Made by a program: the position numbers and the translations under genes
Notes under the pieces: generated by a model
Told to the model about the DNA's origin: nothing
The model's database searches: none
What the model saw: the letters and a program-made list of their open reading frames with translations, nothing else
Shown: positions 1-16,811 of the stretch, one piece after another
How positions within the stretch are numbered: position 1 is the stretch's first letter
Layout of the letters: every line of letters starts with the position of its first letter
From: a virus
Lineage: Duplodnaviria; Heunggongvirae; Uroviricota; Caudoviricetes
IMG/VR virus record: IMGVR_UViG_2579778842_000004
Length of the DNA stretch: 16,811 nucleotides
Strand: one strand, 5' to 3'

Positions 1-332
1 AAGATATATTGCTGATTTGAAAAGTTTTTCCCTGTTTTCAGCATGTCTTTCGGCATTATGGTTGCTATTTTTTATTTCAGGTATTAGTTCCTGTTCTACC
101 GCCATTTCGTATCGTTTTTTGCTCTTAGCTGCGTCAAAACTTCCATTAACCTTTGCGTCGTGAAGATATTCTAAATCAGCCTTTGTTATATAAATGTTTT
201 TATCTGACAGGCTACTCAGGTGAATCTGGGAACTTTGCATTTTGAATTTATATAGATCACAATCAAATGTTGCTTCAAGTCGCACATATGGCTCTCCACA
301 TTCTTGTGAATGATAATGTCGTGTTGTACTAC
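1..332. repeat. Terminal direct repeat, left copy (matches 16480-16811)
   Basis: Direct comparison: 1-332 equals 16480-16811 except one substitution (T at 49 vs C at 16528), which is synonymous in the minus-strand ORF. Identity runs to both window edges, so the true repeat may be longer. Confidence 0.95.
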
Positions 333-801
333 CGCGTACACGCAACAATCCGCATGCAATTGATTTTCTTACAATAAAAGAGTTTTTGCCAATTTGTTCA
401 AAAACATTTTTATTGTCTCTGTCTTCAACTGTCAGTGGTTTATGTGCATAAAATAGCTCATAAGCACCGCTTTCAGATGCTGGGATATAAACTTCGTTGC
501 TTGCGCTGGTAATAAGAAAAGGAAATGTAAACCTTACTTCTTCTGGGTACATAAGTAATAAATCAGTTATAAAATCAGCATCTTTTTTGAAGTGGATGGC
601 GGCATCAGCTTCAATGAAATCAAGAAAGTCAGCATAGACATAAAAGTCTATATGTAGTCTATCTTTCCAATGCCATATATCATCAATTTCACAATTTAAT
701 AATTTTGATGCTCGCTCTATCGTGCAGTAGTCCAAAGGTGGAATACCTGATTCCTGCCATAAATTTCTATGCACCGCAGTTGTTTCATGAGAGTCGTTCA
801 T
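1..801 (-). CDS. Hypothetical protein, AT-rich ('gene X'), 5' part; 3' end runs off the window start. Same gene as the 16315-16811 copy if the unit is circular or tandem (about 321 aa).
   Basis: ATG at 801-799 with AAGGTG 6 nt upstream; in-frame TAG further upstream excludes an earlier start. Open frame continues to position 1 (MNDSHETTAVHRNLWQESGIPPLDYCTIERASKLL...). Not in the ORF track because it is truncated. Visibly AT-rich compared with neighbours. Confidence 0.55.
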   Translation of the reverse strand, partial: MNDSHETTAVHRNLWQESGIPPLDYCTIERASKLLNCEIDDIWHWKDRLHIDFYVYADFLDFIEADAAIHFKKDADFITDLLLMYPEEVRFTFPFLITSASNEVYIPASESGAYELFYAHKPLTVEDRDNKNVFEQIGKNSFIVRKSIACGLLRVRGSTTRHYHSQECGEPYVRLEATFDCDLYKFKMQSSQIHLSSLSDKNIYITKADLEYLHDAKVNGSFDAAKSKKRYEMAVEQELIPEIKNSNHNAERHAENREKLFKSAIYL

Positions 802-896
802 TGCGTCACCTTTTACGCTGCGCCTTATTTTGTGATTGAGCCAGGCGGTAAGGCTTCCCGCTTTTCGCCCCGTCGAGCTAGGCTCAATCTATTCAG

Positions 897-2156
897 TTAG
901 TTCGCCCTTCTGAGAGGCGTTACGTTGTAGTCTTTTCCGCTTTCCAGTGCCACCAGCAGATCAGCCCACTGTGCCAGTGCTGCTTTACGCTCATCAAAAT
1001 ACTGATGGCGGTTATAAATCCCCTCTACGCCCTTAATGCGATGATTGAGGCATCGTTCCGCCACAACAGGATCAACACCCAACGCTGCTAAATGAGTACG
1101 TGCGGTGCGTCGGAAGTCGTGAATCGTGAAATTAGGCACATCCGGCATTTCGGCGCGAACCTTAGCCAGTGCTACGGGTAAAGTGCTTTCCTGAATATGT
1201 GGGATCATTCTGTTTTGCATCTTCCTGGCCGGAAGCACCCATGCGCTATTACATGAAAAGGTGTGTAGCTCTCTCAACCATTCAACGGCTGGGGAAGGTA
1301 GAGGTATATCAATAGGGTCTCCGTTTTTGCTGCGTTCTTCCGGCAAATGCCATACCGCACCATCTAAATCAAACTCTTCCCATCGTGCGGCGCATAACTC
1401 CATCTTACGAACGCATAGTGCCAGCAATAGCTTAAATGTCAGTTCGTTCTGGCGGCTGAATCCTTTTGCGGTGCGCATAGCCTCGAATAGCCTGATAAGC
1501 TCATCGCGAGTTAGCCAACGGTCGCGGGAAACCTCTTTACCACCAGCATCAGATACTTCAAACGCTGAACAAGGGTTTATCTCCAGAGCGTGGCGTTTTA
1601 TCCCATAGTCAAAGATACGGCGTGTCCAGCGTAATACATCTGTTGCTATCGTTGGTGCTCCTCGGTCAACGATACCTTTCAACATGTCGTCAATGTGGCG
1701 TGGCTTAACGTCCTCTACCTTCATATGCCCAATGCAGGGGTTAATATCCTTATCAATTCTCCGGCGAAGGATATCGGGATGTTTCCATCTCGGAAGTATC
1801 TGGCGCTCGAAGTATTCGGAGGCCAGATCTGAAACACGCATGGCGTTTTTCTCAGCCTCCATTTTTGCCAGTGCTTCAGCTTTTCGTTCCTGTTTCTCTG
1901 CTGCTACGTCATAGCCAAGAGCAACTCTGGCTGACAGCTCTTTTGCTGTTTCTCTGGCTTTTGATAGTGACAGTTCGGAGTAAGAGCCTATAACCATAGC
2001 CCGCTGCTTTCCTGCGAGCTTATAGCGGAATCGCCAGAACGGGACTGTGTAGTTTTTGGGGTAGCAAATATAAAGGCCGTTGCCGTCTGCCTTGCCATCA
2101 AATCTGTCTCCCGCCTTTATCCATGCGCGGATCTGCATATCTGTGAGTTTTGGCAT
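897..2156 (-). CDS. int: Tyrosine recombinase / integrase, P4-type (N-terminal arm-binding domain plus catalytic domain)
   Basis: N-terminus MPKLTDMQIRAWIKAG...DGNGLYICYPKNYTVPFWRFRYKLAGKQRAMVIGSY is typical of P4-family integrases. C-terminal catalytic motifs HDFRRTARTHLAALG and LNHRIKGVEGIYNRHQY (R...HxxR...Y). Start placed at the internal ATG (2156) rather than the track start 2240, because 2157-2240 is occupied by TGTACA repeats. Confidence 0.88.
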   Translation of the reverse strand: MPKLTDMQIRAWIKAGDRFDGKADGNGLYICYPKNYTVPFWRFRYKLAGKQRAMVIGSYSELSLSKARETAKELSARVALGYDVAAEKQERKAEALAKMEAEKNAMRVSDLASEYFERQILPRWKHPDILRRRIDKDINPCIGHMKVEDVKPRHIDDMLKGIVDRGAPTIATDVLRWTRRIFDYGIKRHALEINPCSAFEVSDAGGKEVSRDRWLTRDELIRLFEAMRTAKGFSRQNELTFKLLLALCVRKMELCAARWEEFDLDGAVWHLPEERSKNGDPIDIPLPSPAVEWLRELHTFSCNSAWVLPARKMQNRMIPHIQESTLPVALAKVRAEMPDVPNFTIHDFRRTARTHLAALGVDPVVAERCLNHRIKGVEGIYNRHQYFDERKAALAQWADLLVALESGKDYNVTPLRRAN

Positions 2157-2185
2157 TGCGAATACCTGAATATCGAATATGGGTG

Positions 2186-2236
2186 TGTACATAAAGCAAT
2201 GTACATGAAAGTCATTATGTACACCTCTATGTACAC
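2186..2236. promoter_or_regulatory. Array of four (A)TGTACA(C/T) repeats just upstream of int
   Basis: tgtacat 2186, atgtacat 2199, atgtacac 2216, atgtacac 2229, spaced 13-17 bp. TGTACA is self-complementary. Candidate operator or arm-type sites. Confidence 0.4.
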
Positions 2237-2281
2237 GCATATTGTGCGCTTTGTTGCGTCGTTATGATAGCTCATGATAAC

Positions 2282-2318
2282 AAAAAAGCCCGACATTTCG
2301 CGGGCTTTGTGTTTTTTT
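2282..2318. terminator. Bidirectional rho-independent terminator-like hairpin
   Basis: A-run 2282-2287, stem aagcccg (2286-2292) / cgggctt (2301-2307), loop 8 nt, then TTTGTGTTTTTTT. T-run available on both strands. Confidence 0.5.
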
Positions 2319-2427
2319 GCTGCTTGGTGATTTTTACTGATGGCTTATTCGATATTCTGAATCTGTTTGTAGAGTATTGGCTTCAATGCCGCATTGTAGC
2401 TGGTTTCTTCCTAATGCGATTTTTGAT

Positions 2428-2447
2428 TATGTACACCCTTATGTACA
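2428..2447. promoter_or_regulatory. Second pair of ATGTACAC repeats (ttatgtacacccttatgtacacgg)
   Basis: Near-identical to the 2215-2238 pair, about 210 bp away on the other side of the terminator. Confidence 0.3.
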
Positions 2448-2740
2448 CGGTTTTTTCGGGTGCTTTGGTCAGAAGCCATTGCCTACATCCCTCACGATCG
2501 AGGTGTGTAACCATGTTCAGGCTTGTTGTCCTGCGCGCGCGTATTGCTCGTGAAATTGCTGTACCCAATAGTGATGTCCGAAAAAACCTCCGTTCTCACA
2601 TGAAACAGCCATATGCAACTGGTAACTGAACAGACTGGTAGACCGTTCGTTCAGTAAATACCTGATATTTTCGCCAACGAGAAATTGCGTTGGCTGGCAG
2701 GGTGCAAATTTGCACGATGGACTAACCCATTGATTCTTTC

Positions 2741-2765
2741 GAAAACCCCCATTGGGGGAAAAGCC
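2741..2765 (-). terminator. Weak terminator-like hairpin downstream of the PerC-like gene
   Basis: On the minus strand CCCCC-AAU-GGGGG followed by UUUUC; lies about 115 nt past the stop at 2875. Adjacent perfect palindrome gtgcaaatttgcac at 2702-2715. Confidence 0.3.
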
Positions 2766-2874
2766 TAACTCATTGGTTTTCCCACAATCCTCAATTTGAG
2801 GAATGTACCTAAAACCATTTTTATAGCTCCGATCCCTTCAAAGTGAGGGGTAATTTGCCAAAACAGAGAGAGCA

Positions 2875-3162
2875 TTACTGTCTCTGGCAATCTTTATCGC
2901 GATAACGCCTGAAGTACCCTCTCGCTTCCTCATCCATACCAAGAGCCGAATGAGTCCGCTTAACTGCCTGTCTTAAATCTCCGAATCTGTCTGTAGTTGC
3001 TGGTGGGCGTGCCGCCTTACGGATACATTCAGAGCGTCTGTTTGCTGCATGTTCACGTTCTTTATCGCCATCTGCCAGCATCATGACTTCTGCCCATCGT
3101 GCGGCAGCTCTCCGGTATAGCCCTTTTGACTCCAGCTCTTCAGCTTTCCTGTCCCTTATCAT
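2875..3162 (-). CDS. Small basic regulator, PerC/ANR-family-like (tentative)
   Basis: 95 aa, MIRDRKAEELESKGLYRRAAARWAEVMM... matches my recollection of the N-terminal pattern of PerC-type small activators; GAGAGG 6 nt upstream of ATG. Family assignment is from memory, not a search. Confidence 0.55.
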   Translation of the reverse strand: MIRDRKAEELESKGLYRRAAARWAEVMMLADGDKEREHAANRRSECIRKAARPPATTDRFGDLRQAVKRTHSALGMDEEARGYFRRYRDKDCQRQ

Positions 3163-3198
3163 TTCTGCCTCTCAGATTATATAGATAAGCAAAAAGGT

Positions 3199-3319
3199 GT
3201 TGGTTCAGTTGGTTCAGTTGGTTCAATTTGTAAAGATCGTTGTTTTTATTGTGTTTTTTCTGAAATATTGAACCAACATCAACTCATTTTGAACCAACAC
3301 AGCCCAGCTCTGAACCAAC
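3199..3319. repeat. Iteron cluster A: 3 tandem GTTGGTTCA (3199-3225) plus 3 inverted TGAACCAAC at 3269, 3290, 3311 (21-bp phasing)
   Basis: Read directly. The whole block is an imperfect reverse complement of cluster B (9351-9461), including the shared spacer atttgtaaaga. Confidence 0.65.
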
Positions 3320-3373
3320 AACACAGCGATAGCTTTGTGATTGGCCCGTTATTTTCTGGCTGATATTTGAGCG

Positions 3374-3404
3374 TATAACAGTGTTATACAGTGGTATACT
3401 GTAT
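3374..3404. promoter_or_regulatory. Two adjacent palindromes upstream of the RHH gene (candidate operators)
   Basis: TATAACA-g-TGTTATA (3374-3388) and ATACAGT-ggtat-ACTGTAT (3386-3404), overlapping a TATACT -10-like hexamer about 12 nt before the ATG. Confidence 0.4.
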
Positions 3405-3421
3405 GGATATTACTCACTGAT

Positions 3422-3877
3422 ATGGTCTTTGCAATGAGCAAATCTAATCTGGTCGCGTTCCGCATCCCATCTGAATTGCAGGATGAGTTTAATCGGTCTG
3501 TTCTCGCTTCTGGAGGGGATAAAACCTCCTGGCTTGTTGATGCGATTCGCATGAAGCTGGGACAGCCGGAAAAGTCTATTGATTCACGAATGCTTGGGCT
3601 GGTGGAGCGCATGGAAAAAGCTGCTGCGTCGCTTATTGCCGGAAAGCCGAACATCCCACCAAAGCCATATAACGAAACGGCAGTTATAAAGATCATTGCC
3701 GATACCATCCGACAGGGATTTGATAATGGGCGTGTGATAGCTGAACGGATCAATGAAGCAGGCTATCAAACAAAAGCTGGTAAAGCGTGGGATAAAGATA
3801 TTTACAGCGCGTGGAAGCGTCAGGGAAGCAATGCTGAAAAGTTAAAAGCGGTGATTGATTGTAAGGTCAGCGTATAA
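3422..3877 (+). CDS. Ribbon-helix-helix (Arc/MetJ/CopG-like) DNA-binding protein with C-terminal extension
   Basis: N-terminus SNLVAFRIPSELQDEFNRSVLASGGDKTSWLVDAIRMKL fits the beta-strand/helix/helix RHH pattern. No clear SD; alternative start at ATG 3434. Confidence 0.6.
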   Translation: MVFAMSKSNLVAFRIPSELQDEFNRSVLASGGDKTSWLVDAIRMKLGQPEKSIDSRMLGLVERMEKAAASLIAGKPNIPPKPYNETAVIKIIADTIRQGFDNGRVIAERINEAGYQTKAGKAWDKDIYSAWKRQGSNAEKLKAVIDCKVSV

Positions 3878-3956
3878 ACATGAGTGCCCATTGGAAAGCT
3901 GCTTGGGCCAATACCTTTATACACCAGCAGGTGGTGACGATAGGTGAGGATCAGGA

Positions 3957-4178
3957 ATGAAAGGCAGAACGCCACACATTGAACATCAAGCCAACCACTT
4001 CTCGGATGTTCGCAATGAGATGATTGCCATTCGCGGTGATATGCACGGCTTGGAGCGTCGAATTATTGATAAGATTGATGAAAATAGAGATAAGGCCAGT
4101 GAAAATCAAAAGTGGATCATCGGCCTGTTGATTTTATCAATGCTTATCCCGCTACTTATCGCATTGGTCACAAAATGA
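3957..4178 (+). CDS. Small tail-anchored membrane protein (coiled-coil N-terminus, single C-terminal TM)
   Basis: 73 aa; C-terminal WIIGLLILSMLIPLLIALVTK is one hydrophobic helix. Topology resembles XhlA-like or holin-like small proteins, but no family confirmed. Confidence 0.5.
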   Translation: MKGRTPHIEHQANHFSDVRNEMIAIRGDMHGLERRIIDKIDENRDKASENQKWIIGLLILSMLIPLLIALVTK

Positions 4179-4699
4179 ATATCCAATGTGTATGCTGTCG
4201 ATGCTACGCGCACGTACTTGTCGCAAAATATCAGACAAAAGCCAGATTCAGAACGTCGTGATAACCACCAGCACAACAGAGAGGTCATGTAACGCGATTT
4301 ATCACACCAGATACATGTGATTGGTGTACCCGCATAAAACATCGTCATAGCGCGTCCTGTGCGCATATACGCCGATAATCAACACATCACCACCACTCTG
4401 TCTCATGTAGAGAACACTTTTATGGTATCCCCCGCCATCGTGCGCGTACTAGTCGGACGCAGTTGCAAAACTTTTTGCAACTGATACCCCTCGCGCGCGT
4501 ACTTGTCTCGAAATTGGTGTTTTGCTGTGGCAGTGATATCAGAAAAATCTTCCTGTTTCACATAAAGCGGATATGCGCGTACTGTAACGACCCCATCAAC
4601 GGGGGCGGATTTGAAATCCCGACCCAAGCTATGTACCAAATGCCATGTCTTGGATATATGATGATTGCCATTCTAAACAACGCTAAAGGGAGGGTTGGT

Positions 4700-5314
4700 G
4701 TGAGCAGAAAAGATACTAAAGAATTGCTAACTATCTGCATGGTGTACTTTTCAATTTATTTTTGTGCATACATGATAGTCCCAGATGAGTTTGAACATGG
4801 CAGTATTATTTATTCCATAACATTCTATTTTTTAGAGCTAACACCAATTTTGGCTATCCTTTTGGCAATACATATTTATTTTTCCTTAAAAAAAGAATCG
4901 ACTAATTGGGAGAAGGTATGGAGAGACAGAGGATTTCTAACATCACCTAAAGATGATGCATATGAGAGTGATTTTTCAGACTTTATAACAAACTACTACT
5001 CCAGCGAACGATTCAAAAATAGACTGTCTGATGTTTGGGAAACAGCAATGTATTCTATAGGGATTATATTATTGATACTTACTGGTATTGCTCAATATGT
5101 TTTTAACATTGACTTATCATTAAATCCTGAAAATTTAATATCGCCATTGATTTTTGGTGAGATATTGATCTTCTCATTCGGAATTTTCTTGAGTGTTGTT
5201 CTCTGCTCATTATGCAAGCTACTGACTAACAGGTATCCGGGTGAAGCAAGGAGAGCAAGAAAGGCAAATCCATATTATCTTTTATTTCCTAATGGAGACA
5301 GCAGAGATATCTAA
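4700..5314 (+). CDS. AT-rich integral membrane protein, about 4 TM helices, unknown function
   Basis: GTG at 4700 preceded by AAAGGGAGGG (5-nt spacer). Composition drops sharply in GC at about 4690. Four hydrophobic segments (LLTICMVYFSIYFCAYMIV, IIYSITFYFLELTPILAILLAIHIYF, AMYSIGIILLILTGIAQYVF, LISPLIFGEILIFSFGIFLSVVLCSLC). The track's longer start (4463) would include repeat-rich DNA. Confidence 0.6.
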   Translation: MSRKDTKELLTICMVYFSIYFCAYMIVPDEFEHGSIIYSITFYFLELTPILAILLAIHIYFSLKKESTNWEKVWRDRGFLTSPKDDAYESDFSDFITNYYSSERFKNRLSDVWETAMYSIGIILLILTGIAQYVFNIDLSLNPENLISPLIFGEILIFSFGIFLSVVLCSLCKLLTNRYPGEARRARKANPYYLLFPNGDSRDI

Positions 5315-5332
5315 GCCATCCATGGCCATCTG

Positions 5333-7348
5333 TTATTGAGCTTCCTTTTGCGATGCTTGTGCTGCTGTGGTCAGTGATTGTGTGACCGTACTGATCGCTC
5401 TGTCATATGCTGTGCTACCTTTTGGCGTATTTGCCAGACGTAACAAGGCATTTCGTATAACAGGGCTTTCGTATGCCTTCGCTGCTCCGCCTACGGCACC
5501 AGCAGCAGGAACAACAAACGCAGCCGTTTTTAGCATCCCCGCTAATACTGCTGCGTTTATGATGCCACCACCAACTAACAATCCATAAAGCTGCTGACCA
5601 TTTAAGTTTTGAACGTTCGCTTTTGCCGCGTGTCTTGTATCGTTGAGGTATTTAATAACGCCGTCCAGTTCCTTTCCATGTACGCCTTTAAAGAAAGTTG
5701 CTGATTGCTTCCTGTTCCGGTGTAACGCATTAATAAACTTCTCAACACTGATATTTCCAGACGGATCAGTCGCCTTATCTACAGCATTCTGAACTATGGC
5801 TGCTCGTGCGTTTTGCCTACCATTGTCATCCAGAAGCCTGTAAAGCTGAGAACGTTCTGATGGGCTTTGGCTAAAAACGAGTTTTGTTACATCCTCAGGC
5901 GTGGCCTTGCCGCTGGCTATTGCCTTTTGAACGCGCGTTCTTCCCATCATGTCATTGAATTTAGACCATGAGCGATCAACCCTTGCCATATTAATGGCTT
6001 CGTCTGCTCCAAGATTTTTGGCTACGGCTTTTTTCATATCCGCCGTATATGCCTTGTAGATAATATCGCTGGCTTTCTGGAGCGTATCTTTATCAACAGT
6101 GTCAGATGACGCCATAAATCGCTTTCGAAGATCGGTTCTGTTTTCCCTCGCCAGACGCAGGTCATTTGGTCCGCTGGTGATATCGTCTTTAAATTGCTGC
6201 AAGACTTTTACCGCGGCTCTATCCTGAGATTTGCCCGGGCGGCTTAACACGGCAATCTGATTGTCGATAGCTTTTACCGTGTTTGAGAGATCGACAGGGG
6301 TATCCCCCATAGCGTCAATTATGCGGTTATATCGCTTTCCTGCTGCCTCAATGAATTTTTGTTGCCCTTTAGTCGCAGATTCATAAAGCTGTTTATCAGA
6401 AATGCCACCCAGACCATCGCTAAATGTTCTGACTAAATTTTCTCGTGCTTGTTGTTGATTCAGCCGATTCTTACCGGTTCCAAAAAAAGGAACTCTTTCG
6501 CCTAATGTCTGAGCCTGACTCTGCATAAAGGTTTTATCTTTCAGCATGTCACTGGTCATTAACGGTAGGTTTCTTTCCGATGCAAAATCAACAGCGGCTT
6601 TCGCTTCCGGTGCCATATCACCGCGAACGGCCCTCGAAACGGCACTCACTGTATTCTCCAGACCCTTACCAATGCCGCCAATGCCAGCAGAGATTACCGT
6701 TTGTAACGGATCAATATCTTCTCCACCAGCAAGGCTGGTGGCTCCCTGTAGTGCTAAATCTGTAGCTGCTGATTTCCCTATGGCCCCCAGCACCGTTCCG
6801 GCCCTGCCCGCTGGTGTAAACGCCAGCGCATTAGCCAGAAACGATGCCACGTCTTGCGGCGATAAACCCGGCTTGTTCAGAGCATAATCACCGGATGGTA
6901 GGGAAACGATAGTGTTACCCTTCTCATCCTGCCTTAATTTCGCTCCCATGCTCTGAAGAATCTTTTCCTGAGATGCGTCAGAGCCGAAAAGTTGAGACCA
7001 TCGAGCTTTTAGAGCATCCATGCTGAGTGAGGTTAACTCTGGGGCAAGGTCGACATTTTGCAGTCTCTCCATCTCTGGAGTCATTCGGCTTTCGCCTGTT
7101 ATAGCATCGCGCATCGCAGCCCCAAGGCTGGCTCCCTGTTCTGCTGAACGCTCAAGCCCCTCTCTTTGCTGAGTAGCTAACTTTGCATACCCTGACGCAA
7201 GAGAGTTGTCTGCTGGCGATTGCTGAACACCTTGTTGTGTTGGTGCTGACTGACCAGCAAAATACTCATCAATGGCGGTGCCAATATCTTCGGTGCTCGT
7301 ACCATCAGGGAAGGTAAATGTCTTACCGTTTGCAGTTACTTTCATCAT
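5333..7348 (-). CDS. Large (671 aa) Ala/Gln/Gly-rich, largely helical-looking protein with C-terminal hydrophobic segment; function unknown
   Basis: Start overlaps the upstream stop (ATGA at 7348-7345). C-terminal [40 protein letters not shown] is membrane-like. No enzymatic motif recognised. Confidence 0.8.
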
Positions 7349-8736
7349 TCCACCGTAAATTGAATGCCTGATTTTGACGTGTAGCTACCTCCTGCTGATT
7401 GCTGAGTAGCTGGCTGTTGCCTTGATGATTTCTTCCCGCCATTACCGACATTAACGTTATATTGCTGGTTGTAATTGTCGGTATATTGCTGAATGTCGCG
7501 CATTGATTGTTGTAGTGCTTCAGGGCTTGAGAAATCAGGCTTTGGCATACCTTGAAAATACCTATTGGCCTCTGCTTCGGTGTTGATGCCAGATGCCCCC
7601 ATATCTCGGGCTGCCGCAATCCCCTGATTTTGCATTTTGCCCAGGATTCGCTGTGCAGCGTTGTATAGCCTCCTCTCCTCAGCACCAGATGCCCGGCTAC
7701 GAATATCTGCACCAAGAGCAAAAGAACCTGAAGAACCAGTAATACCTGTCATGAAGCCAATATCGTCAATTGATGCGCCAGAAATTGCCTCAAGATCTTT
7801 CTTCATTTCGTAATTCTGCGCATTAGCTGCCGACGTGGCCGGAGCAGCAATAGAGCCAGCTGGAACGCGAACTATGTTCCCCTCATTGTCTATACCTTCG
7901 TAGAACGCGTTAGCACCAGCACCATGAAGTTTCCCGCCTACGGTTACAGTTCTTCCGTCTGCTAGTTGAACTGTGCGCTCATTATTCCCAACCGCCCCTT
8001 TCATTGATGTTCTCTGCATCGCTAAATCCTGACCGCGCATCGTGATGTTCTGTCCTCGTGCTGTTAGCGCCTCGCCAGCCTGATTGCTGCGGATTGTCTC
8101 TGCCAACTTGTCACGCTCAATATCCCGACCTTCCATTTGATCTTTGATATCGAAGTACTTCTCATGGCCGAGAGAAAACAGTGCCAGATTACCTGCGAAG
8201 TGCTGGAAGCCCTGCGGGTCATTAACCTGCATTTCAGCAATAGTTTCTGGAGGGATACCTAAACGACGCATCTCCTTTTCGTTATCCATCATGAACCTGC
8301 CAAATGCGCCCGGACCAAGCGACGAAGCTACCTGTGCTTTAAGCGCCAGATTGCCAAAATCATCCCGCTGGGCGTCATCGACATACCCCATGCCTTTACG
8401 GACTTCCTCAAACTCTTCTGGGAATGCTGTAATAAGATTACGCATCTTCTCCCTGTCGCCGGACGCATAAGCATCTGCATAACCTTTCTGGAATGCCGCT
8501 TTACGCTCCTGCTGTTGCTGCTGCTTATAAATATCAGCAACTCCAGCCAGACCACGAAGACCTGTCAGAGCAACGTTATTTGCACCTGATCGAGCCAGTT
8601 CATTGTTTTCGCGGATCAGACCAAGCGTTGCGTTAATGTCGCTTGCCTTTGGCGCATTCTCATTTTGCGTACCGATGCCAGCCAGAAAACCACCAGAATT
8701 AATACCCTGTTGCCACGTAGCCATTGATTTACCCAC
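7345..8736 (-). CDS. Large (about 460 aa) low-complexity Gly/Ala/Gln/Asn-rich protein; function unknown
   Basis: Long ORF, translationally coupled to the 671-aa gene. Track start is GTG 8736; ATG at 8724 ([12 protein letters not shown]...) is an alternative. Confidence 0.78.
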
Positions 8737-8902
8737 GTCCAGTTAAAGTGTAAGTCAGCGCCTTATCCATTAATCCCCGAGCAATTTCGTGGATCGTTGG
8801 CGCAACTCCTACCTCTGATTTTTTACGCTGCTCCTCCTGAATTTTCTTTATCGCTTCCATTTGTTTCTCACTTATCAATACTGGCTTTACTGAAATAGCC
8901 AT
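8729..8902 (-). CDS. Possible small Lys/Glu-rich ORF (57 aa) heading the large-protein operon
   Basis: ATG at 8902 with AAGGGGG 4 nt upstream (cagttctAAGGGGGcgttATG); stop at 8729-8731, 4 nt before ATG 8724. Not in the ORF track, presumably because it is short. Confidence 0.3.
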
Positions 8903-8997
8903 AACGCCCCCTTAGAACTGTATAAAACAACAGTTATTATAATTTCATAAAACGCAACATTCATCATTGTGATTGCAAAATATGAAACAAATAGCAC

Positions 8998-9030
8998 AAA
9001 AAAATGCCACCGCTCATTAGCTGGTGGCAT
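8998..9030 (-). terminator. Rho-independent terminator closing the primase operon
   Basis: On the minus strand: stem AUGCCACC / GGUGGCAU (9004-9011 / 9023-9030) followed by U7 (complement of A-run 8998-9004). Confidence 0.5.
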
Positions 9031-9350
9031 CGTTCTGTATGTCAGGTTTTGACAGGTTTTTTATGGACTCTAAAAACTATATTTATGGTGTCGCATTACT
9101 CTTCACGGCAGGCGCTTTCCAGTTCTGCCCTTGCTTCTGGCTCCATTGGTAATTTGATTCGAAATCAGCTATGCGGATGGTTTGCTGAACAGGCATAACA
9201 ACTTCTCAGAGGCTGTTTTTTTGAACTACGAAAATTTCGTAGTGCTCACTTTCAAAAACGTCACGCCCTTGTACACAGGATTTTACGAAAGTCTCGTAAA
9301 GCACTCTCTGATGCCAGCCAGATGTTGTGCTCATCAATTCAGTCACGTTG

Positions 9351-9461
9351 TGTTGGTTCAAAATGCCGTGTTGTTGGTTCAGTGTTGGTTCAATAAAAAG
9401 AATAAAATCCTTATAAAACAATACTCTTTACAAATTGAACCAACTGAACCAACTGAACCAA
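9351..9461. repeat. Iteron cluster B: 3 GTTGGTTCA (9351, 9372, 9383) plus 3 tandem TGAACCAAC (9435-9461)
   Basis: Read directly; mirror image of cluster A, immediately downstream of the primase stop (9488). Confidence 0.65.
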
Positions 9462-9487
9462 CACCTTTTCTACGCACATGAAGAAGC

Positions 9488-12250
9488 TCATTCTTCAGAT
9501 GAGTTATAATCTCCTGGCTGGTAATTGAGTACATAAACGTTTATTTGTCGTCCCTGAATACGTGGTGATTTTCTTTGGTATCCACGACCGCTGTTTGGTG
9601 GGGTTAGCATCCCGGCTTTTTTCAACACTTCAGCAAACTGTTTTGCGTTGAAACCACATGCGATCTCCTTTTCAAATGTGGCCGGGAATGTGTAGAAAAT
9701 CATTGGGCTTTCGTCATGTTCTCCACGCTGACGGTATCCGGCTAAATCTTTGATGGGCAAATCTGCCGGGCTGTATGGAAATGGTGCAAAACGGCTAAGC
9801 CCATAGGCATTAAGAAATGCCTCCGTTTGTTCAATAATCTGCTGATGCTCTTTGTTACCTGTGCCGAACTCGCGCAACCATGCGTTATAGCTGTGCTGTA
9901 TCGCATCACGGCATGTCTGAGCATCCCAGCCTGTTACAACCTCGCCTAACAACAATGCGGCCTCCAGAATGGCAAATCGCGCGGCTACACGGTGAACCTG
10001 CTCACCATAATCGGATGGGATCAGGCTTCTCCATCTGCTTTCGCAATCACGAACAGTTTTAATAGCCTGTTGCTGGTGGTCTGCCAGCCATTTAATCCAC
10101 TCACGCCCGGCTGCGCCATGGTGATGCTGGTAAGCGTCTTTCAGTGCGTCTGCGTGCTGTTTTCCGTTCTGGTAATCGTGAAAGCGTACTGCTTTACTCA
10201 ACGGAATATTCAGCAGTCGCACCAGTTGCCCGGCTTTGGTTTTTCGCCCGGAAGTAGCGATAAATGTTTCTAAATCCATTTCTCCGGTGCTGATTGCCAC
10301 TGTGCGCCAGCGTTTTAGATCCCGGTTTCCACCATCTTTAGCGCCTTGCAGTTTCCCTACACCGTTAAATAACGCATAGGCAGACTGTGAAACACTGACA
10401 GGATCAGCGCCCTGACCAACTTCATCAAGCGGCATTAGTCCGTCATTGTGGGCGGCAGCTTCATTTGCCAGCCCCAGCGCGGTTCCGTACCACGTCAGCC
10501 GCAGTAAATCAGGGTTGCCGTATAAGCTGCTCGCCACGTTTGCCGTGGTGGTCTTACCTGCGCTCGACTGCTCATAGAAATGAATGCCGAACCCGTCAGC
10601 GCCCACCAGCCCAATCAATGGCGCTGCCAGTGCTGCGCCGATCCCGGTCATCATTGAATAGTTACCAAAGGCCAGACGCGCCACGTTATCACGCCAGCTT
10701 TTCGCGCTCCCTGAGACGGTATATCCGGCTGCGGCTGAGCTTCTCCCGCTGAACAGCACAGGATTTTCAGGTGTTCCGATGATTTCCCCATCAGGCATGA
10801 TGTACGCTCCGCATTGCCAGCCAGTGGCATGAGCAACACGCCACAATTCACGAGAGCCACTGCGTTGTAGCCAGTCTGCCAGTATTGCTCTGAGGCTGCT
10901 TTTGGTCGTGACATTTACCCCACCAGCTTTCAGGGTGCGCCAGCCTTCACGCTCGCCAATATCAGCCAGCGGGATAGCCGCTGTTGTCGGTATGCCTGCA
11001 CCGAATGCCAGCCATGAGATAATAAGATACTGATCTTTGTCGTCGCGTCCCGTGCCGATAACCTCCAACGGGGAACATAACCAGCTTTCAGCGTTGACGA
11101 TCTCCCCGCTTTCCTTGTCCACCTTCGGCGTTACCCAGAAAACGCCATCTTTGCGGCTCTCAATGTGGGGTTTTAGTGGATCTTTCTCTGGATGGTCAGT
11201 TTTACCGCCCTCAATGGCTTGCAATCGCGGTTTCACGGCTTCCCCTTGAATCTGGTACATCGAATCGTTAAACGCAGCCGTAGCGACTTCCAGCCCGTTT
11301 TGCTGGCGGTAGTCGTCCCAGTCGGCTTTGTAGTCTGTCGGCGGCAGTGCCACCCAGCCAGCCACGGATAAGGCGGCTTTCTCTGCGGCATCTTTGCCCG
11401 TGTTCGCCTGTTCGTCCTGCTGGTGGTCGTTATCTGCGGCAATGATAATCTGCGTGGCTGGATATATCCGGCGCATCACTTCGGCAACGGGTAGCAGGTT
11501 GCCCGCATCAATGGCGCACACTGTCAGCGCGTCAGGGCGCATCAGGTGGACTGATAAAGCGGTTGCCAGCCCCTCGGCAATTAAAACGCTCTGCGGCGAT
11601 TCTGGCGCGTTTACGGCGTGATATGCCCCGCGCTTTGCTGAACCTGTCAGGAGTCGCTTCTCTCCCTGCGGTGTAATGGTTTGCGCTGCTGCCACTGCGC
11701 CGGATTCGTCCACCAGCTCCAGCAATAACGAACCATCCGGCATAACCGGATAGTTAAACCCGGTCAGCCCTTTTGATTGCAGGTAATCAGATTCGCCCTG
11801 TGTGGCACTCTGGCGCATTCCGGCATACAGATGGGCAAACGTAGCCCTTCGCTGCTCTGCGTCCTCTGCTGCCTGTTTCTGGCGCTCCTGCTCACGCTGC
11901 TGGCGGTCAGCTTCCAGTTGCTCCCTTCTATGGCTCGCTGCCACCGGGTCGGATTGCGCTGCCCGGTAATCAATACCCAGAACATCAGCGACAAGAAGCG
12001 CCGCCTCTGTTGTGTCGCAGTTATTTACGCGTTTAATTAAATCCAGCCCATCACCAGCGCCGCACTGATTACAGATGAAGCTACCGCGCCCGTTGTCATC
12101 GAACCGGAATCGATCTTTGCCCCCACATGCAGGGCAGGGAGCATGACGGCGCGGAGAGTCAGGGACATTTATGTTCAGGCAGCCCAGCACATGAGGCCAG
12201 TTGTTTTCAGACGCACTGATAACCTGACGGATAAGATCAATGTTTCGCAT
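9488..12250 (-). CDS. Primase-helicase, P4 alpha-like (N-terminal zinc ribbon, TOPRIM, C-terminal P-loop NTPase)
   Basis: 920 aa. Zinc ribbon CPACGG...FICNQCG; TOPRIM-like VLIAEGLATALS ... IIIAADNDHQ; Walker-A-like FYEQSSAGKTTTANV. GGGGG 5 nt upstream of ATG. Confidence 0.9.
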   Translation of the reverse strand: MRNIDLIRQVISASENNWPHVLGCLNINVPDSPRRHAPCPACGGKDRFRFDDNGRGSFICNQCGAGDGLDLIKRVNNCDTTEAALLVADVLGIDYRAAQSDPVAASHRREQLEADRQQREQERQKQAAEDAEQRRATFAHLYAGMRQSATQGESDYLQSKGLTGFNYPVMPDGSLLLELVDESGAVAAAQTITPQGEKRLLTGSAKRGAYHAVNAPESPQSVLIAEGLATALSVHLMRPDALTVCAIDAGNLLPVAEVMRRIYPATQIIIAADNDHQQDEQANTGKDAAEKAALSVAGWVALPPTDYKADWDDYRQQNGLEVATAAFNDSMYQIQGEAVKPRLQAIEGGKTDHPEKDPLKPHIESRKDGVFWVTPKVDKESGEIVNAESWLCSPLEVIGTGRDDKDQYLIISWLAFGAGIPTTAAIPLADIGEREGWRTLKAGGVNVTTKSSLRAILADWLQRSGSRELWRVAHATGWQCGAYIMPDGEIIGTPENPVLFSGRSSAAAGYTVSGSAKSWRDNVARLAFGNYSMMTGIGAALAAPLIGLVGADGFGIHFYEQSSAGKTTTANVASSLYGNPDLLRLTWYGTALGLANEAAAHNDGLMPLDEVGQGADPVSVSQSAYALFNGVGKLQGAKDGGNRDLKRWRTVAISTGEMDLETFIATSGRKTKAGQLVRLLNIPLSKAVRFHDYQNGKQHADALKDAYQHHHGAAGREWIKWLADHQQQAIKTVRDCESRWRSLIPSDYGEQVHRVAARFAILEAALLLGEVVTGWDAQTCRDAIQHSYNAWLREFGTGNKEHQQIIEQTEAFLNAYGLSRFAPFPYSPADLPIKDLAGYRQRGEHDESPMIFYTFPATFEKEIACGFNAKQFAEVLKKAGMLTPPNSGRGYQRKSPRIQGRQINVYVLNYQPGDYNSSEE

Positions 12251-12262
12251 TCTGGCCCCCGT

Positions 12263-12865
12263 TTAGTGCGTCACTGGTGCTTCTGGGATGCCGTTTTCGT
12301 TTAGTTCGGCAATAAAGCTGTTGTGAAGATCGGCAAGCACTTCTCGCCCAAACGAAGTGAGTGTTCCCTGTTCGACATCGAACATGTTGCTGTAAAAAAT
12401 GATGGCATTCTTTGTTCCGACATCAACACCATATTTCTCGATCATTGCGCCCTCAATGTTGTTTGCCATAGCGAGGCGCTCTGCTACTGGATACAGCGGC
12501 ATGGCGACGATGCCATTGGAATAAACAGAAACCACGGAATGATTGCCACTGTCATCAATAATGCTGACGGTGCCGTTTTCCTTTCTCATTTCATTGATGA
12601 ATGCTGTTGCTATCAGCCAGCGCCACATAATCACGTGATGCTGTGATGTGTAATCGAAATATCCCTGGTTGCCGCCACTGGCAATAGCGAGATGTATAAA
12701 CATGCCTTCATCTGGTTTATCGTCATAATCCCCGGCATCCAGACGATTTACGGCATCAATATATGAGACGGTCTCAACGCGTTCTGTCATGCCATCGTTG
12801 CTGCGGTACATGATGTTTACGCCGTCAGGCGTTGCTTCTGCATGGAAAGTTAAGAAATTATTCAT
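12263..12865 (-). CDS. Hypothetical protein (200 aa)
   Basis: Start moved to ATG 12865 (MNNFLTFHAEATPDG...), which overlaps the stop of the upstream 73-aa gene. The track start 12970 would overlap that gene by 35 codons. Confidence 0.6.
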   Translation of the reverse strand: MNNFLTFHAEATPDGVNIMYRSNDGMTERVETVSYIDAVNRLDAGDYDDKPDEGMFIHLAIASGGNQGYFDYTSQHHVIMWRWLIATAFINEMRKENGTVSIIDDSGNHSVVSVYSNGIVAMPLYPVAERLAMANNIEGAMIEKYGVDVGTKNAIIFYSNMFDVEQGTLTSFGREVLADLHNSFIAELNENGIPEAPVTH

Positions 12866-13079
12866 GTTTCGCCTCGCCTGAATGATTCTGTAACTCATAT
12901 TTGCCCAACAATTCGTCTGCTTCCTGAATAGCTTCTGGTACGCCATTGAGCAGTGACATAACCGCGCCAATCATTAACTTGTCTCTGTTGCTGGGGCTGG
13001 CCCCTTCAAGCCAGAACCCTAAAACAGTCTGAACCTGTTCGATACGACATTGCGCTTCAATGAGCTGGATGTTGGTCAT
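12858..13079 (-). CDS. Small acidic hypothetical protein (73 aa)
   Basis: Member of a chain of stop/start-overlapping small ORFs on the minus strand. Confidence 0.5.
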   Translation of the reverse strand: MTNIQLIEAQCRIEQVQTVLGFWLEGASPSNRDKLMIGAVMSLLNGVPEAIQEADELLGKYELQNHSGEAKHE

Positions 13080-13339
13080 TTCGCACTCTCCGCATCGATT
13101 AAACTGATATCTATCAGAGAGGTAACTTTTTGTAGCCAGCTAGTGATTACTGTCGCCTGTTCCCCTCCCACCGATGGAAGAATCTCATTCATCACATGAA
13201 CCAGACCTGTGCGCGCTCTGGTAAGCCGTTCAGTCGTGCGATCTGCAAGAGTGAATGTGTCTGGATATGGCTCTTCACGGCTCAGCAATGATTCAATTTC
13301 CAGCTCACACGGATGACGATAAATTAAGTTGATATTCAT
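13076..13339 (-). CDS. Small acidic hypothetical protein (87 aa)
   Basis: ATGA overlap with neighbours on both sides. Confidence 0.5.
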   Translation of the reverse strand: MNINLIYRHPCELEIESLLSREEPYPDTFTLADRTTERLTRARTGLVHVMNEILPSVGGEQATVITSWLQKVTSLIDISLIDAESAK

Positions 13340-13530
13340 TTTTCACCCCCAAGAATTACCAGCTCTGCACGGGCATCGTTAACCAAAGATGAGCACGCTT
13401 TAATCGCATCCACGACATCAGTAGCGTCCATTTCTTCAGCCGAAAGACTGACAGCAACCAGGACAGCCGCTGCTTGCTCGATTAATTGAAGTGCGGACGT
13501 AAGGCGAGGGGTATTAATTGAGTTATTCAT
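13336..13530 (-). CDS. Small acidic hypothetical protein (64 aa)
   Basis: ATGA-type overlap with neighbours. Confidence 0.5.
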   Translation of the reverse strand: MNNSINTPRLTSALQLIEQAAAVLVAVSLSAEEMDATDVVDAIKACSSLVNDARAELVILGGEK

Positions 13531-13741
13531 TGGTTTCCCCCGTTTTTACTGGCATTTCGCCACCTTCCAGCAGGAAATGAACGTCACGAACGGCGAGATC
13601 CAATATCGCGAGTAACGCCTTCAGTCTTTCGTCTCGTGAGGGAGAGTTGCTCACCAGAATGTCGTTAATCACTTCTGTCAGTGTGATGATCTGGCTTGTG
13701 CGTTCGAGGGGATCCATATGCACATCGTAGGTTTTAATCAT
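13523..13741 (-). CDS. Small acidic hypothetical protein (72 aa)
   Basis: ATG 13741 with GGAGGTG 6 nt upstream; overlaps the stop of the 13734-13928 ORF (CATGATTAA). In frame with the long 13523-14551 open frame. Confidence 0.5.
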   Translation of the reverse strand: MIKTYDVHMDPLERTSQIITLTEVINDILVSNSPSRDERLKALLAILDLAVRDVHFLLEGGEMPVKTGETNE

Positions 13742-14551
13742 GTGCCACCTCCATGCGGATACGACCAGCAAAAAAGCAGACGTGATCGCGCACCAGAGAA
13801 CGGCGAGCATCGCGTTCAGACTCGGCAGCAATATGATGAATTTTGGCGGTAATTGTCGGGCAATCGCGGCGAACTGCGGCGATAATCCAGATAAATTGCG
13901 GTTTTTGGGTAGGGGTAGTAGCCAGCATGTGGCAGCCTCCTTGATTGATGGTTTATAGCCACCGCCGGAGGTCCTAAGCTCGCTGGCGGTGGACTGTACA
14001 GGGTTAGGACTACTGGCAATCAAGGAAACCAGCCTGACCGAAGTCAGCCCCATACAGCCCACCATTGATAAGGTGTGCGTGTGCGCCGATACAAAAAAAG
14101 ACGCTGGCGCGTCATGTATCGCCTCGATTGCCTGCGGGGTCCTAATCCCGGCACCCGTTTTATGAGGTGCCTTATAACCATAAACCGTGTTGCCGCATAA
14201 CGGCAAGCTCTTTTTTATGGACTCCGAAAACTCACTATTGGAAGCACCAGATGCACAATACATCGCGCTCATTTCGTTAACGTCACGCACGTGGACGAAT
14301 GTTTTTGTGGAGTCACTACACGAGCAGAACAGGTGATCTACGACCAGAAATTCTCTGGCGCAGCCGCTGACCTTCTCAACGCTAACACCATCGACCGTAA
14401 TTTCTGACATAGTTAAGGCATCCGCTCCTACCACCAGCAAATGATAAACTTTGCTTGTATCTGCTGTATTAATGCCTGACTTTGCTGTCATATTGCTGGA
14501 TTTTGGCGACATACCAGCCAGTGAAAATGTCTTCTTCTGGACGGTTAGCAT
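13523..14551 (-). CDS. Long uninterrupted open frame (342 codons); N-terminal about 150 codons look coding, middle section coincides with RNA structures; possibly composite or frameshifted
   Basis: ATG 14551 has GGAGG 7 nt upstream and overlaps the upstream stop (ATGCTAA). No in-frame stop until 13523; a T7 run sits at 14099-14093. Alternative annotation is the two small ORFs listed separately. Confidence 0.3.
13734..13928 (-). CDS. Small basic hypothetical protein (64 aa)
   Basis: ATG 13928 preceded by textbook SD AAGGAGG (13942-13936, 7-nt spacer). The SD lies in the 3' arm of a predicted RNA stem. Confidence 0.45.
   Translation of the reverse strand: MLATTPTQKPQFIWIIAAVRRDCPTITAKIHHIAAESERDARRSLVRDHVCFFAGRIRMEVAHD
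13936..14113 (-). promoter_or_regulatory. Structured RNA leader/attenuator-like region (minus-strand transcript)
   Basis: 5' to 3' on the minus strand: hairpin GACGC-GCCA-GCGUC then U7 (14113-14093); CUGAC-UUCG-GUCAG tetraloop hairpin (14047-14034); 9-bp long-range stem CCUUGAUUG (14025-14017) pairing CAAUCAAGG (13947-13939), which contains the SD of the 13928 ORF and encloses an 8-bp hairpin CCACCGCC/GGCGGUGG (13992-13959). Confidence 0.4.
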
Positions 14552-14727
14552 TTGTTAACCTCCGCGAACTCCTTCATGAAACGCGCCAGCGGTTGTACGC
14601 ATGGCGATTGATACCCGTCGCGATAGAACGTCACTCGGTTGTGAGACACGCTTTCGACAGTAACGAGTGCTCCGTGGGCATCTTTGTAGCGTTTTTGAGG
14701 TTGTGGTGTTCCTGTAGGCTTAAACAT
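14545..14727 (-). CDS. Small hypothetical protein (60 aa)
   Basis: ATG 14727 with GGAGG 6 nt upstream, 4 nt after the AntA-like stop (MFKPTGTPQPQKRYKDAHGALVTVESV...). The track start 14814 would overlap the upstream gene. Confidence 0.5.
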   Translation of the reverse strand: MFKPTGTPQPQKRYKDAHGALVTVESVSHNRVTFYRDGYQSPCVQPLARFMKEFAEVNKC

Positions 14728-15553
14728 GGACCGCCTCCAGACGCTTAGCGAGCCAGCGTTGCGACAGGCGGGTGAGTTCTCCTTTGCGCTGCTCATATTC
14801 CATGCCCATATCAATTAACGTGATATTGGTGCTTTCGAGATATGAGAGGTGCTCAAGTTGTTCTGCGTTCATATGGTCGCGAGGTTCGCCAGAATAGCCA
14901 TTTATCCGCGCCCACTGCTTAGCAGTTAGCCCACCAAGAACGATACGAGAAATCATATTGCTCTCGTTTGTGTAGTGGTGTTGCTGCGTCGTTTTCCCCT
15001 GCTCGGCACGGGCCATATTCAGCGCATCGCACATTGGCTTAAAGTTGTTTGCGGCACTGATACGGGCTTTTAGCTGGCGACGATAGCGGGCGGCGATTTC
15101 AGGAACGCTACGCTGTAATTCTTCCTCGCACTGGATGAAATAACGGCGGATAGCGCGCCCCTGATCATTGCGTTCGATCATTGCCAGTTCTTTCGCCATT
15201 CCGACACTTAACAGATAGTCTTTGCCGGGTCTGCCAGAGTGCTTAATCTTGCTGTAAGCCGTGCCATTCGGGCTTTTCCCCAAATTTGGGGAAATTGTTT
15301 TATGGACTGAGTAATCGTGCCCAATGGTGAAGTCATATTCAGAGATGCGATCAGTGATCCATGTAGAGAAGTCTTTTCCCACGCCCAACGCTTTGTGTAA
15401 CGCTTTTGCGCTAACAATATTGGTTTCACGCCCACCGATATGACCAGGAATAACCGGGACAATTGCGGCAAATTCATTACCGTTAATTGTGCCCAGAGAG
15501 GCGTTCAGATGAGGGGCGGCCTCAGAAATTAATCTGCTTTTTTCGATGTTCAT
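14720..15553 (-). CDS. Phage antirepressor-like protein (AntA-type N-terminal domain)
   Basis: 277 aa; N-terminal segment ...NIVSAKALHKALGVGKDFSTWITDRISEYDFTIGHDY... matches the AntA/Bro-type signature as I recall it; GGAGA 7 nt upstream. Confidence 0.7.
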   Translation of the reverse strand: MNIEKSRLISEAAPHLNASLGTINGNEFAAIVPVIPGHIGGRETNIVSAKALHKALGVGKDFSTWITDRISEYDFTIGHDYSVHKTISPNLGKSPNGTAYSKIKHSGRPGKDYLLSVGMAKELAMIERNDQGRAIRRYFIQCEEELQRSVPEIAARYRRQLKARISAANNFKPMCDALNMARAEQGKTTQQHHYTNESNMISRIVLGGLTAKQWARINGYSGEPRDHMNAEQLEHLSYLESTNITLIDMGMEYEQRKGELTRLSQRWLAKRLEAVHV

Positions 15554-15565
15554 TTTCAGTCTCCG

Positions 15566-15997
15566 TTAGGCGGCGTTAAACGCGTTCGGGTAGAGTTTCA
15601 GAATGTCGGCAATTTCCTGCTGAGAAAGTCCGTTGTGATCATTTATGTTCGCAAGATGGTTAACATGAGTGATCACTTTCAGAACATCACCACGGCAGGA
15701 GAAACGGTAGCGAAGGTGTGTTCCGATACCATCAGGATTCTTTTCGTCGATACGCTCCAGAGTGATTCCAAGCTGGCGTTCTAACTCTGTTGCATAGTTA
15801 CGACCAGAAGACAGACGGCAGTAGCGAAGAATGTCATTTTCTGTCCATCCCTCTATACCAGTACGCAGCATATAGACTCTGGCACGATGCTTTTTCGGTG
15901 TGCGCTTTGGTTCTTGAAGGGATTTTGTAAGGGGCGTAACATCAGATACGCGAATATCTGAATTAGCCGCCTGTAATGGGCGGTTTTTCTTTTCCAT
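15566..15997 (-). CDS. Hypothetical protein (143 aa), translationally coupled to the AlpA-like gene
   Basis: ATG overlaps the AlpA-like stop (TGATG); AAGGTGG 5 nt upstream. Confidence 0.6.
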   Translation of the reverse strand: MEKKNRPLQAANSDIRVSDVTPLTKSLQEPKRTPKKHRARVYMLRTGIEGWTENDILRYCRLSSGRNYATELERQLGITLERIDEKNPDGIGTHLRYRFSCRGDVLKVITHVNHLANINDHNGLSQQEIADILKLYPNAFNAA

Positions 15998-16200
15998 CAG
16001 GCCACCTTCCCGCGGCGTTCTGCCAGCCAGTTGTGAATCTCAACCGCATCAAACGCAGTTATTTTTTCTCCCAGCTTTACCGGACGTGGTAGTGAACCGT
16101 TTCTTACTTTACGGTCGATGGTGGATACACTAACGCCCAGCAATTCAGCCAGGCGGAAGCGTCTGATATAGCCTTTTGTAGGAATAGTGTCGGTGTTCAT
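15997..16200 (-). CDS. alpA: AlpA-family / excisionase-type helix-turn-helix regulator
   Basis: 67 aa; RFRLAELLGVSVSTIDRKVRNGSLPRPVKLGEKITAFDAVEIHNWL fits the AlpA/Xis HTH pattern; first gene of the long minus-strand operon. Confidence 0.75.
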   Translation of the reverse strand: MNTDTIPTKGYIRRFRLAELLGVSVSTIDRKVRNGSLPRPVKLGEKITAFDAVEIHNWLAERRGKVA

Positions 16201-16204
16201 GCTT

Positions 16205-16259
16205 CCCGTAACCTCTTAGCGATAGTTGTTGCTTCGTTACGGGAGGAAGTATCTGTACA
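16205..16259 (-). promoter_or_regulatory. Leader of the AlpA-like gene: 8-bp inverted repeat around the SD plus one TGTACA motif
   Basis: CCCGTAAC (16205-16212) and GTTACGGG (16236-16243) separated by 23 nt; AAGAGG lies at the loop/stem junction; tgtaca at 16254-16259. Confidence 0.35.
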
Positions 16260-16270
16260 TATATGAACAA

Positions 16271-16298
16271 TAAAAAGGCACAGTAATGATACTGTGCC
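16271..16298 (-). terminator. Rho-independent terminator downstream of gene X
   Basis: Minus strand: stem GGCACAGU / ACUGUGCC (16298-16291 / 16284-16277), 6-nt loop, then U5 (complement of A-run 16272-16276); 17 nt after the stop at 16315. Confidence 0.55.
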
Positions 16299-16314
16299 TG
16301 AATAGTTAGCTACT

Positions 16315-16811
16315 CTACCCCTTACCGTTGGCGGCAGCACGTAAGTGTCTCAAAATCACATCTTCATTTGTGATTGCTAACGGTGGAATTTCGTCTTTAT
16401 GAGCCACTATGCAATCCCGCCACTTCTCAGGGCTTATTTCTTTCTTTTTGCCACGGCATTCATCAGGATACTTTGACAAAAGATATATTGCTGATTTGAA
16501 AAGTTTTTCCCTGTTTTCAGCATGTCTCTCGGCATTATGGTTGCTATTTTTTATTTCAGGTATTAGTTCCTGTTCTACCGCCATTTCGTATCGTTTTTTG
16601 CTCTTAGCTGCGTCAAAACTTCCATTAACCTTTGCGTCGTGAAGATATTCTAAATCAGCCTTTGTTATATAAATGTTTTTATCTGACAGGCTACTCAGGT
16701 GAATCTGGGAACTTTGCATTTTGAATTTATATAGATCACAATCAAATGTTGCTTCAAGTCGCACATATGGCTCTCCACATTCTTGTGAATGATAATGTCG
16801 TGTTGTACTAC
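16315..16811 (-). CDS. Hypothetical AT-rich protein ('gene X'), 3' part; 5' end runs off the window end
   Basis: Frame is open from the window end to the stop at 16315. The last 54 codons (LSKYPDECRGKKKEISPEKWRDCIVAHKDEIPPLAITNEDVILRHLRAAANGKG) are unique; the rest duplicates 1-332 in the same frame. Confidence 0.6.
   Translation of the reverse strand, partial: STTRHYHSQECGEPYVRLEATFDCDLYKFKMQSSQIHLSSLSDKNIYITKADLEYLHDAKVNGSFDAAKSKKRYEMAVEQELIPEIKNSNHNAERHAENREKLFKSAIYLLSKYPDECRGKKKEISPEKWRDCIVAHKDEIPPLAITNEDVILRHLRAAANGKG
16480..16811. repeat. Terminal direct repeat, right copy (matches 1-332)
   Basis: See left copy; offset between copies is 16479 bp. Confidence 0.95.

Follow-up and report, generated by a model that had tools for sequence, protein, structure and literature searches.

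Gene content of the window

The window, that is, the whole stretch of 16,811 bp analyzed here, contains an integrase gene next to a complete attP, a cargo region, a large primase gene next to four small conserved genes, and a regulatory module occupying as a whole 13523..16200 of the minus strand; its two ends repeat the same sequence (Table 1). The Pfam scan covered 19 annotated genes and one extra ORF, and the PHROG and NCBIfam scans the unassigned proteins. Capsid, portal, terminase, tail and lysis families gave no match in the Pfam and PHROG scans, and the 147-aa and 73-aa proteins of the cargo region gave no family in the profile searches. The iteron 9-mer GTTGGTTCA is present in 12 exact copies in the window; when one mismatch is allowed, 18 sites are observed against 4 expected, a number that none of 200 shuffles reached. 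Cluster B is, judging from the sequence, likely the replication origin.

Table 1. Coordinates of the features in the 16,811-bp window.
Feature	Position	Strand	Evidence or remark
Terminal direct repeat, left copy	1..332		Private T allele at 49; 331/332 to 16480-16811
321-codon gene, 5' part (codons 1-267), function unassigned	1..801	-	In-frame ORF; continues at 16479..16315
Tyrosine integrase, 419 aa, arm-DNA-binding domain	897..2156	-	Arm-DNA-bind_3 9e-20, Phage_int_M 1e-16, Phage_integrase 7e-17
Complete attP	2185..2448		21-bp core TTATTCGATATTCTGAATCTG at 2345-2365 and five arm-type sites
PerC-family regulator, 95 aa	2875..3162	-	PerC 2.6e-33
Iteron cluster A	3199..3319		3 tandem GTTGGTTCA, 43-bp AT-rich spacer, 3 inverted copies at 21-bp spacing
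Two small cargo-region genes, 147 aa (3434-3877) and 73 aa (3957-4178)	3434..4178	+	Annotated hypothetical
SieA-like inner-membrane protein, 204 aa	4700..5314	+	Convergent with the gene-16 homologue
gp16 homologue (P22 ejection protein), 671 aa	5333..7348	-	phrog_770 DNA transfer protein 8e-167, full length
gp20 homologue (P22 ejection protein), 459 aa	7345..8724	-	Inj_translocase 1.2e-83; 63% identity, full length, to P22 gp20
57-aa gene preceding the ejection-protein genes	8729..8902	-	Conserved in relatives
Iteron cluster B	9352..9462		Cluster A in reverse complement; 26 bp beyond the primase stop codon
Primase/replication protein, 920 aa	9488..12250	-	DUF927 1.8e-49, Zn_Ribbon_Prim 3e-15, Toprim_3 5e-14
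Four small conserved genes: 200, 73, 87, 64 aa	12263..13530	-	phrog_1515, phrog_20558, both function unassigned
Ash-family protein	13523-14551	-	Phage_ASH 2e-14
DUF4222 protein	14545-14727	-	DUF4222 6e-25
AntA antirepressor-family protein	14720-15553	-	AntA 2e-21
143-aa protein, regulatory module	15566-15997	-	
AlpA, 67 aa	15997-16200	-	Phage_AlpA 2.2e-8
321-codon gene, 3' part with stop codon	16315..16811	-	Bases 16480-16811 duplicate the window start
Terminal direct repeat, right copy	16480..16811		C at 16528, allele also in the ETEC1749 chromosome

The gene for the gp20 homologue is about 90% identical in nucleotides, over most of its length, to a gene of Salmonella and E. coli phages annotated as injection or DNA transfer protein, and the gp16 homologue aligns with P22 gp16 at 30% identity over 482 aa (E 8e-54). 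The pair is kept in 12 of the 14 relatives examined, and in the window both genes are intact and full length. The 204-aa protein encoded next to them aligns with P22 SieA over 108 aa at 30% identity (E 2e-8), its NRYPGEA being aligned to the GRYPGEA of P22, where RYPGEA is the conserved SieA motif. It has four hydrophobic segments, and its gene stands in the same synteny as 16-sieA of P22. The Pfam scan of the protein itself did not report SIEA; a 99%-identical relative has a precomputed Pfam SIEA hit. SieA superinfection-exclusion proteins are recognized by their resemblance to P22 SieA, with a cytoplasmic FxRYPxEA motif, by several membrane passes and by the neighbouring gene 16; on these grounds the 204-aa protein is a predicted SieA, a homologue that had not been annotated before.

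The terminal repeat and the gene that spans it

Self-comparison of the window ends gave 331 matches in 332 positions between 1-332 and 16480-16811, an agreement far beyond chance; the alternative overlaps of 300 to 399 bp each leave at least 10 mismatches, and 332 bp alone fits. Once this overlap is taken off, the unit measures 16,479 bp. The single mismatch, T at 49 in the left copy and C at 16528 in the right one, is synonymous because the codons GAA and GAG both specify Glu. The repeat lies within a minus-strand gene that runs from 801 to 1 and then from 16479 to 16315 as one 966-bp ORF of 321 codons across the junction, and whose product is identical (100%, full length) to the public E. 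coli protein cluster P0001. The earlier note on this DNA had described a near-perfect 332-bp terminal repeat with one synonymous mismatch, a unit of 16,479 bp and a protein gene rebuilt in frame across the junction, and that description holds in every respect. Homologues of the 321-aa protein are restricted to Enterobacterales, every one of them annotated as hypothetical, and the family, structure and fold searches gave no family, no PDB relative and no fold match. Just past the stop codon of the gene lies a terminator-like hairpin (16299-16276).

In the 76 complete E. coli genomes that carry the 332-bp segment, it is present in one copy per genome (76/76). An exact match to the left (T) copy was found in none of them, 99.7% being the highest identity; in ETEC1749, the sole difference from the left copy is the C at position 49. 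The chromosomal counterpart holds the 332 bp once (L001 20134-20465), with the flanks of both window copies contiguous around it.

The chromosomal island and its att sites

The window is 100% identical to an island present in single copy, with a span of about 16.5 kb, in four complete chromosomes of porcine ETEC (ETEC1749, ETEC4085, rl0044 and UMNK88); outside the att core, and apart from the T/C at 49, the comparison gave zero differences from the ETEC island. These porcine enterotoxigenic E. coli come from Belgium (ETEC1749) and elsewhere. In the complete genomes examined in detail, the island is located between dinD and yicC, and its integrase gene adjoins attR and yicC. With respect to this arrangement the window is circularly permuted: positions 1-2365 correspond to the right part up to attR, 2345-16811 to attL onward, and the chromosomal ends, which overlap by exactly 21 bp, are joined in the window at 2345-2365. 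The earlier proposal of a circularly permuted, packaged or terminally redundant, or tandem unit is thus supported, the window being a circular permutation of an integrative island. The same note was right in that the repeat is not an att core duplication, as the true 21-bp core lies 2 kb away from it.

The attP is complete. The window's exact copies of the arm-type 9-mer TATGTACAC are five, all within attP, three of them towards the integrase (2185, 2216 and 2228) and two towards PerC (2428 and 2440); in the chromosome they are divided between attL and attR, and in the window they appear reunited. The identical attP junction was also found in L012, L013 and L014, and it had no match in IMG/VR, JGI metagenomes or GTDB representatives. 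Of 5,426 complete genomes, 3,933 have the empty site (dinD, core, yicC), K-12 among them. The attL cores are a 19-bp variant that also occurs natively, as the yicC end of an empty site. Because GAATCTG is the only stretch common to all the sites compared, strand exchange would be placed within it, at the right edge of the core, from which it follows that attP would carry the 21-bp form.

Class of the element

The integrase, AlpA, AntA, Ash, primase with iterons and PerC mark the element, by its predicted gene content, as a helper-dependent satellite. Several of its properties are those by which PICIs are recognized. The integrase gene is at one end of the island, with attL and attR at a specific chromosomal site (21-bp core, 19-bp variant at attL); AlpA is encoded on the int strand with only the 321-codon gene between; and the island has its own 920-aa primase, adjacent to which an iteron cluster with an AT-rich spacer forms a putative origin. 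Excision and circularization are indicated by the reconstituted attP of the window, a junction that a chromosomal tandem would also show. The unit lies within the 10-20 kb range of PICIs, yet two of its genes are homologues of P22 ejection proteins, which form part of the structure of the P22 virion. A complete phage genome with direct terminal repeats was rejected for want of a morphogenesis set, the best phage record covering at most 6% of the window, and a capsid-forming PICI (cf-PICI) was rejected as no capsid, portal, protease or terminase gene was found in the Pfam and PHROG scans.

The element also resembles EcCIMP1, a PICI of E. coli MP1 mobilized by the P22-like phage vB_EcoP_Kapi1 (Pick, Stadel and Raivio, ISME J 2025, PMC11773190). 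Helper induction and transfer in helper particles are established for that relative: EcCIMP1 excises and circularizes only with Kapi1 present, and Kapi1 transduces it (PMC11773190). The helper of the window's island is presumably a P22-like phage as well. No packaging-redirection gene was recognized among the genes of the window, and because neither a packaging gene nor a P22 pac site was found in it, we infer packaging of the island only from EcCIMP1.

Origin of the repeat

The repeat, the attP, the gene content, the empty site and the counterpart in the chromosome are direct observations. On their basis we consider it likely that the window holds one unit of an E. coli PICI of the EcCIMP1-like kind, which had left its site at the 3' end of yicC when it was sequenced. 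The island integrase would recombine attL with attR to yield a 16,479-bp circle carrying attP. The template could be this circle, head-to-tail concatemers made from the iteron origin by the island primase or, alternatively, circularly permuted DNA packaged from concatemers by a P22-like helper phage, and its assembly would give a linear contig running 332 bp past its own start, such that the break point within the 321-codon gene would be arbitrary. The repeat is then most likely a mere overlap that arose from writing a circular or concatemeric molecule as a line, and the likeliest source of the T/C difference, which lies 49 bp inside the contig end, is an error in the consensus or else a minor variant. 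De Bruijn assemblers leave an exact k-mer overlap on circular contigs, and a 332-bp overlap with a mismatch is unlike that, a point against this account. Two close relatives are found outside the chromosome with the same attP, NZ_CP148430 as a separate molecule, a 12,152-bp circular 'plasmid', and NZ_LT599831 ('phage_14408_2') as a separate contig of 19,226 bp. The latter ends within gp16 and the window within the 321-codon gene, so break points vary between assemblies. The reconstituted attP suggests that the island is mobile rather than a dead remnant.

The same junction would be expected, equally, from two head-to-tail copies in the chromosome between dinD and yicC (attL-island-attP-island-attR), with the window starting midway through copy 1 and ending shortly beyond the corresponding position of copy 2, and the T/C being a genuine difference between copies, a true SNP that would account for the mismatch. 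Such an array exists in the complete chromosome of HB37 (NZ_CP053080), where a related island of about 18.2 kb has the same attP between its copies. We regard this arrangement as improbable for the window, however. The four complete genomes with the 100%-identical island all have a single copy, and among 292 complete genomes matching the attP-region query only one has a chromosomal attP junction, compared with two that have a separate episomal contig. The T allele is matched exactly by no other genome, and its location 49 bp from the edge fits an end-of-contig error at least equally well. A length of one unit plus 332 bp would also suit a whole contig better than an arbitrary cut of the chromosome. 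We therefore infer an episome or concatemer, not a chromosomal tandem, as the physical template.

The redundancy could instead be physical. The window would then be a single linear virion molecule, sequenced over its whole length, that headful packaging, for instance into a small capsid, had filled to about 102% of the unit. The 332 bp are 2.0% of 16,479, within the few-percent range of headful packaging redundancy, and 16.5 kb is about a third of a P22-type genome, a ratio like those of P4/P2 and SaPI/80alpha. The experimentally studied relative EcCIMP1 is transduced by its P22-like helper, albeit very inefficiently (PMC11773190). Even so, we judge this origin very unlikely. Headful ends are permuted, so an assembly of many molecules keeps no particular redundancy, and a single-molecule read would normally have far more than one error per 16.8 kb, whereas outside the att core the rest of the window does not differ from the ETEC island. 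A capsid-size-redirection gene, a terminase and a pac site were all looked for and not found. The idea that the two copies are separate chromosomal sequences, either paralogous genes or a long att duplication on both sides of an integrated element, which the earlier note had named as what would overturn its reading, accounts for the repeat and nothing further and is practically untenable, since the segment is single-copy in chromosomes (76/76), the flanks of both copies meet around that one copy, and the real att core of 21 bp sits elsewhere, in a complete attP, with dinD and yicC as the real island neighbours.

A possible role for the cargo

For the excised PICI unit, we tentatively propose, as a minority possibility, that the cargo may be a functional unit, in which a matched gp20/gp16 pair and a SieA-type exclusion protein allow the satellite to load its own DNA-delivery conduit into P22-like helper particles. 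It is known that gp16 and gp20 have to be co-adapted to each other and that escape from SieA maps to both (PMC10883804). Leavitt et al. (mBio 2024, PMC10883804) report that all the sieA genes they looked at closely belonged to P22-like prophages. If the proposal is true, satellite DNA would enter cells that exclude helper-type phages, or mismatched gp16/gp20 pairs would poison helper virions, while the island SieA would block superinfecting P22-like phages. No satellite before it would have been shown to provide ejection proteins, and it would point to where the basis of the superinfection immunity of EcCIMP1, which was reported without explanation, may be sought. The cargo offers a concrete, testable clue to the interplay between P22-like helper phages and their satellites.

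The island has two further points of interest. Its PerC-family regulator belongs to a type for which silencing of LEE virulence genes has been shown, as the PerC homologue of EcCIMP1 represses LEE (PMC11773190). In addition, it gives a caution: a direct terminal repeat can make a contig of some 16 kb pass for a complete small viral genome, and this one is, by its predicted gene content, a helper-dependent satellite in which no capsid gene was recognized.

Comparison with known systems

Satellite P4 and P4-like elements share with the island an integrase, AlpA, a large primase, an Ash-type gene and a variable cargo hotspot, and both kinds are integrative, measure about 11-17 kb and excise to a circle. 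However, the alpha primase of P4 is of D5 type and not DUF927, and its helper is P2 rather than the likely P22-like podovirus of the window's island. A P4-like satellite was rejected because no Psu, Delta, Sid or Epsilon family appeared in the Pfam, PHROG and NCBIfam scans. The classical Gram-negative PICIs EcCICFT073 and EcCIEDL933 (Fillol-Salom et al. 2018, cited in PMC11773190) resemble the island in having int with AlpA beside it in the same orientation, a primase and its origin, and PerC-like cargo; they too measure 10-20 kb, and as in them no capsid or lysis gene was recognized in the island. None of their Rpp-, TerS- or capsid-morphogenesis-type genes was recognized in the window. EcCIMP1-type islands are reported to cluster apart from the classical ones and to be without their packaging module (PMC11773190).

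In the P22 block 7-20-16-sieA, the order 20-16 and the convergent sieA are the same as in the island, with identities of 63% for gp20, 30% for gp16 and 30% for SieA, including the RYPxEA motif; the island differs in that it is a satellite, lacks gene 7 and has no virion gene besides these.

EcCIMP1 has 88-96% nucleotide identity to the island over about 7.9 kb (about 48% of the unit), with 94% across 12265-16007. Both elements have the same backbone in the same order: int, AlpA, the 143-aa protein, AntA, DUF4222, Ash and small genes, then the Toprim-DUF927 primase, ejection-protein genes, variable cargo and PerC. The proteins WP_000181940 (73 aa) and WP_001024679 (87 aa) are identical in the two, and the inverted pair of iteron clusters is also common to them. 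The integrase and the site differ, EcCIMP1 being inserted at the tRNA-Thr between proA and yagU and the window's island at the yicC 3' end with the 21-bp core. EcCIMP1 is also larger (20.0 kb against 16.5 kb), has DUF2824 and gp7 homologues and a second AlpA, all of which the island lacks, and carries other gp20/gp16 alleles, its gp16 having 906 aa with a transglycosylase domain against 671 aa here. The SieA homologue and the 321-aa gene are, in turn, carried by the window's island and not by EcCIMP1. Whereas EcCIMP1 has been studied experimentally, the present island is known from its sequence, and it is an ordinary new member of the known EcCIMP1-like PICI family.

Terminal repeat and the gene that contains it

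The two ends of the window are identical save at position 49, where the left copy has T and the right copy has C (position 16528). Alternative overlaps between 300 and 399 bp all gave at least 10 mismatches; only the 332-bp overlap fits, which makes the unit 16,479 bp long. The repeat is located within a minus-strand gene, and joining the two parts of this gene across the junction restores an uninterrupted 966-bp ORF of 321 codons whose product matches a known E. coli protein cluster from end to end at 100% identity; at the mismatch (position 49) the two codons are GAA and GAG, both for glutamate. The end-to-end comparison and the codons thus confirm what the earlier note had read from the sequence alone, a near-perfect terminal repeat with one synonymous mismatch inside a gene reconstituted in frame.

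In the complete E. coli genomes having it, the 332-bp segment is single-copy (76 of 76), and on the chromosome the sequences bordering the two window copies come together around one single copy. In addition, the repeat stands 2 kb away from the 21-bp att core. Together, these observations exclude both a pair of paralogues and a long att duplication, the outcomes that would have spoken against the earlier note, and bear out its statement that the repeat is not a short att core duplication.

The 321-aa protein has no family in Pfam, PHROGs, PADLOC, or NCBIfam and no relative among PDB sequences, and every one of its 48 homologues is hypothetical. Its AlphaFold model (34 sequences) had a mean pLDDT of 71.6, and Foldseek found nothing for it in the PDB at E < 0.2. 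Comparison with the homologues (P0001-P0048) indicated a mosaic protein in which only the C-terminal ~120 aa are conserved across Enterobacterales, with nearly all invariant residues within positions 251-318. The slot between int and alpA differs among relatives: it has a gene for 321, 293 or 216 aa or, in the phage-inducible chromosomal island EcCIMP1 of E. coli MP1, one for a small protein, and so seems to be a second place for variable cargo.

Features of the element, with positions in the window
Feature	Position	Strand	Evidence or detail
Terminal direct repeat	1-332 and 16480-16811		end-to-end comparison
321-codon gene	801..1 joined to 16479..16315	-	ORF across the junction
att core	2345-2365		TTATTCGATATTCTGAATCTG, 21 bp
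Arm-type sites	all inside 2185-2448		TATGTACAC, five exact copies
Iteron clusters	3199-3319 and 9352-9462		GTTGGTTCA, 12 exact copies in two clusters
SieA homologue, 204-aa membrane protein	4700-5314	+	alignment to P22 SieA, E 2e-8
57-aa gene of the ejection module	8729-8902		
Tyrosine integrase			Pfam/PHROG scan
AlpA regulator			Pfam/PHROG scan
AntA-family protein, DUF4222, Ash-family protein			Pfam/PHROG scan
Primase, 920 aa			Pfam/PHROG scan; Zn-ribbon/Toprim/DUF927
PerC-family regulator			Pfam/PHROG scan

Chromosomal counterpart and attachment site

A megablast search of the window against 5,426 complete E. coli genomes gave matches of 100% identity in the chromosomes of four porcine ETEC strains (ETEC1749, ETEC4085, rl0044, and UMNK88), each consisting of two pieces with a combined span of only ~16.5 kb. 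The ETEC1749 island has dinD on one side and yicC on the other, and its integrase adjoins yicC. Window 1-2365 corresponds to the right part of the island up to attR and window 2345-16811 to attL onward, such that exactly the 21 bp of the core are common to both pieces; outside the core and position 49 there are zero differences. The window is therefore a circular permutation of the ETEC dinD-yicC island, and the cautious interpretation given earlier (circularly permuted, terminally redundant, or tandem) holds. The junction at the core has the anatomy of a real attP, with three arm-type sites toward the integrase and two toward PerC; in the chromosomal island these sites are divided between attR and attL, and the integrase carries an arm-DNA-binding domain.

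The reconstructed empty site (dinD flank, core, and yicC) is intact in 3,933 of the 5,426 genomes, K-12 MG1655 included. The attL cores in island-bearing strains are of a 19-bp variant, TTATTCGATGTTGAATCTG in the ETEC island (L001, the ETEC1749 locus, 6001-6019) and TTACTCAATATTGAATCTG in strain HB37 (L013, ~2059-2077). An empty site of the 19-bp type is found in strain 13E0780 (L018, 316-334) as an alternative yicC end, QIQH before the stop; therefore the island, which has the 21-bp type in attP, supplies a substitute yicC 3' end at integration, and the 19-bp type persists as the attL core. The natural 3' ends of yicC are two, the 21-bp type ending in QIQNIE and the 19-bp type in QIQH or QIQY. 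As GAATCTG is the only block that the four kinds of site compared all share, we infer that strand exchange takes place within it, which would explain why attP has the 21-bp form.

Origin of the repeat

The repeat probably comes from an episome or a concatemer of the excised island. The island would excise to a circle, replicate, and perhaps be packaged from concatemers; reads from such molecules would assemble to a sequence without a natural end, and the contig would overrun its own start by 332 bp, leaving a terminal repeat as an ordinary trace. This reading is favored because two relatives with the same attP were assembled as separate molecules, namely a circular 'plasmid' of 12,152 bp found in a chicken isolate (NZ_CP148430) and the 19,226-bp contig 'phage_14408_2' (NZ_LT599831), which is broken within gp16 and so at another point than the window. 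It is also favored because the T allele of the left copy, 49 bp from the contig end, has an exact match in no other complete genome, and because identical islands are single-copy in complete genomes. Excised forms of this family have been caught repeatedly in isolate assemblies, mislabelled, as in these two records.

The single-copy state of the 100%-identical islands speaks against a chromosomal tandem array, which we consider unlikely, although an array too has an internal attP and one exists in the HB37 chromosome (NZ_CP053080.1, 183830-224300), where two head-to-tail copies of a related ~18.2-kb island lie at dinD-yicC with attP between them. Different genes are frameshifted in each HB37 copy, and these may be long-read errors. 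It is more doubtful still that the repeat is a physically real 2% terminal redundancy of one packaged molecule, since this would persist only in a single-molecule read, against which the near-perfect identity to the ETEC island speaks.

The attP junction of the window had no exact match in IMG/VR, JGI metagenomes, or GTDB representative genomes, and contig look-ups by PerC and by the 321-aa protein returned solely integrated chromosomal copies. As a terminal repeat the feature is ordinary: it is what a member of a described satellite family, once excised and circular or concatemeric, is expected to show, and public genomes already contain identical copies of the island. The features that deserve follow-up are the cargo, with its ejection proteins and SieA homologue, and the pair of iteron clusters.

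Ejection proteins, SieA-like protein, and iterons

The region from the primase to PerC contains full-length homologues of two P22 ejection proteins. One, the homologue of gp20, has 63% identity to the P22 protein and an Inj_translocase hit (1e-83); several Salmonella and E. coli phages have a counterpart of its gene, annotated as an injection or DNA transfer protein, with ~90% nucleotide identity over most of the gene. The other, the homologue of gp16, shows 30% identity to P22 gp16 across 482 aa, and its match to phrog_770 is full-length. The pair is kept in 12 of the 14 relatives examined, some having DUF2824 and gp7 homologues too; the 12-kb episomal relative is without it, therefore gp20 and gp16 are unneeded for circle formation. 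Across the window and relatives L004, L010, L013, L014, and L015, the module has a long form of a 53-aa gene, DUF2824, gp7, gp20, and gp16, and a short form, that of the window, of a 57-aa gene, gp20, and gp16, which has to depend on the helper for gp7. It has been reported that gp16 and gp20 must form a matched pair (Leavitt et al., PMC10883804).

Convergent with gene 16, in exactly the arrangement of P22, lies the gene for the 204-aa SieA homologue. The homology emerged only in direct pairwise comparison with P22 SieA, and tblastn of the protein against 50,697 phage records gave no match. The protein has four hydrophobic segments and retains RYPGEA, described as a conserved SieA motif (Leavitt et al., PMC10883804), and a 99%-identical protein has a precomputed Pfam SIEA match. 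The gene is found in 103 of 5,426 complete genomes at ≥95% identity, annotated hypothetical among the matches listed (30 of the 103). Here it is carried by a satellite and not by a P22-like prophage, where every sieA examined in detail is found; SieA escape mutations map to gp16 and gp20 (Leavitt et al., PMC10883804), and EcCIMP1 shows an unexplained superinfection immunity against its helper (PMC11773190). We hypothesize that satellite-supplied ejection proteins and SieA-type exclusion may be functionally linked. Downstream of its gp16 homologue, at the sieA position of the window, EcCIMP1 has an unrelated 232-aa protein (L015, 4932-5630) that could be a candidate for this immunity; it resembles the surface-exclusion lipoprotein TraT (E 0.09) and DUF4136 only faintly and without significance.

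Within each iteron cluster, a 43-bp AT-rich spacer separates three iterons from three inverted ones, and either cluster is the reverse complement of the other. One lies directly after the primase stop and the other directly upstream of PerC, such that the whole variable cargo region is bracketed. The pair is kept in EcCIMP1 and six other relatives at inter-cluster distances of 1.9 to 8.5 kb; a relative with a DUF5906-type primase has the PerC-side cluster only. The cargo thereby has a putatively origin-like site on either side, the two in inverted orientation.

Comparison with known elements

Pfam and PHROG scans of the window ORFs found no capsid, portal, terminase, tail, or lysis genes, and the best phage-record coverage of the window was ≤6%. 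On gene content, the window was judged to be neither a complete phage genome nor a P4-like element nor a cf-PICI. There is no tRNA gene in the window, the P22 pac sequence had no match in it at ≤3 mismatches, and PADLOC detected no known defence system in ten island proteins, cargo proteins included.

The window has the gene set and gene order of EcCIMP1. Over ~7.9 kb, primase to regulatory module, the nucleotide identity of the two is 88-96%, and a pair of small proteins is identical in both. Members of this family are very frequent in E. coli, and the index of the assembly collection lists PerC alone in 19,910 blocks. Excision and circularisation of EcCIMP1 take place only if the P22-like phage Kapi1 is present, and they require the island's own AlpA and integrase; Kapi1 also transduces the island, at low frequency (Pick, Stadel and Raivio, PMC11773190). 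The same authors noted 'DNA transfer' genes in EcCIMP1, for which they suggested a part in packaging. The two islands differ in integrase and target, which is tRNA-Thr for EcCIMP1 and the end of yicC for the island of the window.

Follow-up and report, generated by a model that had tools for sequence, protein, structure and literature searches.

The window analyzed here, a stretch of 16,811 nucleotides, is a circular permutation of a 16,479-bp (16.5-kb) Escherichia coli phage satellite island. It very probably represents an EcCIMP1-type satellite residing at yicC, and the fuller reading, that of an EcCIMP1-type satellite of P22-like phages, is in our judgment fairly probable. Although devoid of the capsid-shrinking genes of P4, such a satellite would not be orphaned, for it carries P22-type injection proteins together with pac look-alikes.

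A circularly permuted island at yicC

Self-BLAST matched positions 1–332 of the window to its terminal overlap at 16480–16811 with 99.7% identity (a single mismatch, position 49 vs. 16528), and the window is one full turn of the satellite plus 332 bp. Such a sequence could stem from a concatemer, an excised circle, or copies in tandem; a duplication of this last kind on the chromosome would yield an identical window.

The island is integrated between dinD and yicC in 55 E. coli genomes, counting those in which 80% or more of the element lies at this site. The attachment core was found via ETEC1749, onto whose integrated copy the window maps as two pieces overlapping by 21 bp. This attP core (TTATTCGATATTCTGAATCTG, 2345–2365) corresponds to the last six codons and the stop codon of the host yicC; it is identical to the core at attR and one base off the attB of the unoccupied yicC of K-12 (TTATTCGATGTTCTGAATCTG), whereas the attL core of ETEC1749 reads TTATTCGATGTT--GAATCTG, a 2-bp deletion that may have crippled excision there. 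Judging from the sequence, the P4-type tyrosine integrase inserts the element into this 21-bp site, and the 3′ end of yicC is rebuilt in the process. As the window is circularly permuted, the core adjoins int, and it is flanked on each side by one copy of a direct repeat family (D11, copies 92% identical; ATTATGTACACC(YY)TATGTACACG at 2214–2237 and 2426–2449, plus strand), which from their position are probable arm-type sites of the integrase.

The earlier note had recognized no tRNA-derived att core in the element, and in this respect it was right: neither a tRNA nor a tmRNA was detected in the window by ARAGORN, Rfam likewise gave no tRNA, and no copy of a tRNA 3′ end lies beside int. A core does exist, however, and derives from the 3′ end of the protein-coding yicC, joined as attP in the window. 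The same attP, along with the two iteron clusters described below (1.9 kb apart in that record), is found in a circular 12.15-kb E. coli episome (NZ_CP148430), and related elements are also recorded as circular “plasmids” of 12–23 kb. Neither IMG/VR nor the metagenome collection yielded the attP junction, and hence there is no independent virome sign of packaging.

An EcCIMP1-type backbone with partial likeness to P4

The backbone follows the order int, alpA, antA, isrK/C4 immunity RNAs, icd, and Toprim–DUF927 primase, in which Pfam confirms the previously noted integrase, AlpA, and primase, all three co-oriented; all features of this paragraph and the next lie on the minus strand. The P4-int-type tyrosine integrase (897–2156; Pfam Arm-DNA-bind_3, Phage_int_M, and Phage_integrase; “tyrosine-type recombinase” in RefSeq) is accompanied by an int-alpA RNA motif (RF02996, 822–888; 60.6 bits for a gathering threshold of 35.8, E 1e-10) and by a 321-aa protein (1–801, continuing at 16315–16479 across the permutation point) that is an annotated CDS in ETEC1749 and has no Pfam, PHROG, or NCBIfam match and a weak PADLOC match. 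The AlpA-family regulator/excisionase (15997–16200; PF05930, E 2e-8) is followed by a three-gene block (14545–15997) coding for a 143-aa protein (15566–15997), an AntA/AntB antirepressor (14720–15553; Pfam AntA, E 2e-21), and a DUF4222 protein (14545–14727; Pfam DUF4222, E 2e-24), each 97–100% identical to its EcCIMP1 counterpart.

The immunity region is, from its sequence, of the P4/P1 type, with isrK–C4 antisense RNA next to icd. It comprises an isrK-like RNA (14094–14170; RF01394, 63 bits, gathering threshold 50), also present in EcCIMP1 and in the related islands L019 and L032, a C4/P4-CI-type antisense immunity RNA (13982–14069; RF01695, 80 bits, gathering threshold 45), whose DNA is 70–90% identical to the P4 cI region, and an ORF for an Icd-like cell-division inhibitor (13734–13928; NF033153, E 4e-20). 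The latter sits within an over-long annotated “ash family” ORF (13523–14551). Four small genes (12263–13530) then lead to the primase–helicase (9488–12250), in which Pfam identifies Zn-ribbon, Toprim, and DUF927 domains and which matches phrog_1139 (E 1e-175).

Directly downstream of the primase gene, iteron cluster A (9349–9469) is read from the sequence as three tandem and three inverted copies of GTTGGTTCA flanking an AT-rich spacer, and cluster B (3192–3327), 6.1 kb apart, is its inverted copy, their arms being 95% complementary over 55 nt. This 9-mer has 12 exact copies in the window, all inside the two clusters, vs. 0.13 expected. Since their layout is similar to that of P4 ori and crr, we infer that the clusters may act likewise.

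The satellite belongs to the EcCIMP1 lineage of Gram-negative PICIs: EcCIMP1 DNA is 94% identical to window positions 12265–16007, its primase protein is 88% identical, and its small proteins are 97–100% identical. The suggestion that the element may form a distinct family was right: strictly speaking it does not qualify as a P4-type satellite (three of the seven P4 core components of SatelliteFinder), and it belongs to a lineage of its own, that of the EcCIMP1-like PICIs, described in 2025 (PMC11773190). EcCIMP1 was experimentally mobilized and transduced by the P22-like phage Kapi1, and its excision occurs only with Kapi1 and requires alpA and int (PMC11773190); alpA occupies the same position in the window. 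Transduction by Kapi1 is very inefficient. The titers and burst of Kapi1 are not lowered by EcCIMP1, and there is thus no sign of interference, whereas the satellite adds to the superinfection immunity of lysogens against Kapi1 (PMC11773190).

The likeness to P4 is real but partial, covering the primase N-terminus, the CI/C4-type immunity RNA, and the ori/crr-like clusters. In tblastn searches with all 14 P4 proteins (NC_001609), four gave matches: int (25% identity, E 8e-19), the N-terminal 311 aa only of alpha (34%, E 1e-42), orf88/Vis against AlpA (35%, E 5e-7), and the “cI” region. It might be argued on these grounds, and on that of the iteron layout, that we are dealing with a genuine P4-type satellite, dependent on P2-like phages, and that its Sid, Psu, and Delta analogs have diverged beyond recognition in the small ORFs. 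We hold this to be very improbable, as three independent searches for sid, psu, delta, and eps were negative: neither Pfam nor PHROGs assigned any of the ORFs, small ones included, to a Sid, Psu, Delta/Ogr, or epsilon family, and the best tblastn E-values of P4 sid, delta, psu, and eps (0.2–2.2) are noise. Likewise, the 19-nt P4/P2 cos end has no match in the window with up to three mismatches allowed, and lambda cosN matches at chance level only. That the earlier note could recognize neither capsid-redirection genes nor cos is thereby borne out. Moreover, the phage-derived DNA all comes from P22-like phages, and EcCIMP1, the nearest characterized relative, uses a P22-like helper.

A P22-type ejection-protein module

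The large ORFs that had passed for cargo turned out to be phage virion genes, namely full-length homologs of P22 gp20 and gp16, and helper-related functions are accordingly not lacking, with P22-type ejection-protein genes, a SieA homolog, and pac-like noncoding DNA. The operon is headed by p57 (8729–8902, minus strand), a conserved 57-aa protein, a homolog of which follows the primase in 32 of the 78 related loci; its AF2 model (extended N-terminus and two helices, pLDDT 76) gave no match in a fold search. Only 4 nt separate its stop codon from the start of the gp20 homolog (459 aa, 7345–8724, minus strand; PF16928 Inj_translocase, E 1e-83; phrog_917, E 3e-196), which shares 63% identity with its P22 counterpart along the full length. 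The stop of gp20 is in turn overlapped by the start of the gp16 homolog (670 aa, 5333–7345, minus strand), which matches phrog_770 (“DNA transfer protein”) along its full length (E 8e-167). It shares 70% identity with gp16 of the E. coli phages N7 and HZ41 and 30% with that of P22. Convergent with gp16 lies a SieA-like inner-membrane protein (4700–5314, plus strand; phrog_7745 SieA-like, E 5e-4), 30% identical to P22 SieA over 108 aa (E 2e-8), C-terminal RYPGEA motif included. The order 20–16 followed by a convergent sieA is that of P22.

The complete 14–7–20–16 block occurs in related E. coli islands; of its four genes, the window keeps two, 20 and 16. P22 virions accept foreign ejection proteins, gp7 being exchangeable, whereas gp16 and gp20 have to match each other (PMC10883804), a rule that the retention of exactly the 20–16 pair fits. 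Escape from SieA maps to P22 gp16/gp20 (PMC10883804); as the gp20 homolog has the P22 wild-type residues at all four SieA-escape positions, nothing points directly to resistance against SieA. On the whole, we only tentatively propose, with some doubt, that the ejection proteins are assembled into particles and aid the satellite's own delivery.

Two other explanations of this module deserve consideration. The reduction of the P22 block to two genes, the damaged attL of ETEC1749, the gp16 genes of some relatives flagged as incomplete by PGAP, and the IS insertions in some copies could all point to a decaying chimera between a P4-like cryptic island and a P22-like prophage, no longer mobilizable and left with a useless 20–16–sieA remnant. 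This is quite improbable: the gp20 and gp16 genes are intact and in translational coupling with the conserved p57, the attP of the window is perfect, an episomal relative exists, and EcCIMP1 is functional (PMC11773190). Furthermore, six islands with an AntA identity of 98% or more, and with three different int/rep modules among them, carry gp20/gp16 alleles that lie anywhere between unrelated and 98% identical; the alleles have thus been swapped with all frames kept.

The module could also be host-protective cargo, SieA blocking P22-like injection and gp20/gp16 serving as decoys or poison subunits that spoil the conduit of a superinfecting or induced helper. We consider this unlikely, even though a SieA homolog is present, EcCIMP1 boosts the immunity of lysogens, mismatched gp16/gp20 pairs give noninfectious P22 particles (PMC10883804), and antiphage genes are common between the core modules of satellites (PMC10085698). 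Indeed, the burst of Kapi1 is not reduced, PADLOC is blank for the module, and of 30 relatives, at least 26 have tape-measure, internal-virion, or hub proteins in the slot after p57 (tape-measure or internal-virion proteins in those of other genera) and not known defense systems. The gene at the sieA position is, for its part, not conserved among E. coli islands, the SieA homolog of the window being shared by CS5L only.

pac-like sequences and the putative helper

On the plus strand, the window harbors a noncoding 107-bp fragment derived from a P22-type terS (14297–14403), which starts at a pac-like 22-mer (GAATGTTTTTGTGGAGTCACTA, 14297–14318). Positions 14302–14403 are 90% identical to P22 nt 9–110, and with the annotated P22 pac site at nt 4–25, the homology begins within about 5 nt of that site. 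The fragment matches 115 phage records, inside terS in all of the matches listed, and is kept in 7/7 Escherichia islands examined. Further pac-like units lie on the minus strand at 4209–4552, with a type 1 unit (GAAGATTTTTCTGATATCACTG, 4531–4552; 19/22 matches to the family consensus) and two type 2 units (ATTTCGAGACAAGTACGCGCG, 4494–4514; ATTTTGCGACAAGTACGTGCG, 4209–4229), and as a second pair at 2536–2590 (type 1, 2569–2590; type 2, 2536–2556). Type 1 units are P22/Louie-like and type 2 units Kapi1-terS-like: type 2 has a single strong match in the genome of Kapi1 (39 kb), and this falls inside terS, at the analogous “…EDF…” coding position. The window contains three type 1 units vs. 0.02 hits expected per window at a consensus match of at least 17/22, and the 78 related loci contain 29 type 1 and 20 type 2 hits vs. 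2 and 0 in reversed-sequence controls, clustered 1–3 kb upstream of the primase and often in tandem arrays. The 22-mer copies of the window are diverged, 15–16 of 22 positions being equal to P22 pac, with a best identity of up to 19/22 in the related loci. We somewhat favor the view that this noncoding DNA derives from, or mimics, the pac region within helper terS genes.

Repeat units adjoin promoters and may have an operator role instead. Under such an alternative, type 1 and type 2 units would be operator or activator sites for AlpA, p57, p147, or AntA partners, the resemblance to terS being incidental apart from one accidentally captured fragment. Most units do lie just upstream of a promoter-proximal box (GAGTCCATAAAAAAG) that itself precedes isrK/C4, a similar box stands ahead of p57, and tandem arrays are operator-like. 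Nevertheless, we find this rather unlikely, given that the Escherichia copy is a 107-bp antisense piece of a coding gene with its boundary at the pac site, that independent unit types match two unrelated TerS families at an analogous coding position, and that arrays also occur far from promoters, as at the island end in L032.

Returning to pac mimicry, the P22-type ejection genes, the SieA homolog, and the pac/terS-like sequences together make a P22-like helper, that is, a headful-packaging podovirus and not a P2-like cos phage, likely, which would explain why capsid-redirection genes and cos are absent. By extrapolation from EcCIMP1, the helper would trigger AlpA-dependent excision followed by replication. 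Its small terminase could then recognize satellite concatemers through the terS fragment at the P22 pac 22-mer and the type 1 and type 2 units, so that satellite DNA would fill full-size helper heads with neither capsid-size redirection nor cos being needed. The p57–gp20–gp16 operon would provide a matched ejection-protein pair, built into helper-made particles and altering their DNA delivery, possibly to pass SieA-type exclusion in recipients with a P22-like prophage, while the convergent SieA homolog may shield the carrier cell from P22-like superinfection. No published description of such a helper-exploitation strategy was found in a literature search.

Lastly, the island encodes a PerC-family regulator (2875–3162, minus strand; PF06069, E 3e-33), 54% identical to EcCIMP1_025, which repressed LEE1 in C. 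rodentium (PMC11773190). On the plus strand, p147 (3434–3877), with a Mnt/Arc-like N-terminus (a weak match to that of Mnt, 27% over 37 aa, E 0.001), and p73 (3957–4178) downstream of it stand where P22 has mnt and orf59a, and p147 is kept at the far end of islands in many genera.

Circular permutation, attachment site and distribution of the island

Self-comparison of the window showed that positions 1–332 duplicate 16480–16811 with a single mismatch, at position 49, which gives a unit of 16,479 bp. A chromosomal copy differing by 3–4 nt (99.96–99.98% identity per aligned piece) lies between dinD and yicC in porcine ETEC strains, pigs being the source of the ETEC genomes that hold the near-identical island. 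On the ETEC chromosome, the window aligns as two pieces, 2345–16811 and 1–2365, that share 21 bp, which implies that it is a circular permutation carrying the joined attP. The 21-bp att core, TTATTCGATATTCTGAATCTG, is the same at attR, where the final six codons of yicC and its stop codon consist of it; the attL core reads TTATTCGATGTT--GAATCTG and the empty K-12 site TTATTCGATGTTCTGAATCTG, and a G/A difference at core position 10 segregates in the way that strand exchange to its right would produce. Since the core matches the yicC 3' end, and does so as well at related islands and in the attP of an episome, the attachment site is the 3' end of a protein gene and not a tRNA. The earlier note had recognized no tRNA-derived att core, and indeed ARAGORN finds no tRNA or tmRNA in the window and Rfam no tRNA, but an att core does exist, at yicC. 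In strain ETEC1749, the attL core (L001:8001–8019) has lost 2 bp relative to attB, attP, and attR, a deletion that might impair excision in this strain.

Related islands occupy yicC in E. coli and in other Enterobacterales genera, where they are flanked by the same core, and at least 80% of the island is found in 55 of 5,426 complete genomes, with parts of it in about 1,600. In PLSDB, the same attP is present in a 12,152-bp circular E. coli 'plasmid' (NZ_CP148430.1, strain Z1323CEC0013) that is a smaller relative of the window island. This episome holds both of the iteron clusters described below, and its gene for p57, a 57-aa product (8729–8902, minus strand, in the window), is directly followed by that for p147, a 147-aa protein (3434–3877, plus strand, in the window), without ejection genes, which argues that the latter are a facultative cassette. 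Other small circular 'plasmid' records (CP031371.2, NZ_CP146545.1, CP031370.2, and NZ_CP033626.1) are likewise episomal members of the island family. A search with the junction sequence found the exact attP junction neither in IMG/VR nor in the metagenome collection. An excised circle, a packaged concatemer, and a tandem chromosomal duplication would all yield the same sequence, and any of the three may have been the source of the window.

Satellite backbone and its affinities

The minus strand of the island carries, in order, int, the int-alpA RNA motif RF02996 (822–888, minus strand, also found in an Enterobacter relative), the gene of a 321-aa protein, alpA, the gene of a 143-aa protein, an AntA/AntB antirepressor, and a DUF4222 protein, followed by an isrK-like RNA, a C4/P4-CI-type antisense RNA, an Icd-like ORF, four small genes, and the primase. 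Both immunity RNAs exceed the Rfam gathering scores (RF01695, C4/CI, 80 bits; RF01394, isrK, 63 bits). A RefSeq 'ash family' ORF of 342 aa (13523–14551, minus strand) covers ground that also belongs to both RNAs (isrK and C4), to the Icd-like ORF, and to an antisense terS fragment; for the most part, it is probably an artefact of annotation that stems from the P4 cI-region family. For the ORFs of unknown function, PADLOC and NCBIfam returned no matches, save for the Icd-like ORF and a weak AntA/PDC-S22 match, in which the C-terminal 100 aa of the AntA antirepressor (14720–15553, minus strand) align with the PADLOC candidate defence family PDC-S22 (E = 1e-10).

The three genes that the earlier note had assigned to the P4/PICI pattern are indeed present, all on the minus strand: they encode a tyrosine integrase of the P4 type, a member of the AlpA family, and a primase–helicase with Zn-ribbon, Toprim, and DUF927 parts. 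When the 14 P4 proteins of NC_001609 were compared by tblastn with the circularized element, four matches only were obtained: Int (25% identity, E = 8e-19), the first 311 residues of alpha, orf88/Vis against AlpA (35% identity; AlpA also matches PF05930), and the 'cI' region. The alpha alignment is limited to residues 5–311, that is, to the Zn-ribbon/Toprim part (34% identity, E = 1e-42), the C-terminal 600 aa being DUF927 with no alpha match. In the same search, sid, delta, psu, and eps gave best E-values of 0.2–2.2, which is noise, and Pfam and PHROGs scans of every ORF likewise found no Sid, Psu, Delta/Ogr, or epsilon. As to cos, the 19-nt P2/P4 cos end has 0 matches at up to 3 mismatches, lambda cosN is found only at chance level, and the P4 cos region has no blastn similarity in the window. 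Given that the SatelliteFinder core of P4-like satellites comprises seven components, namely int, alpA, alpha, epsilon, sid, delta, and psu (PMC10085698), the element is not a P4-like satellite in the strict sense, because sid, delta, psu, epsilon, and cos are all missing from it.

The term 'P4-like replicon' is nevertheless fair as far as the candidate origins go, even though the likeness to alpha is N-terminal only. The iteron 9-mer GTTGGTTCA occurs in 12 exact copies in the window, versus 0.13 expected by chance, and these form two near-identical inverted clusters, at 9349–9469, just after the primase stop, and at 3192–3327, each with six iterons, three tandem and three inverted, around an AT-rich spacer. 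P4 alpha requires ori and crr, with crr just downstream of alpha (NC_001609 annotation), and by analogy we infer that the clusters may be replication origin regions. The inverted repeat 3192/9469 was also considered as a duplicated promoter, an idea dropped once the 12 exact 9-mers had been seen. Overall, what the element has in common with P4 is the type of integrase, a regulator resembling Vis/AlpA, the primase domain from the N-terminus of alpha, CI/C4 immunity based on RNA, a pair of separate iteron regions of which one lies just downstream of the primase gene (as with crr/ori), and the capacity to exist as a circular episome. Unlike P4, it has no sid, psu, delta, epsilon, cos, or tRNA att, the C-terminal half of its replicase is DUF927 instead of the P4 helicase/DNA-binding part, and its phage-derived genes come from P22-like podoviruses and not from P2-like myoviruses. 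The missing P4-type genes point to a different helper rather than to decay, and this helper is probably a P22-like headful-packaging phage, of which the element would be a satellite operating otherwise than P4 does.

The closest characterized relative is EcCIMP1, a 20-kb island located at tRNA-Thr in the commensal E. coli MP1 (Pick, Stadel & Raivio, ISME J 2025, PMC11773190). EcCIMP1 excises and circularizes only with the P22-like phage Kapi1, depends on its alpA and int, and is transduced by Kapi1 at low frequency; its authors, to whom its packaging mechanism was unknown, noted that SatelliteFinder would rank it no higher than a 'Type C' PICI (PMC11773190). The two islands share the 143-aa protein, antA, DUF4222, isrK/C4, icd, the small ORFs, and the Toprim–DUF927 primase, at 88–100% protein and 94% DNA identity, the latter over window positions 12265–16007 (3.7 kb), with 88% for the primase and 97–100% for several small proteins. 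They also have in common two iteron clusters, the two types of pac-like units treated below, a PerC gene, and p57 (85–90% identical) followed by P22-type ejection genes. By contrast, the integrases are 28% and the AlpA proteins 33% identical, the 321-aa protein has no match in EcCIMP1, and the att site there is tRNA-Thr, with the core TCCTATTATC, where the window element uses the 21-bp core of the yicC 3' end. EcCIMP1 furthermore has the ejection genes 14-7-20-16, when the window element has only gp20 and gp16, in other alleles (27% identity for gp20, no detectable identity for gp16), and the window element carries a recognizable SieA homologue and no second alpA.

The combination of high backbone identity with dissimilar integrase and AlpA implies an EcCIMP1-like PICI with a swapped integration module. 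On sequence grounds, the element is thus a new member of the known EcCIMP1-like PICI lineage, with another integration site and a reduced ejection-protein cassette. An island common in E. coli is thereby assigned to a lineage of satellites that has been validated by experiment. With regard to the earlier note, its observation of missing capsid-redirection genes is confirmed and its interpretation partly supported: the element does stand apart from strict P4-like satellites, as a further member of a known lineage.

The element is not a PICI by the classical definition either, because virion protein genes are present and terS, cpm, rpp, and cos are not. Indeed, Pfam and PHROGs scans of the ORFs and the cos search revealed none of these four packaging or interference functions in the window, nor lysis, capsid, tail, or terminase genes, the two ejection-protein genes (gp20 and gp16) being the virion genes present. 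Like EcCICFT073-type Gram-negative PICIs (Fillol-Salom 2018, PMC6092414), the window element has co-oriented int, alpA, and primase genes (here on the minus strand) and a PerC-family gene, and we propose that it resembles them as well in being packaged through copies of the helper's packaging signal, of which two functional cos were demonstrated in EcCICFT073, and in using full-size heads. The island differs from them in that its candidate signal is pac-like (headful) instead of cos, in having no Rpp or capsid-morphogenesis genes, and in carrying virion ejection-protein genes, which the PICI definition bars (PMC6092414). The cf-PICIs are likewise satellites that contribute some virion components of their own and do not just borrow those of the helper, but they encode capsid, portal, connectors, and terminase and steal tails, whereas the window element encodes solely DNA-delivery proteins.

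Look-alikes of phage packaging signals

If the EcCIMP1 study left the question of packaging open, candidates are provided here by pac look-alikes at 14297–14403, 4209–4552, and 2536–2590. By blastn, positions 14302–14403, which are non-coding, lie between DUF4222 and isrK, and are antisense to the island genes, are 90% identical to P22 nt 9–110, a segment located inside gene 3 (terS), with pac annotated at nt 4–25. The homology starts no more than about 5 nt from the 5' end of pac and ends 85 nt downstream of pac, and we estimate that a random 107-bp capture from a 41.7-kb genome would contain pac about 0.3% of the time. The fragment matches 115 phage records and, among the 40 listed, all annotated ones match at terS, including those of the E. 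coli phages Louie, IME10, and HZ41. It is kept in seven of the seven Escherichia islands examined. In other genera, the long fragment is absent and the same position holds single or tandem units with the consensus GAAGGTTTTTCTGACATCACTA(CGCGAG), whose agreement reaches 19 of 22 positions with P22 pac and 23 of 28 with the Louie-type sequence.

The best copies of these P22/Louie-like units (type 1) in the window match P22 pac at 15–16 and the family consensus at 17–19 of 22 positions, when copies in relatives reach 18–19 of 22 against P22 pac. Two further type 1 units, at 4531–4552 and 2569–2590, each agree with the consensus at 19 of 22 positions, so that, with the terS-embedded copy, the window contains three hits of at least 17/22 versus 0.02 expected. 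They are accompanied by a second unit (type 2, ATTTCGAGACAAGTACGCGCG), present at 4494–4514, 4209–4229, 2536–2556, and 16336–16356, and in three copies in EcCIMP1. When the whole Kapi1 genome was scanned, the sole type 2 match of at least 15/21 was TTTTCGCGACAAGTACGCG, inside the Kapi1 terS. The P22 and Kapi1 TerS proteins have no detectable homology to each other; P22 pac and the Kapi1 segment both encode an analogous '...EDL/EDF...' stretch. Across 78 related loci, we counted 29 type 1 and 20 type 2 hits, versus 2 and 0, respectively, in reversed-sequence controls, and these hits are concentrated 1–3 kb upstream of the primase, on the coding strand. An IMG/VR scan with the 14-mer GCGACAAGTACGCG gave mostly chance hits and confirmed just the location of the motif in Kapi1-type terS genes and in the islands. 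At the far end of a Leclercia adecarboxylata island (L032:21700–22310), which has the full 14-7-20-16 block, at least eight type 1 and three type 2 units form an array.

On the basis of these matches, we lean, by a modest degree, toward the view that EcCIMP1-like islands carry look-alikes of pac sites from at least two TerS families. Such look-alikes would open the islands to headful packaging with no need for terS, cos, or genes of capsid size, in parallel with the functional cos copies of EcCICFT073 (PMC6092414). The main rival explanation is that the units are operators, and they do abut a promoter-proximal box, GAGTCCATAAAAAAG, that is found upstream of p57 too; pac mimicry draws, for its part, on their correspondence with terS segments of P22 and Kapi1. 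A conserved 22-nt box, TTTTTTATGGACTCYRAAAACT (minus strand AGTTTTYRGAGTCCATAAAAAA), is located at 9057–9078 and 14211–14232, one copy about 40 nt upstream of isrK and the other upstream of p57, and occurs in 34 of the loci scanned; it probably serves regulation close to the promoter. The idea that p57 has another pac-like region nearby was also considered and rejected, as just this box is common to the two places. A further recurrent motif, CCTGTCAAAACCTGACAT, noticed by eye, follows the box upstream of p57 (about 9035–9055, minus strand) and lies between DUF4222 and isrK at many loci, in several genera. Finally, in a Serratia locus (L063:12987–13592), the ORF after p57 weakly matches a small terminase (phrog_57, E = 4e-6), and in part of the family a TerS may take the place of pac mimicry.

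Ejection proteins and the slot after p57

On the 3' side of the primase, a terminator-like hairpin (seen by eye and not listed by the terminator scan) and an AT-rich region precede p57, which is separated by 4 nt from the gene of a 459-aa protein, whose stop in turn overlaps the start of the gene of a 670-aa protein. The first of these proteins is a homologue of P22 gp20, with 63% identity from end to end and a match to PF16928, 'DNA/protein translocase of phage P22 injectosome' (E = 1e-83). The second aligns with phrog_770, 'DNA transfer protein', over residues 1–670; its identity is 70% to gp16 of N7 and HZ41, both P22-like phages of E. coli, and 30% to gp16 of P22. Convergent with gp16, a 204-aa membrane protein (4700–5314) has 30% identity over 108 aa to P22 SieA (E = 2e-8), including the RYPGEA motif, and lies exactly where sieA does in P22; we regard it as a SieA homologue with a putative exclusion role. 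An island with a PerC-family regulator and a SieA homologue bears on virulence regulation and phage resistance. Beyond the sieA homologue, a 73-aa ORF and p147, with its weak Mnt/Arc-like N-terminus, are found at the positions of P22 orf59a and mnt. The region therefore resembles the end of the P22 late operon and its immI border, with gp20, gp16, and convergent sieA in the same order and orientation and a small ORF and an Mnt/Arc-like protein at the orf59a and mnt positions. It differs from P22 in having no genes 14 and 7, and in that the block lies between two satellite iteron clusters and is headed by the satellite-specific p57. The full 14-7-20-16 block occurs in other E. coli islands, namely a same-backbone island at tRNA-Thr and EcCIMP1. 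With regard to p57 itself, a sequence search against the PDB was empty and its AF2 model (pLDDT 76; an extended N-terminus, then two helices) has no Foldseek match, so that its description as a ribbon–helix–helix regulator is still a guess.

Among six islands with AntA at least 98% identical, the gp20 alleles are 27–93% identical and gp16 ranges from unrelated to 98%, with every ORF intact, and P22-like phages themselves show the same gp20/gp16 mosaicism (PMC10883804). In the phage, foreign ejection proteins get built into P22 virions, and gp16 and gp20 work only when they come from one source, when gp7 is exchangeable (PMC10883804). That the island keeps exactly the matched pair of 20 and 16 is what would be expected if the proteins were meant to function in helper-built particles. 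Our leading hypothesis, which we advance tentatively and as somewhat short of an even chance, is that gp20 and gp16 of the island re-equip the particles that carry the satellite, for instance for entry past the Sie function of a resident P22-like prophage. SieA blocks injection by P22-like phages, escape from this block has been traced to the C-terminal regions of gp16 and gp20, and the ejection proteins of HK620 confer partial resistance (PMC10883804). Direct support for the SieA-escape idea is nonetheless lacking, because the island gp20 has the P22 wild-type residues at all four escape positions (338, 341, 348, and 350); for gp16, the alignment is too weak to be read at the corresponding sites. 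Alternatively, the role of the module could be a protective or poisoning one, in line with the contribution of EcCIMP1 to superinfection immunity, but the yield of Kapi1 is not lowered by EcCIMP1.

The primase belongs to a family that is spread over Enterobacterales, with 78 loci. In 32 of these 78, p57 is present, and in at least 26 of 30 loci the same-strand gene after it encodes a virion protein used to cross the cell envelope. Full-length tape-measure proteins account for at least 12 loci, SLT-domain internal-virion or 'lytic tail' proteins for 8, hybrids of tape measure and injection transglycosylase for 3, and a baseplate hub for 1; at 2 loci, besides the E. coli islands, p57 is followed by the P22 14-7-20-16 block. 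Examples, among L003–L080, are L019:14632–18042, L013:17561–20557, L024:15568–18141, L014:17927–22256, and L021:15377–16417. In Chimaeribacter, a 1,136-aa tape-measure gene lies within an island bounded by two yicC att repeats, which argues that such genes do not belong to a neighbouring prophage. The slot after p57 thus seems to be reserved for helper-type DNA-delivery proteins.

Three elements of this account are inferred, namely the decoy pac sites, an injection apparatus brought by the satellite, and a pair of iteron clusters akin to ori and crr. It is conceivable, though less likely than not, that the EcCIMP1-like islands are a class of satellites exploiting the helper in a manner of their own, without capsid remodelling or a terminase subunit. 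The helper terminase would be recruited by decoy pac arrays copied from terS genes of at least two TerS families, and the genome-delivery proteins, always behind p57, would be the satellite's own: the P22 gp20/gp16 pair in E. coli and tape-measure, SLT internal-virion, or baseplate hub proteins in Klebsiella, Pantoea, Erwinia, Chimaeribacter, and others. Satellite particles would then inject with satellite-specified machinery, for example bypassing Sie-type exclusion in helper lysogens. If confirmed, a helper-type injection apparatus would be a third satellite strategy beside capsid redirection and capsid formation. In our literature search, no paper described satellites in which tape-measure or ejection proteins are a regular feature, an absence that is no proof of novelty. 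As the SatelliteFinder PICI model treats tail profiles as forbidden components (PMC10085698), members bearing tape-measure genes may be filtered out of satellite censuses, and tools that forbid tail genes may, should the strategy be confirmed, miss such members.

An additional island at yicC, in E. coli PA45B (L083), shares the regulatory backbone and p57, but its primase is of the DUF5906 (D5-type) kind and not Toprim–DUF927, and it carries another gp20/gp16 pair, whose gp20 equals that of Kapi1 over the single stretch of 13 residues compared, around position 338 of P22 gp20. The modules for replication, integration, and ejection are shuffled independently of one another.

Follow-up and report, generated by a model that had tools for sequence, protein, structure and literature searches.

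Oriented TGTACA repeats upstream of int in a PICI-like phage satellite as probable arm-type sites of its P4-family integrase at yicC

What are the clustered TGTACA repeats that lie upstream of the integrase gene of this viral element, and which protein reads them? The window, by which we mean the whole 16,811-nt stretch of DNA that was analysed, contains the hexamer at positions 2186, 2200, 2218, 2230, 2430, 2442, 9270, 13995 and 16254, a total of nine copies versus 3.3 expected. An initial annotation had described six of these as arrays flanking a bidirectional terminator and had offered two candidate readers, an AlpA-like protein and the integrase itself, the latter with the repeats as arm-type sites in an attP-like region. 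Our analysis leads to the conclusion that positions 2185-2448 are very probably the attP of a PICI-like satellite, in which the repeats serve as arm sites for the element's own P4-family Int and yicC is the integration target.

The cluster itself is real. Six copies fall inside 262 bp (2186-2447), whereas the largest cluster found in a 262-bp span across 2000 dinucleotide-preserving shuffles held three, and six were never reached. At its full length the unit is an oriented 10-mer, TTATGTACAC, with the palindromic hexamer at its centre; TATGTACAC occurs exactly five times in the window, and all five occurrences are within 2185-2448. A 24-nt direct repeat (2214-2237 and 2426-2449; 92% identity; ATTATGTACACC..TATGTACACG) carries two sites, 12 bp apart, in each of its blocks. 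The copy at 2185-2194 is perfect and runs opposite to these tandem pairs, and a degenerate copy at 2199-2208 has the same orientation as 2185-2194. The lone hexamers at 9270, 13995 (absent from the earlier list) and 16254 have no exact match to the extended motif, and outside the cluster this motif gave three one-mismatch matches versus 2.5 expected by chance. No co-varying motif copy was found upstream of alpA in the sequences of relatives. Given the chance-level count and the missing co-varying copy, all three lone hexamers are best read as chance occurrences; the copy in the alpA leader is not conserved.

Since bases 1-332 are repeated exactly at 16480-16811, the window represents a circular contig whose unit measures 16,479 bp, and it is an excised or replicating copy of the element. 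Its genes encode a P4-family tyrosine integrase, an AlpA-family protein, PerC, a TOPRIM/DUF927 primase and P22-like DNA-transfer proteins, and it carries iterons; with a gene set as in Gram-negative PICIs such as EcCIMP1, it is a PICI-like phage satellite. The Gram-negative PICIs EcCICFT073 and EcCIMP1 combine int, alpA, perC and a primase gene (PMC6092414, PMC11773190). EcCIMP1 also shares with the window PerC, an antirepressor, Ash, P22-like DNA-transfer genes and its size class, although it occupies a different chromosomal site. PICIs integrated at yicC are mentioned in bioRxiv 10.1101/2022.07.18.500453, and text searches of these three sources returned no description of arm-type sites or of Int co-variation.

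Other features of the element were observed in passing. Two iteron clusters of GTTGGTTCA repeats (3192-3301 and 9349-9469) are mutually inverted, over 55 nt (95%) and 38 nt (84%); one is beside perC near attP, the other is just downstream of the end of the primase gene, and the arrangement is reminiscent of P4 crr/ori. Rfam matches at gathering score lie on the minus strand at 822-888, 13982-14069 and 14094-14170; among the Rfam motifs, an int-alpA RNA motif is directly downstream of int, and C4 antisense RNA and isrK adjoin the antA/antB antirepressor and Icd/Ash region.

The integration site was located by searching window positions 2100-2900 against 5,426 complete E. coli genomes. Matches were obtained in 378 genomes and break at ~2345 in all but three records; in ~375 genomes the element is split exactly at this core, between yicC and dinD. 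In E. coli TO6 the element sits between dinD and yicC, with ggcTTATTCGATATTCTGAATCTGctcgcg at the int-side junction and gagTTATTCGATGTTCTGAATCTGtttgta at the dinD-side junction, and the empty attB of K-12 reads gagTTATTCGATGTTCTGAATCTGctcgcg. A 21-bp identity block is present in both TO6 junctions and once in the empty K-12 site, and this core, 2345-2365 in the window, corresponds, once reverse-complemented, to the final 21 bp of yicC, which include its stop codon. An A/G difference at 2354 separates an attP-derived half in the int-side junction from an attB-derived half in the dinD-side junction, which places strand exchange within 2355-2365. The uninterrupted attP junction was also found in two circular records of 12 kb and 19 kb, the former carrying all six sites, and in E. 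coli HB37 (L137, NZ_CP053080.1 183810-224567) two complete copies stand head to tail in the dinD-yicC interval, joined by an attP-type junction. The region can be laid out as follows, the arm sites being predicted.

897-2156, minus strand: int, tyrosine integrase of 419 aa, with Pfam domains Arm-DNA-bind_3 (residues 4-90), Phage_int_M and Phage_integrase
2185-2194, plus strand: arm site 1, int-proximal, GTGTACATAA, inverted relative to the tandem pairs and ending 28 nt before the int ATG
2199-2208, plus strand: arm site 2, int-proximal and degenerate, ATGTACATGA, matching at 8/10 positions
2215-2236, minus strand: int-side tandem pair of 12-bp period, GTGTACATAGAG GTGTACATAATG on the int-sense strand, 108 nt from the core
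2238-2283, minus strand: conserved spacer block of 46 bp, GTTATCATGrGCTATCATAAaGACGCAACAAAGCGCA
2285-2308, no strand assigned: intrinsic terminator, a GC-rich hairpin flanked by an A run and, on the opposite side, a T run
2345-2365, no strand assigned: attP identity block (core), TTATTCGATATTCTGAATCTG, defined by the TO6 junctions, K-12 attB and the E. coli match breaks
2427-2448, minus strand: int-distal tandem pair of 12-bp period, GTGTACATAAGG GTGTACATAATC on the int-sense strand, 61 nt from the core

Read outward from int, the order is thus the ATG at 2156, a 28-nt leader, the inverted site, the weak inverted site, a tandem pair, the 46-bp block, the hairpin, 36 nt, the core, 61 nt and the second tandem pair, which has the orientation of the first. 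The repeats are unrelated in sequence to the core and lie on both its sides, four int-side sites at 109-160 bp and two far-side sites at 62-83 bp. The hairpin, the bidirectional terminator noted earlier, has a T run on both strands and lies between the arrays; what matters biologically is that they flank not only this terminator but also the attP core (2345-2365). Half the core recurs as a perfect 12-nt inverted copy in the leader of int, 12 nt before its ATG (2168-2179 versus 2346-2357; GAATATCGAATA / TATTCGATATTC). It was considered as an extra core-type site for Int, but it is not conserved in relatives and is probably fortuitous or recent.

Two further observations concern the junction itself. 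In E. coli PSS-08-1 (L136, a type B element in the classification below), the dinD-side identity block reads CAGATTCA-ACATCGAATAA, with a one-base deletion versus yicC, which fits the att-site drift reported for yicC PICIs (bioRxiv 10.1101/2022.07.18.500453). An open reading frame of 121 codons (2264-2629, plus strand) spans the terminator, core and distal arm sites; because it runs across the core it is possible in the excised form only, it is unannotated in every relative, and it is probably not a gene.

This arrangement closely follows that of phage P4. Pierson and Kahn reportedly described, in 1987, a P4 attP composed of int-proximal and int-distal arm repeats around a 20-bp core. The P4 record NC_001609 annotates 'attP arm sequence repeat' features in the order (+), (-)(-), core, (-)(-), which is the strand order found here, and in both elements int is followed by arm repeats, core, arm repeats and then replication iterons, with a 12-bp period in the tandem pairs. 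The int-side pair at 2215-2236 corresponds to P4 repeats 3942-3965 and the distal pair at 2427-2448 to P4 4151-4174, the pairs being 112 and 53 nt from the core in P4 and 108 and 61 nt here. The two systems differ in their motif (TGCCCCCA-type in P4, TATGTACAC here) and in their target, which is tRNA-Leu for P4 and the 3' end of the protein gene yicC here; no tRNA gene is present in the window, unlike the integration of P4 type at a tRNA 3' end. The inverted copy abuts the int start in P4 but ends 28 nt upstream here, and features confined to the present element are a second, weak inverted copy and, between arm and core, a terminator that the element itself brings.

The same logic is known from lambda attP, where arm-type sites P1, P2 and P'1-P'3 are read by the Int N-domain alongside IHF, Xis and Fis sites. 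Both systems would use a heterobivalent integrase with arm sites on both sides that are unlike the core and that are split into attL and attR on integration, although lambda differs in the family of its arm-binding domain and in the number, spacing and orientation of its sites. Lambda also has IHF sites and co-transcribed int and xis, whereas here the IHF consensus WATCAANNNNTTR has no match at one mismatch or fewer between the arms and the core, its window-wide count being at chance. Three IHF-consensus-like matches, one of them perfect (2723-2735), cluster at 2655-2778 on the minus strand, 290-410 bp beyond the core and outside the arm sites; here too the window-wide count is at chance.

The integrase is equipped for such a role. 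Its start was taken as the ATG at 2156 and not as that of the longer open reading frame from 2240, RefSeq relatives being annotated at 419-422 aa. Like P4 integrase it belongs to the Arm-DNA-bind_3 family, yet the two share only 25% identity (E 2e-20). Its N-domain is a homologue of the arm-binding domains whose structures were solved for the HAI7 and HPI integrases (PDB 3JU0 and 3JTZ; E about 1e-7), so that the protein has a domain of the kind that reads arm sites. In the proposed mechanism, this N-terminal domain would read oriented sites of ~10-12 bp (TTATGTACAC), and Int molecules would bridge arm sites, through their N-domains, and the core, through their C-terminal domains, wrapping the DNA into an intasome. 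Such an intasome would carry out attP x attB integration and, with the arms split into attL and attR, excision, and Int on the arm sites near the ATG would also repress its own gene. We infer from the sequence that Int physically binds these repeats and needs them as arm sites for recombination.

The initial annotation had called for a motif scan in related elements, and this was performed on 45 loci from different species with Int 61-92% identical to that of the window, drawn from Enterobacterales, Aeromonas, Tolumonas, Vogesella, Azonexus and Rhodocyclaceae. The repeat geometry upstream of int is kept in all 45 species, whereas the motif itself varies. The shared plan consists of the yicC 3' end, a hairpin with a T run, a spacer and a tandem pair starting near -80, and in most loci an inverted copy ends ~20-29 nt before the ATG, this copy having been mis-called by the script in a few of the 45. 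The position (-28) and orientation of site 1 are kept in ~45 relatives, and its sequence co-varies with the tandem copies; site 2 is present and co-varying in most relatives and absent in some (L070, L073, L074, L098). Five motif types were distinguished.

Type A, GTGTACATA: the window, Rosenbergiella gaditana and Serratia sp.
Type B, GTGTACCCAA: many loci
Type C, GTGTACACCT: several loci
Type D, TGTACCAA: the Yersinia, Rahnella and Pantoea group
Type E, GTGCACCC: the Azonexus group

Within one element, the tandem and inverted copies share the variant, ATA pairing with TAT, CCAA with TTGG and ACCT with AGGT. The far end of the element was found in only 2 of the 45 genome loci, most elements exceeding the 10-kb flank, and E. 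coli records were used instead; in all, the distal arm was recovered from the attP-form viral contigs L014 and L019, Aeromonas L107, Pantoea L111, TO6, PSS-08-1 (type B) and the 12-kb circle. Where recovered, the distal pair is of its own element's type and lies 60-65 nt from the core, and it follows that one attB is used by two E. coli elements whose motif types differ. Among more distant relatives (Int 28-43% identical), ~17 of 22 loci have a repeat pair upstream of int, with other motifs, a 10-13-bp and mostly 12-bp period, a position in most cases within ~120 nt of the ATG and, in some, an inverted copy nearer the ATG. The plan is thus general for P4-family integrases.

The terminator is conserved too. 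All 30 of the 30 aligned relatives have a stable hairpin with a T run in the yicC/int sense, with differing stems and MFE values from -7 to -19 kcal/mol; the hairpins were folded individually, since RNAalifold, with its register shifted by indels, yielded no consensus. After integration, the hairpin lies 37 nt past the restored yicC stop codon in the yicC/int sense, and the native yicC terminator is displaced to the dinD side. From this position, and as a replacement of the native terminator, the element-borne hairpin would be expected to end yicC transcription and to insulate int from read-through; in the circular form, transcription coming from the direction of perC would be stopped there as well.

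Between the T run (about 2279) and the ATG (2156) there are 123 bp, of which 52 bp are predicted arm sites. A sigma-70 promoter scan of 2000-3500 found none, and a manual look at the conserved block revealed no convincing -35/-10 pair. As the only room for an int promoter overlaps the arm sites, Int bound there probably represses its own gene, a reading drawn from the available space. P4 Int has been reported to repress its own gene. In the KplE1 (CPS-53) IntS/TorI system, attL arm-type sites overlap the intS promoter and negative autoregulation results (PMC2951348). In both elements the integrase gene sits directly beside its att site and points in the direction of the target gene, arm-type sites, predicted ones here, lie in the short interval that must hold the int promoter, and the directionality factor is encoded elsewhere and transcribed separately. 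KplE1 differs in integrase lineage and target (argW tRNA), and its promoter, binding sites and repression were mapped experimentally, whereas those of the present element are predicted from sequence, without a consensus promoter. The spacer block at 2238-2283 is conserved in ~25 relatives whatever the motif type, even where AlpA is only ~40% identical, and its AAAGCGCA persists down to 61% Int identity. This block has neither a sigma-70 consensus nor an IHF consensus, and it could be an int promoter or an accessory-factor site.

CTATCA/TATCA repeats were tried as AlpA or excisionase sites, both in the arm-to-core interval and in the leader of alpA, and rejected, since the window holds 7 versus 7.6 expected. 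The alpA leader (16201-16245, minus strand) has an inverted repeat, CCGTAAC ... GTTACGG, around the ribosome binding site (AGGAG/AGAGG); it is conserved in the window and most relatives, which suggests a hairpin that sequesters this site.

Whether the repeats belong to Int or to AlpA was addressed by asking which protein changes with the motif. CP4-57 is a case in which AlpA increases the expression of intA. For Gram-negative PICIs, proteins of the AlpA family have been linked to excision (PMC11773190). With these two precedents, an AlpA-family gene in the element (15997-16200, minus strand) and an int region in which the lack of a detectable sigma-70-like promoter makes an activator-dependent promoter plausible, the repeats might bind AlpA as an int activator or as an excisionase. 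Of 46 full-length Ints that were aligned, 45 had been given a motif type, and the association of every column with that type was then scored. For loci of types A, B and C, the top six of ~419 Int columns were residues 31, 35-38 and 40, and across all five types residue 55 also ranked in the top five; all top-ranked columns fall in the arm-binding domain, and the probability that six top columns would fall by chance within a single 10-residue window is about 1e-8. Residue 31 is C in type A, R in type B and S in type C, a perfect partition (normalised mutual information 1.0), compared to 0.39 for the best AlpA column.

Segment identity was then scored as a predictor of shared motif type in the 25 loci of types A, B and C that also carry an AlpA gene. 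The AUC was 0.95 for the Int patch of residues 29-41 plus 55, a value to be read with the column ranking as the unbiased statistic, since the patch was chosen from the same data; it was 0.48 for the rest of the Int N-domain, 0.40 for Int residues 96 to the end and 0.37 for AlpA. Among 109 pairs at least 90% identical from residue 96, the 65 of different type had a mean patch identity of 0.42, versus 0.80 for the 44 of the same type. AlpA is 94% identical, with one difference in the HTH region, between the window (type A) and Enterobacter L057 (type B). Moreover, the sites are found on both arms and do not share one orientation, whereas the repeats of directionality factors are typically confined to one arm and point the same way, and the alpA-leader copy at 16254 is neither conserved nor co-varying in relatives. 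Across these sequences, motif type tracks a patch of the Int arm-binding domain (residues 31-40 and 55) and not the rest of Int or AlpA. Binding of the repeats by AlpA is accordingly very unlikely, although AlpA may act on int or excision through other sequences. With a mapped core flanked by the repeats, the P4 plan reproduced and co-variation with the Int patch, it is the arm-type reading of the initial annotation that the sequence comparisons strongly support, and the AlpA reading that they do not support.

In a single-sequence AlphaFold (AF2) model of the N-domain, of moderate confidence (pLDDT 70), strand 1 ends with residue 31 and strand 2 begins with residue 40; residues 35-38 fall within the hairpin, and residue 55 belongs to strand 3. 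In the N-domains of lambda and Tn916 Int, the corresponding sheet inserts into the major groove of the arm sites.

The closeness of repeats and patch raises another reading, in which the co-variation is hitch-hiking: attP and the 5' part of int would move as one exchange cassette, with the repeats conserved for a reason unrelated to Int. In the circular form, both arms and Int codons 29-55 lie within ~410 bp. The pair of Rosenbergiella loci L065 and L073 is informative here, since their Ints are 99.7-100% identical from residue 96 and their AlpA proteins 88%, while their patches read CFPKNYTAPF and RFRPADRSPS and their motifs are of type A and type B, respectively. From +42 to +189 of int (codons 14-63) they differ by a sharp mosaic tract of ~40% nucleotide divergence, compared to ~5% elsewhere, which by sequence indicates a recombinational replacement of the arm-binding sheet. 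Exchange of a small cassette of attP plus 5' int could therefore contribute to the association, and the co-variation could partly reflect physical linkage. However, the L065/L073 spacers (-230 to -90 and -26 to +41) are at or below background divergence while every site copy differs, and at the same motif positions. The chromosomal distal arm is more than 10 kb from int and still matches in motif type, and hitch-hiking leaves the variant shared by all copies in an element unexplained. As the full account of the repeats, hitch-hiking is thus highly improbable, and specific reading by Int is preferred.

Finally, the repeats might be operators for a host regulator, or another regulator of the element, that recognises the TGTACA palindrome and controls int or perC, with no role in recombination. 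TGTACA is self-complementary, as sites of dimeric regulators often are, and the int-side copies are within the int regulatory region. Yet the conserved unit is asymmetric and oriented, and is arranged in 12-bp tandem copies rather than dyads; its flank bases change together with the Int patch among species whose host factors are shared; two E. coli elements at one attB have different motif types; and the P4 record annotates the same plan as attP arms. We consider an operator function without recombination scarcely credible and retain the arm sites of Int as the explanation.

The P4-like arrangement as such is ordinary and of a well-known kind, and it is the repeated re-coding of arm specificity at a shared attB that would be novel. 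The patch variants are C/R/S31, Y/D/F36, T/K/Q/A37, F/T/V/K40 and W55. We tentatively propose, at somewhat short of an even chance, that arm specificity has been re-coded at least four or five times within this beta-hairpin patch of ~10 residues, in Ints that share attB and have near-identical core-binding and catalytic domains, with matching changes in all arm-site copies of both arms. The present result annotates the attP of a common yicC satellite of E. coli and Enterobacterales with its core, a crossover region at 2355-2365, six predicted arm sites and a terminator. Integrases that are nearly identical yet differ in arm motif amount to a natural swap series pointing to the DNA-reading residues of the P4-family domain, and this series could help to predict cross-talk between co-resident islands and to design orthogonal integrase/attP pairs. 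If re-coding is true, it would generate mutually orthogonal recombination modules at one chromosomal site, competing satellites could avoid cross-excision or cross-repression, and the Arm-DNA-bind_3 domain would have a readable residue-to-base code.

Follow-up and report, generated by a model that had tools for sequence, protein, structure and literature searches.

Two clusters of a 9-nt iteron, which lie 6.1 kb apart in the 16,811-nt stretch of DNA analyzed here (the window), are best explained as two mirror-image modules of one replication origin in a PICI/P4-like phage satellite, a reading of the sequence to which we give a probability of roughly 0.75. The window itself is a PICI/P4-like island of E. 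coli in its excised, circular form; the island is related to EcCIMP1, the PICI of E. coli MP1 that the P22-like phage Kapi1 mobilizes (Pick et al. 2025, PMC11773190). Its attP junction lies at ~2345-2365, and the island integrates between dinD and yicC. As expected of a PICI, an integrase gene (int, 897-2240), an alpA gene (AlpA-like HTH, 15997-16200), and a specific att site are all present, with helper induction shown for EcCIMP1 only. C4/isrK (C4/CI-type) RNAs, an ash ORF, and AlpA/Vis-like genes are further P4-like features of the element; no sid, psu, or delta genes were found in it with Pfam, PHROGs, or RefSeq annotation, nor were tRNA genes found.

Enterobacterales very commonly harbor PICI and P4-like satellites, which carry defence, virulence-regulator, and phage-interference genes. 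Opposed sets of iterons around an AT-rich region, directly 3' of rep, make up the published PICI/SaPI origin, and its 6-12 iterons are recognized by the Rep C-terminal winged helix (PMC6092414; PMC9371898). Satellite origins have so far been portrayed as one iteron/AT-rich unit right behind rep, while our comparison indicates two mirror-image modules in the origin of this family, between which accessory genes can sit. In the literature on DUF927, iterons, and satellites we found no description of a split origin, and literature searches with the iteron string returned unrelated primer matches only.

Geometry of the Iteron Clusters

The 9-mer GTTGGTTCA/TGAACCAAC occurs exactly 12 times in the window, where 0.13 copies are expected, and none of 200 shuffled windows contained 12 copies of GTTGGTTCA. 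Allowing one mismatch adds only six sites, which are scattered and never close to the clusters. In cluster A, three contiguous plus-strand copies (3199, 3208, and 3217) and three minus-strand copies spaced 21 nt apart (3269, 3290, and 3311) flank a 43-nt spacer (3226-3268). Cluster B has plus-strand copies at 9352, 9373, and 9384, spaced 21 and 11 nt apart, then a 43-nt spacer (9393-9435) and contiguous minus-strand copies at 9436, 9445, and 9454. Two pairs of arms make the clusters complementary: a long pair (3192-3246 versus 9415-9469; 55 nt, 95% complementary) and a short pair (3264-3301 versus 9349-9386; 38 nt, 84% complementary). Exact counting and the arm comparison thus bear out the sequence-only reading, which had reported 12 copies in two reverse-complement clusters with 21-bp phasing in part; this phasing is seen in the minus-strand copies of cluster A and partly in cluster B. 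The end of the feature, given there as 9461, is corrected to 9462.

The spacer of cluster B is 84% AT and is the most AT-rich 43-mer of the element, and that of cluster A, at 79% AT, ranks in the top 0.3% of 43-mers. With three plus three opposed iterons around an AT-rich 43-nt spacer, as in PICI/SaPI origins, each cluster alone is, judged by its architecture, a complete origin module of the PICI/SaPI type. Module 1 (9352..9462, minus strand) adjoins the primase gene and matches the published PICI/SaPI origin description. Read in the direction of the primase, it consists of contiguous iterons (9462-9436), the spacer (9435-9393), and inverted iterons with 11-/21-nt spacing (9392-9352). Only 25 nt separate it from the primase stop codon (9488-9490), in agreement with the earlier statement that one cluster directly adjoins the primase-helicase gene at its 3' end. 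In most relatives, module 1 sits 23-30 nt past this stop. Module 2 (3199..3319, plus strand) is the mirror image of module 1, with three contiguous iterons (3199-3225) and three inverted ones (3269-3319), and starts 36 nt from the PerC start codon (3162). The other cluster had been placed about 6.1 kb away near a PerC-like promoter. Its position holds, but the promoter scan found no sigma-70 consensus promoter in either cluster region, so that the mention of a promoter rests on position only. A terminator scan of both cluster regions likewise found nothing, and Rfam placed no RNA family in or near either cluster.

The Primase-Helicase and Iteron Specificity

The 920-aa primase-helicase Pri-Rep (9488..12250, minus strand) was analyzed with Pfam, PHROGs, a comparison with P4 alpha, and PDB entries 8TCH and 5DGK. 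Its N-terminus (residues 7-331) contains a P4-alpha-like zinc ribbon and Toprim domain; 34% identity to P4 alpha (E = 2e-42) is confined to these residues, and no similarity to alpha was found beyond residue 331. The helicase is a DUF927 domain (residues 367-645, E = 1.8e-49, Pfam), and residues 413-815 match SaPI Rep (PDB 8TCH, "Pathogenicity island protein," E = 2.5e-10; also 5DGK). By these matches, the helicase/initiator part of Pri-Rep is SaPI-Rep-like DUF927, not alpha-like and not DUF5906/D5, and the protein falls within the Rep family of self-loading helicases, in which fusion to a primase is optional.

Which part of Pri-Rep reads the iterons? A C-terminal motif, QRKSPR (residues 892-897; codons at 9560..9577, minus strand), tracks the iteron type: as raw counts over 67 loci, shared ancestry included, it occurs in 39/39 loci with GTTGGTTCA and in 0/28 loci with other iterons. 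Where QGRVRE replaces QRKSPR, GTTGTCTCA is used, and those proteins are 86-87% identical overall. Moreover, both modules always carry the same iteron variant, whether GTTGGTTCA, GTTGTCTCA, GTCGGTTCA, GTAACCCGT, GTGGGTTAT, or AGGTCGGGT, and both members of a split pair at locus L043 carry GGTCGGTTT. From this covariation we infer that the C-terminal region around QRKSPR probably recognizes GTTGGTTCA in both modules. The covariation and the shared variant also favor the earlier proposal that the 9-mers are iterons of the primase-helicase. An AlphaFold2 model of the C-terminal 160 residues, built from a 30-sequence alignment, reached a pLDDT of 44, too low to confirm a winged-helix fold, and a profile search of PDB sequences with the C-terminal region gave no match. 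A short motif that predicts the iteron used by an element provides a simple prediction of replication cross-talk or incompatibility between co-resident satellites. It also makes directly testable how a self-loading helicase would recognize its origin.

The Modules in Related Elements

We compared 58 classifiable loci across Enterobacterales. The modules are adjacent in 29 of these, with the pattern +++-----+--- over about 250-290 nt, and are 0.4-9 kb apart in 11 loci from other genera. The remaining pattern, module 1 alone within the sequence available, was seen in 18 relatives (12 of them, from other genera, with ~10 kb of downstream sequence), so module 2 may be dispensable there or may lie further away. 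Within E. coli, the modules are split by 1.8 kb (L084), 6.1 kb (the window), and 8.4-8.5 kb (L004 and EcCIMP1). On this comparison, the separation of the modules is a variable feature and not a fixed one.

In the 29 contiguous relatives, the orthologue of the window's module 2 comes directly after module 1. Orthologues of module 2 from six genera align without gaps at a fixed 43/21/21 spacing, and their iteron columns are 92.7% identical versus 59.6% for the other columns (p < 1e-4). All ten separated copies examined have a 43-nt spacer of 72-79% AT; in 7/11 adjacent copies, the spacer is 34 nt long and GC-rich. Of the E. coli genomes with module 1 and the 3' end of the primase gene, 19 were sampled, and each has a further place that matches the module.

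Module 2 also occurs without a cognate primase or module 1, in about 160/574 E. coli genomes. Two such loci (L002 and L088) encode a different, DUF5906 primase with its own iterons, and others are a deletion derivative (L003), an island remnant (L087), and L065. These orphan copies have nearly all iterons intact, and conservation alone is therefore no proof that module 2 functions today. In E. coli they always adjoin PerC, and the orphan clusters beside PerC in many islands would have been left behind when the replication module was swapped. Sister elements with a DUF5906 helicase, which is P4-alpha-like, possess two inverted iteron sets 1.1 kb apart. Some relatives are deposited as circular records of 12-19 kb (12.2 kb for L084 of E. 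coli and 19 kb in Klebsiella).

Likeness to Known Satellites

The window shares with the PICI/SaPI elements SaPI1, SaPIbov1, and EcCICFT073 the place of the origin, the opposed iterons, and a SaPI-Rep-like self-loading helicase, as well as int, alpA, and PerC genes. It differs from them in having two complete mirror-image modules rather than one, set 6.1 kb apart around accessory genes, in having iterons of 9 rather than 5-6 nt, and in its primase domain of the P4-alpha type.

P4 likewise has two separated regions with the same short iteron in both orientations, one bordering the primase-helicase gene at its 3' end and one kilobases away between divergent genes, and the N-terminal primases are homologous. 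In the annotated P4 record, crr occupies 4291-4590, next to the 3' end of alpha (4636-6969), and ori is 4.5 kb away in a divergent-promoter region. The type I iteron of P4 is TGTTCACC, so the earlier statement that the window's iteron, GTTGGTTCA, is a different one was correct. The P4 ori and crr differ internally, whereas the window modules are mirror copies, and the separation is variable among the window's relatives and absent in half of them. Two cis regions with the same iteron are found in the window; an alpha-type D5/SF3 helicase with an origin-binding domain is not, its helicase/origin-binding part being unrelated by sequence to that of P4, and sid, psu, and delta are lacking. The resemblance to a P4 ori/crr pair that had been proposed from the sequence alone is thus upheld by the anatomy and the N-terminal primase and contradicted by the DUF927, SaPI-Rep-like helicase/initiator.

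A close counterpart is EcCIMP1, whose primase is 88% identical to that of the window with an identical C-terminus. It likewise has 12 exact GTTGGTTCA iterons in two modules, here 8.4 kb apart, together with P22-like ejection-protein cargo and a PerC gene; its integrase and att site differ (thrW/proA, not dinD-yicC), and its cargo is larger. The EcCIMP1 paper (PMC11773190) makes no mention of iterons and describes no origin. The split origin is shared by an experimentally tractable pair, EcCIMP1 and Kapi1.

What Does the Second Module Do?

We propose that Pri-Rep, as a P4-alpha-type primase fused to a SaPI-Rep-type self-loading helicase, would bind the iterons of both modules. Module 1, 25 nt past the stop codon, would serve as a canonical PICI origin. 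By analogy with SaPI Rep, the protein bound to opposed iteron triplets would melt the 43-nt AT-rich spacer and load hexamers. Since separated module 2 copies always keep such a spacer of their own, we think that module 2 would still work with Rep: it may be a second loading site, or else a crr-like partner in contact with module 1, the cargo being looped out.

Could the arrangement be a strict P4-type ori/crr pair, in which both regions are needed in cis, initiation takes place at one only, and the primase-helicase bridges them? By position, module 2 would then be the counterpart of P4 ori and module 1 that of crr. The two modules do occupy the positions of P4 ori and crr, the N-terminal primase is homologous to alpha, and the element contains C4/isrK RNAs, an ash ORF, and AlpA. 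Moreover, wherever module 1 and its primase occurred among the sampled E. coli genomes, module 2 was there too, and the DUF5906 sister elements also have two inverted iteron sets. However, the helicase/initiator part is SaPI-Rep-like, each module has a full origin architecture where P4 ori and crr differ in structure, and 18 relatives show module 1 only in the sequence available, 12 of them over ~10 kb downstream. In addition, a clone of pri-rep and the adjacent ori segment of a related PICI is reported to replicate (PMC6092414). We regard strict P4-type initiation as possible but not probable. A bolder version, which we put forward tentatively and consider rather doubtful, is that in this widespread family the origin is obligatorily two-part, with an MCM-like self-loading Rep having to occupy both mirror modules, which would communicate by protein-mediated looping over 30 bp to 9 kb. 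A mechanism like that of P4 ori-crr would then have arisen on a SaPI-Rep chassis, and the gap would be a preferred slot for accessory genes, with cargo between two Rep-loading sites being replicated first.

Iteron plasmids suggest another role for a second cluster: P1 incA and F incC are initiator-binding iteron arrays outside the minimal origin. As a negative copy-number control array of this kind, module 2 would hold replication back until Rep is plentiful, by titrating Rep or handcuffing module 1. The layout matches that of classical iteron plasmids, relatives exist as small circular records, and seven adjacent module 2 copies, given their GC-rich spacer, look like binding arrays rather than melting sites. 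The incA and incC arrays have no melting region and act negatively, whereas module 2 has a full origin architecture; the AT-rich 43-nt spacer, which titration does not need, is kept in the window (79% AT) and in 10/10 separated copies. We consider copy-number control an unlikely role.

Alternatively, module 2 may have no present function: rearrangements may have moved accessory genes into or around an ancestral two-part origin and left module 2 behind. Orphan copies do persist beside unrelated replication modules and in decayed islands, and lineages differ in where the PerC/cargo block lies relative to module 2. A relic would not be expected from the conservation of the iteron columns over the flanks in six genera at a fixed 43/21/21 spacing, from the identical iteron variant in both modules of every specificity lineage, or from a spacer that stays AT-rich whenever the modules are separated, and we consider this explanation improbable. 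A mainly transcriptional role, in which module 2 is an operator through which Rep or the RHH protein controls the divergent PerC and RHH genes, carries a similarly low probability. Module 2 takes up most of the 260 nt between the PerC and RHH genes, a PerC promoter must overlap it since only 36 nt lie between the outermost iteron and the PerC ATG, and E. coli orphans are always found next to PerC. Against this, the promoter scan detected no consensus match, in other genera PerC does not come after module 2, the RHH gene has a separate repeat element that is present even without iterons, and a regulatory role would in any case be compatible with an origin role.

The cassette alternative in the sequence-only reading, namely an invertible or mobile cassette that carries the cargo and has the inverted repeats as its ends, has inverted repeats of 55 and 38 nt at both ends of a 6-kb accessory segment and cargo that differs between relatives in its favor, but we reject it as highly improbable because no inverted version of the segment, for which it had been suggested that related elements be checked, was found in 561 E. 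coli genomes: a synthetic inverted junction (PerC flank, repeat, and reverse complement of the cluster B inner flank), searched for in 5,426 E. coli genomes of which 561 hold these sequences, was covered at the threshold of >= 80% in 0/561, the best coverage (62%) being the normal flank, while Pfam and PHROGs identified no invertase, transposase, or recombinase in 3320-9351, and in 29 relatives the modules are directly adjacent with nothing between.

Flanks, Neighboring Genes, and Cargo

Conserved motifs border the proposed two-module origin. Just inside module 1 lies CTGGCTGG (9314..9321, minus strand), which in contiguous origins is found between the modules. The conserved outer flank of module 2, CACCTTTTTGCTTATCTATATAAT (3168..3198, minus strand), is succeeded by the ribosome-binding site and ATG of PerC, and this same flank, as (C)ACTTTTGCTTATATATA, follows module 2 in every iteron-variant lineage. 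The PerC-family regulator (2875..3162, minus strand; Pfam PF06069, E = 2.6e-33) is directly outside module 2 and transcribed away from it; the gene is annotated as PerC in ETEC1749 as well. A perfect TATAAT is located 13 nt upstream of the PerC ATG and is unconvincing as a promoter element of this gene because it is too close to the ribosome-binding site.

The accessory segment between the modules (3422..8902) contains, on the plus strand, an Arc-like RHH gene (3422-3877), a small ORF (3957-4178), and a weakly SieA-like ORF (4463-5314), and, on the minus strand, a P22 gp16-like gene (5333-7348), a P22 gp20-like gene (7345-8736), and a 57-aa ORF (8729-8902). Related elements differ in the content of this segment and in its length, which ranges from 0.4 to 9 kb. 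Three 10-nt repeats in tandem, TATAACAGTG, TTATACAGTG, and GTATACTGTA (3373..3402, plus strand), lie between module 2 and the RHH gene; they are likely the RHH protein's operator and do not belong to the origin. The iterons were also considered as the operator of this neighboring protein and were ruled out, as the RHH gene has a repeat element of its own that occurs even in the absence of iterons: in other genera, equivalent TGTCTTAC repeats lie ahead of the RHH homologue, with or without iterons.

Two iteron modules of one predicted origin

The window holds 12 exact copies of the 9-mer GTTGGTTCA, against a chance expectation of 0.13 and with fewer than 12 in every shuffle; with one mismatch allowed, just six more GTTGGTTCA-like sites appear, and these are scattered. 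The exact copies form two clusters. Cluster A, beside the PerC gene, comprises three contiguous plus-strand iterons (3199-3225), a 43-nt spacer (3226-3268) and minus-strand iterons at 3269, 3290 and 3311. Cluster B, beside the primase-helicase gene, is its reverse complement, with plus-strand iterons at 9352, 9373 and 9384, a 43-nt spacer (9393-9435) and three contiguous minus-strand iterons (9436-9462). The sequence-only reading had proposed two reverse-complement clusters with 12 iterons in all, and both the exact count and the inverted repeats that a repeat finder places between the clusters (55 nt, 95% complementary; 38 nt, 84% complementary) bear this out, with the end moved from 9461 to 9462. 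The spacers are 84% (cluster B) and 79% AT (cluster A), the former being the most AT-rich 43-mer of the element and the latter in the top 0.3%.

What are these clusters? On sequence grounds the feature is real and is a predicted replication origin, not a cassette boundary. We give a probability of about 0.75 to the reading that the clusters are two predicted Rep-binding modules of one origin, split here by 6.1 kb of accessory genes; cluster B is module 1 and cluster A module 2.

Positions 8903-9351, the stretch of ~450 nt that separates module 1 from the neighbouring gene, contain no convincing ORF and are conserved even in L002, an island whose primase differs. A GC-rich hairpin at ~9005-9030, followed by a T-run on the minus strand, may terminate the primase operon.

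A composite initiator and its predicted iterons

The 920-aa primase-helicase (9488-12250, minus strand) is a composite protein. The zinc ribbon and Toprim domain (residues 7-331) align with the primase portion of P4 alpha at 34% identity (E = 2e-42); nothing past residue 331 aligns with alpha. The central part is DUF927, with matches to the solved helicase of SaPI Rep (8TCH, E = 2.5e-10) and to 5DGK, the helicase of SCCmec. A SaPI Rep is a self-loading helicase and initiator that reads iterons through a C-terminal winged helix; its origin, immediately after rep, has 6-12 iterons divided by an AT-rich region, at least two per side, with the two sides facing opposite ways (PMC9371898). The same layout is reported for the origins of Gram-negative PICIs, some of which carry PerC (PMC6092414). 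Cluster B, 25 nt after the primase stop codon, fits this description exactly, and so, on its own, does cluster A.

Does one protein read both modules? The family uses several iteron variants (GTTGGTTCA, GTTGTCTCA, GTCGGTTCA, GTAACCCGT, GTGGGTTAT, AGGTCGGGT and GGGATAAGT), and without exception the two modules of a locus share one variant, as does a split pair with GGTCGGTTT at locus L043. The C-terminal motif RG[YF]QRKSPR occurs at 39 of 39 loci with GTTGGTTCA and at 0 of 28 with other iterons, in raw counts of loci uncorrected for shared ancestry. Proteins with QGRVRE in its place, 86-87% identical overall to the window's primase, go with GTTGTCTCA, and the sole QRKTPR protein goes with GTCGGTTCA. 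Even so, such a contrast in motif and iteron among closely related proteins is telling. Together, the shared variant and the tracking motif are evidence for the predicted reading of both modules by the primase-helicase.

Adjacent and separated modules

Using the primase as query, we recovered 78 loci from genomes of Enterobacterales species, most with an iteron array 23-30 nt after the primase stop; 58 could be classified. Half of these (29/58) have an adjacent form, in which 10-12 iterons span ~250-290 nt in the pattern +++-----+---. Module 1 comes first, with three contiguous iterons, a 43-nt AT-rich spacer and three inverted iterons at 11-/21-nt spacing; there follow a CTGGCTGG motif, a mirror-image module 2 ending in three contiguous inverted iterons, and the conserved flank CACTTTTGCTTATATATA. 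Because cluster A shares the outer flank and internal features of module 2, it is the orthologue of that module, and cluster B that of module 1.

Modules 0.4-9 kb apart occur in 11 loci of other genera. Within E. coli they are separated by 1.8 kb in L084 (a 12.2-kb circular record), 6.1 kb in the window and 8.4-8.5 kb in the island L004 and in EcCIMP1, the PICI of strain MP1, whose two modules (8.4 kb apart) hold 12 exact iterons; another E. coli island at the dinD-yicC site carries GTTGTCTCA iterons, and there the modules are adjacent. Only module 1 was seen in the remaining 18 loci, for 12 of which ~10 kb of downstream sequence is available and for 6 less than 6 kb. In a locus of Yersinia pekkanenii (L036) three iteron arrays, at intervals of ~4.6 kb and 1.2 kb, occur both upstream of the primase match and beyond it, a pattern that points to copies of the origin region in tandem or rearranged.

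Is module 2 maintained?

Across six genera, module 2 gives an ungapped alignment with fixed 43/21/21 spacing and a mean identity of 92.7% in iteron columns versus 59.6% in the others (permutation p < 1e-4). The separated module 2 has a 43-nt spacer of 72-79% AT in 10 of 10 copies examined, while 7 of 11 adjacent copies have a 34-nt GC-rich one. A distant module 2 may need a melting region of its own, or its spacer may simply be inherited from an ancestor of AT-rich type. Of the E. coli genomes, 413 contain module 1 together with the 3' end of the primase gene, and in each of the 19 rows sampled the module had a second match elsewhere.

About 160 of 574 E. coli genomes carry only module 2, next to PerC, with neither module 1 nor a cognate primase; deletion derivatives and decayed island remnants are among them. 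In L003 a deletion took the primase C-terminus and module 1, and L087 is an island remnant with an orphan module 2. L065 combines a complete origin of its own with a foreign module 2, and L002 and L088 encode a different, P4-alpha-like DUF5906 primase, with a GTTGGTTCA module 2 still beside PerC. When replication modules are swapped, module 2 clearly goes along with the cargo/PerC side. Since the iterons are almost all intact in the orphan modules examined, conservation among closely related sequences proves little, and the case for a function of module 2 is the weaker for these orphans.

The DUF5906 primase of L002 and L088 goes with a separate iteron, GGTGGTACAGG, present as two inverted sets with about 1.1 kb between them, which makes a second, independent split iteron pair. 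In L002 the sets (23504-23626 and 24631-24740) flank two small genes; L088 and L072 are sister islands, and the primase of L072 is chimeric, with an N-terminus like that of the window's.

Comparison with P4 and other readings

P4 is annotated with crr (4291-4590) directly at the 3' end of alpha and, 4.5 kb from there, with ori (9086-9809) in an interval flanked by divergently transcribed genes; type I iterons occur in both orientations at each site. This layout is strikingly similar to the window's, and an alpha-type primase domain and other P4-like features are held in common; so far the ori/crr analogy of the sequence-only reading stands. There are also differences: the window's initiator-helicase is of SaPI Rep type, its modules repeat one complete origin unit in mirror image, their separation is variable in the family and absent in half of the relatives, and a need for both regions, as in P4, is putative here. 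By most tests the feature therefore belongs to the PICI/SaPI origin class and would function like its members; to that class the window adds a second module and the split arrangement. We found no description of a two-module split origin in the literature searched, including PMC6092414 and PMC11773190.

What might module 2 do within such an origin? A second loading site, a crr-like partner, copy control and a relic are all candidates; for copy control, module 2 could possibly be a negative array like P1 incA. Rep binding might also affect PerC expression, since a promoter for PerC would have to lie partly within module 2; a scan of the module 2/PerC region found no consensus promoter.

The gene beside module 2 (3422-3877, plus strand) encodes an Arc-like ribbon-helix-helix protein, for which the iterons might have been the operator. 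It is preceded by three 10-nt tandem repeats of its own (3373-3402), and in other genera TGTCTTAC repeats overlap a TAAAAT -10-like box; these are likely an autoregulated operator, conserved independently of the iterons. As they persist where iterons are absent, the iterons are not the operator of this gene. Ends of an invertible or mobile cassette, the other suggestion made for the inverted repeats, are rejected by a post-inversion junction in 0 of 561 E. coli genomes holding these sequences, a segment with no recombinase, and 29 relatives whose repeats directly adjoin each other.

The element

Positions 1-300 are repeated exactly at 16480-16779 (the assembly overlap is 332 nt), so the sequence represents a circle of 16,479 bp. 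It is 100% identical, in circular permutation, to the dinD-yicC island of porcine ETEC strains. The junction TTATTCGATATTCTGAATCTG, at about 2345-2365, joins attR-side to attL-side sequences of ETEC1749, as expected for an excised circle: the window is the excised form of the island integrated between dinD and yicC. Small circular 'plasmid' records of 10-19 kb from E. coli and Klebsiella (L084, NZ_CP148430.1; L085, CP031370.2; L086, NZ_CP142848.1) suggest that relatives persist or accumulate as episomes. For EcCIMP1, a close relative with a primase 88% identical to the window's, both induction and mobilisation by the P22-like phage Kapi1 have been demonstrated (PMC11773190); that paper makes no mention of iterons.

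The element encodes a tyrosine integrase, an AlpA-like HTH protein, an AntA/B antirepressor, a PerC-family regulator, P22 gp20-like and gp16-like ejection proteins and an annotated 'ash family protein' (13523-14551). Inside the 'ash' ORF, Rfam places a C4 antisense RNA (13982-14069) and an isrK RNA (14094-14170), and downstream of int an int-alpA RNA (822-888), all on the minus strand. The arrangement resembles the RNA immunity region of P4, and part of the long 'ash' ORF may be spurious. The ejection-protein homologues lie at 5333-8736 (minus strand), and virion components or superinfection interference are candidate roles for such proteins in a satellite. Relatives (L002, L004 and L090) add a gp7-like protein and a DUF2824 protein, and L086 also encodes a protease/major-capsid fusion.

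Follow-up and report, generated by a model that had tools for sequence, protein, structure and literature searches.

A row of three genes near one end of a mobile island of Escherichia coli raises the question of whether neighbours on a shared strand act together as one anti-phage system or are separate units that have come to lie side by side. An earlier note on this DNA proposed the former: a membrane-acting exclusion or abortive-infection module made of a ribbon-helix-helix (RHH) protein, a tail-anchored protein and an AT-rich protein with four transmembrane (TM) helices. Our analysis of the window (the whole stretch of 16,811 nucleotides) favours the latter. We think it likely that the region is the accessory end of an EcCIMP1-like PICI with a P22-like layout, in which three independent units adjoin: a SieA-like exclusion gene, a Mnt-like regulator gene and a swappable cargo gene for a 73-aa protein.

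The island and its accessory end

The window presents a 16.5-kb E. coli island as an excised circle. With 100% identity, it matches the island that UMNK88 carries between yicC and dinD, and it has a 13-bp att repeat at 2353–2365. Its gene content and order are those of EcCIMP1 (int, AlpA-type HTH, AntA/B, Ash, TOPRIM-DUF927 primase, ejection proteins or E-proteins of P22 type, PerC), and the island displays the hallmarks of PICIs, namely an integrase, an AlpA-type regulator, a primase-replicase, a length of 10–20 kb and att repeats at the flanks, while gene annotation found no capsid, tail or lysis genes in it. Judged by gene content and att repeats, then, this island is an EcCIMP1-like Gram-negative PICI satellite. 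EcCIMP1 itself resides in E. coli MP1; the P22-like phage Kapi1 mobilises this PICI (Pick et al. 2025, PMC11773190), which guards against Kapi1 superinfection (PMC11773190). Besides the genes named above, the two islands have in common a non-coding stretch of about 490 bp (95.8% identity), here called the platform. They differ in that EcCIMP1 measures 20 kb and sits at tRNA-Thr, has AlpA_1 in place of the RHH-like gene, and keeps the full gp14-gp7-gp20-gp16 set with a lipoprotein gene adjoining gp16, whereas the island studied here has lost gp7 and gp14, which are retained in relatives of this island with a complete set. EcCIMP1 also lacks both the 73-aa gene and the SieA-like gene; because it lacks the latter, the SieA-like gene cannot be the general cause of EcCIMP1 protection against Kapi1.

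The accessory region of PICIs sits downstream of pri (PMC11364771). In the island at hand, the region and its flanks comprise the following features.

2875–3162, minus strand: PerC/ANR-family regulator, divergent from the plus-strand genes, at the end of the satellite accessory region
3192–3278: iteron cluster 1, GTTGGTTCA three times, followed by copies of TGAACCAAC that reach 3320
3374–3404: two overlapping palindromes, a putative operator, 30–60 bp upstream of the RHH-like gene
3434–3877, plus strand: 147-aa protein of DNA-binding type with a Mnt-like N-terminus (probable RHH), slot A of the accessory region
3957–4178, plus strand: 73-aa tail-anchored membrane protein, slot B, start at 3957
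4198–4699, plus strand: conserved non-coding platform of about 490 bp, with repeated GCGCGTACTNGTC motifs, a palindrome at 4460–4483 and the ribosome-binding site AAAGGGAGGG
4700–5314, plus strand: 204-aa predicted four-helix inner-membrane protein, divergent SieA homologue, slot C
5333–7348, minus strand: P22 gp16-family ejection protein, convergent with the SieA-like gene
7345–8736, minus strand: P22 gp20-family ejection protein
9383–9469: iteron cluster 2, upstream of the primase gene, an inverted copy of 3192–3278

As a description of the locus, the earlier note has worn well. The three genes are real, and RefSeq annotates no others on the plus strand of the identical UMNK88 island; the two iteron clusters between which they lie are likewise real, forming 88-bp inverted repeats of 85% identity; and the last gene does run towards the large-protein operon, now recognisable as encoding gp16-like and gp20-like proteins, with the stop codons of the SieA-like and gp16-like genes 18 bp apart (5315–5332). 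The gp16-family protein is 30% identical to P22 gp16, 70% to its counterpart in phage N7 and 78% to that of a Citrobacter P22-like prophage, and the gp20-family protein is 63% identical to P22 gp20 (Pfam Inj_translocase, 1.3e-83). The counterpart of the region on the P22 map is the layout gene 20 - gene 16 / sieA - orf59a - mnt. At the other flank, the divergent gene matches Pfam PerC at 2.6e-33 and NCBIfam ANR_neg_reg at 5.5e-6, the latter falling short of the curated cutoff; the PerC homologue of EcCIMP1 silences LEE1 (PMC11773190). The same iterons are present in Serratia and Klebsiella relatives, and by analogy with phage P4 the clusters may have an ori/crr-like role. Klebsiella relatives also carry, at the place corresponding to the ejection genes and their neighbour, a tape-measure-like protein together with Imm_superinfect.

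A SieA-like gene behind an exchange platform

The SieA protein of phage P22 was reportedly described by Hofer in 1995 as a superinfection-exclusion protein. The third gene of the island encodes a divergent member of this family, a conclusion that sequence comparison supports at several levels. By BLASTP the 204-aa protein is 30% identical to P22 SieA over 108 aa (E 2e-8) and 34% identical over 118 aa to SieA of prophage HS1 (E 2e-9), the latter alignment including NRYPGEAR..K; hhalign against SieA gives 95.2% probability (E 2.6e-8), and the PHROG “SieA-like” is matched at E 2e-4, as it is by 33 of 36 aligned relatives. The identity of 30–34% belongs to the C-terminal part of about 110 residues, the N-terminal half showing no alignment with SieA of type A or B. 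Searching 1.84 billion proteins with a profile returned 42 relatives; 32 of these, aligned with P22 and HS1 SieA, have YSSExxxNRxSD and CKLLTGRYPGEAxxxRK in common with them. SieA proteins possess a cytoplasmic motif, FxRYPxEAxxFNK (PMC10883804), and the equivalent site here, TNRYPGEARRARK, keeps R, Y, P, E, A and K, that is, six of the nine specified positions, with F, F and N replaced by T, A and R. Because the motif lies past the last helix, within a K/R-rich tail, it is predicted to be cytoplasmic.

The four TM helices proposed in the earlier note agree with hydropathy, which gives four hydrophobic segments and K/R-rich loops predicted to be cytoplasmic, and with an AlphaFold2 model (pLDDT 85) with long helices at residues 3–30, 36–66, 105–141 and 150–176. 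The protein thus has, on prediction, the three to four TM helices characteristic of SieA, and it resembles types B and C, which have four helices and K/R-rich cytoplasmic loops (PMC10883804); HS1 SieA is of type B and is active in experiment (PMC10883804). The closest relatives come from Citrobacter (51% identity), Serratia (38%) and Providencia/Proteus (33%), and the motif residues are invariant across this span of 33–51% identity. With these proteins the 204-aa protein forms a clade apart from types A and B, one that may be allied to the published type C. No match to it was found by tblastn in 50,697 phage genomes even at E 10, Foldseek of the model against the BFVD viral models did not retrieve SieA, and a search of species-representative genomes found no SieA-like relatives.

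Position and composition tell a similar story. The closest relatives in true P22-like prophages lie directly downstream of mnt and converge on gene 16, and P22 sieA likewise is an AT-rich, moron-type gene that converges on gene 16 downstream of a Mnt-type gene. The AT-richness that the earlier note had seen in the last gene (33.2% GC and 30.7% GC3, against 47.2% GC for the window) recurs in sieA wherever examined, at 33.7% vs 47.1% in P22 and 36.3% vs 47.5% in HS1. Unlike sieA of P22 and of types A, B and C, the gene here stands behind a cassette platform that is shared among islands. Its start is the GTG at 4700, preceded by AAAGGGAGGG, in agreement with RefSeq; an ATG lies upstream at 4658, but in other islands a 2-nt indel disrupts the frame that opens there. 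Homology between islands ends 1–2 nt past this GTG, and different ORFs follow in other islands, which bears out the suggestion in the earlier note that the AT-rich gene was acquired separately. The ribosome-binding site and start codon are kept exactly at this junction, and the known occupants of slot C are all envelope proteins: the SieA-like protein itself, a multi-pass membrane protein of 115 aa, and one of about 131 aa that is secreted. The platform supplies the ribosome-binding site and GTG, and different envelope ORFs, exchanged from codon 2 on, would be expressed from it.

The platform is the commonest part of the region. About 550 of 5,426 E. coli genomes (some 10% of complete genomes) match part of the region, most of these matches include the platform, and about one third of the sampled ranking consists of the platform only. 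Copies are 96–99% identical and differ by 1-nt indels, and therefore the platform is not coding. Folding gave no RNA-structure signal (z 0.09 and -0.56, one per strand), and comparisons with known RNA families and with phage DNA gave no match; nor did a search for sigma-70 promoters find a convincing one for any of the three genes. Rousset and colleagues are said to have described in 2022 hotspots of P2 and P4 at which satellites and prophages carry defence genes. As in such hotspots, unrelated anti-phage genes here interchange at a fixed site between conserved flanks; what sets the island apart is that it has three adjacent slots and that slot C exchanges its ORFs right at a GTG that they share, downstream of the conserved non-coding platform.

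Produced by a resident island, the SieA-like protein would most likely block DNA delivery by superinfecting P22-like phages, through interference at the inner membrane with the conduit of gp20 and gp16, its NRxSD and RYPGEA motifs lying toward the cytoplasm. SieA excludes rival P22-like phages by blocking DNA injection, and escape mutations lie in the C-terminal ends of gp16 and gp20 (PMC10883804). The exclusion function proposed in the earlier note is therefore upheld for the third gene, as a remote SieA homologue at the sieA position beside gene 16, and is not upheld for a three-gene system.

The probable Mnt-like regulator and the 73-aa protein

The first gene begins at the ATG at 3434, since MSKSN opens every homologue. 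Its product is probably a DNA-binding protein of Mnt-like type; the RHH fold assigned to it in the earlier note is weakly supported. The similarity of the N-terminus to Mnt is weak, though in register with the DNA-binding strand: BLASTP gives E 1e-3 over 37 aa, and hhalign gives E 1.4e-3 but a probability of 17%. There is no Pfam match, Arc/Mnt included. The AlphaFold2 monomer has helices at residues 13–25 and 30–41, with residues 1–12 unstructured and residues 1–70 at low pLDDT; the C-terminal domain is small, helical and confidently modelled, and resembles HTH folds. Foldseek of this model against the PDB returned nothing at E <= 1e-3, VapB-type RHH antitoxins appearing at a non-significant E of 3.8–9.5, and a profile search over PDB sequences gave no match; tblastn against 50,697 phage genomes found none even at E 1. 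One database source calls a homologue an “Arc-like DNA binding domain protein”.

Read from the sequence, the palindromes that precede the gene are TATAACA-G-TGTTATA at 3374–3388 and ATACAGT-N5-ACTGTAT at 3386–3404, and the arms are kept, with variable centres, in a Serratia and a Klebsiella locus, hence in three genera in all. The exact operator core occurs in ten loci, all of which carry the RHH-like gene; two Klebsiella loci with that gene have the core with one mismatch, and none of the loci without the gene has it. The palindromic operators noted earlier are thus real as conserved sequence. Because a conserved palindromic operator accompanies its gene, the 147-aa protein is probably an autoregulated DNA-binding regulator, one that would bind the palindromes upstream of its own gene and control the plus-strand transcription unit. 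We considered whether the palindromes might be LexA boxes and rejected this (they read ACAG-N7-CTGT, and a LexA box CTGT-N8-ACAG), as we did identity with the P22 Mnt operator, the sequence being unrelated to Omnt. The likeness to P22 Mnt lies in position and orientation, as the first gene of a leftward unit ending in sieA, and in having a palindromic operator (putative here) at its own promoter region. P22 Mnt, a member of the Arc/MetJ family from the immI region, has 83 aa, whereas the island protein has 147 aa and an additional helical C-terminal domain, and no arc/ant partner lies beside the island gene, whose divergent neighbour is PerC.

Between the RHH-like and SieA-like genes lies that of the 73-aa protein, for which the tail anchor proposed earlier agrees with hydropathy (one hydrophobic segment, C-terminal, at residues ~53–72). 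It matches phrog_6324, of unknown function, at 5e-11, and among the matches found its family is confined to E. coli and metagenome contigs; tblastn against 50,697 phage genomes gave just four weak Klebsiella-phage matches. Homology to lysis proteins, named beforehand as an outcome that would speak against an exclusion system, came to a holin PHROG at E 0.014 at best, and we reject a holin or lysis function on the strength of that lone match and of an island without an endolysin gene. A relationship with P22 orf59a, or with small ORFs found in phage N7 and in the Citrobacter prophage, was likewise discarded, there being no similarity; these small ORFs also gave no match to the SieA profile. Other islands have AbiD in slot B, or a pair of ImmA/IrrE and a 125-aa gene, with unchanged neighbours, the ImmA/IrrE alternative being CapP-like. 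Because slot B elsewhere carries such genes, our best guess for the 73-aa protein is an anti-phage or envelope role, as a swappable cargo gene. The earlier remark that none of the three proteins belonged to a nameable family still stands for this one and has been overtaken for the SieA-like protein; profile searches of the three against Pfam, NCBIfam and PADLOC yielded nothing significant, with no PADLOC match at E <= 1.

Competing explanations and significance

The distribution of the genes bears most directly on whether they belong together. The RHH-like, 73-aa and SieA-like genes occur in 361, 169 and 103 of the 5,426 E. coli genomes, respectively, and each also occurs without the other two; because the counts differ, the three genes are not one system. 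A single co-regulated abortive-infection or toxin system, in which the RHH protein would sense or repress and the two membrane proteins would act as effectors, might be read from the shared strand, the short gaps with no predicted terminator between genes, the putative operator upstream of the first gene, the pair of membrane proteins and the possible presence of AbiD in a neighbouring slot. But slot B is swapped, the RHH-like family is spread across Enterobacterales beside unrelated cargo, and the third gene has its own upstream platform, common to unrelated ORFs. Moreover, SieA acts alone in P22 and HS1 (PMC10883804), and with no PADLOC match nothing speaks for the abortive infection or toxicity once envisaged; we regard such a system as very unlikely. 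Similar objections meet the idea that the first two genes are a toxin-antitoxin-like pair, the small protein disrupting membranes so as to stabilise the island or kill infected cells. The antitoxin-first order and 79-nt spacing fit a type II layout, the first protein is RHH-like with its non-significant resemblance to VapB-type antitoxins, and the second is tail-anchored with its weak holin match, but the two genes are not co-inherited (361 vs 169 genomes), the RHH-like family occurs in genera in which the 73-aa family was not found, the RHH-like gene is followed in other islands, on the opposite strand, by AbiD or ImmA/IrrE, and the C-terminal domain of the 147-aa protein is HTH-like rather than a toxin-binding tail. 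Such a pair appears unlikely.

It is also worth asking whether the SieA-like protein serves transfer of the satellite, being matched to its own gp20 and gp16, or else release of particles. The gene always adjoins satellite-encoded gp16/gp20, the escape mutations in the ends of those proteins would suit such a match, some island relatives have the full gp14-gp7-gp20-gp16 set, and the Klebsiella relatives have their tape-measure-like protein with Imm_superinfect at the same place. Against this, one and the same SieA-like allele accompanies two or more forms of gp16 (671 aa and 701 aa), gp7 and gp14 are gone from the island, and P22 and HS1 SieA exclude phages with widely differing E-proteins (PMC10883804), which argues against fine matching of SieA to E-proteins. 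A role in transfer therefore seems improbable to us. An extension of the idea, in which virions with helper-type ejection proteins are kept out of satellite-bearing cells and particles with satellite-type ones let in, would, taken with the platform and its exchange precisely at the start codon, make the slot beside gp16 a dedicated and rapidly exchangeable entry-control locus of satellites that parasitise P22-like phages; it has only a slim chance of being right, and, if true, its logic might extend to the Klebsiella arrangement. Least credible to us is that a P22-like phage recombined with the island and left the block behind as an inert remnant, its genes neither expressed nor of use any longer. 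The missing gp7 and gp14, the lack of clear promoters and, in some relatives, IS insertions or a shortened gp16 point that way, but the three ORFs are intact and 95–100% conserved over 103–361 genomes from diverse lineages and hosts (except that 76 copies of the 73-aa gene and three RHH-gene copies are at 80–90%), the motif residues are invariant even among distant homologues, and the cassette junction preserves its ribosome-binding site and start codon.

The mechanism of SieA was characterised only in 2024, from cases that were all, where studied in detail, P22-like prophages, and gp16 and gp20 are its proposed targets (Leavitt et al. 2024, PMC10883804). By contrast, the gene described here, which belongs to another divergent clade of SieA, resides in a PICI satellite with P22-type ejection-protein genes of its own. 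The natural combinations of SieA, gp16 and gp20 in such islands offer material for probing how SieA recognises its targets. Because envelope ORFs are swapped exactly at its start codon, the platform is a practical hunting ground for new exclusion proteins, in a region that present defence-finder tools miss entirely. The SieA-like gene is thus a candidate means by which satellites may shield their host from P22-like phages, probably including their own helpers.

The island and its P22-like layout

An island in E. coli UMNK88 and in three porcine ETEC strains is 100% identical to the 16,811-base window, which maps to it as two pieces, 2353-16811 at one end and 1-2365 at the other. The 13-bp overlap of these pieces is the att core TATTCTGAATCTG (2353-2365), between int and PerC, and the window is terminally redundant over 332 bp (1-332 repeats 16480-16811). 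Taken together, the two-piece mapping, the overlap and the terminal repeat indicate that the window is an excised-circle permutation of a 16.5-kb element, whose chromosomal site lies between yicC and dinD. The island encodes an integrase, a small HTH regulator, an AntA/B antirepressor, DUF4222 and Ash proteins, a 920-aa TOPRIM-DUF927 primase, ejection proteins of the P22 gp20 and gp16 types and a PerC-family regulator. Its gene content and order match those of EcCIMP1, the PICI of E. coli MP1 for which the P22-like phage Kapi1 serves as inducing and transducing helper (PMC11773190).

Features of the island (window coordinates)
822-888, minus strand: Rfam int-alpA RNA, just downstream of the integrase gene (60.6 bits, E 1e-10)
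2875-3162, minus strand: PerC-family protein; NCBIfam match to ANR (AraC negative regulator), E 5.5e-6, below the curated cutoff
3192-3278 and 9383-9469: iteron clusters, 88-bp inverted copies, 85% identical, 6.1 kb apart
3374-3388 and 3386-3404: two overlapping perfect palindromes, 30-60 bp upstream of the RHH-like gene
3434-3877, plus strand: RHH-like (Mnt-like) gene, 147 aa; slot A
3957-4178, plus strand: gene for a 73-aa tail-anchored protein; slot B
4198-4699: conserved 490-bp spacer, the platform
4700-5314, plus strand: gene for a 204-aa SieA-like protein; slot C
13982-14069, minus strand: C4 antisense RNA, strong Rfam match (80 bits, E 1e-14)
14094-14170, minus strand: IsrK Hfq-binding RNA, strong Rfam match (63 bits, E 1e-11)

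The three plus-strand ORFs singled out by the earlier note are real, are the sole plus-strand annotations in the identical RefSeq island, and do lie between the two iteron clusters. Several of its descriptions of the parts are likewise borne out: the palindromes proposed as operators are present, the second protein has a single C-terminal hydrophobic segment, the third has four (four long helices in an AlphaFold2 model, mean pLDDT 85), and the last gene is AT-rich, at 33.2% GC against 47.2% for the window. The first gene most likely starts at 3434, since all homologues begin MSKSN. For the third, GTG 4700 is the RefSeq choice and follows a strong ribosome-binding site; a longer frame from ATG 4658 is disfavoured because a 2-nt indel before the GTG, found in other islands with the same gene, would break it.

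It is informative to compare this arrangement with that of P22, where genes 20 and 16 are followed on the opposite strand by sieA, 23 bp from gene 16; beyond sieA come a gap with the sieA promoter and the terminator of mnt, then orf59a, then mnt itself. In the window the order is mirrored: the Mnt-like gene and a small ORF come first, a 520-bp gap separates them from a membrane-protein gene, and after a further 18 bp follow the gp16-like and gp20-like genes. P22 gp20 and the gp20-like protein share 63% identity; the gp16-like protein shares 30% with P22 gp16, 70% with its counterpart in E. coli phage N7 and 78% with the one in a Citrobacter P22-like prophage. Homologues of gp14 (DUF2824) and gp7, which in relatives including the Serratia locus L012 and EcCIMP1 lie between a 57-aa ORF and gp20, have been lost from the window island (8729-8902 to 8736), leaving gp20 and gp16; two IMG/VR islands (L022 and L024) retain at least the gp7 homologue.

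Phage P4 has ori and crr sites, and the iteron clusters, which wholly bracket the accessory region and the ejection-protein block, recall that pair; by this analogy they probably serve as replication sites bound by the primase. The back-to-back C4 and IsrK matches fall within or across a 342-aa Ash-family ORF that lies on the upstream side of the AntA/B antirepressor gene, and resemble an immI antisense control module of the P1/P7 type in the satellite. Repressor activity has been reported for the EcCIMP1 homologue of the PerC-family protein, and the ANR match fits with it.

The 204-aa protein and the SieA family

The only PHROGs match of the 204-aa protein is "superinfection exclusion SieA-like" (E 2.5e-4). 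In pairwise BLASTP, its residues 82-183 are 30% identical to P22 SieA (E 2e-8) and residues 80-188 are 34% identical to the type B SieA of prophage HS1 (E 2e-9), which experimentally excludes P22-like phages (PMC10883804). Among 1.84 billion representative proteins, a profile search recovered 42 relatives; 33 of 36 aligned members match the SieA-like PHROG, and hhalign relates the subfamily to P22 SieA with 95.2% probability. When 32 relatives are aligned with P22 and HS1 SieA, (Y/F)SSExxxNRxSD and CKLLTGRYPGEAxxxRK stand out as common motifs, and N107 and R108 are invariant. The published motif FxRYPxEAxxFNK reads TNRYPGEARRARK in the 204-aa protein, with six of nine specified positions kept. 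SieA types B and C have four helices and a cytoplasmic motif (Leavitt et al., PMC10883804), and the predicted topology of the 204-aa protein agrees.

The closest homologues are from Citrobacter freundii (51%), Serratia fonticola (38%), Providencia/Proteus (33%) and IMG/VR contigs (33-37%). Wherever the surroundings of these homologues were examined, the locus was a genuine P22-like prophage: a recognisable mnt lies immediately upstream, gene 16 is convergent, and gp20, gp7, gp14 and coat or tailspike genes are nearby. The clade is about as distant from types A and B as these are from each other, and may group with type C, published from Providencia, Morganella and Proteus. Low GC is found in P22 sieA (33.7% vs 47.1% for the genome) and HS1 sieA (36.3% vs 47.5%) as well; AT-richness is a trait of the SieA family, not peculiar to the window copy. 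The sequence, topology and position of the 204-aa gene agree with the family, its motif in part, and SieA function is predicted for it.

Independent occupants of slots A and B

The earlier note had proposed the three genes as a candidate exclusion or abortive-infection system. Their frequencies in complete E. coli genomes differ, and every combination of them was seen when the match ranking was sampled, which argues against such a unit; the SieA-like gene is also swapped for other ORFs in other islands. Of the note's reading, exclusion is favoured by sequence, topology and position for one gene, the SieA-like one, and a three-gene Abi or toxin module is unsupported.

Occurrence among 5,426 complete E. 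coli genomes
RHH-like gene: 361
73-aa gene: 169
SieA-like gene: 103
Any portion of the region, most often the 490-bp spacer: about 550

The first protein, with a probable ribbon-helix-helix fold, appears from sequence to be an autoregulated DNA-binding regulator. Conservation of the palindromes upstream of its gene extends to Serratia and Klebsiella, where mostly the centres differ; the exact core is present as a single copy in 10 fetched loci, each with the RHH-like gene, and in no locus lacking it, and a one-mismatch variant is found at the two Klebsiella loci that have the gene. The palindromes were compared with the P22 Mnt operator, and the sequences are unrelated. EcCIMP1 and O111 strain 11128 have AlpA_1 in place of the RHH-like gene. 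Given that the EcCIMP1 AlpA_1 is an excisionase for the helper phage (PMC11773190), slot A may generally house helper-directed regulators. Klebsiella metagenome loci (L013/L014, 12511-16578) have the RHH-like gene (78% identical) together with a 903-aa tape-measure-like TMP_3 protein and an Imm_superinfect-domain protein in the gp20/gp16 place of the E. coli islands, so pairing of DNA-delivery and exclusion proteins may be a recurring theme.

Relatives of the 73-aa protein form 23 clusters, found only in E. coli or metagenome contigs. It matches a function-unassigned PHROG (5e-11) and, weakly, a holin (0.014), and has no similarity to P22 orf59a. Elsewhere slot B (about 3860-4197) holds an opposite-strand AbiD gene (Pfam Abi_2 2e-52, PADLOC AbiD 7e-58) or a CapP-like ImmA/IrrE peptidase gene with a 125-aa gene.

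A start-codon platform and a probable exclusion function of the satellite

The spacer is 96-99% identical across islands of differing gene content, and 1-nt indels between copies exclude a coding role. Homology between islands covers the ribosome-binding site and the GTG and ends 1-2 bases later (4685-4704; L004, L005, L006 and L007), such that the same GTG opens a SieA-like protein, a multi-pass membrane protein of about 115 aa or a signal-peptide protein of about 131 aa, the last also represented by a homologue in the corresponding position of a Serratia island. These ORFs are unrelated, diverging from codon 2, and all encode envelope proteins; we infer that slot C is a locus specialised for entry-level exclusion functions. 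For two slot C ORFs RefSeq calls an upstream platform ATG, giving a spurious "MMIAILNNAKGRVGV" leader.

No convincing sigma-70 promoter was found for any of the three genes, the best candidate by eye being GTACCA-18-TATGAT (4633-4662). Neither an Rfam match nor excess RNA structure was seen for the platform. The platform holds three copies of GCGCGTACTNGTC, a palindrome (4460-4483) with constant arms and a variable centre, and an 85-nt segment (4492-4576) 69% identical to a paralogue near attP (2534-2616), both starting CGCGCGCGTA(C/T)T; the same CGCG motif occurs in Serratia L011 (9780-9870), between the iterons and the RHH-like operator. These elements resemble protein-binding sites of a regulator.

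EcCIMP1 protects against superinfection only and leaves helper induction unaffected (PMC11773190). Although this is the kind of phenotype predicted for the 204-aa protein, EcCIMP1 lacks the SieA-like gene, and its protection must therefore have another cause. A 232-aa predicted lipoprotein (L029, 5632-6330, minus strand; lipobox LLAGC), whose gene adjoins the gp16-like gene of EcCIMP1 in place of the three slot C ORFs, is a candidate.

Homology, topology and position make it most likely that the 204-aa protein of a resident satellite blocks DNA delivery as SieA does. Such a block would guard host and satellite against superinfecting P22-like phages, including probable helpers, and an already resident helper prophage could still be induced and package the island. 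What is new is a further divergent SieA clade, its occurrence in a PICI satellite and not a P22-like prophage, its place beside satellite-encoded copies of SieA's proposed targets, and a cassette platform that exchanges ORFs precisely at the start codon.

Follow-up and report, generated by a model that had tools for sequence, protein, structure and literature searches.

What is a long non-coding stretch kept for in a compact mobile element? The question is raised by a spacer of 521 bp (positions 4179-4699) that runs from a 73-aa ORF to the GTG start of a membrane-protein gene in the virus record IMGVR_UViG_2579778842_000004, the whole 16,811 nucleotides of which we call here the window. A preliminary description of this DNA drew attention to a repeated motif, GCGCGTACT, and to a palindrome in this spacer, and proposed that the spacer could hold a complex promoter/operator or a small RNA controlling the membrane protein. 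The repeat and the palindrome are real. The function suggested by our analysis is another one: the repeats match a segment of the small-terminase gene (terS) of the helper phage, which points to a packaging signal and not to an operator or a small RNA for the membrane protein.

An island of the EcCIMP1 type

The window is an EcCIMP1-type PICI, a satellite of P22-like phages. Its sequence is 100% identical to DNA of E. coli UMNK88 and of three ETEC genomes from pigs, though solely as a circular permutation. Window positions 2345-16811 and 1-2365 each correspond to one of the halves of an island of 16.5 kb that lies between dinD and yicC, and they meet at a 21-bp att overlap (2345-2365), where attP is found. 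This permutation and the 332-bp terminal overlap of the window, in which bases 1-332 are the same as 16480-16811, are compatible with an excised and circularised island. Its genes code for an integrase, PerC, an AlpA-type regulator, a TOPRIM-DUF927 primase of 920 aa and proteins homologous to the ejection proteins gp20 and gp16 of P22. No capsid or terminase gene and no Rpp-like or TerS-like protein was recognised in it by annotation and by Pfam and PHROG searches. An integrase, AlpA, a primase/helicase, PerC and att repeats, with neither capsid nor terminase, are the features by which an EcCIMP1-type PICI is recognised, and the int-alpA RNA motif is found as well (822-888, minus strand), just downstream of the 3′ end of the integrase gene.

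EcCIMP1 itself, from E. coli MP1 (Pick, Stadel & Raivio 2025, ISME J; PMC11773190), has the same integrase, AlpA, TOPRIM-DUF927 primase, PerC and P22-type ejection-protein homologues. It also carries the spacer module studied here, with all three of its long repeat units. The island of the window differs from it in chromosomal site (dinD/yicC) and in cargo genes. EcCIMP1 is induced and transduced specifically by the P22-like phage vB_EcoP_Kapi1 (Kapi1 below), at a very low rate, and is devoid of a terminase gene (PMC11773190). Its authors did not identify the packaging mechanism, which the paper leaves open, and the module and its terS-like repeats are not described there (PMC11773190).

Other features of the island touch on its biology. 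The gp16-like ejection-protein gene (5333-8736, minus strand) is ~95% identical at the DNA level to that of a complete P22-like prophage (APEC E18006; L065 6018-9482), in which the gp20-like gene also adjoins the gp16-like gene; this identity indicates that the satellite exchanges virion-protein genes with its helpers. Iterons (GTTGGTTCA) occur in two clusters, with three copies in direct and three in inverted orientation around an AT-rich core. One cluster (3197-3323) is next to PerC, and the other (9346-9464) lies a short way downstream of the gene for the TOPRIM-DUF927 primase. Across 88 bp the clusters are 85% alike, in opposite orientations, an arrangement that recalls P4 ori/crr. Rfam matches at gathering score to C4 antisense RNA and isrK, at 13982-14069 and 14094-14170 on the minus strand, fall inside an ORF annotated as ‘ash family protein’, and this 1029-bp ‘ash’ ORF may partly be a regulatory RNA locus. 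The 73-aa protein to the left of the spacer showed no similarity to the XhlA-like protein of Kapi1.

The conserved module and its repeat units

The spacer is an autonomous, self-contained cis-acting module. It is present in ~545 of 5426 complete E. coli genomes at 95-99% identity, with a left edge that is always 4198 and a right edge at 4703/4704, at 4625 or at 4614/4615; the next shared block starts at 5314/5316. Both flanks vary. To the left stand Abi, ImmA/IrrE or small HTH proteins or, in the window, ORFs of 73 and 151 aa; to the right stand various cargo genes of the + strand, or genes of the opposite orientation. In other islands, the Abi and ImmA/IrrE genes are on the opposite side of the module from the cargo slot. 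The module alignment comprises 47 copies, 31 of them unique, drawn from genomes, metagenomes and IMG/VR, and all the comparative evidence comes from Escherichia, at an identity of at least 86%. When the gp20-like protein was compared with genome contigs in search of more distant relatives, six P22-like prophages were returned together with one satellite contig that ends before the module. Module DNA gave no match among phages, and its lone ‘plasmid’ match was a 4.9-Mb record, a chromosome.

Table 1. Features of the module and its surroundings, in window coordinates
Feature	Position	Strand	Basis or remark
Third long terS-like unit, between attP and the PerC gene	2523-2599	-	profile searches
Long terS-like unit 1 (motif 4210-4218)	4196-4273	-	nhmmer, cmsearch
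Conserved non-coding module (‘spacer’)	4198-4703 (506 bp)	no strand	~545 E. coli genomes, variable flanks
Short unit 2 (motif 4442-4450), most variable copy	4438-4455	-	E 0.06
Palindrome CAGTTGCAAAA-CT-TTTTGCAACTG	4460-4483	no strand	perfect, 11-bp arms
Long terS-like unit 3 (motif 4495-4503), two common forms	4483-4561	-	nhmmer, cmsearch
Short unit 4 (motif 4575-4583), nearly invariant	4572-4590	-	module alignment; inside sub-block 4548-4703
Small palindrome GGATTTGAAATCC	4607-4619	no strand	alternative right ends 4614/4615 and 4625 in or just after it
RBS GGGAGGG (4688-4694) and GTG start (4700-4702) of the cargo gene	4688-4702	+	module right edge
Variable cargo gene, 204-aa membrane protein	4700-5314	+	weak SieA-like match

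The motif GCGCGTACT occurs in three exact + strand copies, in units 2, 3 and 4 (Table 1), and the fourth reported copy, in unit 1, has one mismatch (GCACGTACT). To these we add another one-mismatch copy, GCGCGTCCT, at 4350-4358. When one mismatch is allowed, the whole window contains 8 matches against 2.85 expected, a count reached by 1 of 200 shuffles, and five of the eight are gathered on one strand inside 375 bp. Across module versions the copies behave differently. The one at 4210 is an exact GCGCGCGTACTTGTC in 26 of the 27 other versions, its G>A change being private to the window, and this copy 1 reads CGCGCGCGTACTTGTC everywhere bar the window. At 4442 the exact motif is a minority form, most versions having GTGCGTACTGG or GTGCATACTGG.

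The 9-mer is a mere core of longer units, one of which, a long one, lies outside the spacer in which the repeat had been reported. Each island has three long units of ~78 nt and two short ones, all in one orientation, the sense strand being the minus strand of the window. The long units were defined by nhmmer and cmsearch unit models; the unit outside the module was first met through a chance match in another island. In EcCIMP1 (L067) the long units are at 2745-2817, 4499-4576 and 4790-4867, and the first of these, the counterpart of the attP-side unit, is just downstream of the 3′ end of the PerC gene. The long units are each cut off just after TACGCG(CGCG).

The inverted repeat GTTGCAAAA-CT-TTTTGCAAC (4462-4481), noted for its 9-bp arms, is indeed perfect, and the arms grow to 11 bp (4460-4470 and 4473-4483). 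The palindrome is unique in the window, where 0.03 would be expected by chance, and no second copy of it was found in the island nor any in the genome of the helper Kapi1. Its arms are conserved among module versions, with a variable central dinucleotide (CT, TT or AA). A natural deletion of 53 bp (~4444-4496), which affects motif copies 2-3 and removes the palindrome, is recurrent in several independent metagenome/run assemblies (L032, L053, L062-L064). This deletion arose through recombination between copies 2 and 3, and the palindrome is dispensable in such natural variants. It could nevertheless be a protein-binding site; bending of the DNA or binding of an accessory protein between two units is a possible role.

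Variation in the module is lowest at 4284-4400 and 4509-4575, two stretches more conserved than the motif copies. Within the first of them lies an imperfect palindrome, ACACCAGATACATGTGATTGGTGT (4304-4327). A poly-C tract at 4429-4433 has 5 to 7 C among near-identical copies, and some versions have substitutions nearby; this tract could be a slippage-prone site.

Similarity to the small-terminase gene and its alleles

Without a terminase, a satellite whose helper packages by headful depends on a pac signal, and for this reason the Kapi1 genome was searched for the motif. In P22-like phages, the pac site is found inside terS (PMC8022706, PMC4669245, PMC9611059). In the 39.4-kb Kapi1 genome, the motif 13-mer has one match with one mismatch, and this match is inside terS; the 12-mer GACAAGTACGCG is unique in Kapi1. 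The reverse complement of GCGCGTACT, AGTACGCGC, is the core of the unit, and the unit reproduces the terS segment TTTCGNGACNAGTACGCG, which corresponds to codons ~58-64, with similarity running upstream to about codon 46. The Kapi1 TerS is a protein of the Sf6/HK620 type (Pfam Sf6_terminase).

The specificity of this match was apparent with a model made from six satellite units only. Its one match across 180 kb of DNA from P22-like phages and prophages was Kapi1 terS at 18874-18892, on the sense strand (E 0.006 by calibrated cmsearch), and the nhmmer result was identical. Four further terS alleles, three carried by E. coli prophages (identity of 83-88% in the first 347 nt of the gene) and one from Salmonella phage MS2 LVA (71%), were matched at the same position of the gene, with E between 1.5e-5 and 4e-3, and the alignment to the better-scoring ones spans 40-48 nt. 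The units match terS nt ~140-192 in these five alleles. The similarity is short, 18-24 nt of it being solid and ~48 nt arguable.

The terS alleles compared (L069-L072, L006 18704-19132 and L068) are mosaic. Their 5′ ~200 nt are variable (71-88% identical alleles), and the E. coli alleles hardly differ in the 3′ part. The variable 5′ part is the one encoding the DNA-binding domain, and the satellite unit corresponds to its end. The Sf6 pac site is reportedly located within the DNA-binding-domain part of gene 1 and is said to move with this part during horizontal exchange.

Different units resemble different alleles. The core of unit 1, ATTTTGCGACAAGTACG(C/T)GCGCG, matches Kapi1 terS ATTTTCGCGACAAGTACGCG, the majority form of unit 2, GACCAGTA(C/T)GCAC, resembles a CAG-type allele, and the attP-side unit of the window (GAGCAATACGCG) resembles the CAA-type allele of MS2 LVA. 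Unit 3 exists in two common forms separated by two linked base changes, an A-form, TTTCGAGACAAGTACGCG, present in the window, and a B-form, TTTCGTGACCAGTACGCG, the exact 65-mer of which is found in 207 of 534 E. coli records. The 2015C-4944 and O26 11368 prophages have a terS allele that agrees with the B-form at 18 of 18 positions, and the A-form is one base away from the Kapi1 and 55989 alleles. At least four strains harbor both terS and the module. Strain 99_0849, with a CAG-type terS (the 2015C-4944/O26 11368 allele), has the B-form; MP1 and 2013C-4081, with an AAG-type terS of the Kapi1 type, and CDF6, also AAG-type, have the A-form. The direction is as predicted, but these strains are few and clonally confounded.

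Packaging and the competing readings

The conservation of the module between sharp edges, the family of repeats with its specific resemblance to terS and the polymorphism matching terS alleles are all directly established. Taken together, they suggest that the units may form an array of pac-site mimics recruiting the helper terminase, a reading that we favor over the alternatives below but advance as a tentative one. During helper growth, the TerS ring of the helper would bind the unit array on replicated satellite concatemers and recruit TerL, and headful packaging would then run toward lower window coordinates. An island of 16.5-20 kb would fill a ~40-kb head as 2-2.5 copies. Having cores of the AAG, CAG and CAA types, one island could exploit helpers that differ in their terS/pac alleles. 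More speculative, and rather doubtful at present, is the broader proposal that the EcCIMP1-family satellites carry a pac-mimic array derived from helper terS, whose varied copies would serve helpers with different TerS/pac alleles, the A- and B-forms of unit 3 being a case of allele tracking.

Our caution comes first from the link to packaging, since we infer that TerS binds the units and that packaging is initiated there, and likewise any function of the palindrome. The similarity is short as well, and the Kapi1 match alone has only E 0.006. Other parts of the module evolve more slowly than the motif copies, unit 2 varies considerably, and the very low transduction of EcCIMP1 by Kapi1 sits oddly with an efficient pac array. 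Moreover, Sf6-type terS is found in 229 of the 5426 E. coli genomes (in three of them on plasmids), against ~545 for the module.

The repeats and the palindrome might instead bind PerC, an AlpA-family protein, a helper repressor or a host factor and control the membrane or defence gene in the cargo slot, which would make the spacer a promoter/operator, as first proposed. The right end of the spacer speaks for this idea: the module ends exactly at the RBS and initiation codon of the cargo gene on the + strand. The sequence GGAGGTTGGTGTGA recurs in a P22-like prophage, at the equivalent gene, which is convergent with gp16 there, and this identity, together with the RBS and GTG at the module edge, indicates a slot exchanged with codon precision. 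In other elements the cargo is swapped exactly from start codon to stop codon (slot 4704-5313) for unrelated genes. In the window the slot holds a low-GC gene (0.31-0.36) whose product is SieA-like at PHROG E 2e-4. The sub-block 4548-4703 travels with different + strand cargo genes, and one metagenomic variant keeps this sub-block only, with another cargo gene. The right-hand ~80-155 bp of the module thus carry the RBS and start codon for the downstream gene, and probably its promoter too.

The rest of the spacer is harder to fit into this scheme. It is true that the arms of the palindrome are conserved around a variable centre, an operator-like pattern, and that PerC is encoded in all four elements whose annotation was read. 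Yet the left ~350 bp, with units 1-3 and the palindrome, are kept where the module stops at 4614/4625 and the neighbour is on the other strand, and the units persist in elements that have another gene downstream. Near attP, 1.6 kb off, there is one more unit, and the palindrome is absent from the natural deletion variants and from the helper genome. A scan of the module gave no consensus promoter or terminator, and between 3300 and 5400 the sigma-70 consensus was met only twice, inside the cargo gene, although weak or activator-dependent promoters might escape such a scan. The terS match and the allele-matching variant would be left unexplained. We consider a regulatory role of the repeats unlikely.

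A second alternative is that the units are functionless relics, decayed terS fragments or scars of recombination with helpers that hitch-hike in a recombining region. The units do read in frame like pieces of TerS (AKHQFRDKYARE against AKHEDFRDKYAKA, and in unit 3 ...TATAKHQFRDKYARE... against TerS ...RWLAKHEDFRDKYAKA...), the ORFs are broken, and the near-identity of the gp16 gene with that of a P22-like prophage implies ongoing exchange with helpers. Mere debris would hardly be expected, however, to yield three separate copies in one orientation, each ending at the same sequence, to stay conserved in hundreds of genomes while the neighbours turn over, or to occur in two common forms mirroring living terS alleles. 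No other part of terS or of terL was found in the island, no protein-level homology to TerS is detectable beyond the in-frame piece, and profile and PDB searches see no TerS-like protein. Relics are in our opinion a quite unlikely explanation.

The array could also serve as a decoy, binding helper TerS in order to interfere with helper packaging or to sense late gene expression. The sequence evidence for this is identical to that for pac mimics, and the very inefficient transfer of EcCIMP1 would suit it, as would the reported effects of EcCIMP1 on helper biology and superinfection (PMC11773190). According to the published abstract, on the other hand, EcCIMP1 aids helper replication and does not block it (PMC11773190). 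A replicating concatemer with TerS bound to it would in any case be expected to be packaged, so that the decoy overlaps with the packaging reading; as a separate function we judge it improbable.

The small RNA of the preliminary description, or more generally a structured leader RNA or a small spacer-encoded protein, has fared worst and is very improbable. A gap of 520 bp is long for E. coli, and hypothetical ORFs of 74-210 aa have been called there in several genome annotations. No Rfam family is matched, however, at gathering or relaxed thresholds, and the folding energy is no better than that of shuffled sequences on either strand (z -0.05 and -0.42). The ORFs differ in length and frame through changes of poly-C length and through deletions, and have no family, PDB or phage matches. 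The same holds for a gene on the minus strand or a pseudogene of terS: the annotation of strain D2 has an ORF of 126 aa there, but frames differ between genomes. The minus-strand ORFs found nothing in Pfam, PHROGs, phage tblastn and three PDB searches; against 5.8 billion proteins they found only ORF calls of variable length on the same DNA, and the apparent ‘diverged’ protein relatives are frameshift or deletion variants. Since these ORFs are broken differently and match no family, selection appears to act on the DNA itself, and what is kept is a piece of DNA and not a gene.

Two other candidates were discarded. For a cos site, a cosN could be proposed at GGGGGCGGATTTGAAATCCCGACCC (4601-4625) with the repeats as cosB, but its G-run (4601-4605) varies, GGGGGCGGATTTGAAATCCCGACCC is a breakpoint between module types, and the helper family packages by headful. 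A replication origin is not indicated either: the iterons GTTGGTTCA lie in their two clusters elsewhere in the island, none being in the module, the GC content of which is ~0.44-0.47.

If the repeats are indeed pac mimics, they would explain how a terminase-less island rides P22-like phages, and would provide a simple rule for which helpers move which islands. About one in ten complete E. coli genomes contains an island of the EcCIMP1 type, with PerC and exchangeable genes for defence or exclusion. The units would also be a compact DNA tag making plasmids or other cargo transducible by phages of the HK620/Sf6 type. The comparison with terS narrows the likely recognition sequence of TerS in Sf6-type phages, which is hard to study in vitro; if the reading is true, comparative genomics would pin down the nucleotides of the long-elusive pac site of this group.

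Satellites that do not possess a complete terminase of their own, such as P4 with P2 or SaPIbov5, carry the packaging signal of their helper. Copying of a helper signal by a satellite is thus already known, and we have not found an array of terS-derived pac mimics described in satellites of P22-like phages. The E. coli PICI EcCICFT073, which relies on helpers of the lambda/80 type and on Rpp, likewise carries the helper packaging signal and is packaged by the helper terminase, according to its published report (PMC9026076). The cos sites of P4, EcCICFT073 and SaPIbov5 differ from the units described here in that they are precisely cut into cohesive ends; here the helper packages by headful, and no conserved cos-like element is seen.

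The closest parallel is with the pac site of the P22-like phages themselves (P22 gene 3; Sf6/HK620 gene 1), a short asymmetric signal placed inside terS and read by TerS when headful packaging begins (PMC8022706, PMC4669245, PMC9611059). A sense-oriented segment of the Sf6-type gene is reproduced by the satellite units, and this correspondence holds in five alleles. The units differ from the phage signal in lying outside terS, in non-coding DNA, in three long and two short copies, and in being extended by CGCGCG. In its multiplicity the array recalls the pac region of SPP1, where several TerS recognition repeats are spread over a few hundred bp and flank the cut site (PMC4669245), although SPP1 is unrelated in sequence and phage group and its array sits in the phage itself.

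Follow-up and report, generated by a model that had tools for sequence, protein, structure and literature searches.

In the 16 811-nucleotide stretch of DNA of IMG/VR virus record IMGVR_UViG_2579778842_000004 (hereafter the window), operon genes encoding homologues of the P22 ejection proteins gp20 and gp16 occupy a variable slot together with a gene for a SieA-like membrane protein. The contents of this slot probably constitute a DNA-entry module that came from P22-like podophages and is carried on an EcCIMP1-like PICI, a satellite that would in this way bring its own delivery proteins. We base this reading on homologies, synteny, island boundaries, slot structure and purifying selection observed here; the two ejection proteins would be incorporated into virions and the membrane protein would act in exclusion. 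The features of the window are listed in Table 1.

Table 1. Features of the window (positions are those of the whole stretch).
Feature	Position	Strand	Basis
Tyrosine integrase	897..2156	-	RefSeq WP_001555742.1, mapped from L001 10268-11527
attP-type junction joining the two ends of the integrated island; core CAGATTCA, yicC 3' end	2353..2365	.	blastn
Variable cargo slot: gene 20, gene 16, SieA-like gene	4625..8756	.	Backbone homology break
SieA-superfamily multi-pass membrane protein gene, 204 aa (RefSeq GTG start); putative assignment	4700..5314	+	BLASTP, phrog_7745
Gene 16 homologue, P22-gp16-family ejection protein, 671 aa	5333..7348	-	phrog_770, BLASTP
Gene 20 homologue, P22-type ejection protein gp20, 459 aa	7345..8724	-	Pfam PF16928, phrog_917
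57-aa leader ORF (p57), first operon gene, island backbone	8729..8902	-	RefSeq WP_001018523.1
Operon control region (putative)	8903..9040	-	Read from sequence
Degenerate non-coding terS-like motif copy TAGTTTTTAGAGTCCATAAAAAAC, upstream of operon	9056..9079	-	Sequence
Iteron cluster, 3x GGTTCAGTT then 3x TGAACCAAC; putative origin	9349..9469	-	Sequence
Primase-helicase (Zn-ribbon, TOPRIM, DUF927)	9488..12250	-	Pfam, RefSeq annotation
25-bp motif TGAGTTTTCGGAGTCCATAAAAAAG, candidate pac-site mimic, inside Ash-family ORF	14210..14234	-	Identical to stretch in CUS-3-type small-terminase genes
AlpA-family regulator	15997..16200	-	Pfam PF05930, E 2e-8

The original prediction described an operon of two large proteins of 463 and 671 residues. 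Both large open reading frames are real and lie on the minus strand (7345..8736, 463 residues when read from a GTG, and 5333..7348); with E values of 1e-83 to 1e-196 against curated families and dN/dS ratios of 0.11-0.42, they are not chance reading frames. The size of the first protein is revised to 459 residues, the most likely start being the ATG at 8724, which gives an N-terminus identical to that of P22 gp20 and is also the RefSeq call. The operon likewise stands, with three genes rather than two, the additional member being a 57-residue ORF whose stop lies 4 nt ahead of the gene 20 ATG. Coupling of the two large genes is borne out by the overlap of the stop of gene 20 with the start of gene 16 as ATGA (7345-7348). 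The shared richness in Ala, Gln, Gly and Asn that had been noted for both proteins describes the 459-residue protein (A 12.6%, G 11.8%, Q 7.8%, N 6.8%) better than the 671-residue protein (A 13.6%, G 8.5%, L 8.3%, S 7.6%, Q 6.4%). The latter does contain the expected Gly/Ala-rich hydrophobic segment near its C-terminus (residues ~587-625, Kyte-Doolittle hydropathy >1.7). The leader ORF and the SieA-like gene directly downstream had been missed in the earlier inspection of the sequence.

The 459-residue protein matches Pfam PF16928 (Inj_translocase, described by Pfam as the DNA/protein translocase of the P22 injectosome) with 280.5 bits against a curated cut-off of 29.7 bits (E 1.2e-83, profile positions 1-217 of 218) and phrog_917 with an E value of 3e-196. 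It aligns with P22 gp20 from the first to the last residue of both proteins, with identity at 300 of 473 positions (63%), and shares 92% identity with its counterpart in the E. coli S88 prophage, which is of the CUS-3 type. The 671-residue protein matches phrog_770 ('DNA transfer protein') across its full length (E 8e-167) and P22 gp16 by BLASTP (30% identity over 482 residues, E 8e-54). With ORF13 of phage N7, the ORF after gp7-gp20, it shares 71% identity, and with the S88/CUS-3-type gp16 95%; in some genomes RefSeq names it 'P22-gp16 family phage DNA ejection protein'. The pair is thus of the CUS-3 allelic type. Gene 20 is followed by gene 16 in P22, N7, S88 and Kapi1 alike. On these Pfam, PHROG and BLASTP matches, we regard the identities of the two proteins as genuine homologues of P22 gp20 and gp16 as secure, and what had been noted as a resemblance is true homology. 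NCBIfam gave no match for the operon proteins, and sequence searches of the PDB found a solved homologue for neither ejection protein. The Tai tail-assembly-inhibition systems of PICIs, which are small proteins targeting J or gp26, are unrelated and were set aside (PMC11364771).

No fewer than 55 complete E. coli genomes have both genes intact. The genes are under purifying selection, with dN/dS ratios, calculated against phage copies and other island copies, of 0.21-0.29 for gene 20 and 0.11-0.42 for gene 16.

The window is a circular permutation of a 16.5 kb (16.48 kb) island that sits in the yicC 3' end, between yicC and dinD, in the porcine ETEC strain UMNK88, and the same island is found in at least 55 complete genomes of E. 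coli. Comparison of the window with the UMNK88 chromosome by blastn gives two pieces with a 13-bp overlap. The window also has a 332-bp terminal overlap, which is compatible with an excised circle and no proof of one; the attP junction sequence is absent from IMG/VR, which thus holds no independent sign of a packaged or circular form. The gene set comprises an integrase, AlpA, AntA/B, Ash, a TOPRIM/DUF927 primase and PerC, with no structural genes: as originally noted, capsid, portal and terminase genes are lacking, and no gp7 or gp14 homologue was found in the window. The description of the surroundings as a P4-like replicon was apt as regards an integrase/primase island. The P4 label itself fits less well, as the P4-satellite genes Psu, Delta and Sid were found neither in the RefSeq island annotation nor in Pfam/PHROG scans of the larger ORFs (the smallest being partly scanned). 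Integrase, AlpA and primase lie in an element in the 15-20 kb range with att repeats and without structural or lysis genes, as in PICIs, and the element appears better named an EcCIMP1-like PICI. In EcCIMP1, the AlpA equivalent is the master activator of the island cycle (PMC11773190). The iteron cluster next to the primase gene matches the corresponding regions of other islands at 77-80% and is likely to be the replication origin; a second, similar cluster is present at 3199-3316.

Backbone homology with EcCIMP1 (locus L002) stops at position 8756, inside the p57 ORF, where that with other islands also ends, and resumes at 4625. Within the slot so defined, homology to the S88 prophage covers only 8734-5314, corresponding to genes 20 and 16, at 93-97% nucleotide identity, so that the junctions of the phage-derived segment lie 10 nt before the gene 20 ATG and 19 nt past the gene 16 stop. 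The EcCIMP1 slot holds genes 14-7-20-16 of a 24-25% identical type and a lipoprotein gene, and in strain 2014EL-1346-6 it is taken by a Kapi1-like gene 20 with 75% identity, a gene 16 that has diverged further (44%) and another membrane protein, of 131 residues. Three allelic types of ejection protein are found at one position behind the same leader ORF in independent islands. P22-type genes occur in only a few of 78 species-representative primase loci.

The leader ORF p57 is kept in ~31 species-representative loci, in most of which virion DNA-delivery genes follow it directly. In other genera, p57 heads operons for tape-measure or internal virion proteins, on islands bounded by core genes or att repeats. 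We considered whether the tape-measure loci are helper-embedded PICIs and rejected this, as these islands have yicC/yicG, tRNA-Thr or att repeats at their boundaries and contain tape-measure genes of full length. The AF2 model of p57 consists of an extended N-terminus and two helices (pLDDT 75); a ribbon-helix-helix fold is unsupported by this model, and Foldseek found no significant match in the PDB. The protein is possibly a small DNA-binding regulator. The putative control region upstream contains a hairpin resembling a terminator (9030-9023 / 9011-9004), with a run of T after it, and then a TATAAT (8941-8936) without a good -35 element. A consensus promoter/terminator scan gave nothing useful near the operon start; the hairpin went unreported because its 11-nt loop exceeds the limit of the scanner.

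The product of the gene convergent with gene 16 appears to be a divergent member of the SieA superinfection-exclusion family, which is a new finding; an exclusion function would follow from family membership. By BLASTP, it shares 30% identity with P22 SieA over 108 residues (E 2e-8). Its sole family match is phrog_7745 ('SieA-like'), and taken by itself this curated-profile match is weak (E 2e-4). It took an exhaustive HMMER search, which found 42 relatives, to connect the protein with SieA; a word-indexed protein search returned only four matches, and tblastn against 50 697 phage records returned none. In an alignment of 34 sequences, including the query and P22 SieA, 31 match phrog_7745 and no other family, all contain the motifs YSSE.F.NR.SD and GRYPGEA, and Asn107, Arg108 and Pro180 are invariant, with Asp111 and Arg178 nearly so. 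A simple Kyte-Doolittle scan, as distinct from a dedicated topology predictor, places hydrophobic segments at residues 9-27, 39-57, 112-137 and 150-168, the C-terminal ones paralleling those of P22 SieA. An alternative start at ATG 4658/4661 would add the leader MMIAILNNAKGRVGV. A SieA profile matched no other island locus among the ORFs of 78 related loci. An envelope-protein gene convergent with the cargo was not generalizable beyond E. coli, most convergent ORFs in other genera looking spurious.

Like P22 SieA (Leavitt et al., mBio 2024; PMC10883804), the island protein is a small multi-pass inner-membrane protein by predicted topology, has its gene on the opposite strand directly after gene 16 and contains the motifs (F/Y)S.E.F.NR..D and GRYPGEA. 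It differs in being only ~30% identical, over the C-terminal half, and in having an N-terminus that extends ~40-55 residues further and contains an additional hydrophobic segment, and its closest relatives are proteins of ~200 residues from Serratia, Providencia and Proteus. Furthermore, the sieA genes examined in that study are all located in P22-like prophages, where a member of the family is expected between genes 16 and 9, whereas the island gene lies on a satellite that has neither gene 9 nor a prophage around it. SieA-escape mutations have been located in gp16 and gp20, and P22 SieA is effective against CUS-3-type ejection proteins (PMC10883804). The island gp20 keeps the wild-type residues at the equivalents of the escape positions Thr338, Thr341 and Gly350, and P22 Gly532 aligns with Gly584 of the island gp16, just upstream of the hydrophobic segment, where the glycine is kept. 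There is consequently no sign that the island pair is exclusion resistant.

We propose that when a P22-like helper enters lytic growth the island would be induced via AlpA, as has been shown for EcCIMP1, and the operon transcribed. Island gp20 and gp16 would then be loaded into helper procapsids beside helper gp7. In gene swaps, gp20 and gp16 had to be replaced together, while gp7 was interchangeable (PMC10883804), which fits an island with genes 20 and 16 and no gene 7. When a new cell is infected, the island proteins would build the trans-envelope conduit for the satellite DNA; since SieA-type exclusion acts on gp20 and gp16, possession of its own pair could let the satellite determine which recipients it can enter. 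Ejection proteins are loaded into procapsids before the DNA, so the island proteins would enter helper and satellite particles alike unless there is some selectivity. In the resident state, the SieA-like protein would, judging from its family, block DNA injection by incoming P22-like phages. The as yet unexplained immunity to superinfection that has been reported for EcCIMP1-type islands generally would follow from such exclusion; against this, EcCIMP1, for which the immunity phenotype was described, has an unrelated lipoprotein in its place.

The island pair might alternatively interfere with the helper, gp20 and gp16 acting as dominant negatives that form, with a mismatched helper, a mixed conduit unable to deliver DNA, and so providing a virion-poisoning defence of the population. 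Virions in which only gp16 or only gp20 is foreign are non-infectious, though foreign gp16 is incorporated (PMC10883804), and satellites often sabotage helper assembly, tail-assembly inhibitors being known on PICIs and PLEs (PMC11364771, PMC12987554). We nevertheless consider this role unlikely, as the EcCIMP1 ejection proteins are only 24-29% identical to those of Kapi1, yet Kapi1 titres are not lowered after induction; poisoning would disable the satellite's own particles too, and no PADLOC defence model was matched by the two large proteins or the membrane protein.

It also seems quite unlikely that the ejection proteins serve as insurance, allowing mobilization by decayed or incompatible prophages without functional genes 20 and 16. 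A prophage lacking these genes would usually have lost other late genes, and the idea would leave unexplained both the linked SieA-like gene and why tape-measure or internal virion proteins take over in other genera, even though there is a parallel in the EcCIMP1 excisionase alpA_1, which can replace the helper Xis and complements a Kapi1 xis deletion, a Kapi1-like prophage is present in only two of 21 EcCIMP1 strains (PMC11773190) and resident CUS-3-like prophages have genes of nearly the same type as those of the island. Recent exchange with prophages, evident from the 93-97% nucleotide identity, and the restriction of P22-type genes to a few of the 78 primase loci would suit a passenger relic, that is, a P22-like prophage fragment that recombined into the island and has no part in its life cycle, the membrane-protein moron alone, if anything, being selected. 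The conservation of both intact ORFs in at least 55 genomes, dN/dS ratios well below 1, the precise junctions and the recurrence in independent islands of three allelic types, each placed behind this leader ORF in the one slot, make such a passenger status very improbable.

A possible link to packaging was found in the 25-bp motif, which matches L005:3880-3904 exactly within dissimilar flanks (E 6e-6) and may mimic the helper pac site. S88 and phage CUS-3 have identical terS genes (100%), and a 24-mer of the motif occurs in 74 IMG/VR contigs, in 56 of them in terS next to terL/portal and in 17 in the Ash ORFs of these islands. The degenerate copy upstream of the operon is also present in the F8 island and L007, and two copies lie just upstream of p57 in the Leclercia island L036. 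Kapi1, from which the motif is absent, was ruled out as its source. The candidate mimic would predict which phages are efficient helpers.

A broader reading, which we offer tentatively as possible rather than probable, is that a widespread family of Enterobacterales satellites carries in a p57-headed slot the ejected conduit proteins of the helper: P22-type gp(14-7-)20-16 for podophages; for other podophages, internal virion proteins with a transglycosylase; and for long-tailed helpers, a tape measure preceded by a small ORF that may encode a chaperone. In E. coli, the slot would also hold a SieA-family membrane protein of the entry-blocking type. These satellites would customize and police DNA entry and may be packaged via the 25-bp pac mimic. 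To our knowledge, podovirus ejection proteins are the least understood virion components; genes 20 and 16 linked to a SieA-family gene would be a naturally occurring arrangement in which to study the blocking of DNA entry and its bypass. The slot genes are also candidates for two questions about EcCIMP1, namely the role of the genes downstream of its primase and the cause of island-dependent superinfection immunity. Pathogenic E. coli of pigs and of humans harbour these islands, on which a PerC-type virulence regulator is encoded, and this gives the transfer route practical relevance.

The closest described system is EcCIMP1 of E. coli MP1 (Pick, Stadel and Raivio, ISME J 2025; PMC11773190), which excises only with the P22-like helper Kapi1 and is transduced by it, very poorly, at ~5e3 particles/ml. 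The two islands have a common backbone (AlpA, a 143-aa ORF, AntA/B, DUF4222, Ash, small ORFs, the TOPRIM/DUF927 primase, a p57-type leader and PerC), are 93-96% identical in nucleotide sequence on both flanks of the cargo slot and carry ejection-protein genes directly behind the leader ORF. They differ in the integrase and its site, which is the yicC 3' end here and tRNA-Thr in EcCIMP1; in the ejection genes, of which EcCIMP1 has the full set, with a gp16 of a 906-aa transglycosylase type; and in the presence there of the lipoprotein gene where the SieA-like gene stands here. The authors show these genes on their map as hypothetical 'DNA transfer'/DUF2824 proteins and propose a packaging role (PMC11773190). 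Compared with the ejection proteins of P22, CUS-3 and N7, the proteins here are colinear full-length homologues in the same order with overlapping stop and start; unlike those of the phages, they are encoded by a satellite without genes 14, 7 or other virion genes and are preceded by an island-specific leader ORF and promoter region rather than forming part of a phage late operon.

Satellites are known to steal capsids and redirect packaging, and replacement of the tape measure by unrelated Vibrio PLEs has been shown only recently. The tape measure protein that Vibrio cholerae PLEs encode for themselves, along with a chaperone, becomes part of satellite virions; PLE11 has, in addition, the tail-blocking defence protein Rta, which targets the tape measure of the helper (Nature 2026; PMC12987554). 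The elements are unrelated, the helper of the PLEs is a myovirus, and the component exchanged is a tape measure rather than podovirus ejection proteins; incorporation was established there by western blot and mass spectrometry and is predicted here. The logic is alike: the satellite swaps an ejected conduit component of the helper for its own and can carry a linked protein acting against the helper's version. The island and its relatives suggest that such a strategy is also used by enterobacterial PICIs and extends to podovirus ejection proteins.

The operon comprises three closely packed ORFs on the minus strand (5333–8902): a 57-residue leader ORF (p57) and two large proteins of 459 and 671 residues (the products of genes 20 and 16, respectively). 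Only 4 nt separate the end of p57 from the start of gene 20, and the gene 20 stop overlaps the gene 16 start (ATGA). A 463-residue version of the first large protein, from GTG 8736, is a mechanical ORF call, and the 459-residue version from ATG 8724 is used here. The 459-residue protein matches Pfam PF16928 ('DNA/protein translocase of phage P22 injectosome'; E = 1.2e-83) and phrog_917 (E = 3e-196), and is 63% identical to P22 gp20 from the first to the last residue. For the 671-residue protein, the match to phrog_770 ('DNA transfer protein') is full length, and identity is 30% to P22 gp16 over 482 residues (E = 8e-54) and 71% to the ORF located 3' of gp7 and gp20 in phage N7. No solved structure was matched by sequence for either protein. 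From these alignments and family matches we conclude that the likeness to P22 gp20/gp16 proposed in the original prediction is correct; the Ala/Gln/Gly/Asn-rich composition that it described for both proteins is also present, as is the Gly/Ala-rich hydrophobic segment at the C-terminus of gp16, which starts just past Gly584, the residue aligned with P22 Gly532. The operon is thus confirmed as observed, and its reading as a P22-type ejection operon is supported. RefSeq names already mirror these identities, with 'phage DNA ejection protein' and, for certain genomes, 'P22-gp16 family phage DNA ejection protein' in use, and the island type already has a published relative, EcCIMP1 (see below).

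The chromosome of porcine ETEC UMNK88 matches the window in two pieces (2353–16811 and 1–2365), which are adjacent ends of a single 16.48-kb island between yicC and dinD. The first 332 bases of the window repeat its last 332 (1–332 and 16480–16811) with one mismatch, at position 49. Thus, the window represents the circularised form of the island, circularly permuted relative to the integrated element. The 332-bp overlap reads like the junction of an excised circle or a concatemer rather than a chromosomal arrangement. Among 5,426 complete E. coli genomes, at least 55 have at least 80% of the island. It encodes an integrase, an AlpA-family regulator, AntA/B, an Ash-family protein, a Zn-ribbon/TOPRIM/DUF927 primase and a PerC-family regulator; homologues of capsid, portal, terminase, gp7 and gp14 were not found in the island, in agreement with the predicted lack of the first three. 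Beside the integrase, a 321-residue ORF straddles the window ends (16315–16811, then 1 to ∼500; L001:11623–12588 in the UMNK88 locus) and has no match in Pfam or PHROG. Of two similar iteron clusters, that after the primase is likely to be an origin of replication. The two clusters flank the variable segment of the island family (4625–8756; hereafter the cargo slot).

Features of the island and of related loci (L002, EcCIMP1; L005, CUS-3-type prophage of E. coli S88; L007, L011, L018, L023 and L043, related islands of other Enterobacterales)
Feature	Position	Strand	Remarks
p57 ORF	8902–8729	minus	57 aa
Gene 20 ORF	start ATG 8724	minus	459 aa
Gene 16 ORF	7348–5333	minus	671 aa
SieA-like gene	4700–5314	plus	204 aa, four hydrophobic segments; directly after gene 16, on the opposite strand
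attP-type junction	about 2353–2365		core CAGATTCA in 3' end of yicC
Iteron cluster 1	9349–9469		three copies of GGTTCAGTT, then three of TGAACCAAC; after primase
Iteron cluster 2	3199–3316		similar to cluster 1; upstream of PerC
25-bp motif TGAGTTTTCGGAGTCCATAAAAAAG	14234–14210	minus	inside Ash-family ORF; identical to a stretch of the CUS-3-type small terminase gene
25-bp motif, further sites	L002:23984–24008, L005:3880–3904, L007:7288–7312		
Degenerate motif copy	9079–9056	minus	non-coding, just upstream of p57 operon; such copies also in other islands
Tape measure or SLT-domain internal virion cargo after p57 (examples)	L011:9466–12983, L023:14093–18042, L018:17435–22256, L043:13631–21648		

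The neighbour of gene 16 occupies the position that corresponds to that of sieA in P22. Its product is 30% identical to P22 SieA over 108 residues (E = 2e-8), and its sole family match is phrog_7745 ('SieA-like'; E = 2e-4). When 1.84 billion proteins were searched exhaustively with a profile, 42 relatives were returned, the nearest being proteins of ∼200 residues from Serratia, Providencia and Proteus. In an alignment of 34 sequences (32 of the relatives, the query and P22 SieA), 31 match phrog_7745 and nothing else, and the motifs YSSE.F.NR.SD and GRYPGEA are common to all aligned relatives. The allele of the window occurs in 102 genomes at ≥98.7% identity; a further 366 genomes contain only the first 54 bases of the gene, with other alleles beyond. 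Among these alleles are a 131-residue membrane protein and one homologous to the 109-residue membrane protein encoded after gene 16 in the CUS-3-type prophage, all with the same 14-residue leader. An alternative ATG at 4658 would add such a leader, MMIAILNNAKGRVGV, to the SieA-like protein. The alleles at this position (4658–4700; L160:9012–9407 and L161:9012–9401 in loci with other membrane proteins; L005:17491–17820 in the S88 prophage) have their upstream DNA and first 14 codons, MIAILN[KN]AKGRVGV, in common and then diverge. All sieA genes examined by Leavitt et al. lie inside P22-like prophages (PMC10883804). Escape mutations from P22 SieA map to gp16 (G532W and P546S) and gp20 (T338I, T341I and G350D), and a swap of gp20 or gp16 works only when both are exchanged together, while gp7 is interchangeable (PMC10883804); this pair rule fits an island with genes 20 and 16 but without gene 7.

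Within E. coli, the contents of the slot appear to have been exchanged with phages. The complete P22-like prophage of E. coli S88, which has a small terminase gene 100% identical to its CUS-3 counterpart, is homologous to the island only over 8734–5314 (93–97% identity), that is, from 10 nt before the gene 20 ATG to 19 nt past the gene 16 stop, and 5–8% of residues differ between the S88-type gp20/gp16 and the island proteins. Other allele types occupy the slot of a third E. coli island, which lies at the same chromosomal site; its gene 20 is 75% and its gene 16 44% identical to those of Kapi1. Between island and prophage copies of genes 20 and 16, dN/dS is 0.11–0.42. Therefore, the limits of the phage-like segment, the other allele types and the low dN/dS together indicate that the two genes have been exchanged with phages and kept functional.

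EcCIMP1, the phage-inducible chromosomal island of E. coli MP1, has its backbone in common with the island of the window, with nucleotide homology up to 8756 (inside p57) and again from 4625. EcCIMP1 depends on its own AlpA and excises only in the presence of the P22-like podophage Kapi1, which transduces it at low frequency (PMC11773190). Its genes EcCIMP1_017 to _019 were described as 'hypothetical proteins' similar to DNA transfer and DUF2824 proteins, with a proposed role in packaging (PMC11773190). In RefSeq, the EcCIMP1 slot contains a small ORF, a DUF2824 (gp14-like) protein, a 225-residue (gp7-like) ORF, a 'phage DNA ejection protein' and a 906-residue lytic transglycosylase protein, and thus holds a complete 14-7-20-16 set, whose proteins are 24–25% identical to those of the window. 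At the position of the SieA-like gene, EcCIMP1 instead has an unrelated gene for a predicted lipoprotein (L002:11749–12447; 232 residues, MIKNLLLILSLSLLAGC...) with no PHROG match. EcCIMP1 raises superinfection immunity, for which its authors noted no recognisable defence system (PMC11773190); the lipoprotein is a candidate for this activity.

Beyond E. coli, 78 loci were fetched from species-representative genomes with the primase as query. About 31 of them contain p57, in most cases directly followed by large virion genes of one of three kinds. These are the P22-type 14-7-20-16 set (Escherichia sp. and Leclercia); an ORF of ∼108 residues followed by a tape measure protein of 857–1245 residues (nine loci, plus two in which it is split or truncated; for example, phrog_1538, E = 1e-152, and phrog_1107, 1271 bits); and internal virion or injection proteins that contain SLT transglycosylase domains (phrog_1044, 992, 873, 342, 418 and 684). 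From established phage biology we infer that the common trait of these cargoes is ejection from the virion to form a DNA path through the envelope. The cargo genes are carried by small islands: in Chimaeribacter (L023) the boundaries are yicC and a 14-bp att repeat, in Lonsdalea (L016) they are tRNA-Thr and a 19-bp repeat that includes the EcCIMP1 core, and in Enterobacter (L015) the island is flanked by yicC and yicG.

At 342 residues, the Ash-family ORF (13523–14551) is long, with the Ash domain confined to residues 124–219; its EcCIMP1 counterpart, although annotated as a truncated pseudogene, retains the 25-bp motif. No similarity between the Ash ORF and the terS gene flanks the motif on either side. 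The 24-mer occurs in 74 IMG/VR contigs, in 56 cases in terS genes that neighbour terL and portal genes and in 17 in Ash ORFs of islands, with one unclear. An 11-bp core, GAGTCCATAAA, is enriched about 30-fold in 1.58 Mb of island loci (23 occurrences versus 0.75 expected), on the gene strand in every case. In the Leclercia locus, two tandem degenerate copies lie upstream of p57 (L036:15362–15421) and another near the island end (22291–22315). Because the pac site of P22-like phages lies inside terS, as established for P22, the motif is a candidate pac-site mimic and would bear on the identity of the helper. Alternatively, it could encode a conserved peptide (EFSESIKK) or be a regulator-binding site. 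Kapi1, the helper tested with EcCIMP1, has an Sf6-type terS without the motif, which would be consistent with the very low frequency at which this phage transduces EcCIMP1 (PMC11773190).

These observations suggest a scheme in which the operon would be expressed upon helper induction, island gp20 and gp16 would be loaded into helper procapsids along with the helper's gp7, and, in the next cell, the pair would provide the conduit through which satellite DNA passes, while the SieA-like protein may keep incoming P22-like phages out of the resident cell. Several points count against a simple 'exclusion-bypass' version: island gp20 is wild type at the gp20 escape positions and island gp16 at the Gly532 equivalent; P22 SieA is effective against CUS-3-type ejection proteins (PMC10883804); and ejection proteins enter procapsids before the DNA, which leaves selectivity for satellite particles unexplained. 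Virion poisoning by the island ejection proteins, an alternative reading, is weakened by Kapi1 titres that are unchanged with EcCIMP1 present (PMC11773190). That genes 20 and 16 are a relic is likewise weakened, given the selection signal and how repeatedly and precisely the slot is occupied.

In the literature searched, there appears to be no earlier description of genes 20 and 16 as a matched ejection-protein pair, of a SieA-family gene linked to ejection genes on a satellite, of a modular slot drawing on phage alleles, or of tape measure and internal virion proteins in the same slot in other genera. A precedent for satellite-encoded conduit proteins is provided by the PLE satellites of Vibrio cholerae, which are unrelated to these islands and encode a tape measure protein and a chaperone that are built into satellite virions, with PLE11 also having a protein that blocks the tape measure of the helper (PMC12987554).

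What the first reader, a model, noticed from the sequence alone, without database searches (positions are those of the whole stretch)
12858..13928. Chain of five overlapping small, mostly acidic ORFs upstream of the primase
Five ORFs of 64-87 aa are linked by stop/start overlaps in one operon between the regulators and the primase; four look acidic and the first (13734-13928) basic. In P4-like and other satellites this position holds helper-derepression (epsilon-like) and other small early proteins. Small acidic early proteins are also a common form of anti-restriction or anti-defence factors.
Basis: inference. Interest (0 to 1): 0.5.

Follow-up and report, generated by a model that had tools for sequence, protein, structure and literature searches.

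The report
RNA-gated small genes of a satellite
The five small overlapping genes are real genes of a phage satellite closely related to the published E. coli island EcCIMP1: the first is an Icd/Kil-type cell-division inhibitor whose ribosome-binding site is covered by an antisense RNA, and the other four are satellite-only helical proteins of unknown role, so this is a known kind of operon, not a new system.

Summary
Five minus-strand ORFs of 64, 72, 64, 87 and 73 aa are linked by 8, 8, 4 and 4-nt stop/start overlaps. The first is basic (pI 9.5) and the other four are mildly acidic (pI 4.2-4.85, net -5 to -6). They are under purifying selection (pooled pN/pS 0.27).

directly upstream lie Rfam isrK and C4 antisense RNA genes.
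- **ORF1:** it is the Icd/Kil-like protein. Its Shine-Dalgarno sequence sits in the C4 target b2. C4 loop/target pairing covaries across nine alleles, including P4 and a P1-like phage.
- **The operon:** it has the phage P4 layout (CI RNA-kil-epsilon-orf151-alpha; P1 c4-icd-ant) and continues through a sixth overlapping ORF (200 aa) into the primase.
- **The element:** an excised, circular EcCIMP1-like PICI carrying ORF4 and ORF5 proteins identical to EcCIMP1's.
- **ORFs 2-5:** no similarity to P4 epsilon, no Pfam, PDB or PADLOC family match, and none in 50,697 phage genomes. ORF5 is predicted as a three-helix bundle and ORF4 as a helical hairpin, with no significant structural match. The set varies between related satellites.

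Their biochemical function stays unknown. Helper/host-binding accessory proteins is my best guess. Nothing found supports DNA-mimic anti-restriction, though only ORF4 and ORF5 were modelled.

The parts
14094..14170 (-). isrK-like RNA element (counterpart of P4 seqA). It carries the upstream C4 target copies a1 (14139-14145, TTAGGAC) and b1 (14122-14130, CAATCGAGG). It ends in a terminator-like hairpin followed by T7 (14100-14113).
   Evidence: Rfam RF01394, 63 bits against a gathering score of 50. Terminator scan. a1/b1 change together with the C4 loops between alleles.
13982..14069 (-). C4-type antisense RNA (P1 c4 / P4 CI family) with loops a' (GUCCUAA) and b' (CCUUGAUUG).
   Evidence: Rfam RF01695, 80.2 bits against a gathering score of 45, full length. 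Loops covary with their targets in 9 alleles.
13935..13977 (-). Leader of ORF1 holding C4 targets a2 (13971-13977, TTAGGAC) and b2 (13939-13947, CAATCAAGG). b2 overlaps the Shine-Dalgarno sequence AAGGAGG (13935-13941).
   Evidence: Read directly from the sequence. 16 intermolecular pairs, 97.2% of cells paired, 12 pairs with compensatory changes, 0 of 500 shuffles as good.
13734..13928 (-). ORF1, 64 aa, basic. Icd/Kil-like putative cell-division inhibitor and the gated first cistron.
   Evidence: NCBIfam NF033153 3.7e-20. Smith-Waterman z=15 to the P4 Kil region. BLASTP E=3e-6 to a P1-like Icd.
13523..13741 (-). ORF2, 72 aa, pI 4.7. Satellite-specific small protein, also in frame as the C-terminus of the 342-aa read-through ORF.
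   Evidence: 20 clusters among 5.8e9 proteins. Homologue at 46% identity in L009. pN/pS 0.27.
13336..13530 (-). ORF3, 64 aa, pI 4.2. Satellite-specific small protein.
   Evidence: Homologues at about 50% identity in L007 and L010. pN/pS 0.22. Lost through a deletion in L006.
13076..13339 (-). ORF4, 87 aa, pI 4.85. Predicted flexible N-terminus followed by a long helical hairpin. Invariant motif ER..RAR.GLVHVM.E.
   Evidence: AF2 pLDDT 82.5. Family present in 7 of 8 related loci. Same protein accession as in EcCIMP1.
12858..13079 (-). ORF5, 73 aa, pI 4.7. Predicted three-helix bundle. The most widespread of the four families.
   Evidence: 57 representatives at E<=1e-3 among 1.84e9 proteins. Alignment A2. 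AF2 pLDDT 92. pN/pS 0.09. Same protein accession as in EcCIMP1.
12263..12865 (-). ORF6, 200 aa, pI 4.5, net -17. Sixth overlapping cistron (8-nt overlap with ORF5), conserved MWRWL motif.
   Evidence: phrog_1515 1.3e-47, function unknown. Alignment A3. Family present in 7 of 8 loci.
9488..12250 (-). Primase-helicase (zinc ribbon, Toprim, DUF927), the last large gene of the operon.
   Evidence: Pfam.
13523..14551 (-). 342-aa read-through ORF, annotated 'ash family protein' in RefSeq. Its start overlaps the DUF4222 stop. It runs across isrK, C4 and icd (out of frame with icd) and ends as ORF2. Possible counterpart of P4 eta.
   Evidence: Pfam Phage_ASH matches residues 124-219, which is 13895-14182, exactly the RNA genes and leader. 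Its openness across icd is not beyond chance (0.18 and 0.08).
14545..16200 (-). Upstream part of the same transcription unit: AlpA (15997-16200), 143-aa protein (15566-15997), AntA-type antirepressor (14720-15553), DUF4222 (14545-14727).
   Evidence: Pfam. The same order is found in all related loci.

Best explanation
The chain is the translated front end of the early/replication operon of an EcCIMP1-like Gram-negative PICI. That operon is built like phage P4's left operon and phage P1's immI operon. A C4-type antisense RNA is encoded just upstream on the same strand. It pairs through two loops with sites a2 and b2 in the leader of ORF1, and b2 covers ORF1's Shine-Dalgarno sequence. While C4 is in excess, ORF1 is therefore not translated. 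By analogy with P1 and P4, transcription then stops early, keeping the downstream genes and the primase silent. When the satellite is induced, ribosomes enter ORF1. In P4 induction works by read-through from the upstream AlpA-dependent promoter and translation across the RNA region. ORF1 is an Icd/Kil-type protein, and P1 Icd blocks FtsZ. Ribosomes are then handed from cistron to cistron through the 4- and 8-nt stop/start overlaps: ORF2, ORF3, ORF4, ORF5, ORF6. The primase follows after a 12-nt gap. ORFs 2-5 are genuine, satellite-specific, mildly acidic proteins; the two modelled (ORF4, ORF5) are helical. I infer that they are dispensable accessory factors that bind helper-phage or host proteins. 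That would make them the functional slot P4 fills with epsilon, rather than enzymes or core replication proteins. Shown by tool results: the ORFs, their selection, the RNAs, the covarying pairing, the Icd homology, the synteny with P4 and EcCIMP1, and the mosaic gene content. Inferred: termination/polarity, translational coupling, and the binding-factor role.
For: RNA genes: isrK and C4 lie upstream of ORF1, with the same pair and order in P4 and in EcCIMP1, L002, L003, L006 and L009. Pairing: C4 loop/target pairing keeps 97.2% of cells paired over 9 alleles, with compensatory changes in 12 of 16 pairs, 0 of 500 shuffles as good, and shifted registers at 28-51%. b2 overlaps AAGGAGG 7 nt upstream of the ORF1 ATG. 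ORF1: Icd-like by NF033153, P4 Kil and P1-like Icd. P1 Icd binds FtsZ (PMC11897509). The P1 c4-icd-ant logic is summarised in PMC8198154, and P4 CI/seqA/eta/kil logic and C4/isrK hits in GN-PICIs in PMC10111431. Synteny: P4 has 8-nt overlaps kil->epsilon->orf151, as here. Element identity: EcCIMP1 (PMC11773190) carries the same ORF4 and ORF5 protein accessions. Coding evidence: pN/pS 0.09-0.39, family alignments, confident AF2 models. Accessory and mosaic character: ORF2/ORF3 are destroyed by a deletion in L006. L003 lacks ORF2 and ORF6, L007 lacks ORF4, and L029 lacks ORF5. At least 10 small-ORF families are shuffled in this interval. The same ORF4-6 sit next to two different primase C-terminal types, DUF927 and DUF5906. 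There is no homologue in 50,697 phage genomes.
Against: No experiment or homology ties ORFs 2-5 to any partner or activity. Small helical bundles are uninformative folds. The best Foldseek E-values are 0.9 (ORF5) and 0.64 (ORF4). ORF2 and ORF3 were not modelled. ORF4, ORF5 and ORF6 are present in most related satellites and always lie next to the primase, which fits a replication role equally well. In 14 of 14 IMG/VR loci and about 490 E. coli genomes the five-gene chain is kept intact as a block, so 'dispensable' rests on a few variants that may be decaying elements. Translational coupling and Rho-type polarity are taken from P1/P4 and were not tested here. The proposed promoter upstream of isrK (TTGCCG-18-TATGGT) fell below the scan threshold.
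Confidence: 0.6

Rival explanations
1. ORFs 2-5, with or without ORF6, are accessory subunits of the satellite's replication machinery, for example origin recognition, helicase loading or primase regulation. They would be co-translated with the primase to fix stoichiometry.
For: They are in the same overlapping chain as the primase. The ORF5, ORF6 and ORF4 families are present in 8/8, 7/8 and 7/8 related loci and always lie just upstream of the primase. ORF5 overlaps the primase start directly in L003. ORF5 shows the strongest purifying selection (pN/pS 0.09).
Against: Identical ORF4-6 proteins accompany primases with different C-terminal helicase domains, DUF927 in the window and DUF5906 in L006. 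L029 has no ORF5, L003 has no ORF6, and P4 has none of them. Published work names only int, alpA and pri as essential for PICI induction and transfer (PMC10111431). No DNA-binding or ATPase motif was found.
Confidence: 0.2
2. One reading: the acidic ORFs are anti-restriction or anti-defence proteins (DNA mimics or other inhibitors) expressed early to protect incoming satellite DNA.
For: They are small, acidic and early-expressed. The gene set is mosaic and fast-turning-over, as seen for counter-defence genes. They are restricted to mobile elements. ORF6 is markedly acidic (net -17 to -21).
Against: There are no hits to ArdA, Ocr, KlcA or any Pfam family, to PADLOC or to PDB sequences. Net charge of -5/-6 per ~70 aa is far from typical DNA mimics. 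The ORF4 and ORF5 models are a plain helical hairpin and a three-helix bundle without significant structural neighbours. The genes are gated behind an immunity RNA and downstream of a cell-division inhibitor, so they are induced with replication rather than being the first thing made on entry. No anti-defence HMM library was available, so the test is incomplete.
Confidence: 0.12
3. The small ORFs matter only as translated spacers. Continuous ribosome traffic from ORF1 to the primase prevents Rho-dependent termination, and the peptide products are irrelevant.
For: The stop/start overlaps run along the whole chain. P1 and P4 precedent holds that translation of the leader ORFs controls termination (PMC10111431, PMC8198154). 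Gene content is interchangeable between satellites.
Against: Amino-acid sequences are conserved: pN/pS is 0.09-0.39. The ORF5 family keeps L20, W23, L44 and G46 across 38 sequences at 33-50% identity. ORF4 keeps RAR.GLVHVM. AF2 gives confident folds. A pure spacer would not keep protein sequence.
Confidence: 0.05

Closest known systems
Phage P4 left (alpha) operon: seqA - CI RNA - seqC/kil(eta) - epsilon - orf151 - orf106 - alpha
   Same: Same Rfam isrK and C4 hits in the same order and strand. The Icd/Kil-like ORF is the first cistron after the RNA. 8-nt stop/start overlaps lead into small early ORFs and then a primase-helicase. Loop/target covariation includes the P4 allele.
   Different: ORFs 2-5 and ORF6 are unrelated in sequence to epsilon, orf151 and orf106. 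The element has no sid, delta or psu. Instead it carries an AntA antirepressor, DUF4222, a P22-type Inj_translocase protein and PerC. The long eta-like ORF is out of frame with icd and in frame with ORF2.
EcCIMP1, the E. coli MP1 PICI mobilised by the P22-like phage Kapi1 (PMC11773190)
   Same: Same gene order: AlpA - 143 aa - AntA - DUF4222 - ash/isrK/C4 - Icd - small ORFs - 200 aa - DUF927 primase - ejection-protein genes - PerC. ORF4 (WP_001024679.1), ORF5 (WP_000181940.1) and DUF4222 proteins are identical. Nucleotide identity over the chain is 94-98%.
   Different: Different integrase and attachment site: yicC/dinD intergenic here, tRNA-Thr near proA in MP1. A different C4 allele (MP1 shares the L002 allele). 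EcCIMP1 has two extra ORFs (113 and 123 aa) between ORF6 and the primase. The paper leaves the small ORFs as hypothetical proteins.
Phage P1/P7 immI operon: c4 antisense RNA - icd - ant1/2
   Same: A C4 RNA is made from the same transcript as its targets a2/b2, which cover the icd ribosome-binding site. icd is followed by overlapping downstream genes whose expression depends on icd translation (PMC8198154). The C4 of a P1-like phage aligns column for column and covaries. ORF1 aligns to Icd residues 1-53, which contain the reported FtsZ-targeting core 12-51 (PMC11897509).
   Different: The cargo is four small satellite proteins, a 200-aa protein and a primase, instead of the Ant antirepressor. 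The AntA-type antirepressor here lies upstream of the RNA gate. ORF1 is only 27% identical to the P1-like Icd.

Membership tests
C4/CI antisense-RNA-gated operon (P1 immI / P4 immunity type) | A C4-family RNA gene on the same strand, upstream of the regulated ORF | tested here: met
   RF01695, 80.2 bits (gathering score 45), model positions 1-87 of 87, at 13982-14069(-)
C4/CI antisense-RNA-gated operon (P1 immI / P4 immunity type) | Two RNA loops (a', b') complementary to leader sites a2/b2, with b2 overlapping the ribosome-binding site of the first ORF | tested here: met
   7-bp and 9-bp complementarity. b2 13939-13947 overlaps SD 13935-13941. Covariation over 9 alleles: 12 of 16 pairs compensatory, 0 of 500 shuffles as good
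C4/CI antisense-RNA-gated operon (P1 immI / P4 immunity type) | A second, upstream copy of the targets (a1/b1; P4 seqA) | tested here: met
   a1 TTAGGAC and b1 CAATCGAGG lie inside the isrK hit and change with the C4 loops in every allele
C4/CI antisense-RNA-gated operon (P1 immI / P4 immunity type) | C4 binding causes translational block and premature termination; downstream genes depend on translation of the first ORF | not testable with these tools
   Only the stop/start overlaps and a terminator-like hairpin were seen. Needs reporter fusions or RNA-seq.
Icd/Kil cell-division inhibitors | Sequence membership in the Icd-like family | tested here: met
   NF033153, 71.7 bits (cut-off 25). P4 Kil Smith-Waterman z=15. 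P1-like Icd E=3e-6.
Icd/Kil cell-division inhibitors | Inhibits Z-ring formation by binding FtsZ | not testable with these tools
   Shown for P1 Icd only (PMC11897509)
P4 epsilon (helper derepression protein) | Sequence homology to P4 epsilon | tested here: not met
   Smith-Waterman with shuffles gives z between -1.0 and 0.4 for ORF1-6 against epsilon. No Pfam or NCBIfam hit.
P4 epsilon (helper derepression protein) | Position: small ORF overlapping the stop of kil/icd in the CI-gated operon | tested here: met
   ORF2 overlaps the ORF1 stop by 8 nt, as epsilon overlaps the kil ORF by 8 nt in P4
P4 epsilon (helper derepression protein) | Binds and inactivates the helper prophage repressor | not testable with these tools
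   Needs two-hybrid or derepression assays
DNA-mimic anti-restriction proteins (Ocr, ArdA, KlcA type) | Homology to a known anti-restriction family | tested here: not met
   No Pfam family reaches its cut-off for ORF2-6. No PDB sequence hits.
DNA-mimic anti-restriction proteins (Ocr, ArdA, KlcA type) | Very high negative charge density and a fold that displays it like B-DNA | tested here: inconclusive
   Net -5/-6 per 64-87 aa. ORF5 is a three-helix bundle and ORF4 a helical hairpin, with no significant match. ORF2 and ORF3 were not modelled.
Gram-negative PICI (EcCIMP1-like) | Unidirectional int - alpA - (Bro/Ant zone) - primase - late/accessory zone, about 10-20 kb, no full phage morphogenesis set | tested here: met
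   Unit length 16,479 bp. The four-zone scheme is from PMC10111431.
Gram-negative PICI (EcCIMP1-like) | Helper-dependent excision, replication and transfer | not testable with these tools
   Shown for EcCIMP1 with Kapi1 (PMC11773190). Here only the excised attP-junction form of the sequence is seen.

The most novel reading that the evidence does not exclude
The interval between icd and the primase in this satellite family is a recombining array of at least ten families of small, mostly acidic, satellite-only proteins (helical where modelled). All are released together by one allele-specific antisense-RNA switch, and at least some are inhibitors aimed at helper-phage or host-defence proteins. 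A second point: the switch allele of this island (loops GUCCUAA and CCUUGAUUG and all four targets) is identical to that of Stx-type lambdoid phages such as GER2. A co-resident prophage and the satellite could therefore silence each other's gated operons through RNA cross-immunity.
Probability: 0.3. Interest if true: 0.55.

Novelty: new member of a known kind. Interest (0 to 1): 0.3.

Why it matters
The result turns an anonymous 'chain of small acidic ORFs' into a defined object: the cargo of a P4/P1-type antisense-RNA gate in a PICI family found in about 9-17% of complete E. coli genomes. A close relative of the island, EcCIMP1, has been shown experimentally to be mobilised by a P22-like helper.

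- **Annotation problem:** RefSeq calls a 342-aa 'ash family protein' across two RNA genes. That call swallows ORF2 and leaves icd unannotated in this genome.
- **Function:** the four small proteins remain unknown. They are a tractable set of candidates (four genes, clean overlaps, natural deletion variants) for whoever studies how EcCIMP1-like islands manipulate their helper or add to superinfection immunity.
- **Limit:** nothing found here suggests a new category of system.

Tried and rejected
- **Tandem paralogues:** tested whether ORFs 2-5 are tandem paralogues of one helical-hairpin domain. Pairwise Smith-Waterman with shuffles gave only ORF2-ORF5 at p~0.02 uncorrected. hhalign of the ORF5 profile against ORF2, ORF3 and ORF4 gave probabilities below 3%. 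Rejected.
- **Homology to P4 epsilon/orf151/orf106:** none.
- **Library searches:** Pfam, PHROGs, NCBIfam, PADLOC and PDB sequence searches on ORFs 2-5 gave only two function-unknown PHROGs for ORF5 and sub-threshold noise: TY-Chap1 at 16.7 bits for ORF3 and CARF3 at E=0.005.
- **Phage genomes:** tblastn of ORF2-5 against 50,697 phage genomes found no match.
- **Fold searches:** ORF5 and ORF4 models against the PDB gave no hit with E<0.6.
- **Dual coding:** tested whether the 342-aa ORF running across icd in another frame is maintained by selection. Synonymous-codon randomisation leaves that frame open in 18% (window) and 8% (L009) of trials, so it is not significant.
- **Scans that led nowhere:** the genome-contig scan with ORF6 returned a single locus. 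The attP junction was not found in IMG/VR.
- **Own error, corrected:** I first assumed the window was colinear with the UMNK88 chromosome and read ORF 897-2240 as dinD. blastn showed the window is the circularised island and that ORF is the integrase.


Full report
**1. The observation**

All genes below are on the minus strand. The mechanical ORF list and the sequence show these ORFs:

| ORF | Coordinates | Length |
|---|---|---|
| ORF1 | 13734-13928 | 64 aa |
| ORF2 | 13523-13741 | 72 aa |
| ORF3 | 13336-13530 | 64 aa |
| ORF4 | 13076-13339 | 87 aa |
| ORF5 | 12858-13079 | 73 aa |

- The stop/start overlaps are ATGATTAA, ATGAATAA, ATGA and ATGA. Each start has a purine-rich SD-like motif upstream.
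- pI values are 9.5, 4.7, 4.2, 4.85 and 4.7, and net charges are +3, -6, -5, -5 and -6.
- ORF2 appears in the ORF list only as the tail of a 342-aa ORF (13523-14551).
A 200-aa acidic ORF6 (12263-12865) overlaps ORF5 by 8 nt. The primase (9488-12250) starts 12 nt after it.

**2.

- Rfam finds a full-length C4 antisense RNA at 13982-14069 (80 bits) and an isrK element at 14094-14170 (63 bits). Both are on the minus strand, directly upstream of ORF1.
- ORF1 matches the NCBIfam model 'host cell division inhibitor Icd-like protein' at 71.7 bits against a cut-off of 25.
- ORF1 aligns with the C-terminal Kil part of P4's old 'cI orf137' (Smith-Waterman z=15).
- It aligns more weakly with the Icd of a P1-like phage: 27% identity, E=3e-6, over Icd residues 1-53. 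P1 Icd was recently shown to bind FtsZ through residues 12-51 (PMC11897509).

**3. The RNA gate**

- C4 loop b' (CCUUGAUUG) is complementary to CAATCAAGG at 13939-13947. That site overlaps the ORF1 Shine-Dalgarno sequence AAGGAGG.
- C4 loop a' (GUCCUAA) is complementary to TTAGGAC at 13971-13977.
- Copies of both targets lie inside the isrK element.
- I collected nine distinct alleles: the window, L002/EcCIMP1, L003, L006, L009, L017, L030, a P1-like phage and P4.
- I then counted the 16 proposed intermolecular pairs. 97.2% of cells form standard pairs and 12 pairs show changes on both sides. No shuffle out of 500 reaches this, and registers shifted by 1-3 columns drop to 28-51%.
- This is the arrangement described for P1 (c4, a/b sites, icd, ant; PMC8198154) and P4 (CI, seqA/seqC, kil/eta; summarised in PMC10111431). 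PMC10111431 already noted that the C4 and isrK models hit several Gram-negative PICIs.
- The isrK 3' hairpin followed by T7 scores as a terminator.
- A plausible promoter (TTGCCG-18-TATGGT) would place +1 at the first isrK base. It fell below the scan threshold, so that step is my inference.

**4. The element**

- The chain region is 100% identical to E. coli UMNK88. blastn shows the window is the excised, circularised island, not the chromosome.
- Window 1-2365 equals the integrase side and 2353-16811 the rest, joined at an attP core (ATTCTGAATCTG). The two window ends repeat each other (331 of 332 nt), which gives a 16,479-bp unit.
- The gene order runs: int, int-alpA RNA, 321 aa, AlpA, 143 aa, AntA, DUF4222, isrK/C4, Icd, ORF2-6, a DUF927 primase, 57 aa, a P22-type Inj_translocase protein, 671 aa, and on to PerC.
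- This matches EcCIMP1, a PICI of E. coli MP1 shown to be excised and transferred with the P22-like phage Kapi1 (PMC11773190).
- EcCIMP1 carries the very same ORF4, ORF5 and DUF4222 protein accessions. That paper leaves the small genes as hypothetical proteins.

**5. Are ORFs 2-5 real genes?**

Yes.

- About 490 of 5,426 complete E. coli genomes carry the ORF2-5 block at 96.8-100% identity. All 14 full-length IMG/VR loci keep the chain with the same spacing.
- Over 14 haplotypes, pN/pS is 0.27 (ORF2), 0.22 (ORF3), 0.39 (ORF4) and 0.09 (ORF5). The only disruption is a nonsense codon in ORF5 in two loci that have also lost ORF6.
- Diverged homologues exist. The ORF5 family has 57 representatives among 1.84 billion proteins, with L20, W23, L44 and G46 nearly invariant.
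- ORF4 homologues at ~55% identity keep the motif ER..RAR.GLVHVM.E. ORF3 homologues reach ~50% identity. An ORF2 homologue at 46% identity sits in L009.
- AlphaFold2 predicts ORF5 as a three-helix bundle (pLDDT 92). It predicts ORF4 as a flexible N-terminus plus a long helical hairpin (pLDDT 82.5).

**6. What do they do?**

I could not tie them to any known activity.

- There is no Pfam, NCBIfam, PADLOC or PDB sequence hit above noise. Only function-unknown PHROGs hit ORF5 and ORF6.
- There is no tblastn match in 50,697 phage genomes and no significant structural neighbour.
- There is no similarity to P4 epsilon, orf151 or orf106. No paralogy among the ORFs themselves is detectable.
- Comparative context is the main clue. 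Every related satellite examined has the same frame: int, AlpA, ~144 aa, AntA/Bro, in most also DUF4222, then Ash/Icd, a chain of 3-9 overlapping small ORFs, and the primase.
- The content of the chain is mosaic. At least ten small families appear in different combinations, nearly all with pI 4.2-5.5.
- L003 lacks ORF2 and ORF6, L007 lacks ORF4, and L029 lacks ORF5. L006 has a deletion that fuses ORF2 to ORF3 out of frame.
- Identical ORF4-6 accompany primases with different C-terminal domains.
- From this I infer accessory proteins acting by binding helper or host proteins, in the slot P4 uses for epsilon. I regard this as more likely than core replication factors (the main rival) or DNA-mimic anti-restriction proteins (no positive evidence).

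**7. The 342-aa 'ash family protein'**

- RefSeq annotates 13523-14551 as one protein and does not annotate icd in UMNK88.
- Pfam Phage_ASH matches only residues 124-219. That stretch is the translation of isrK, C4 and the leader.
- The ORF starts on the DUF4222 stop (ATGCTAA) and keeps its frame in L002 despite a 39-nt length difference. It is open in L006, L009 and MP1 as well.
- In this lineage it is out of frame with icd and in frame with ORF2. In P4, L003, L004 and L007 the long ORF ends in the Icd/Kil domain.
- It may be the counterpart of P4 eta, whose translation from the upstream promoter overrides termination (PMC10111431).
- The openness of that frame across icd is not beyond chance: 0.18 and 0.08 by synonymous randomisation. 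I leave this open.

**8. Verdict**

- The structure is a new member of a known kind: the antisense-RNA-gated early operon of a P4/PICI-type satellite.
- Its first cistron is an Icd/Kil homologue. Its next four cistrons are uncharacterised satellite-specific proteins, helical in the two modelled.
- Interest is modest, at 0.3.

Noticed in passing
window 1-332 and 16480-16811; attP junction about 2353-2365: The window is not a chromosomal stretch. It is the excised, circular form of the island. Window 1-2365 and 2353-16811 map to the two ends of the UMNK88 island, joined at the att core ATTCTGAATCTG. The window ends repeat each other (331 of 332 nt), giving a 16,479-bp unit. The exact junction was not found in IMG/VR.
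   Followed up: yes
window 13523-14551 (-): RefSeq annotates a 342-aa 'ash family protein' that runs across the isrK and C4 RNA genes, covers icd in another frame and ends as ORF2. Pfam Phage_ASH matches only the part that translates the RNA genes. The frame is kept in L002, L006, L009 and MP1, but its openness across icd is not beyond chance (0.08-0.18). It could be an eta-like read-through ORF or an annotation artefact.
   Followed up: partly
window 13935-14170 (-) compared with L031 (phage GER2, MG710528) 1440-1790: Stx-type lambdoid phages carry an isrK-C4-leader module about 90% identical to the island's. The specificity loops and all four targets are identical (a' GUCCUAA, b' CCUUGAUUG). 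There it gates a Rha-type 'regulatory protein'. 62 phage records match at 90-95%. This suggests possible RNA cross-immunity between the satellite and such prophages.
   Followed up: partly
L006 5673-5760 compared with L028 (P1-like phage vB_EcoM-673R5): The C4 RNA of satellite L006 is nearly identical to that of a P1-like phage except for the b' loop. At least nine C4 alleles exist among the loci fetched, and they look assembled by swapping loops and targets.
   Followed up: partly
window 5333-8736 (-): Downstream of the primase the island carries a 463-aa protein with the P22 injectosome translocase domain (Inj_translocase, 1e-83), overlapped by a 671-aa protein with no family. PADLOC finds nothing in either. 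EcCIMP1 has related 'DNA transfer' genes shared with its P22-like helper Kapi1.
   Followed up: partly
window 822-888 (-): An Rfam int-alpA RNA motif (60.6 bits) lies immediately after the integrase stop and before the 321-aa gene. It sits at the same place in L002, L003, L006, L007 and L009.
   Followed up: no
ORF4 homologues in RefSeq (for example P0003, L029 5358-5621): Some database copies of the ORF4 protein are named 'nicotinic acetylcholine receptor subunit beta', an obvious propagated mis-annotation.
   Followed up: no
L006 6001-6201; L025 and L026 5001-5219: Natural knock-outs exist. A deletion of about 190 bp fuses ORF2 to ORF3 out of frame in L006. A Q52* nonsense codon interrupts ORF5 in two IMG/VR loci that have also lost ORF6.
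   Followed up: partly
L004 and L007, upstream of the Icd-like ORF: Two related satellites have an Icd-like C-terminus on a long ORF but no Rfam C4 or isrK hit. They share a different conserved upstream stretch and may use another RNA or regulator.
   Followed up: no

Follow-up and report, generated by a model that had tools for sequence, protein, structure and literature searches.

Does an open reading frame of 342 codons that runs across structured RNAs and small genes represent one long protein, a chance feature of the sequences that it covers, or a frame that is kept open for the sake of being translated? We addressed this question for a locus on the minus strand of a 16,811-nucleotide viral DNA (IMG/VR record IMGVR_UViG_2579778842_000004; the whole of this stretch is called the window here). 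A preliminary description of the locus had proposed either one long protein with a nested product or a set of overlapping small genes, and had drawn attention to a run of seven U as a possible slippery site. We find that both halves of that choice hold at once, as they do for eta and kil of P4, whereas the frameshift finds no support.

A long open frame with a coupled start

The frame initiates with an ATG at 14551 and ends with a stop codon at 13525-13523, and so comprises 1,029 nt (minus strand, 14551..13523). A Shine-Dalgarno sequence, GGAGG, lies 7 nt 5' of the ATG. The ATG overlaps the stop codon of the preceding DUF4222 gene (14545..14727, minus strand) in the sequence ATGCTAA, an arrangement that suggests translational coupling of the DUF4222 gene to the long ORF. 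No stop codon interrupts the frame over its full length; the other two sense frames contain 16 and 21, and the three antisense frames 17, 9 and 18. In 20,000 dinucleotide shuffles of the sequence the mean number of stops was 14.3, and an open frame never arose. The long frame and its well-supported start, as first described, are therefore confirmed.

The stretch is 100% identical to one in E. coli UMNK88, where RefSeq names the product 'ash family protein' (WP_032167119.1), an annotation present in about one-fifth of complete E. coli genomes. PGAP treats the same stretch variously as a 342-aa protein, as a frameshifted pseudogene, or as a partial protein together with a separate Icd. The sole Pfam match of the long ORF is to PF10554 (Phage_ASH, 'Ash'; residues 124-219, 54.1 bits against a cutoff of 26), and PHROG families labelled 'transcriptional regulator' match residues ~106-220. 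A protein search returned full-length relatives of 329-376 aa from E. coli, Klebsiella and Pluralibacter, with identities down to 43% over 98% of the query.

The frame spans an RNA immunity module

The RNA structures that the frame had been noted to span are members of two Rfam families. The first is an isrK or P4 seqA-type RNA (14094..14170, minus strand; RF01394, 63 bits against a gathering score of 50), in which we found an intrinsic terminator made up of a hairpin at 14113-14100 and a U7 tail at 14099-14093. The second is a C4 or P4 CI-type antisense RNA (13982..14069, minus strand; RF01695, 80.2 bits against a gathering score of 45). Hairpin 2 of this RNA occupies 14033-14012, with the specificity loop (seqB) at 14028-14017, and two ATGs of the long frame, at 14065 and 14053, lie inside it. 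The span of the PF10554 match coincides exactly with isrK plus C4.

Immediately upstream of isrK is a putative internal sigma-70 promoter (14177..14206, minus strand), the analogue of P4 PLE. It has a -35 element TTGCCG (14206-14201), a spacer of 18 nt and a -10 element TATGGT (14182-14177), and is placed 6 nt 5' of isrK. A generic promoter scan made no call at this site, at which 8 of 12 consensus positions are matched. The -35 and -10 elements are conserved in 61 distinct sequences, and the consensus across loci is TTGCnT, a spacer of 17-18 nt and TAnnGT, located 6-7 nt before isrK.

Two small genes follow the RNAs, and both had been singled out in the preliminary description. The nested ORF at 13928..13734 (minus strand), which has its own Shine-Dalgarno sequence AGGAGG and a frame different from that of the long ORF, encodes a 64-aa Icd/Kil homologue (NF033153, 71.7 bits) that aligns with P4 Kil at 43% identity. 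The C-terminal 72 codons of the long ORF form a gene (13523..13741, minus strand) in the same frame, with an ATG at 13741 that is indeed preceded by its own GGAGG and a stop codon that overlaps the ATG of the next gene at 13530. In strain PK8241 the 72-aa gene is annotated as a separate gene.

We then considered how C4 relates to its neighbours. When 1.3 kb was scanned for sequences able to pair with C4 hairpin 2, the best two sites were in isrK at ~14132 (seqA; target at ~14132-14119, minus strand, complementary to the C4 loop) and at the icd Shine-Dalgarno sequence (seqC; 13950-13936, minus strand). The longest runs complementary to the loop in the window are 11 nt for seqA and 15 nt for seqC, the latter covering the icd Shine-Dalgarno sequence, and these lengths are equalled by no non-cognate locus. 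Across 26 distinct loop sequences the mean longest run was 8.3 nt for cognate against 5.7 nt for non-cognate seqA, and 10.8 nt against 6.9 nt for seqC. Because cognate pairing exceeds non-cognate pairing at both targets, we conclude from these complementarities that the three-site immunity arrangement of the P4/P1 type (seqA, seqB and seqC) is present in the window.

Base pairing within the two RNAs is also maintained, with strong covariation in both. Across 65 distinct C4 sequences the paired fraction of cells is 99.8%, with changes on both sides in 14 of 27 pairs, and for isrK 95.5% of cells are paired with double changes in 10 of 17 pairs. Slid controls gave 30-51% paired. The alignments had been fitted to the models, which biases these counts in favour of the structures.

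The identity of isrK bears directly on the slippery run. Programmed frameshifting at U7 (14099-14093) would link the long frame to icd or yield a second product, and the position of the run is as described: seven U in a coding frame just 5' of strong RNA structure. However, these residues are the tail of the isrK terminator, with at least six T in all five sequences of the first isrK alignment. Reading on from U7 in the icd frame, a ribosome would meet a stop 84 nt short of the icd ATG; in the third frame it would meet one after the T7 run and at least 115 nt short of that ATG. Both shifted frames are thus closed before icd, and a shift would be unproductive, while relatives reach icd in frame with no shift at all. 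Terminator identity and the stops in both shifted frames speak against slippage here, which we regard as scarcely credible.

The frame is maintained across independently chosen loci

Loci were chosen by the Icd/Kil protein alone, with each species represented by a single genome. To the 70 loci obtained in this way we added the window, P4 and two E. coli relatives; 73 loci were usable. isrK and C4 lie just 5' of icd in every one of them (73/73), and in 71 the same frame is open from the 5' end of isrK to the 3' end of C4. The isrK-to-C4 distance takes ten values (98, 101, 125, 128, 139, 140, 143, 146, 176 and 185), nine of which equal 2 modulo 3; the exception belongs to L037, a locus in which the frame is broken. 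Stop triplets are scarce in the long frame compared with the +1 and +2 frames in each part of the module: 2, 21 and 63, respectively, in isrK; 0, 35 and 25 in the isrK-C4 spacer; 1, 82 and 41 in C4; and 1, 21 and 138 in the C4-icd spacer. In most loci the start codon of the long ORF overlaps the stop codon of the preceding gene, as ATGA in 28 of them and as ATGCTAA in the window. The frame is broken in a few natural relatives (PK8241/L003, which has a stop in the 5' third, L037 and L064), and these count against a read-through function.

Taken together, the frame open in 71 of 73 loci, the isrK-to-C4 spacings that differ by multiples of three, the scarcity of stops, the overlapping start and the conserved promoter show that this is a reading frame under selection and not a chance ORF. 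Homologues with stops in the long frame at varied positions, the pattern proposed beforehand as evidence against it, are not what these independently ascertained loci contain in 71 cases out of 73.

The same data bear on the possibility of an annotation artefact, in which a frame that happens to be open over non-coding RNAs and small overlapping genes has been taken for a gene. That the only family match falls on the RNA region, and that PGAP is inconsistent about the stretch, are what such an artefact would lead one to expect. It would, however, leave unaccounted for the absence of open frames among the shuffles, the indels in multiples of three, avoided stops and coupled start across the 73 loci, and the experimental precedent in P4 (PMC10111431). 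We therefore consider an artefact very improbable. Its specific form, a spurious ORF or a Pfam family built on translated non-coding RNA, was rejected on the strength of the full-length homologues at 43% identity and of the unbiased frame tests. We conclude that the long frame is, by these comparisons, a conserved reading frame under selection, and that the Icd/Kil homologue and the 72-aa gene are genes in their own right.

Two registers relative to icd

The long frame and icd share one frame, and one stop codon, in 68 of the 73 loci, which gives products of 174-292 aa (type A). A second arrangement, type B, occurs among the 73 in the window, in its close relatives L003 and L008, and in L016. 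Owing to a small change between the icd Shine-Dalgarno sequence and its ATG, the distance from the start of C4 to the icd ATG is 141 nt in type B rather than the 142 nt of P4. As a consequence of this difference the type B long frame is +1 relative to icd; it crosses icd out of frame and runs 208-211 nt past the icd stop (211 nt in the window) through the next gene.

A second sample of 25 IMG/VR loci was chosen independently by means of the 72-aa gene. In 22 of these, an ORF of 254-355 aa is in the frame of that gene, with the 72-aa protein down to 38% identity; one locus ascertained in this way, L097, is of type A. Because the frame is kept in 22 of 25 loci so chosen, type B is by this comparison a stable minority variant and not an error. 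Since P4 and many type A loci likewise have no stop in the +1 frame over kil, the register change to type B probably cost nothing. That the register can shift, leaving icd out of frame and fusing the ORF to the next gene, while the frame stays open argues for selection on translation itself.

The 5' third is hypervariable

The 5' third of the long ORF (14207..14551, minus strand) is hypervariable and rich in indels, and the first 124 codons of the ORF had no family match in Pfam, NCBIfam or PHROGs. In the window clade the 5' extension before isrK is a mosaic, indel-rich segment of 183-447 nt that is open across variants, apart from the stop in PK8241/L003. Estimates of pN/pS in the 5' third are 0.34-0.73, no lower than in off-frame controls and based on only 14-24 differences; the value for DUF4222 is 0.

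These observations allow us to weigh the alternative that the ORF encodes a protein with a sequence-specific job, made up of an 'Ash' regulatory domain joined to the 72-aa protein, and that the RNAs within it are secondary. The matches to a Pfam family and to PHROG transcriptional regulators at residues ~106-220, the full-length homologues in E. coli, Klebsiella and Pluralibacter and the conservation of the C-terminal 72 aa as a protein are all consistent with this idea. However, the matched 'domain' coincides with isrK and C4, its invariant residues correspond to the terminator U-tract (FF) and to a C4 stem (MVG), and its conservation is explained by the covariation of RNA pairs. Upstream of this region, the 5' third is variable, mosaic and unmatched; downstream, the stretch over icd is simply icd read out of frame. 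Moreover, the downstream gene with which the frame is joined varies between elements (icd, the 72-aa gene, another gene or a Rha-like gene). A protein with a dedicated function is thus a quite unlikely explanation. An 'ash family protein' would instead be a P4 eta-type read-through frame over an RNA immunity switch, and probably not a protein domain in the usual sense.

The 5' third also contains sequence derived from another gene. On the plus strand, 14297-14403 (107 nt) is an antisense terS fragment that is 87-90% identical to nt 267-374 of small-terminase genes of the P22 gp3 type. The first 22 nt of this fragment (14297-14318) align with the annotated pac site of P22. The corresponding 22-mer of EcCIMP1, a PICI discussed below, is identical (22/22) to the same position in terS of three phage contigs in IMG/VR, and that of the window matches at 21 of 22 positions. 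When IMG/VR was searched for the 22-mer with G or T allowed at the fourth base, all 16 matches were either the islands themselves or the three phage terS genes, in which the fourth base is G as in EcCIMP1; the T version of the window was found in no phage terS in IMG/VR. Kapi1, the helper phage of EcCIMP1, was considered as the source of the 107-nt fragment and rejected, as it gave no match and its TerS is of the Sf6 type.

Sister islands have arrays of P22-pac-like and 'GAGTTTCGAGACnAGTACGCG' motifs in this same part of the ORF. The 'GAGTTTCGAGACnAGTACGCG' motif matches a stretch inside Kapi1 terS at 17 of 18 positions. An array of this kind is present elsewhere in the window, at 4401-4600, and likewise in EcCIMP1.

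We tentatively suggest that the long frame may be a 'ribosome shield' selected only to stay open, and that its 5' third might be a place where pac sites captured from helpers are accommodated. If this were true, pac capture could explain how PICIs that lack a terminase are packaged by Lederbergvirus helper phages.

The locus lies in an EcCIMP1-type island

The surrounding genes comprise int, AlpA, AntA, DUF4222, the Ash ORF, a DUF927 primase, P22-like ejection proteins and PerC; no terminase gene was found in this set. Upstream of the long ORF are AlpA, a 143-aa ORF, AntA and DUF4222, and downstream are four overlapping small genes and the DUF927 primase. Every junction in the chain from AlpA to the primase is an overlap or a gap of at most 13 nt.

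In E. coli MP1 the P22-like Lederbergvirus Kapi1 induces the PICI EcCIMP1 and brings about its transfer; alpA of EcCIMP1 is induced by the helper, and its 'Ash family protein' was noted as conserved (PMC11773190) but listed there without an analysis of the embedded RNAs or of the frame. EcCIMP1 has the same gene set as the window island, with identical accessions for DUF4222 (WP_000476150.1) and for two small downstream ORFs, as well as an intact type B ORF of 355 codons and the same terS fragment. The two islands differ in integration site, which is tRNA-Thr for EcCIMP1 and next to yicC for the window island. They differ also in the immunity cassette (~14146-13942), which in EcCIMP1 has another specificity and is longer by exactly 39 nt, and because this difference is exactly 39 nt the frame is kept between the two. 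The isrK-C4 cassette of the window is ~90% identical to the module of Stx2 phages such as F039 and TL-2011c. Judged by its gene content, the window island is an EcCIMP1-type PICI.

A model for read-through of the immunity region

By analogy with P4, we think it probable that the window ORF is the counterpart of eta in an EcCIMP1-type PICI, in which translation started upstream would shield the RNA immunity region so that transcription, once induced, extends to the replication genes. What we observe here are the parts, the frame and the complementarities; we infer their dynamics from P4, P1 and Gifsy-1.

In the quiescent island, the putative internal promoter would give rise to an isrK-C4 transcript. 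C4 would then pair with seqA and seqC, masking the icd ribosome-binding site, blocking icd translation and halting transcription before the replication genes. The helper phage would induce the upstream promoter that is predicted to be controlled by AlpA, and ribosomes would run from AntA through DUF4222 into the long frame. Their passage through the RNAs would prevent folding and exclude Rho from the transcript, as eta translation in P4 prevents Rho-dependent termination at timm. Such read-through would also bridge ~620 nt (14545-13928) over which no ribosome would otherwise pass, in an operon of tightly packed genes, and the shielded transcription would continue to the coupled small genes and the primase. 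In type B, ribosomes would read through icd in the +1 frame, and their product would end in the sequence of the 72-aa gene. The act of translation would count for more than the protein made.

One feature counts against a shield directed at Rho: the first terminator in the long frame, that of isrK, is intrinsic, and its suppression by translation would have to be assumed by analogy. The out-of-frame icd, in contrast to P4, the lack of a call by the generic promoter scan and the pN/pS values of the 5' third likewise weigh against the eta reading. The model would nonetheless extend the eta/kil logic of P4 to an experimentally validated PICI family, and it gives testable handles on how EcCIMP1-type islands stay silent, switch on and possibly get packaged.

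Comparison with known systems

In the immI region of P1 and P7, the C4 RNA is processed from the transcript that it regulates and masks the icd ribosome-binding site. There icd is the first gene of the operon, and the downstream cargo in P1 is the antirepressor. The window shares with immI the C4 RNA (RF01695) and the icd-first order, and differs from P1 in that the P1 cargo is an antirepressor.

The isrK-orf45-anrP region of Gifsy-1 resembles the window in having isrK followed by a C4-like RNA (STnc1160 in Gifsy-1) that overlaps an open frame (PMC4825925). IsrK is regarded by the authors of that study as a structural homologue of the P4 seqA RNA, and orf45, which lies just 3' of isrK, is translated, as shown by western blotting of a SPA-tagged protein, and coupled to the next gene; its nucleotides are conserved and its amino acids variable (PMC4825925). 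Unlike the window ORF, the translated frame in Gifsy-1 has 45 codons and starts 3' of isrK, and its regulation is activation by IsrK in trans (PMC4825925). A long ORF from upstream is not described in that paper (PMC4825925).

This precedent raises the alternative that the window is controlled as in Gifsy-1, with translation beginning only at the ATGs in C4 (14065 or 14053) and the 5' 160 codons unused. The geometry fits: counted along the isrK transcript, orf45 begins at +107 or +119 (PMC4825925), the in-frame ATGs of the window are at +106 and +118 with the same 12-nt spacing, and the isrK-to-C4 distance of 101 nt is common to the window and a Salmonella phage relative. A mechanism is also at hand in the activation of orf45 translation and coupling by IsrK (PMC4825925). 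Such control would, however, leave unexplained the open, upstream-coupled frame that extends 183-447 nt 5' of the promoter in unrelated 5' variants, as well as the avoidance of stops within isrK, and ATG 14065 lacks an obvious Shine-Dalgarno sequence. We consider it unlikely, though not negligibly so, as the sole mode of control; Gifsy-1-type control and read-through from upstream could coexist.

Read-through of the kind that we favour is established in P4. In this P2 satellite a constitutive promoter lies inside eta, and the transcript is ended early by means of CI and the seqA RNA sites (Forti et al. 1999, J Bacteriol 181:5225, summarised in PMC10111431). Full-length Eta is made only from the upstream late promoter, coupled to the preceding alpA homologue; eta translation prevents termination, and Kil is a short in-frame product of eta (PMC10111431). 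In P4, isrK (8692-8615) and C4/CI (8507-8420) both lie within the eta ORF (8767..8168, 199 aa), the last part of which is kil (65 aa). PF10554 matches P4 Eta at residues 22-146, and in both P4 and the window it covers the RNA module.

Like eta, the window ORF begins 5' of the putative internal promoter, overlaps the upstream gene and spans isrK/seqA and C4/CI. As in P4, the Kil/Icd homologue is the first small gene downstream, and the C4 loop is complementary both to seqA and to the Kil/Icd ribosome-binding site. The two ORFs differ in length, with 342 codons in the window against 199 in P4 and a variable insertion of ~330 nt between start and promoter. They differ also in register: in the window icd is out of frame (+1) and the ORF is fused to the 72-aa gene, whereas P4 Kil corresponds to the C-terminal end of Eta, read in the same frame. 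The upstream partner is DUF4222/AntA in the window and vis in P4, and the host element is a PICI of P22-like phages rather than a satellite of P2.

Possible packaging-related sequences and ejection genes

The 5' third of the long ORF, the 342-codon frame on the minus strand, contains a 107-nt antisense terS fragment (14297-14403, plus strand) with 87-90% identity to a P22 gp3-type terS gene. The first 22 nt of this fragment fall at the position of the P22 pac site. When compared with the equivalent terS position in three IMG/VR phage contigs (L110, L115 and L117), the 22-mer of the window is identical at 21 of 22 nucleotides, and that of EcCIMP1, the PICI of E. coli MP1, at all 22. The fragment may represent a pac site captured by this terminase-less PICI.

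An array of two short motifs lies on the minus strand at 4401-4600. Such arrays also occur in the variable regions of four sister islands (L011, L012, L014 and L101), where they lie within the long ORF, whereas the array of the window is intergenic. The first motif, GAAGrTTTTTCTGAyATCACT, is P22-pac-like. The second, TTTCGAGACAAGTACGCG, is present in the window at 4576, 4496 and 4443 (AGTACGCG), and matches a stretch of Kapi1 (L079, 18868-18892) within the terS gene at 17 of 18 positions. This terS is of the Sf6 type, and Kapi1 is the proven helper of EcCIMP1.

The region at 5333-8736 (minus strand) encodes a 463-aa homologue of the P22 injectosome translocase (PF16928) and, beside it, a 671-aa protein; part of the region (8471-8724) is 85.6% identical to the Kapi1 DNA-transfer gene. 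The products of this region are satellite-borne ejection proteins. P0109, a 516-aa E. coli protein, is a deletion variant: codons 1-120 of the long ORF (84% identical) run straight into a P22 gp20-like ejection protein (PF16928), without the RNAs, icd, small genes or primase.

The minus strand between 3162 and 822 carries a PerC-family gene (3162-2875), another tyrosine integrase, the second (2240-897), and after the integrase an int-alpA RNA (RF02996, 888-822). The integrase and RNA may be part of a second tandem element or of the far end of the island.

Exchange of the immunity cassette

The immunity-specificity cassette comprising seqA, the C4 loop and seqC (about 14146-13942) is exchanged as a unit between the window and EcCIMP1, islands that are otherwise about 98% identical. 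The window cassette shows about 90% identity to the isrK-C4 module of the Stx2 phages F039, TL-2011c and P13771, with a single-base difference in the C4 loop. The PICI and Stx phages might show cross-immunity or cross-talk.

Annotation and register of the long ORF

Across RefSeq relatives (L001, L003, L004 and L078), PGAP gives the 13523-14551 frame four different annotations. Two use the ash name: a 342-aa 'ash family protein', and 'ash family, incomplete' with a separate Icd. The other two are Icd-like: a 256-aa 'Icd-like protein', and a pseudogene ('Icd-like, frameshifted; internal stop'). Adjoining small ORFs are implausibly labelled, for example as 'nicotinic acetylcholine receptor subunit beta' and 'ubiquinol-cytochrome C reductase'.

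In phage P4 (8460-7888, minus strand), the +1 frame across kil is likewise open and continues into epsilon without a change of frame. The variant in the window uses this same register.

Follow-up and report, generated by a model that had tools for sequence, protein, structure and literature searches.

An IsrK-like leader RNA and a C4-type antisense RNA as the probable immunity module of a P4-like satellite element in Escherichia coli

Phage P4 carries a constitutive promoter inside its eta gene, and the CI RNA is processed from the transcript that this promoter produces; kil is nested within eta and is translated on read-through only, and when eta is translated from an upstream promoter, transcripts escape termination, as summarized in a published account of the system (PMC10111431). 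Two further papers equate IsrK and C4 with the P4 seqA and CI RNAs (PMC3632133; PMC4825925). At the Salmonella Gifsy-1 locus, which comprises isrK, STnc1160, orf45, and anrP, the short IsrK RNA activates translation of orf45-anrP, and it is for Gifsy-1 only that Hfq binding and trans-activation of the read-through mRNA have been shown experimentally (PMC4825925).

Here we analyzed a strongly structured stretch on the minus strand of a virus record from IMG/VR (IMGVR_UViG_2579778842_000004; the whole 16,811-nt stretch of DNA that was analyzed is referred to below as the window). This stretch is the RNA immunity switch known from P4 and P1, an assignment that is well supported and of a kind already known. 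The module comprises an IsrK/seqA-like leader that ends in a terminator, a C4/CI antisense RNA, and an antisense target on the ribosome-binding site of a small kil/icd gene, that is, two known RNAs and their target sites rather than a single novel leader fold. We consider it highly probable that it is a part-for-part homologue of both P4 P_LE-seqA-t1-cI-seqC-kil and P1 a1/b1-c4-a2/b2-icd, and the locus very likely provides immunity (lysogeny maintenance) to a P4-like satellite or PICI that resides as an integrated element in E. coli. Nothing in it is new in kind: Rfam already curates both RNA families, and the literature describes IsrK and C4 in a P4-like role. The coordinates of the features are collected in Table 1.

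Table 1. Features of the immunity module in the window, in the order in which the minus strand reads them.
Feature	Coordinates	Strand	Basis
342-aa eta-like open frame (Pfam "Ash")	13523..14551	-	Pfam PF10554
Putative constitutive promoter, P4 P_LE counterpart	14177..14206	-	sequence reading, P4 alignment, conservation
IsrK-like / P4 seqA-like leader RNA, 77 nt	14094..14170	-	Rfam RF01394
Terminator-enclosing helix, CGAUACA 14121..14115 / UGUAUCG 14092..14086	14086..14121	-	MFE fold
Rho-independent leader terminator, P4 t1 counterpart	14093..14113	-	terminator scan
C4 / P4 CI-type antisense RNA	13982..14069	-	Rfam RF01695
8-bp hairpin displaying a2	13959..13992	-	fold, covariation
Target b2, CAAUCAAGGAGG, including the whole SD AAGGAGG (13942..13936) of the icd/kil-like gene	13936..13947	-	complementarity, covariation
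64-aa Icd/Kil-like gene	13734..13928	-	NCBIfam NF033153

An earlier note, made from the sequence alone, had remarked on an unusual density of structure in this region and had proposed an immunity or attenuation region analogous to P4 CI, or else a stable processed sRNA. The density is borne out by folding of the 256-nt transcript 14175..13920 (z = -4.69), since 0 of 200 shuffled sequences fold as well. The analogy is upheld by the Rfam scan, in which isrK (RF01394) and C4 (RF01695) both score above their gathering thresholds, as they do in P4, and it is further backed by the Icd/Kil family membership of the downstream ORF and by target sites that covary with the RNA. The genomic setting is that of a satellite element. 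AlpA, an AntA/B-family gene (14720..15553), and DUF4222 lie upstream of the module on the same strand, and small ORFs together with a 920-aa Toprim/DUF927 primase lie downstream; the element also encodes ejection genes of the P22/podovirus type. In E. coli chromosomes that carry the identical sequence, it sits within P4-like islands, beside an integrase, and a 701-nt region around the module has matching sequence in 947 of 5,426 complete E. coli genomes. A tRNA/tmRNA scan returned no match.

To compare the module with its relatives, we collected homologues with the downstream Icd-like protein as bait, which gave 19 genomic loci (Enterobacteriaceae) and 80 viral-contig loci, and aligned 72 distinct versions that include P4, an Stx2 phage, and a P1-like phage. 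In the genomic relatives, a C4 RNA lies ≈53 nt upstream of the icd ATG at every locus (19 of 19), and isrK is present at 18 of the 19. Across the alignment, 99.8% of cells in the isrK and C4 stems are paired, a value that drops to 35–51% when the 3′ partners are slid by one to three columns, and 20 of the 42 pairs have changed on both sides, covariation that supports the stems in homologues.

The leader matches the isrK family over the full length of the model (positions 1–77 of 77; 63 bits against a gathering score of 50, E = 1e-11) and has the arrangement by which the family is recognized, two 5′ hairpins followed by a Rho-independent terminator. Hairpin 1 (14170..14151) is followed directly by hairpin 2 (14150..14135), whose loop holds the a1 sequence UUAGGAC (14145..14139), and b1, CAAUCGAGG (14130..14122), occupies the segment between hairpin 2 and the terminator. 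The leader stems are 99–100% paired among the 72 homologues, with compensatory changes. The putative promoter upstream is composed of a -35 element TTGCCG (14206..14201), an 18-nt spacer, and a -10 element TATGGT (14182..14177), and the transcript would start at G14170. The -10 element aligns with TATAGT upstream of the P4 leader, and the pattern T-A-n-n-n-T is invariant in the 72 homologues. Because a consensus promoter scan called no promoter upstream of the leader, the candidate matching only 8 of 12 consensus positions and falling below threshold, the assignment rests on the P4 alignment and on conservation.

The hairpin followed by seven U residues that had been picked out from the sequence is present on the minus strand, where a terminator scan places GACGC-GCCA-GCGUC at 14113..14100 and the U7 tract at 14099..14093. 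It is the IsrK/seqA terminator, and none of the 72 homologues lacks it; in 5, a GC pair has been swapped to CG. The helix that encloses the terminator is possible in read-through transcripts only. It is paired in 92.7% of cells, and at 6 of its 7 pairs both sides show some change. We also considered the Rfam c4-a1b1 motif (RF03163) as a label for the region and rejected it as subthreshold (14.8 bits against a cutoff of 46.7; P4 itself, at 44.1, likewise falls below), isrK describing the region better even though a1 and b1 are present.

The second RNA matches the C4 family, again over the entire model (positions 1–87 of 87; 80.2 bits against a gathering score of 45, E = 1e-14). Its 17-bp outer stem (14064..14048 with 14003..13987) encloses hairpin 1 (14047..14034) and hairpin 2 (14033..14012). 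The former is the UUCG-tetraloop hairpin that the earlier note had described, CUGAC-UUCG-GUCAG on the minus strand, now identified as the first internal hairpin of C4. The 12-nt loop of hairpin 2, UUUCCUUGAUUG (14028..14017), constitutes b′, and the junction strand GUCCUAA (14010..14004) constitutes a′. When the C4 segment is folded alone, its minimum free energy (MFE) structure is the Y-shape of the Rfam model, with outer stem, tetraloop hairpin, and large-loop hairpin (z = -4.42). In the 72 homologues, the 27 pairs of the C4 stems are 99.8–100% paired and 14 have changed on both sides, including 8 of 17 in the outer stem and all five in hairpin 1. Directly 3′ of the outer stem stands a CCA (13986..13984) that resembles a tRNA 3′ end. 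In the sequence, this may hint at excision from a longer precursor, as for the C4 family, in which RNase P acts at the 5′ end and the product is a stable trans-acting RNA of about 77–80 nt.

Just 3′ of C4, the 8-bp hairpin noticed earlier (CCACCGCC/GGCGGUGG, 13992..13985 with 13966..13959) is likewise present, and its loop displays the a2 sequence UUAGGAC (13977..13971). This hairpin is 99.3% paired in the 72 homologues, with 4 of 8 pairs changed on both sides. Because its 5′ arm and the base of the C4 stem share the sequence CCACC, the C4 fold and the a2 hairpin are mutually exclusive. UUAGGAC occurs twice, as a1 and as a2, and a′ pairs with a2 at 7 of 7 positions in the window. The entire 12-nt C4 loop is complementary to b2, so that the 12 pairs of b′:b2 take in the SD AAGGAGG, and b′ also matches b1 in the isrK-like leader. 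The a and b motifs are confined to the module sites in the 16.8-kb window; the sequence CAATCRAGG, for instance, is found three times, at b1, b′ (as the reverse complement), and b2 only, where 0.32 occurrences are expected.

These contacts also bear on a 9-bp long-range stem that the earlier note had drawn as occluding the SD of the next ORF. The complementarity is there (CCUUGAUUG, 14025..14017, with CAAUCAAGG, 13947..13939), and the CAAUCAAGG arm does overlap the SD of the ORF starting at 13928; in the MFE structure of the noted region, however, the stem does not form in cis, and C4 takes up its Y-shape instead. The 9-bp complementarity is better read as the contact of an antisense loop with its target, b′:b2, which, by homology, would act in trans after processing.

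The target sites change together with the RNA. Among the 72 homologues, a1:a′ is 100% paired with 6 of 7 pairs changed on both sides, and b1:b′ is 94.1% paired with 8 of 9 changed. On the downstream side, a′:a2 is 100% paired in 72 of 72 sequences (6 of 7 pairs changed on both sides), and the 12-bp b′:b2 is 86.9% paired overall (8 of 12 changed). Within b′:b2 lies an 8-bp core (alignment columns 285–292 with 368–375) in which no pair is open in more than 3 of 72 sequences and six pairs have changed on both sides, in 17–40 sequences. Altogether, the 72 sequences draw on 10 types of a′ and 21 of b′, which form 29 (a′,b′) combinations and always change jointly with the targets, and C4 pairs with its own targets at 14.79 of 15 positions as compared with 10.13 for noncognate targets. 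An antisense RNA that sets immunity groups through its specificity would be expected to leave such a pattern. Another a′/b′ type is ACGCCAA/CCGAUAAC. The window is without a 39-nt hairpin with a UAUAAU loop that is found in most homologues.

The first translated gene after the RNAs, which is the controlled gene of the module, encodes the Icd/Kil-like protein. It matches NF033153 with 71.7 bits against a cutoff of 25 (E = 3.7e-20), a model that also matches P4 Kil (76.1 bits) and P1 Icd (52.6 bits), and the protein shares 39% identity with P4 Kil.

The region is not purely noncoding, as it sits within the eta-like open frame. This frame starts in an overlap with the stop codon of the upstream DUF4222 gene (ATGCTAA), spans the promoter, both RNAs, and icd (which is read in another frame), continues into a 72-aa downstream ORF, and ends 205 nt past the icd stop. 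The Pfam domain PF10554 (Phage_ASH) covers residues 124–219 (54.1 bits against 26), corresponding to nt 14182..13895, and coincides precisely with the RNA module; the eta frame of P4 has the same Ash match over seqA-cI-seqC (82.2 bits). Outside the RNA region, the Ash-frame protein is poorly conserved and highly variable in length and sequence. Of 73 distinct homologues, 69 keep a frame open across the RNAs despite indels, but Stx2 and P1-like phages have none. We rejected the idea that it is a purely spurious ORF in view of this conserved openness, which fits the read-through role of P4 eta. In P4, kil is nested in frame at the eta 3′ end; this arrangement is absent from the window, where a 1-nt indel just 5′ of the ATG puts the through-frame out of frame with icd. 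Among homologues, the through-frame is out of frame with icd/kil in 38 and shows the P4-like nesting in 31. RefSeq lists the frame as an "ash family protein" (PGAP) in one genome; in another, it has a pseudogene and an Icd-like gene here.

P4 is among the closest described systems. The C4 model finds P4 CI RNA at 8507..8420 (74.9 bits) and the isrK model finds the P4 seqA/t1 leader at 8692..8615 (60.8 bits), so ordered as in the window. The targets occupy the same places, with a1 in the loop of hairpin 2, b1 ahead of the terminator, a2 in the loop of a hairpin just 3′ of the RNA, and b2 on the SD. P4 and the window also have in common a controlled gene of the Kil/Icd family, an eta/Ash frame over the RNAs, and a satellite carrying AlpA and a primase. 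Their specificities differ, however, with a′ GUCCUAA and b′ CCUUGAUU in the window but UUCUCAC and CCUGUGAA in P4, and the spacer between terminator and C4 measures 24 nt in the window versus 107 nt in P4. Unlike in P4, the eta-like frame of the window is out of frame with kil/icd and is fused to the next ORF, and the element carries a Toprim/DUF927-type primase and P22-type ejection genes.

The immI locus of P1/P7 has the same order, a1, b1, C4, a2, b2, icd, as annotated in NC_005856, and b2 there also covers the icd ribosome-binding site; one P1-like phage is 80% identical over the module. In P1, however, icd is coupled to the antirepressor gene ant, whereas the window has an AntA/B-family gene upstream and replication genes downstream, and P1 c4 is additionally under C1 operator control. 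P1-like phages are also without an eta-like frame across the RNAs. Gifsy-1 resembles the window in that its isrK-family leader has a terminator of its own, transcripts that pass this terminator continue into a C4-like RNA (STnc1160), and a small ORF is coupled to the genes downstream of it, but its downstream gene is an antirepressor, and it resides in a lambdoid prophage.

The same data can be set against readings that do without an antisense RNA or give it a lesser role. A leader or attenuator acting purely in cis, in which the CCUUGAUUG/CAAUCAAGG stem forms around the 8-bp hairpin and masks the SD without any trans RNA, is in our judgment unlikely, even though the complementarity that it builds on is real and covaries, and covariation cannot separate cis from trans. 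The MFE structure of the full read-through transcript moreover pairs a′ and b′ in cis with a1 and b1, and cis structures of such kind have been shown for the Gifsy-1 isrK mRNA. In the folds of 13925..14113, however, both the MFE and the centroid structure give the C4 Y-shape without the long-range stem, on which ground we rejected this stem as the main structure. The C4 fold is strongly backed by covariation and by the Rfam model, the a1/b1 and a2/b2 duplicates that flank C4 make sense for a diffusible antisense RNA, and P1 C4 and P4 CI act in trans according to the annotation of the P1 record and the P4 account (PMC10111431). Less likely again, and in our estimate very improbable, is an activating switch of the Gifsy-1 IsrK type, in which the short leader opens a silent read-through mRNA in trans and C4 is secondary; the opened mRNA would permit translation of the small ORF and of the genes coupled to it. 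The full-length isrK match of the leader speaks for this, as does the experimental demonstration of the mechanism at the homologous Gifsy-1 locus, and since a1/b1 have the specificity of a2/b2, the short RNA would at least compete for C4. Yet in gene order, in its Icd/Kil gene and eta-like frame, and in its satellite context, the locus resembles P4 rather than Gifsy-1, and the strict three-way covariation (a′ with a1 and a2, b′ with b1 and b2) centers on C4. An IsrK switch and repression by C4 are compatible, as a leader RNA that titrates C4 would yield net activation.

We attach almost no weight to the reading of the region as plain protein-coding sequence, the RefSeq "Ash family protein," with RNA-like structure that is incidental. 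It draws on the 342-aa open frame, its PGAP ash family annotation, the PF10554 match, and the openness of the frame in 69 of 73 homologues despite indels. Against it, paired positions change jointly, and the 29 (a′,b′) combinations rewrite the encoded residues; a promoter and a U7 terminator lie inside the frame; away from the RNA genes, the encoded protein differs widely in both length and sequence; and an Stx2 phage and a P1-like phage carry the same RNAs without such a frame. The open frame is itself accounted for by the read-through role of P4 eta and coexists with the RNAs.

For the preferred reading, that of an RNA immunity switch of the P4/P1 type, our observations are the family memberships, the folds, and the complementarities with their covariation, together with the order of the genes, an Icd/Kil gene as target, and an open frame that is conserved, and from P4 and P1 we infer, by homology, the RNA ends, processing, trans action, termination, and escape through translation. 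In the resulting model, a weak constitutive promoter at about 14206..14177 would start a transcript near 14170, the majority of transcripts ending at the hairpin and U7 tract as a 77-nt IsrK/seqA-like RNA that holds a1 and b1. Transcripts that read through would contain the C4/CI-like RNA (14069..13982), presumably excised as a stable RNA of ≈80 nt. Through b′ and a′, C4 would then pair with b2 and a2 on the nascent or read-through mRNA, covering the SD and leaving the icd/kil-like gene untranslated; the untranslated RNA would terminate early, keeping the downstream replication genes, including the 920-aa primase, off. Pairing of C4 with a1/b1 may feed back on termination at the U7 tract, the short leader RNA may titrate C4, or both. 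Briani et al. reportedly found in 2000 that CI and seqA enhance termination at P4 t1. Titration of C4 by the leader would be consistent with what IsrK does in Gifsy-1, and since this homologous IsrK activates rather than represses, the leader RNA may contribute with either sign. Transcripts from an upstream promoter, translated throughout as the eta-like ORF, would escape control.

The specificity of the window recurs in Stx2-converting phages. In one of them (F039, LC710660), the stretch from isrK through C4 to the SD is ≈90% identical at the nucleotide level, and the a′/b′ specificity is identical; in the Stx2 phage records, "isrK" and "C4 antisense RNA" are already annotated as ncRNAs. The Stx2 phage module differs in that it controls a 215-aa Rha-family regulator and that no open frame spans the RNAs, and the C4 type of the window precedes a Rha-family gene in 8 of 11 viral contigs. 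Together with the P22/podovirus-type ejection genes, this shared specificity could point to a line of communication between helper and satellite, with a′/b′ common to the satellite and to Stx2/lambdoid phages, a speculative suggestion from sequence that we hold to be rather improbable. If it were true, C4 from a helper prophage would silence the satellite, or C4 from the satellite would hold down the regulator of the helper; a burst of a1/b1 leader RNA upon helper induction would titrate C4 and release both; and recombination among the 10 a′ and 21 b′ types would decide which elements communicate with each other.

The locus leaves the understanding of the mechanism unchanged. It does carry a lesson for annotation, in that a structured RNA module has been recorded as a protein and the Ash domain coincides with RNA genes; RefSeq annotates neither of the two RNAs and files the 342-aa frame as an "ash family protein" or a pseudogene. 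For the biology of the element, the module is very probably the switch that holds a widespread E. coli satellite quiescent, and its modular a/b code would define immunity groups and may allow cross-talk with Stx2 phages.

In the window ORF, as in P4 eta, the Pfam family PF10554, the "Ash protein family", corresponds to the translation of an RNA module made up of isrK/seqA, C4/CI, and seqC. Conserved motifs of this "protein" such as GYSAPAKSGAG are the promoter and leader hairpin in translation. RefSeq labels for the locus disagree, with one genome carrying a 342-aa ash protein and another a pseudogene plus an Icd-like gene, and neither RNA of the locus is annotated there. Coordinates are collected in the table.

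A 1-nt indel directly 5′ of the icd ATG (GCCA-CATG versus GCCATCATG) divides the homologues into two classes, which differ in how the eta-like through-frame meets the icd/kil-like gene. In 31 homologues the through-frame and icd/kil are nested in the same reading frame, the arrangement also found in P4. In 38 others, including the window, the through-frame reads across icd in a different frame, meets no stop there, and terminates 160-205 nt beyond the icd stop. The frame is kept open in both classes. It is also kept across an additional 39 nt located between terminator and C4, because the length of this segment is divisible by three. Present in most homologues and absent from the window, the Stx2 phage, the P1-like phage, and a few others, the segment forms a hairpin with the loop UAUAAU, which could alternatively be read as a -10 box.

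The helix CGAUACA/UGUAUCG, with 92.7% pairing across the 72 homologues and a few compensatory changes, flanks the terminator hairpin with its U-run. Only transcripts that read through can therefore form it, and it might serve as a site of processing or influence terminator efficiency. Downstream, one CCACC is used both by the outer stem of C4 at its base (GGUGG:CCACC) and by the hairpin presenting the C4 target a2 (CCACCGCC:GGCGGUGG), which makes the two mutually exclusive. The C4 stem and the a2 helix both covary, linking columns 251, 318, and 355 in a three-way covariation; together with the shared CCACC, this suggests a structural switch that would separate precursor from processed form.

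Positions of the features in the window and in homologous loci
Feature	Position	Strand	Evidence or remark
PF10554/RNA-module overlap	window 13895-14182; L005 (phage P4) 8330-8704	(-) both	Pfam match
Helix CGAUACA/UGUAUCG	14115-14121 with 14086-14092	(-)	pairing across homologues
39-nt segment	alignment A1 (72 distinct homologues) columns about 203-240; e.g. homologue locus L008 1298-1336		not present in the window (about 14070-14075)
Shared CCACC strand	13985-13992		pairs in C4 stem (14048-14064/13987-14003) or with 13959-13966
1-nt indel	window 13926-13935; A1 columns about 379-386	(-)	homologue alignment
Same-specificity C4 loci	L003 (Stx2 phage F039) 2500-3389; viral contigs L108-L118
int-alpA RNA (RF02996)	822-888	(-)	60.6 bits
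Tyrosine integrase, 447 aa	897-2240	(-)
PerC-family activator	2875-3162	(-)
671-aa ORF	5333-7348	(-)	no family match
P22-type injectosome translocase	7345-8736	(-)	Pfam Inj_translocase, E = 1e-83
AlpA gene	15997-16200

Elsewhere in the window, the int-alpA RNA lies immediately 3′ of the integrase gene, and the AlpA gene lies at the opposite end. In related genomes the integrase adjoins AlpA, so the window's integrase is probably the beginning of a second island in tandem. The translocase gene, the neighboring 671-aa ORF, and the PerC-family activator appear to be late genes captured from a podovirus, a hint that the helper phage is short-tailed.

The exact C4 specificity of the window (CCTTGATTGCCAGTAGTCCTAACCC) recurs in 11 IMG/VR contigs. 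In eight of them the gene that follows encodes a Rha-family regulator of 215 aa, of the kind found in lambdoid or Stx-like phages, and in the other three it is icd-like. Dozens of Stx2a-converting phages carry a module about 90% identical to that of the window. Given this common specificity and module identity, cross-talk between satellite and phage would be possible.
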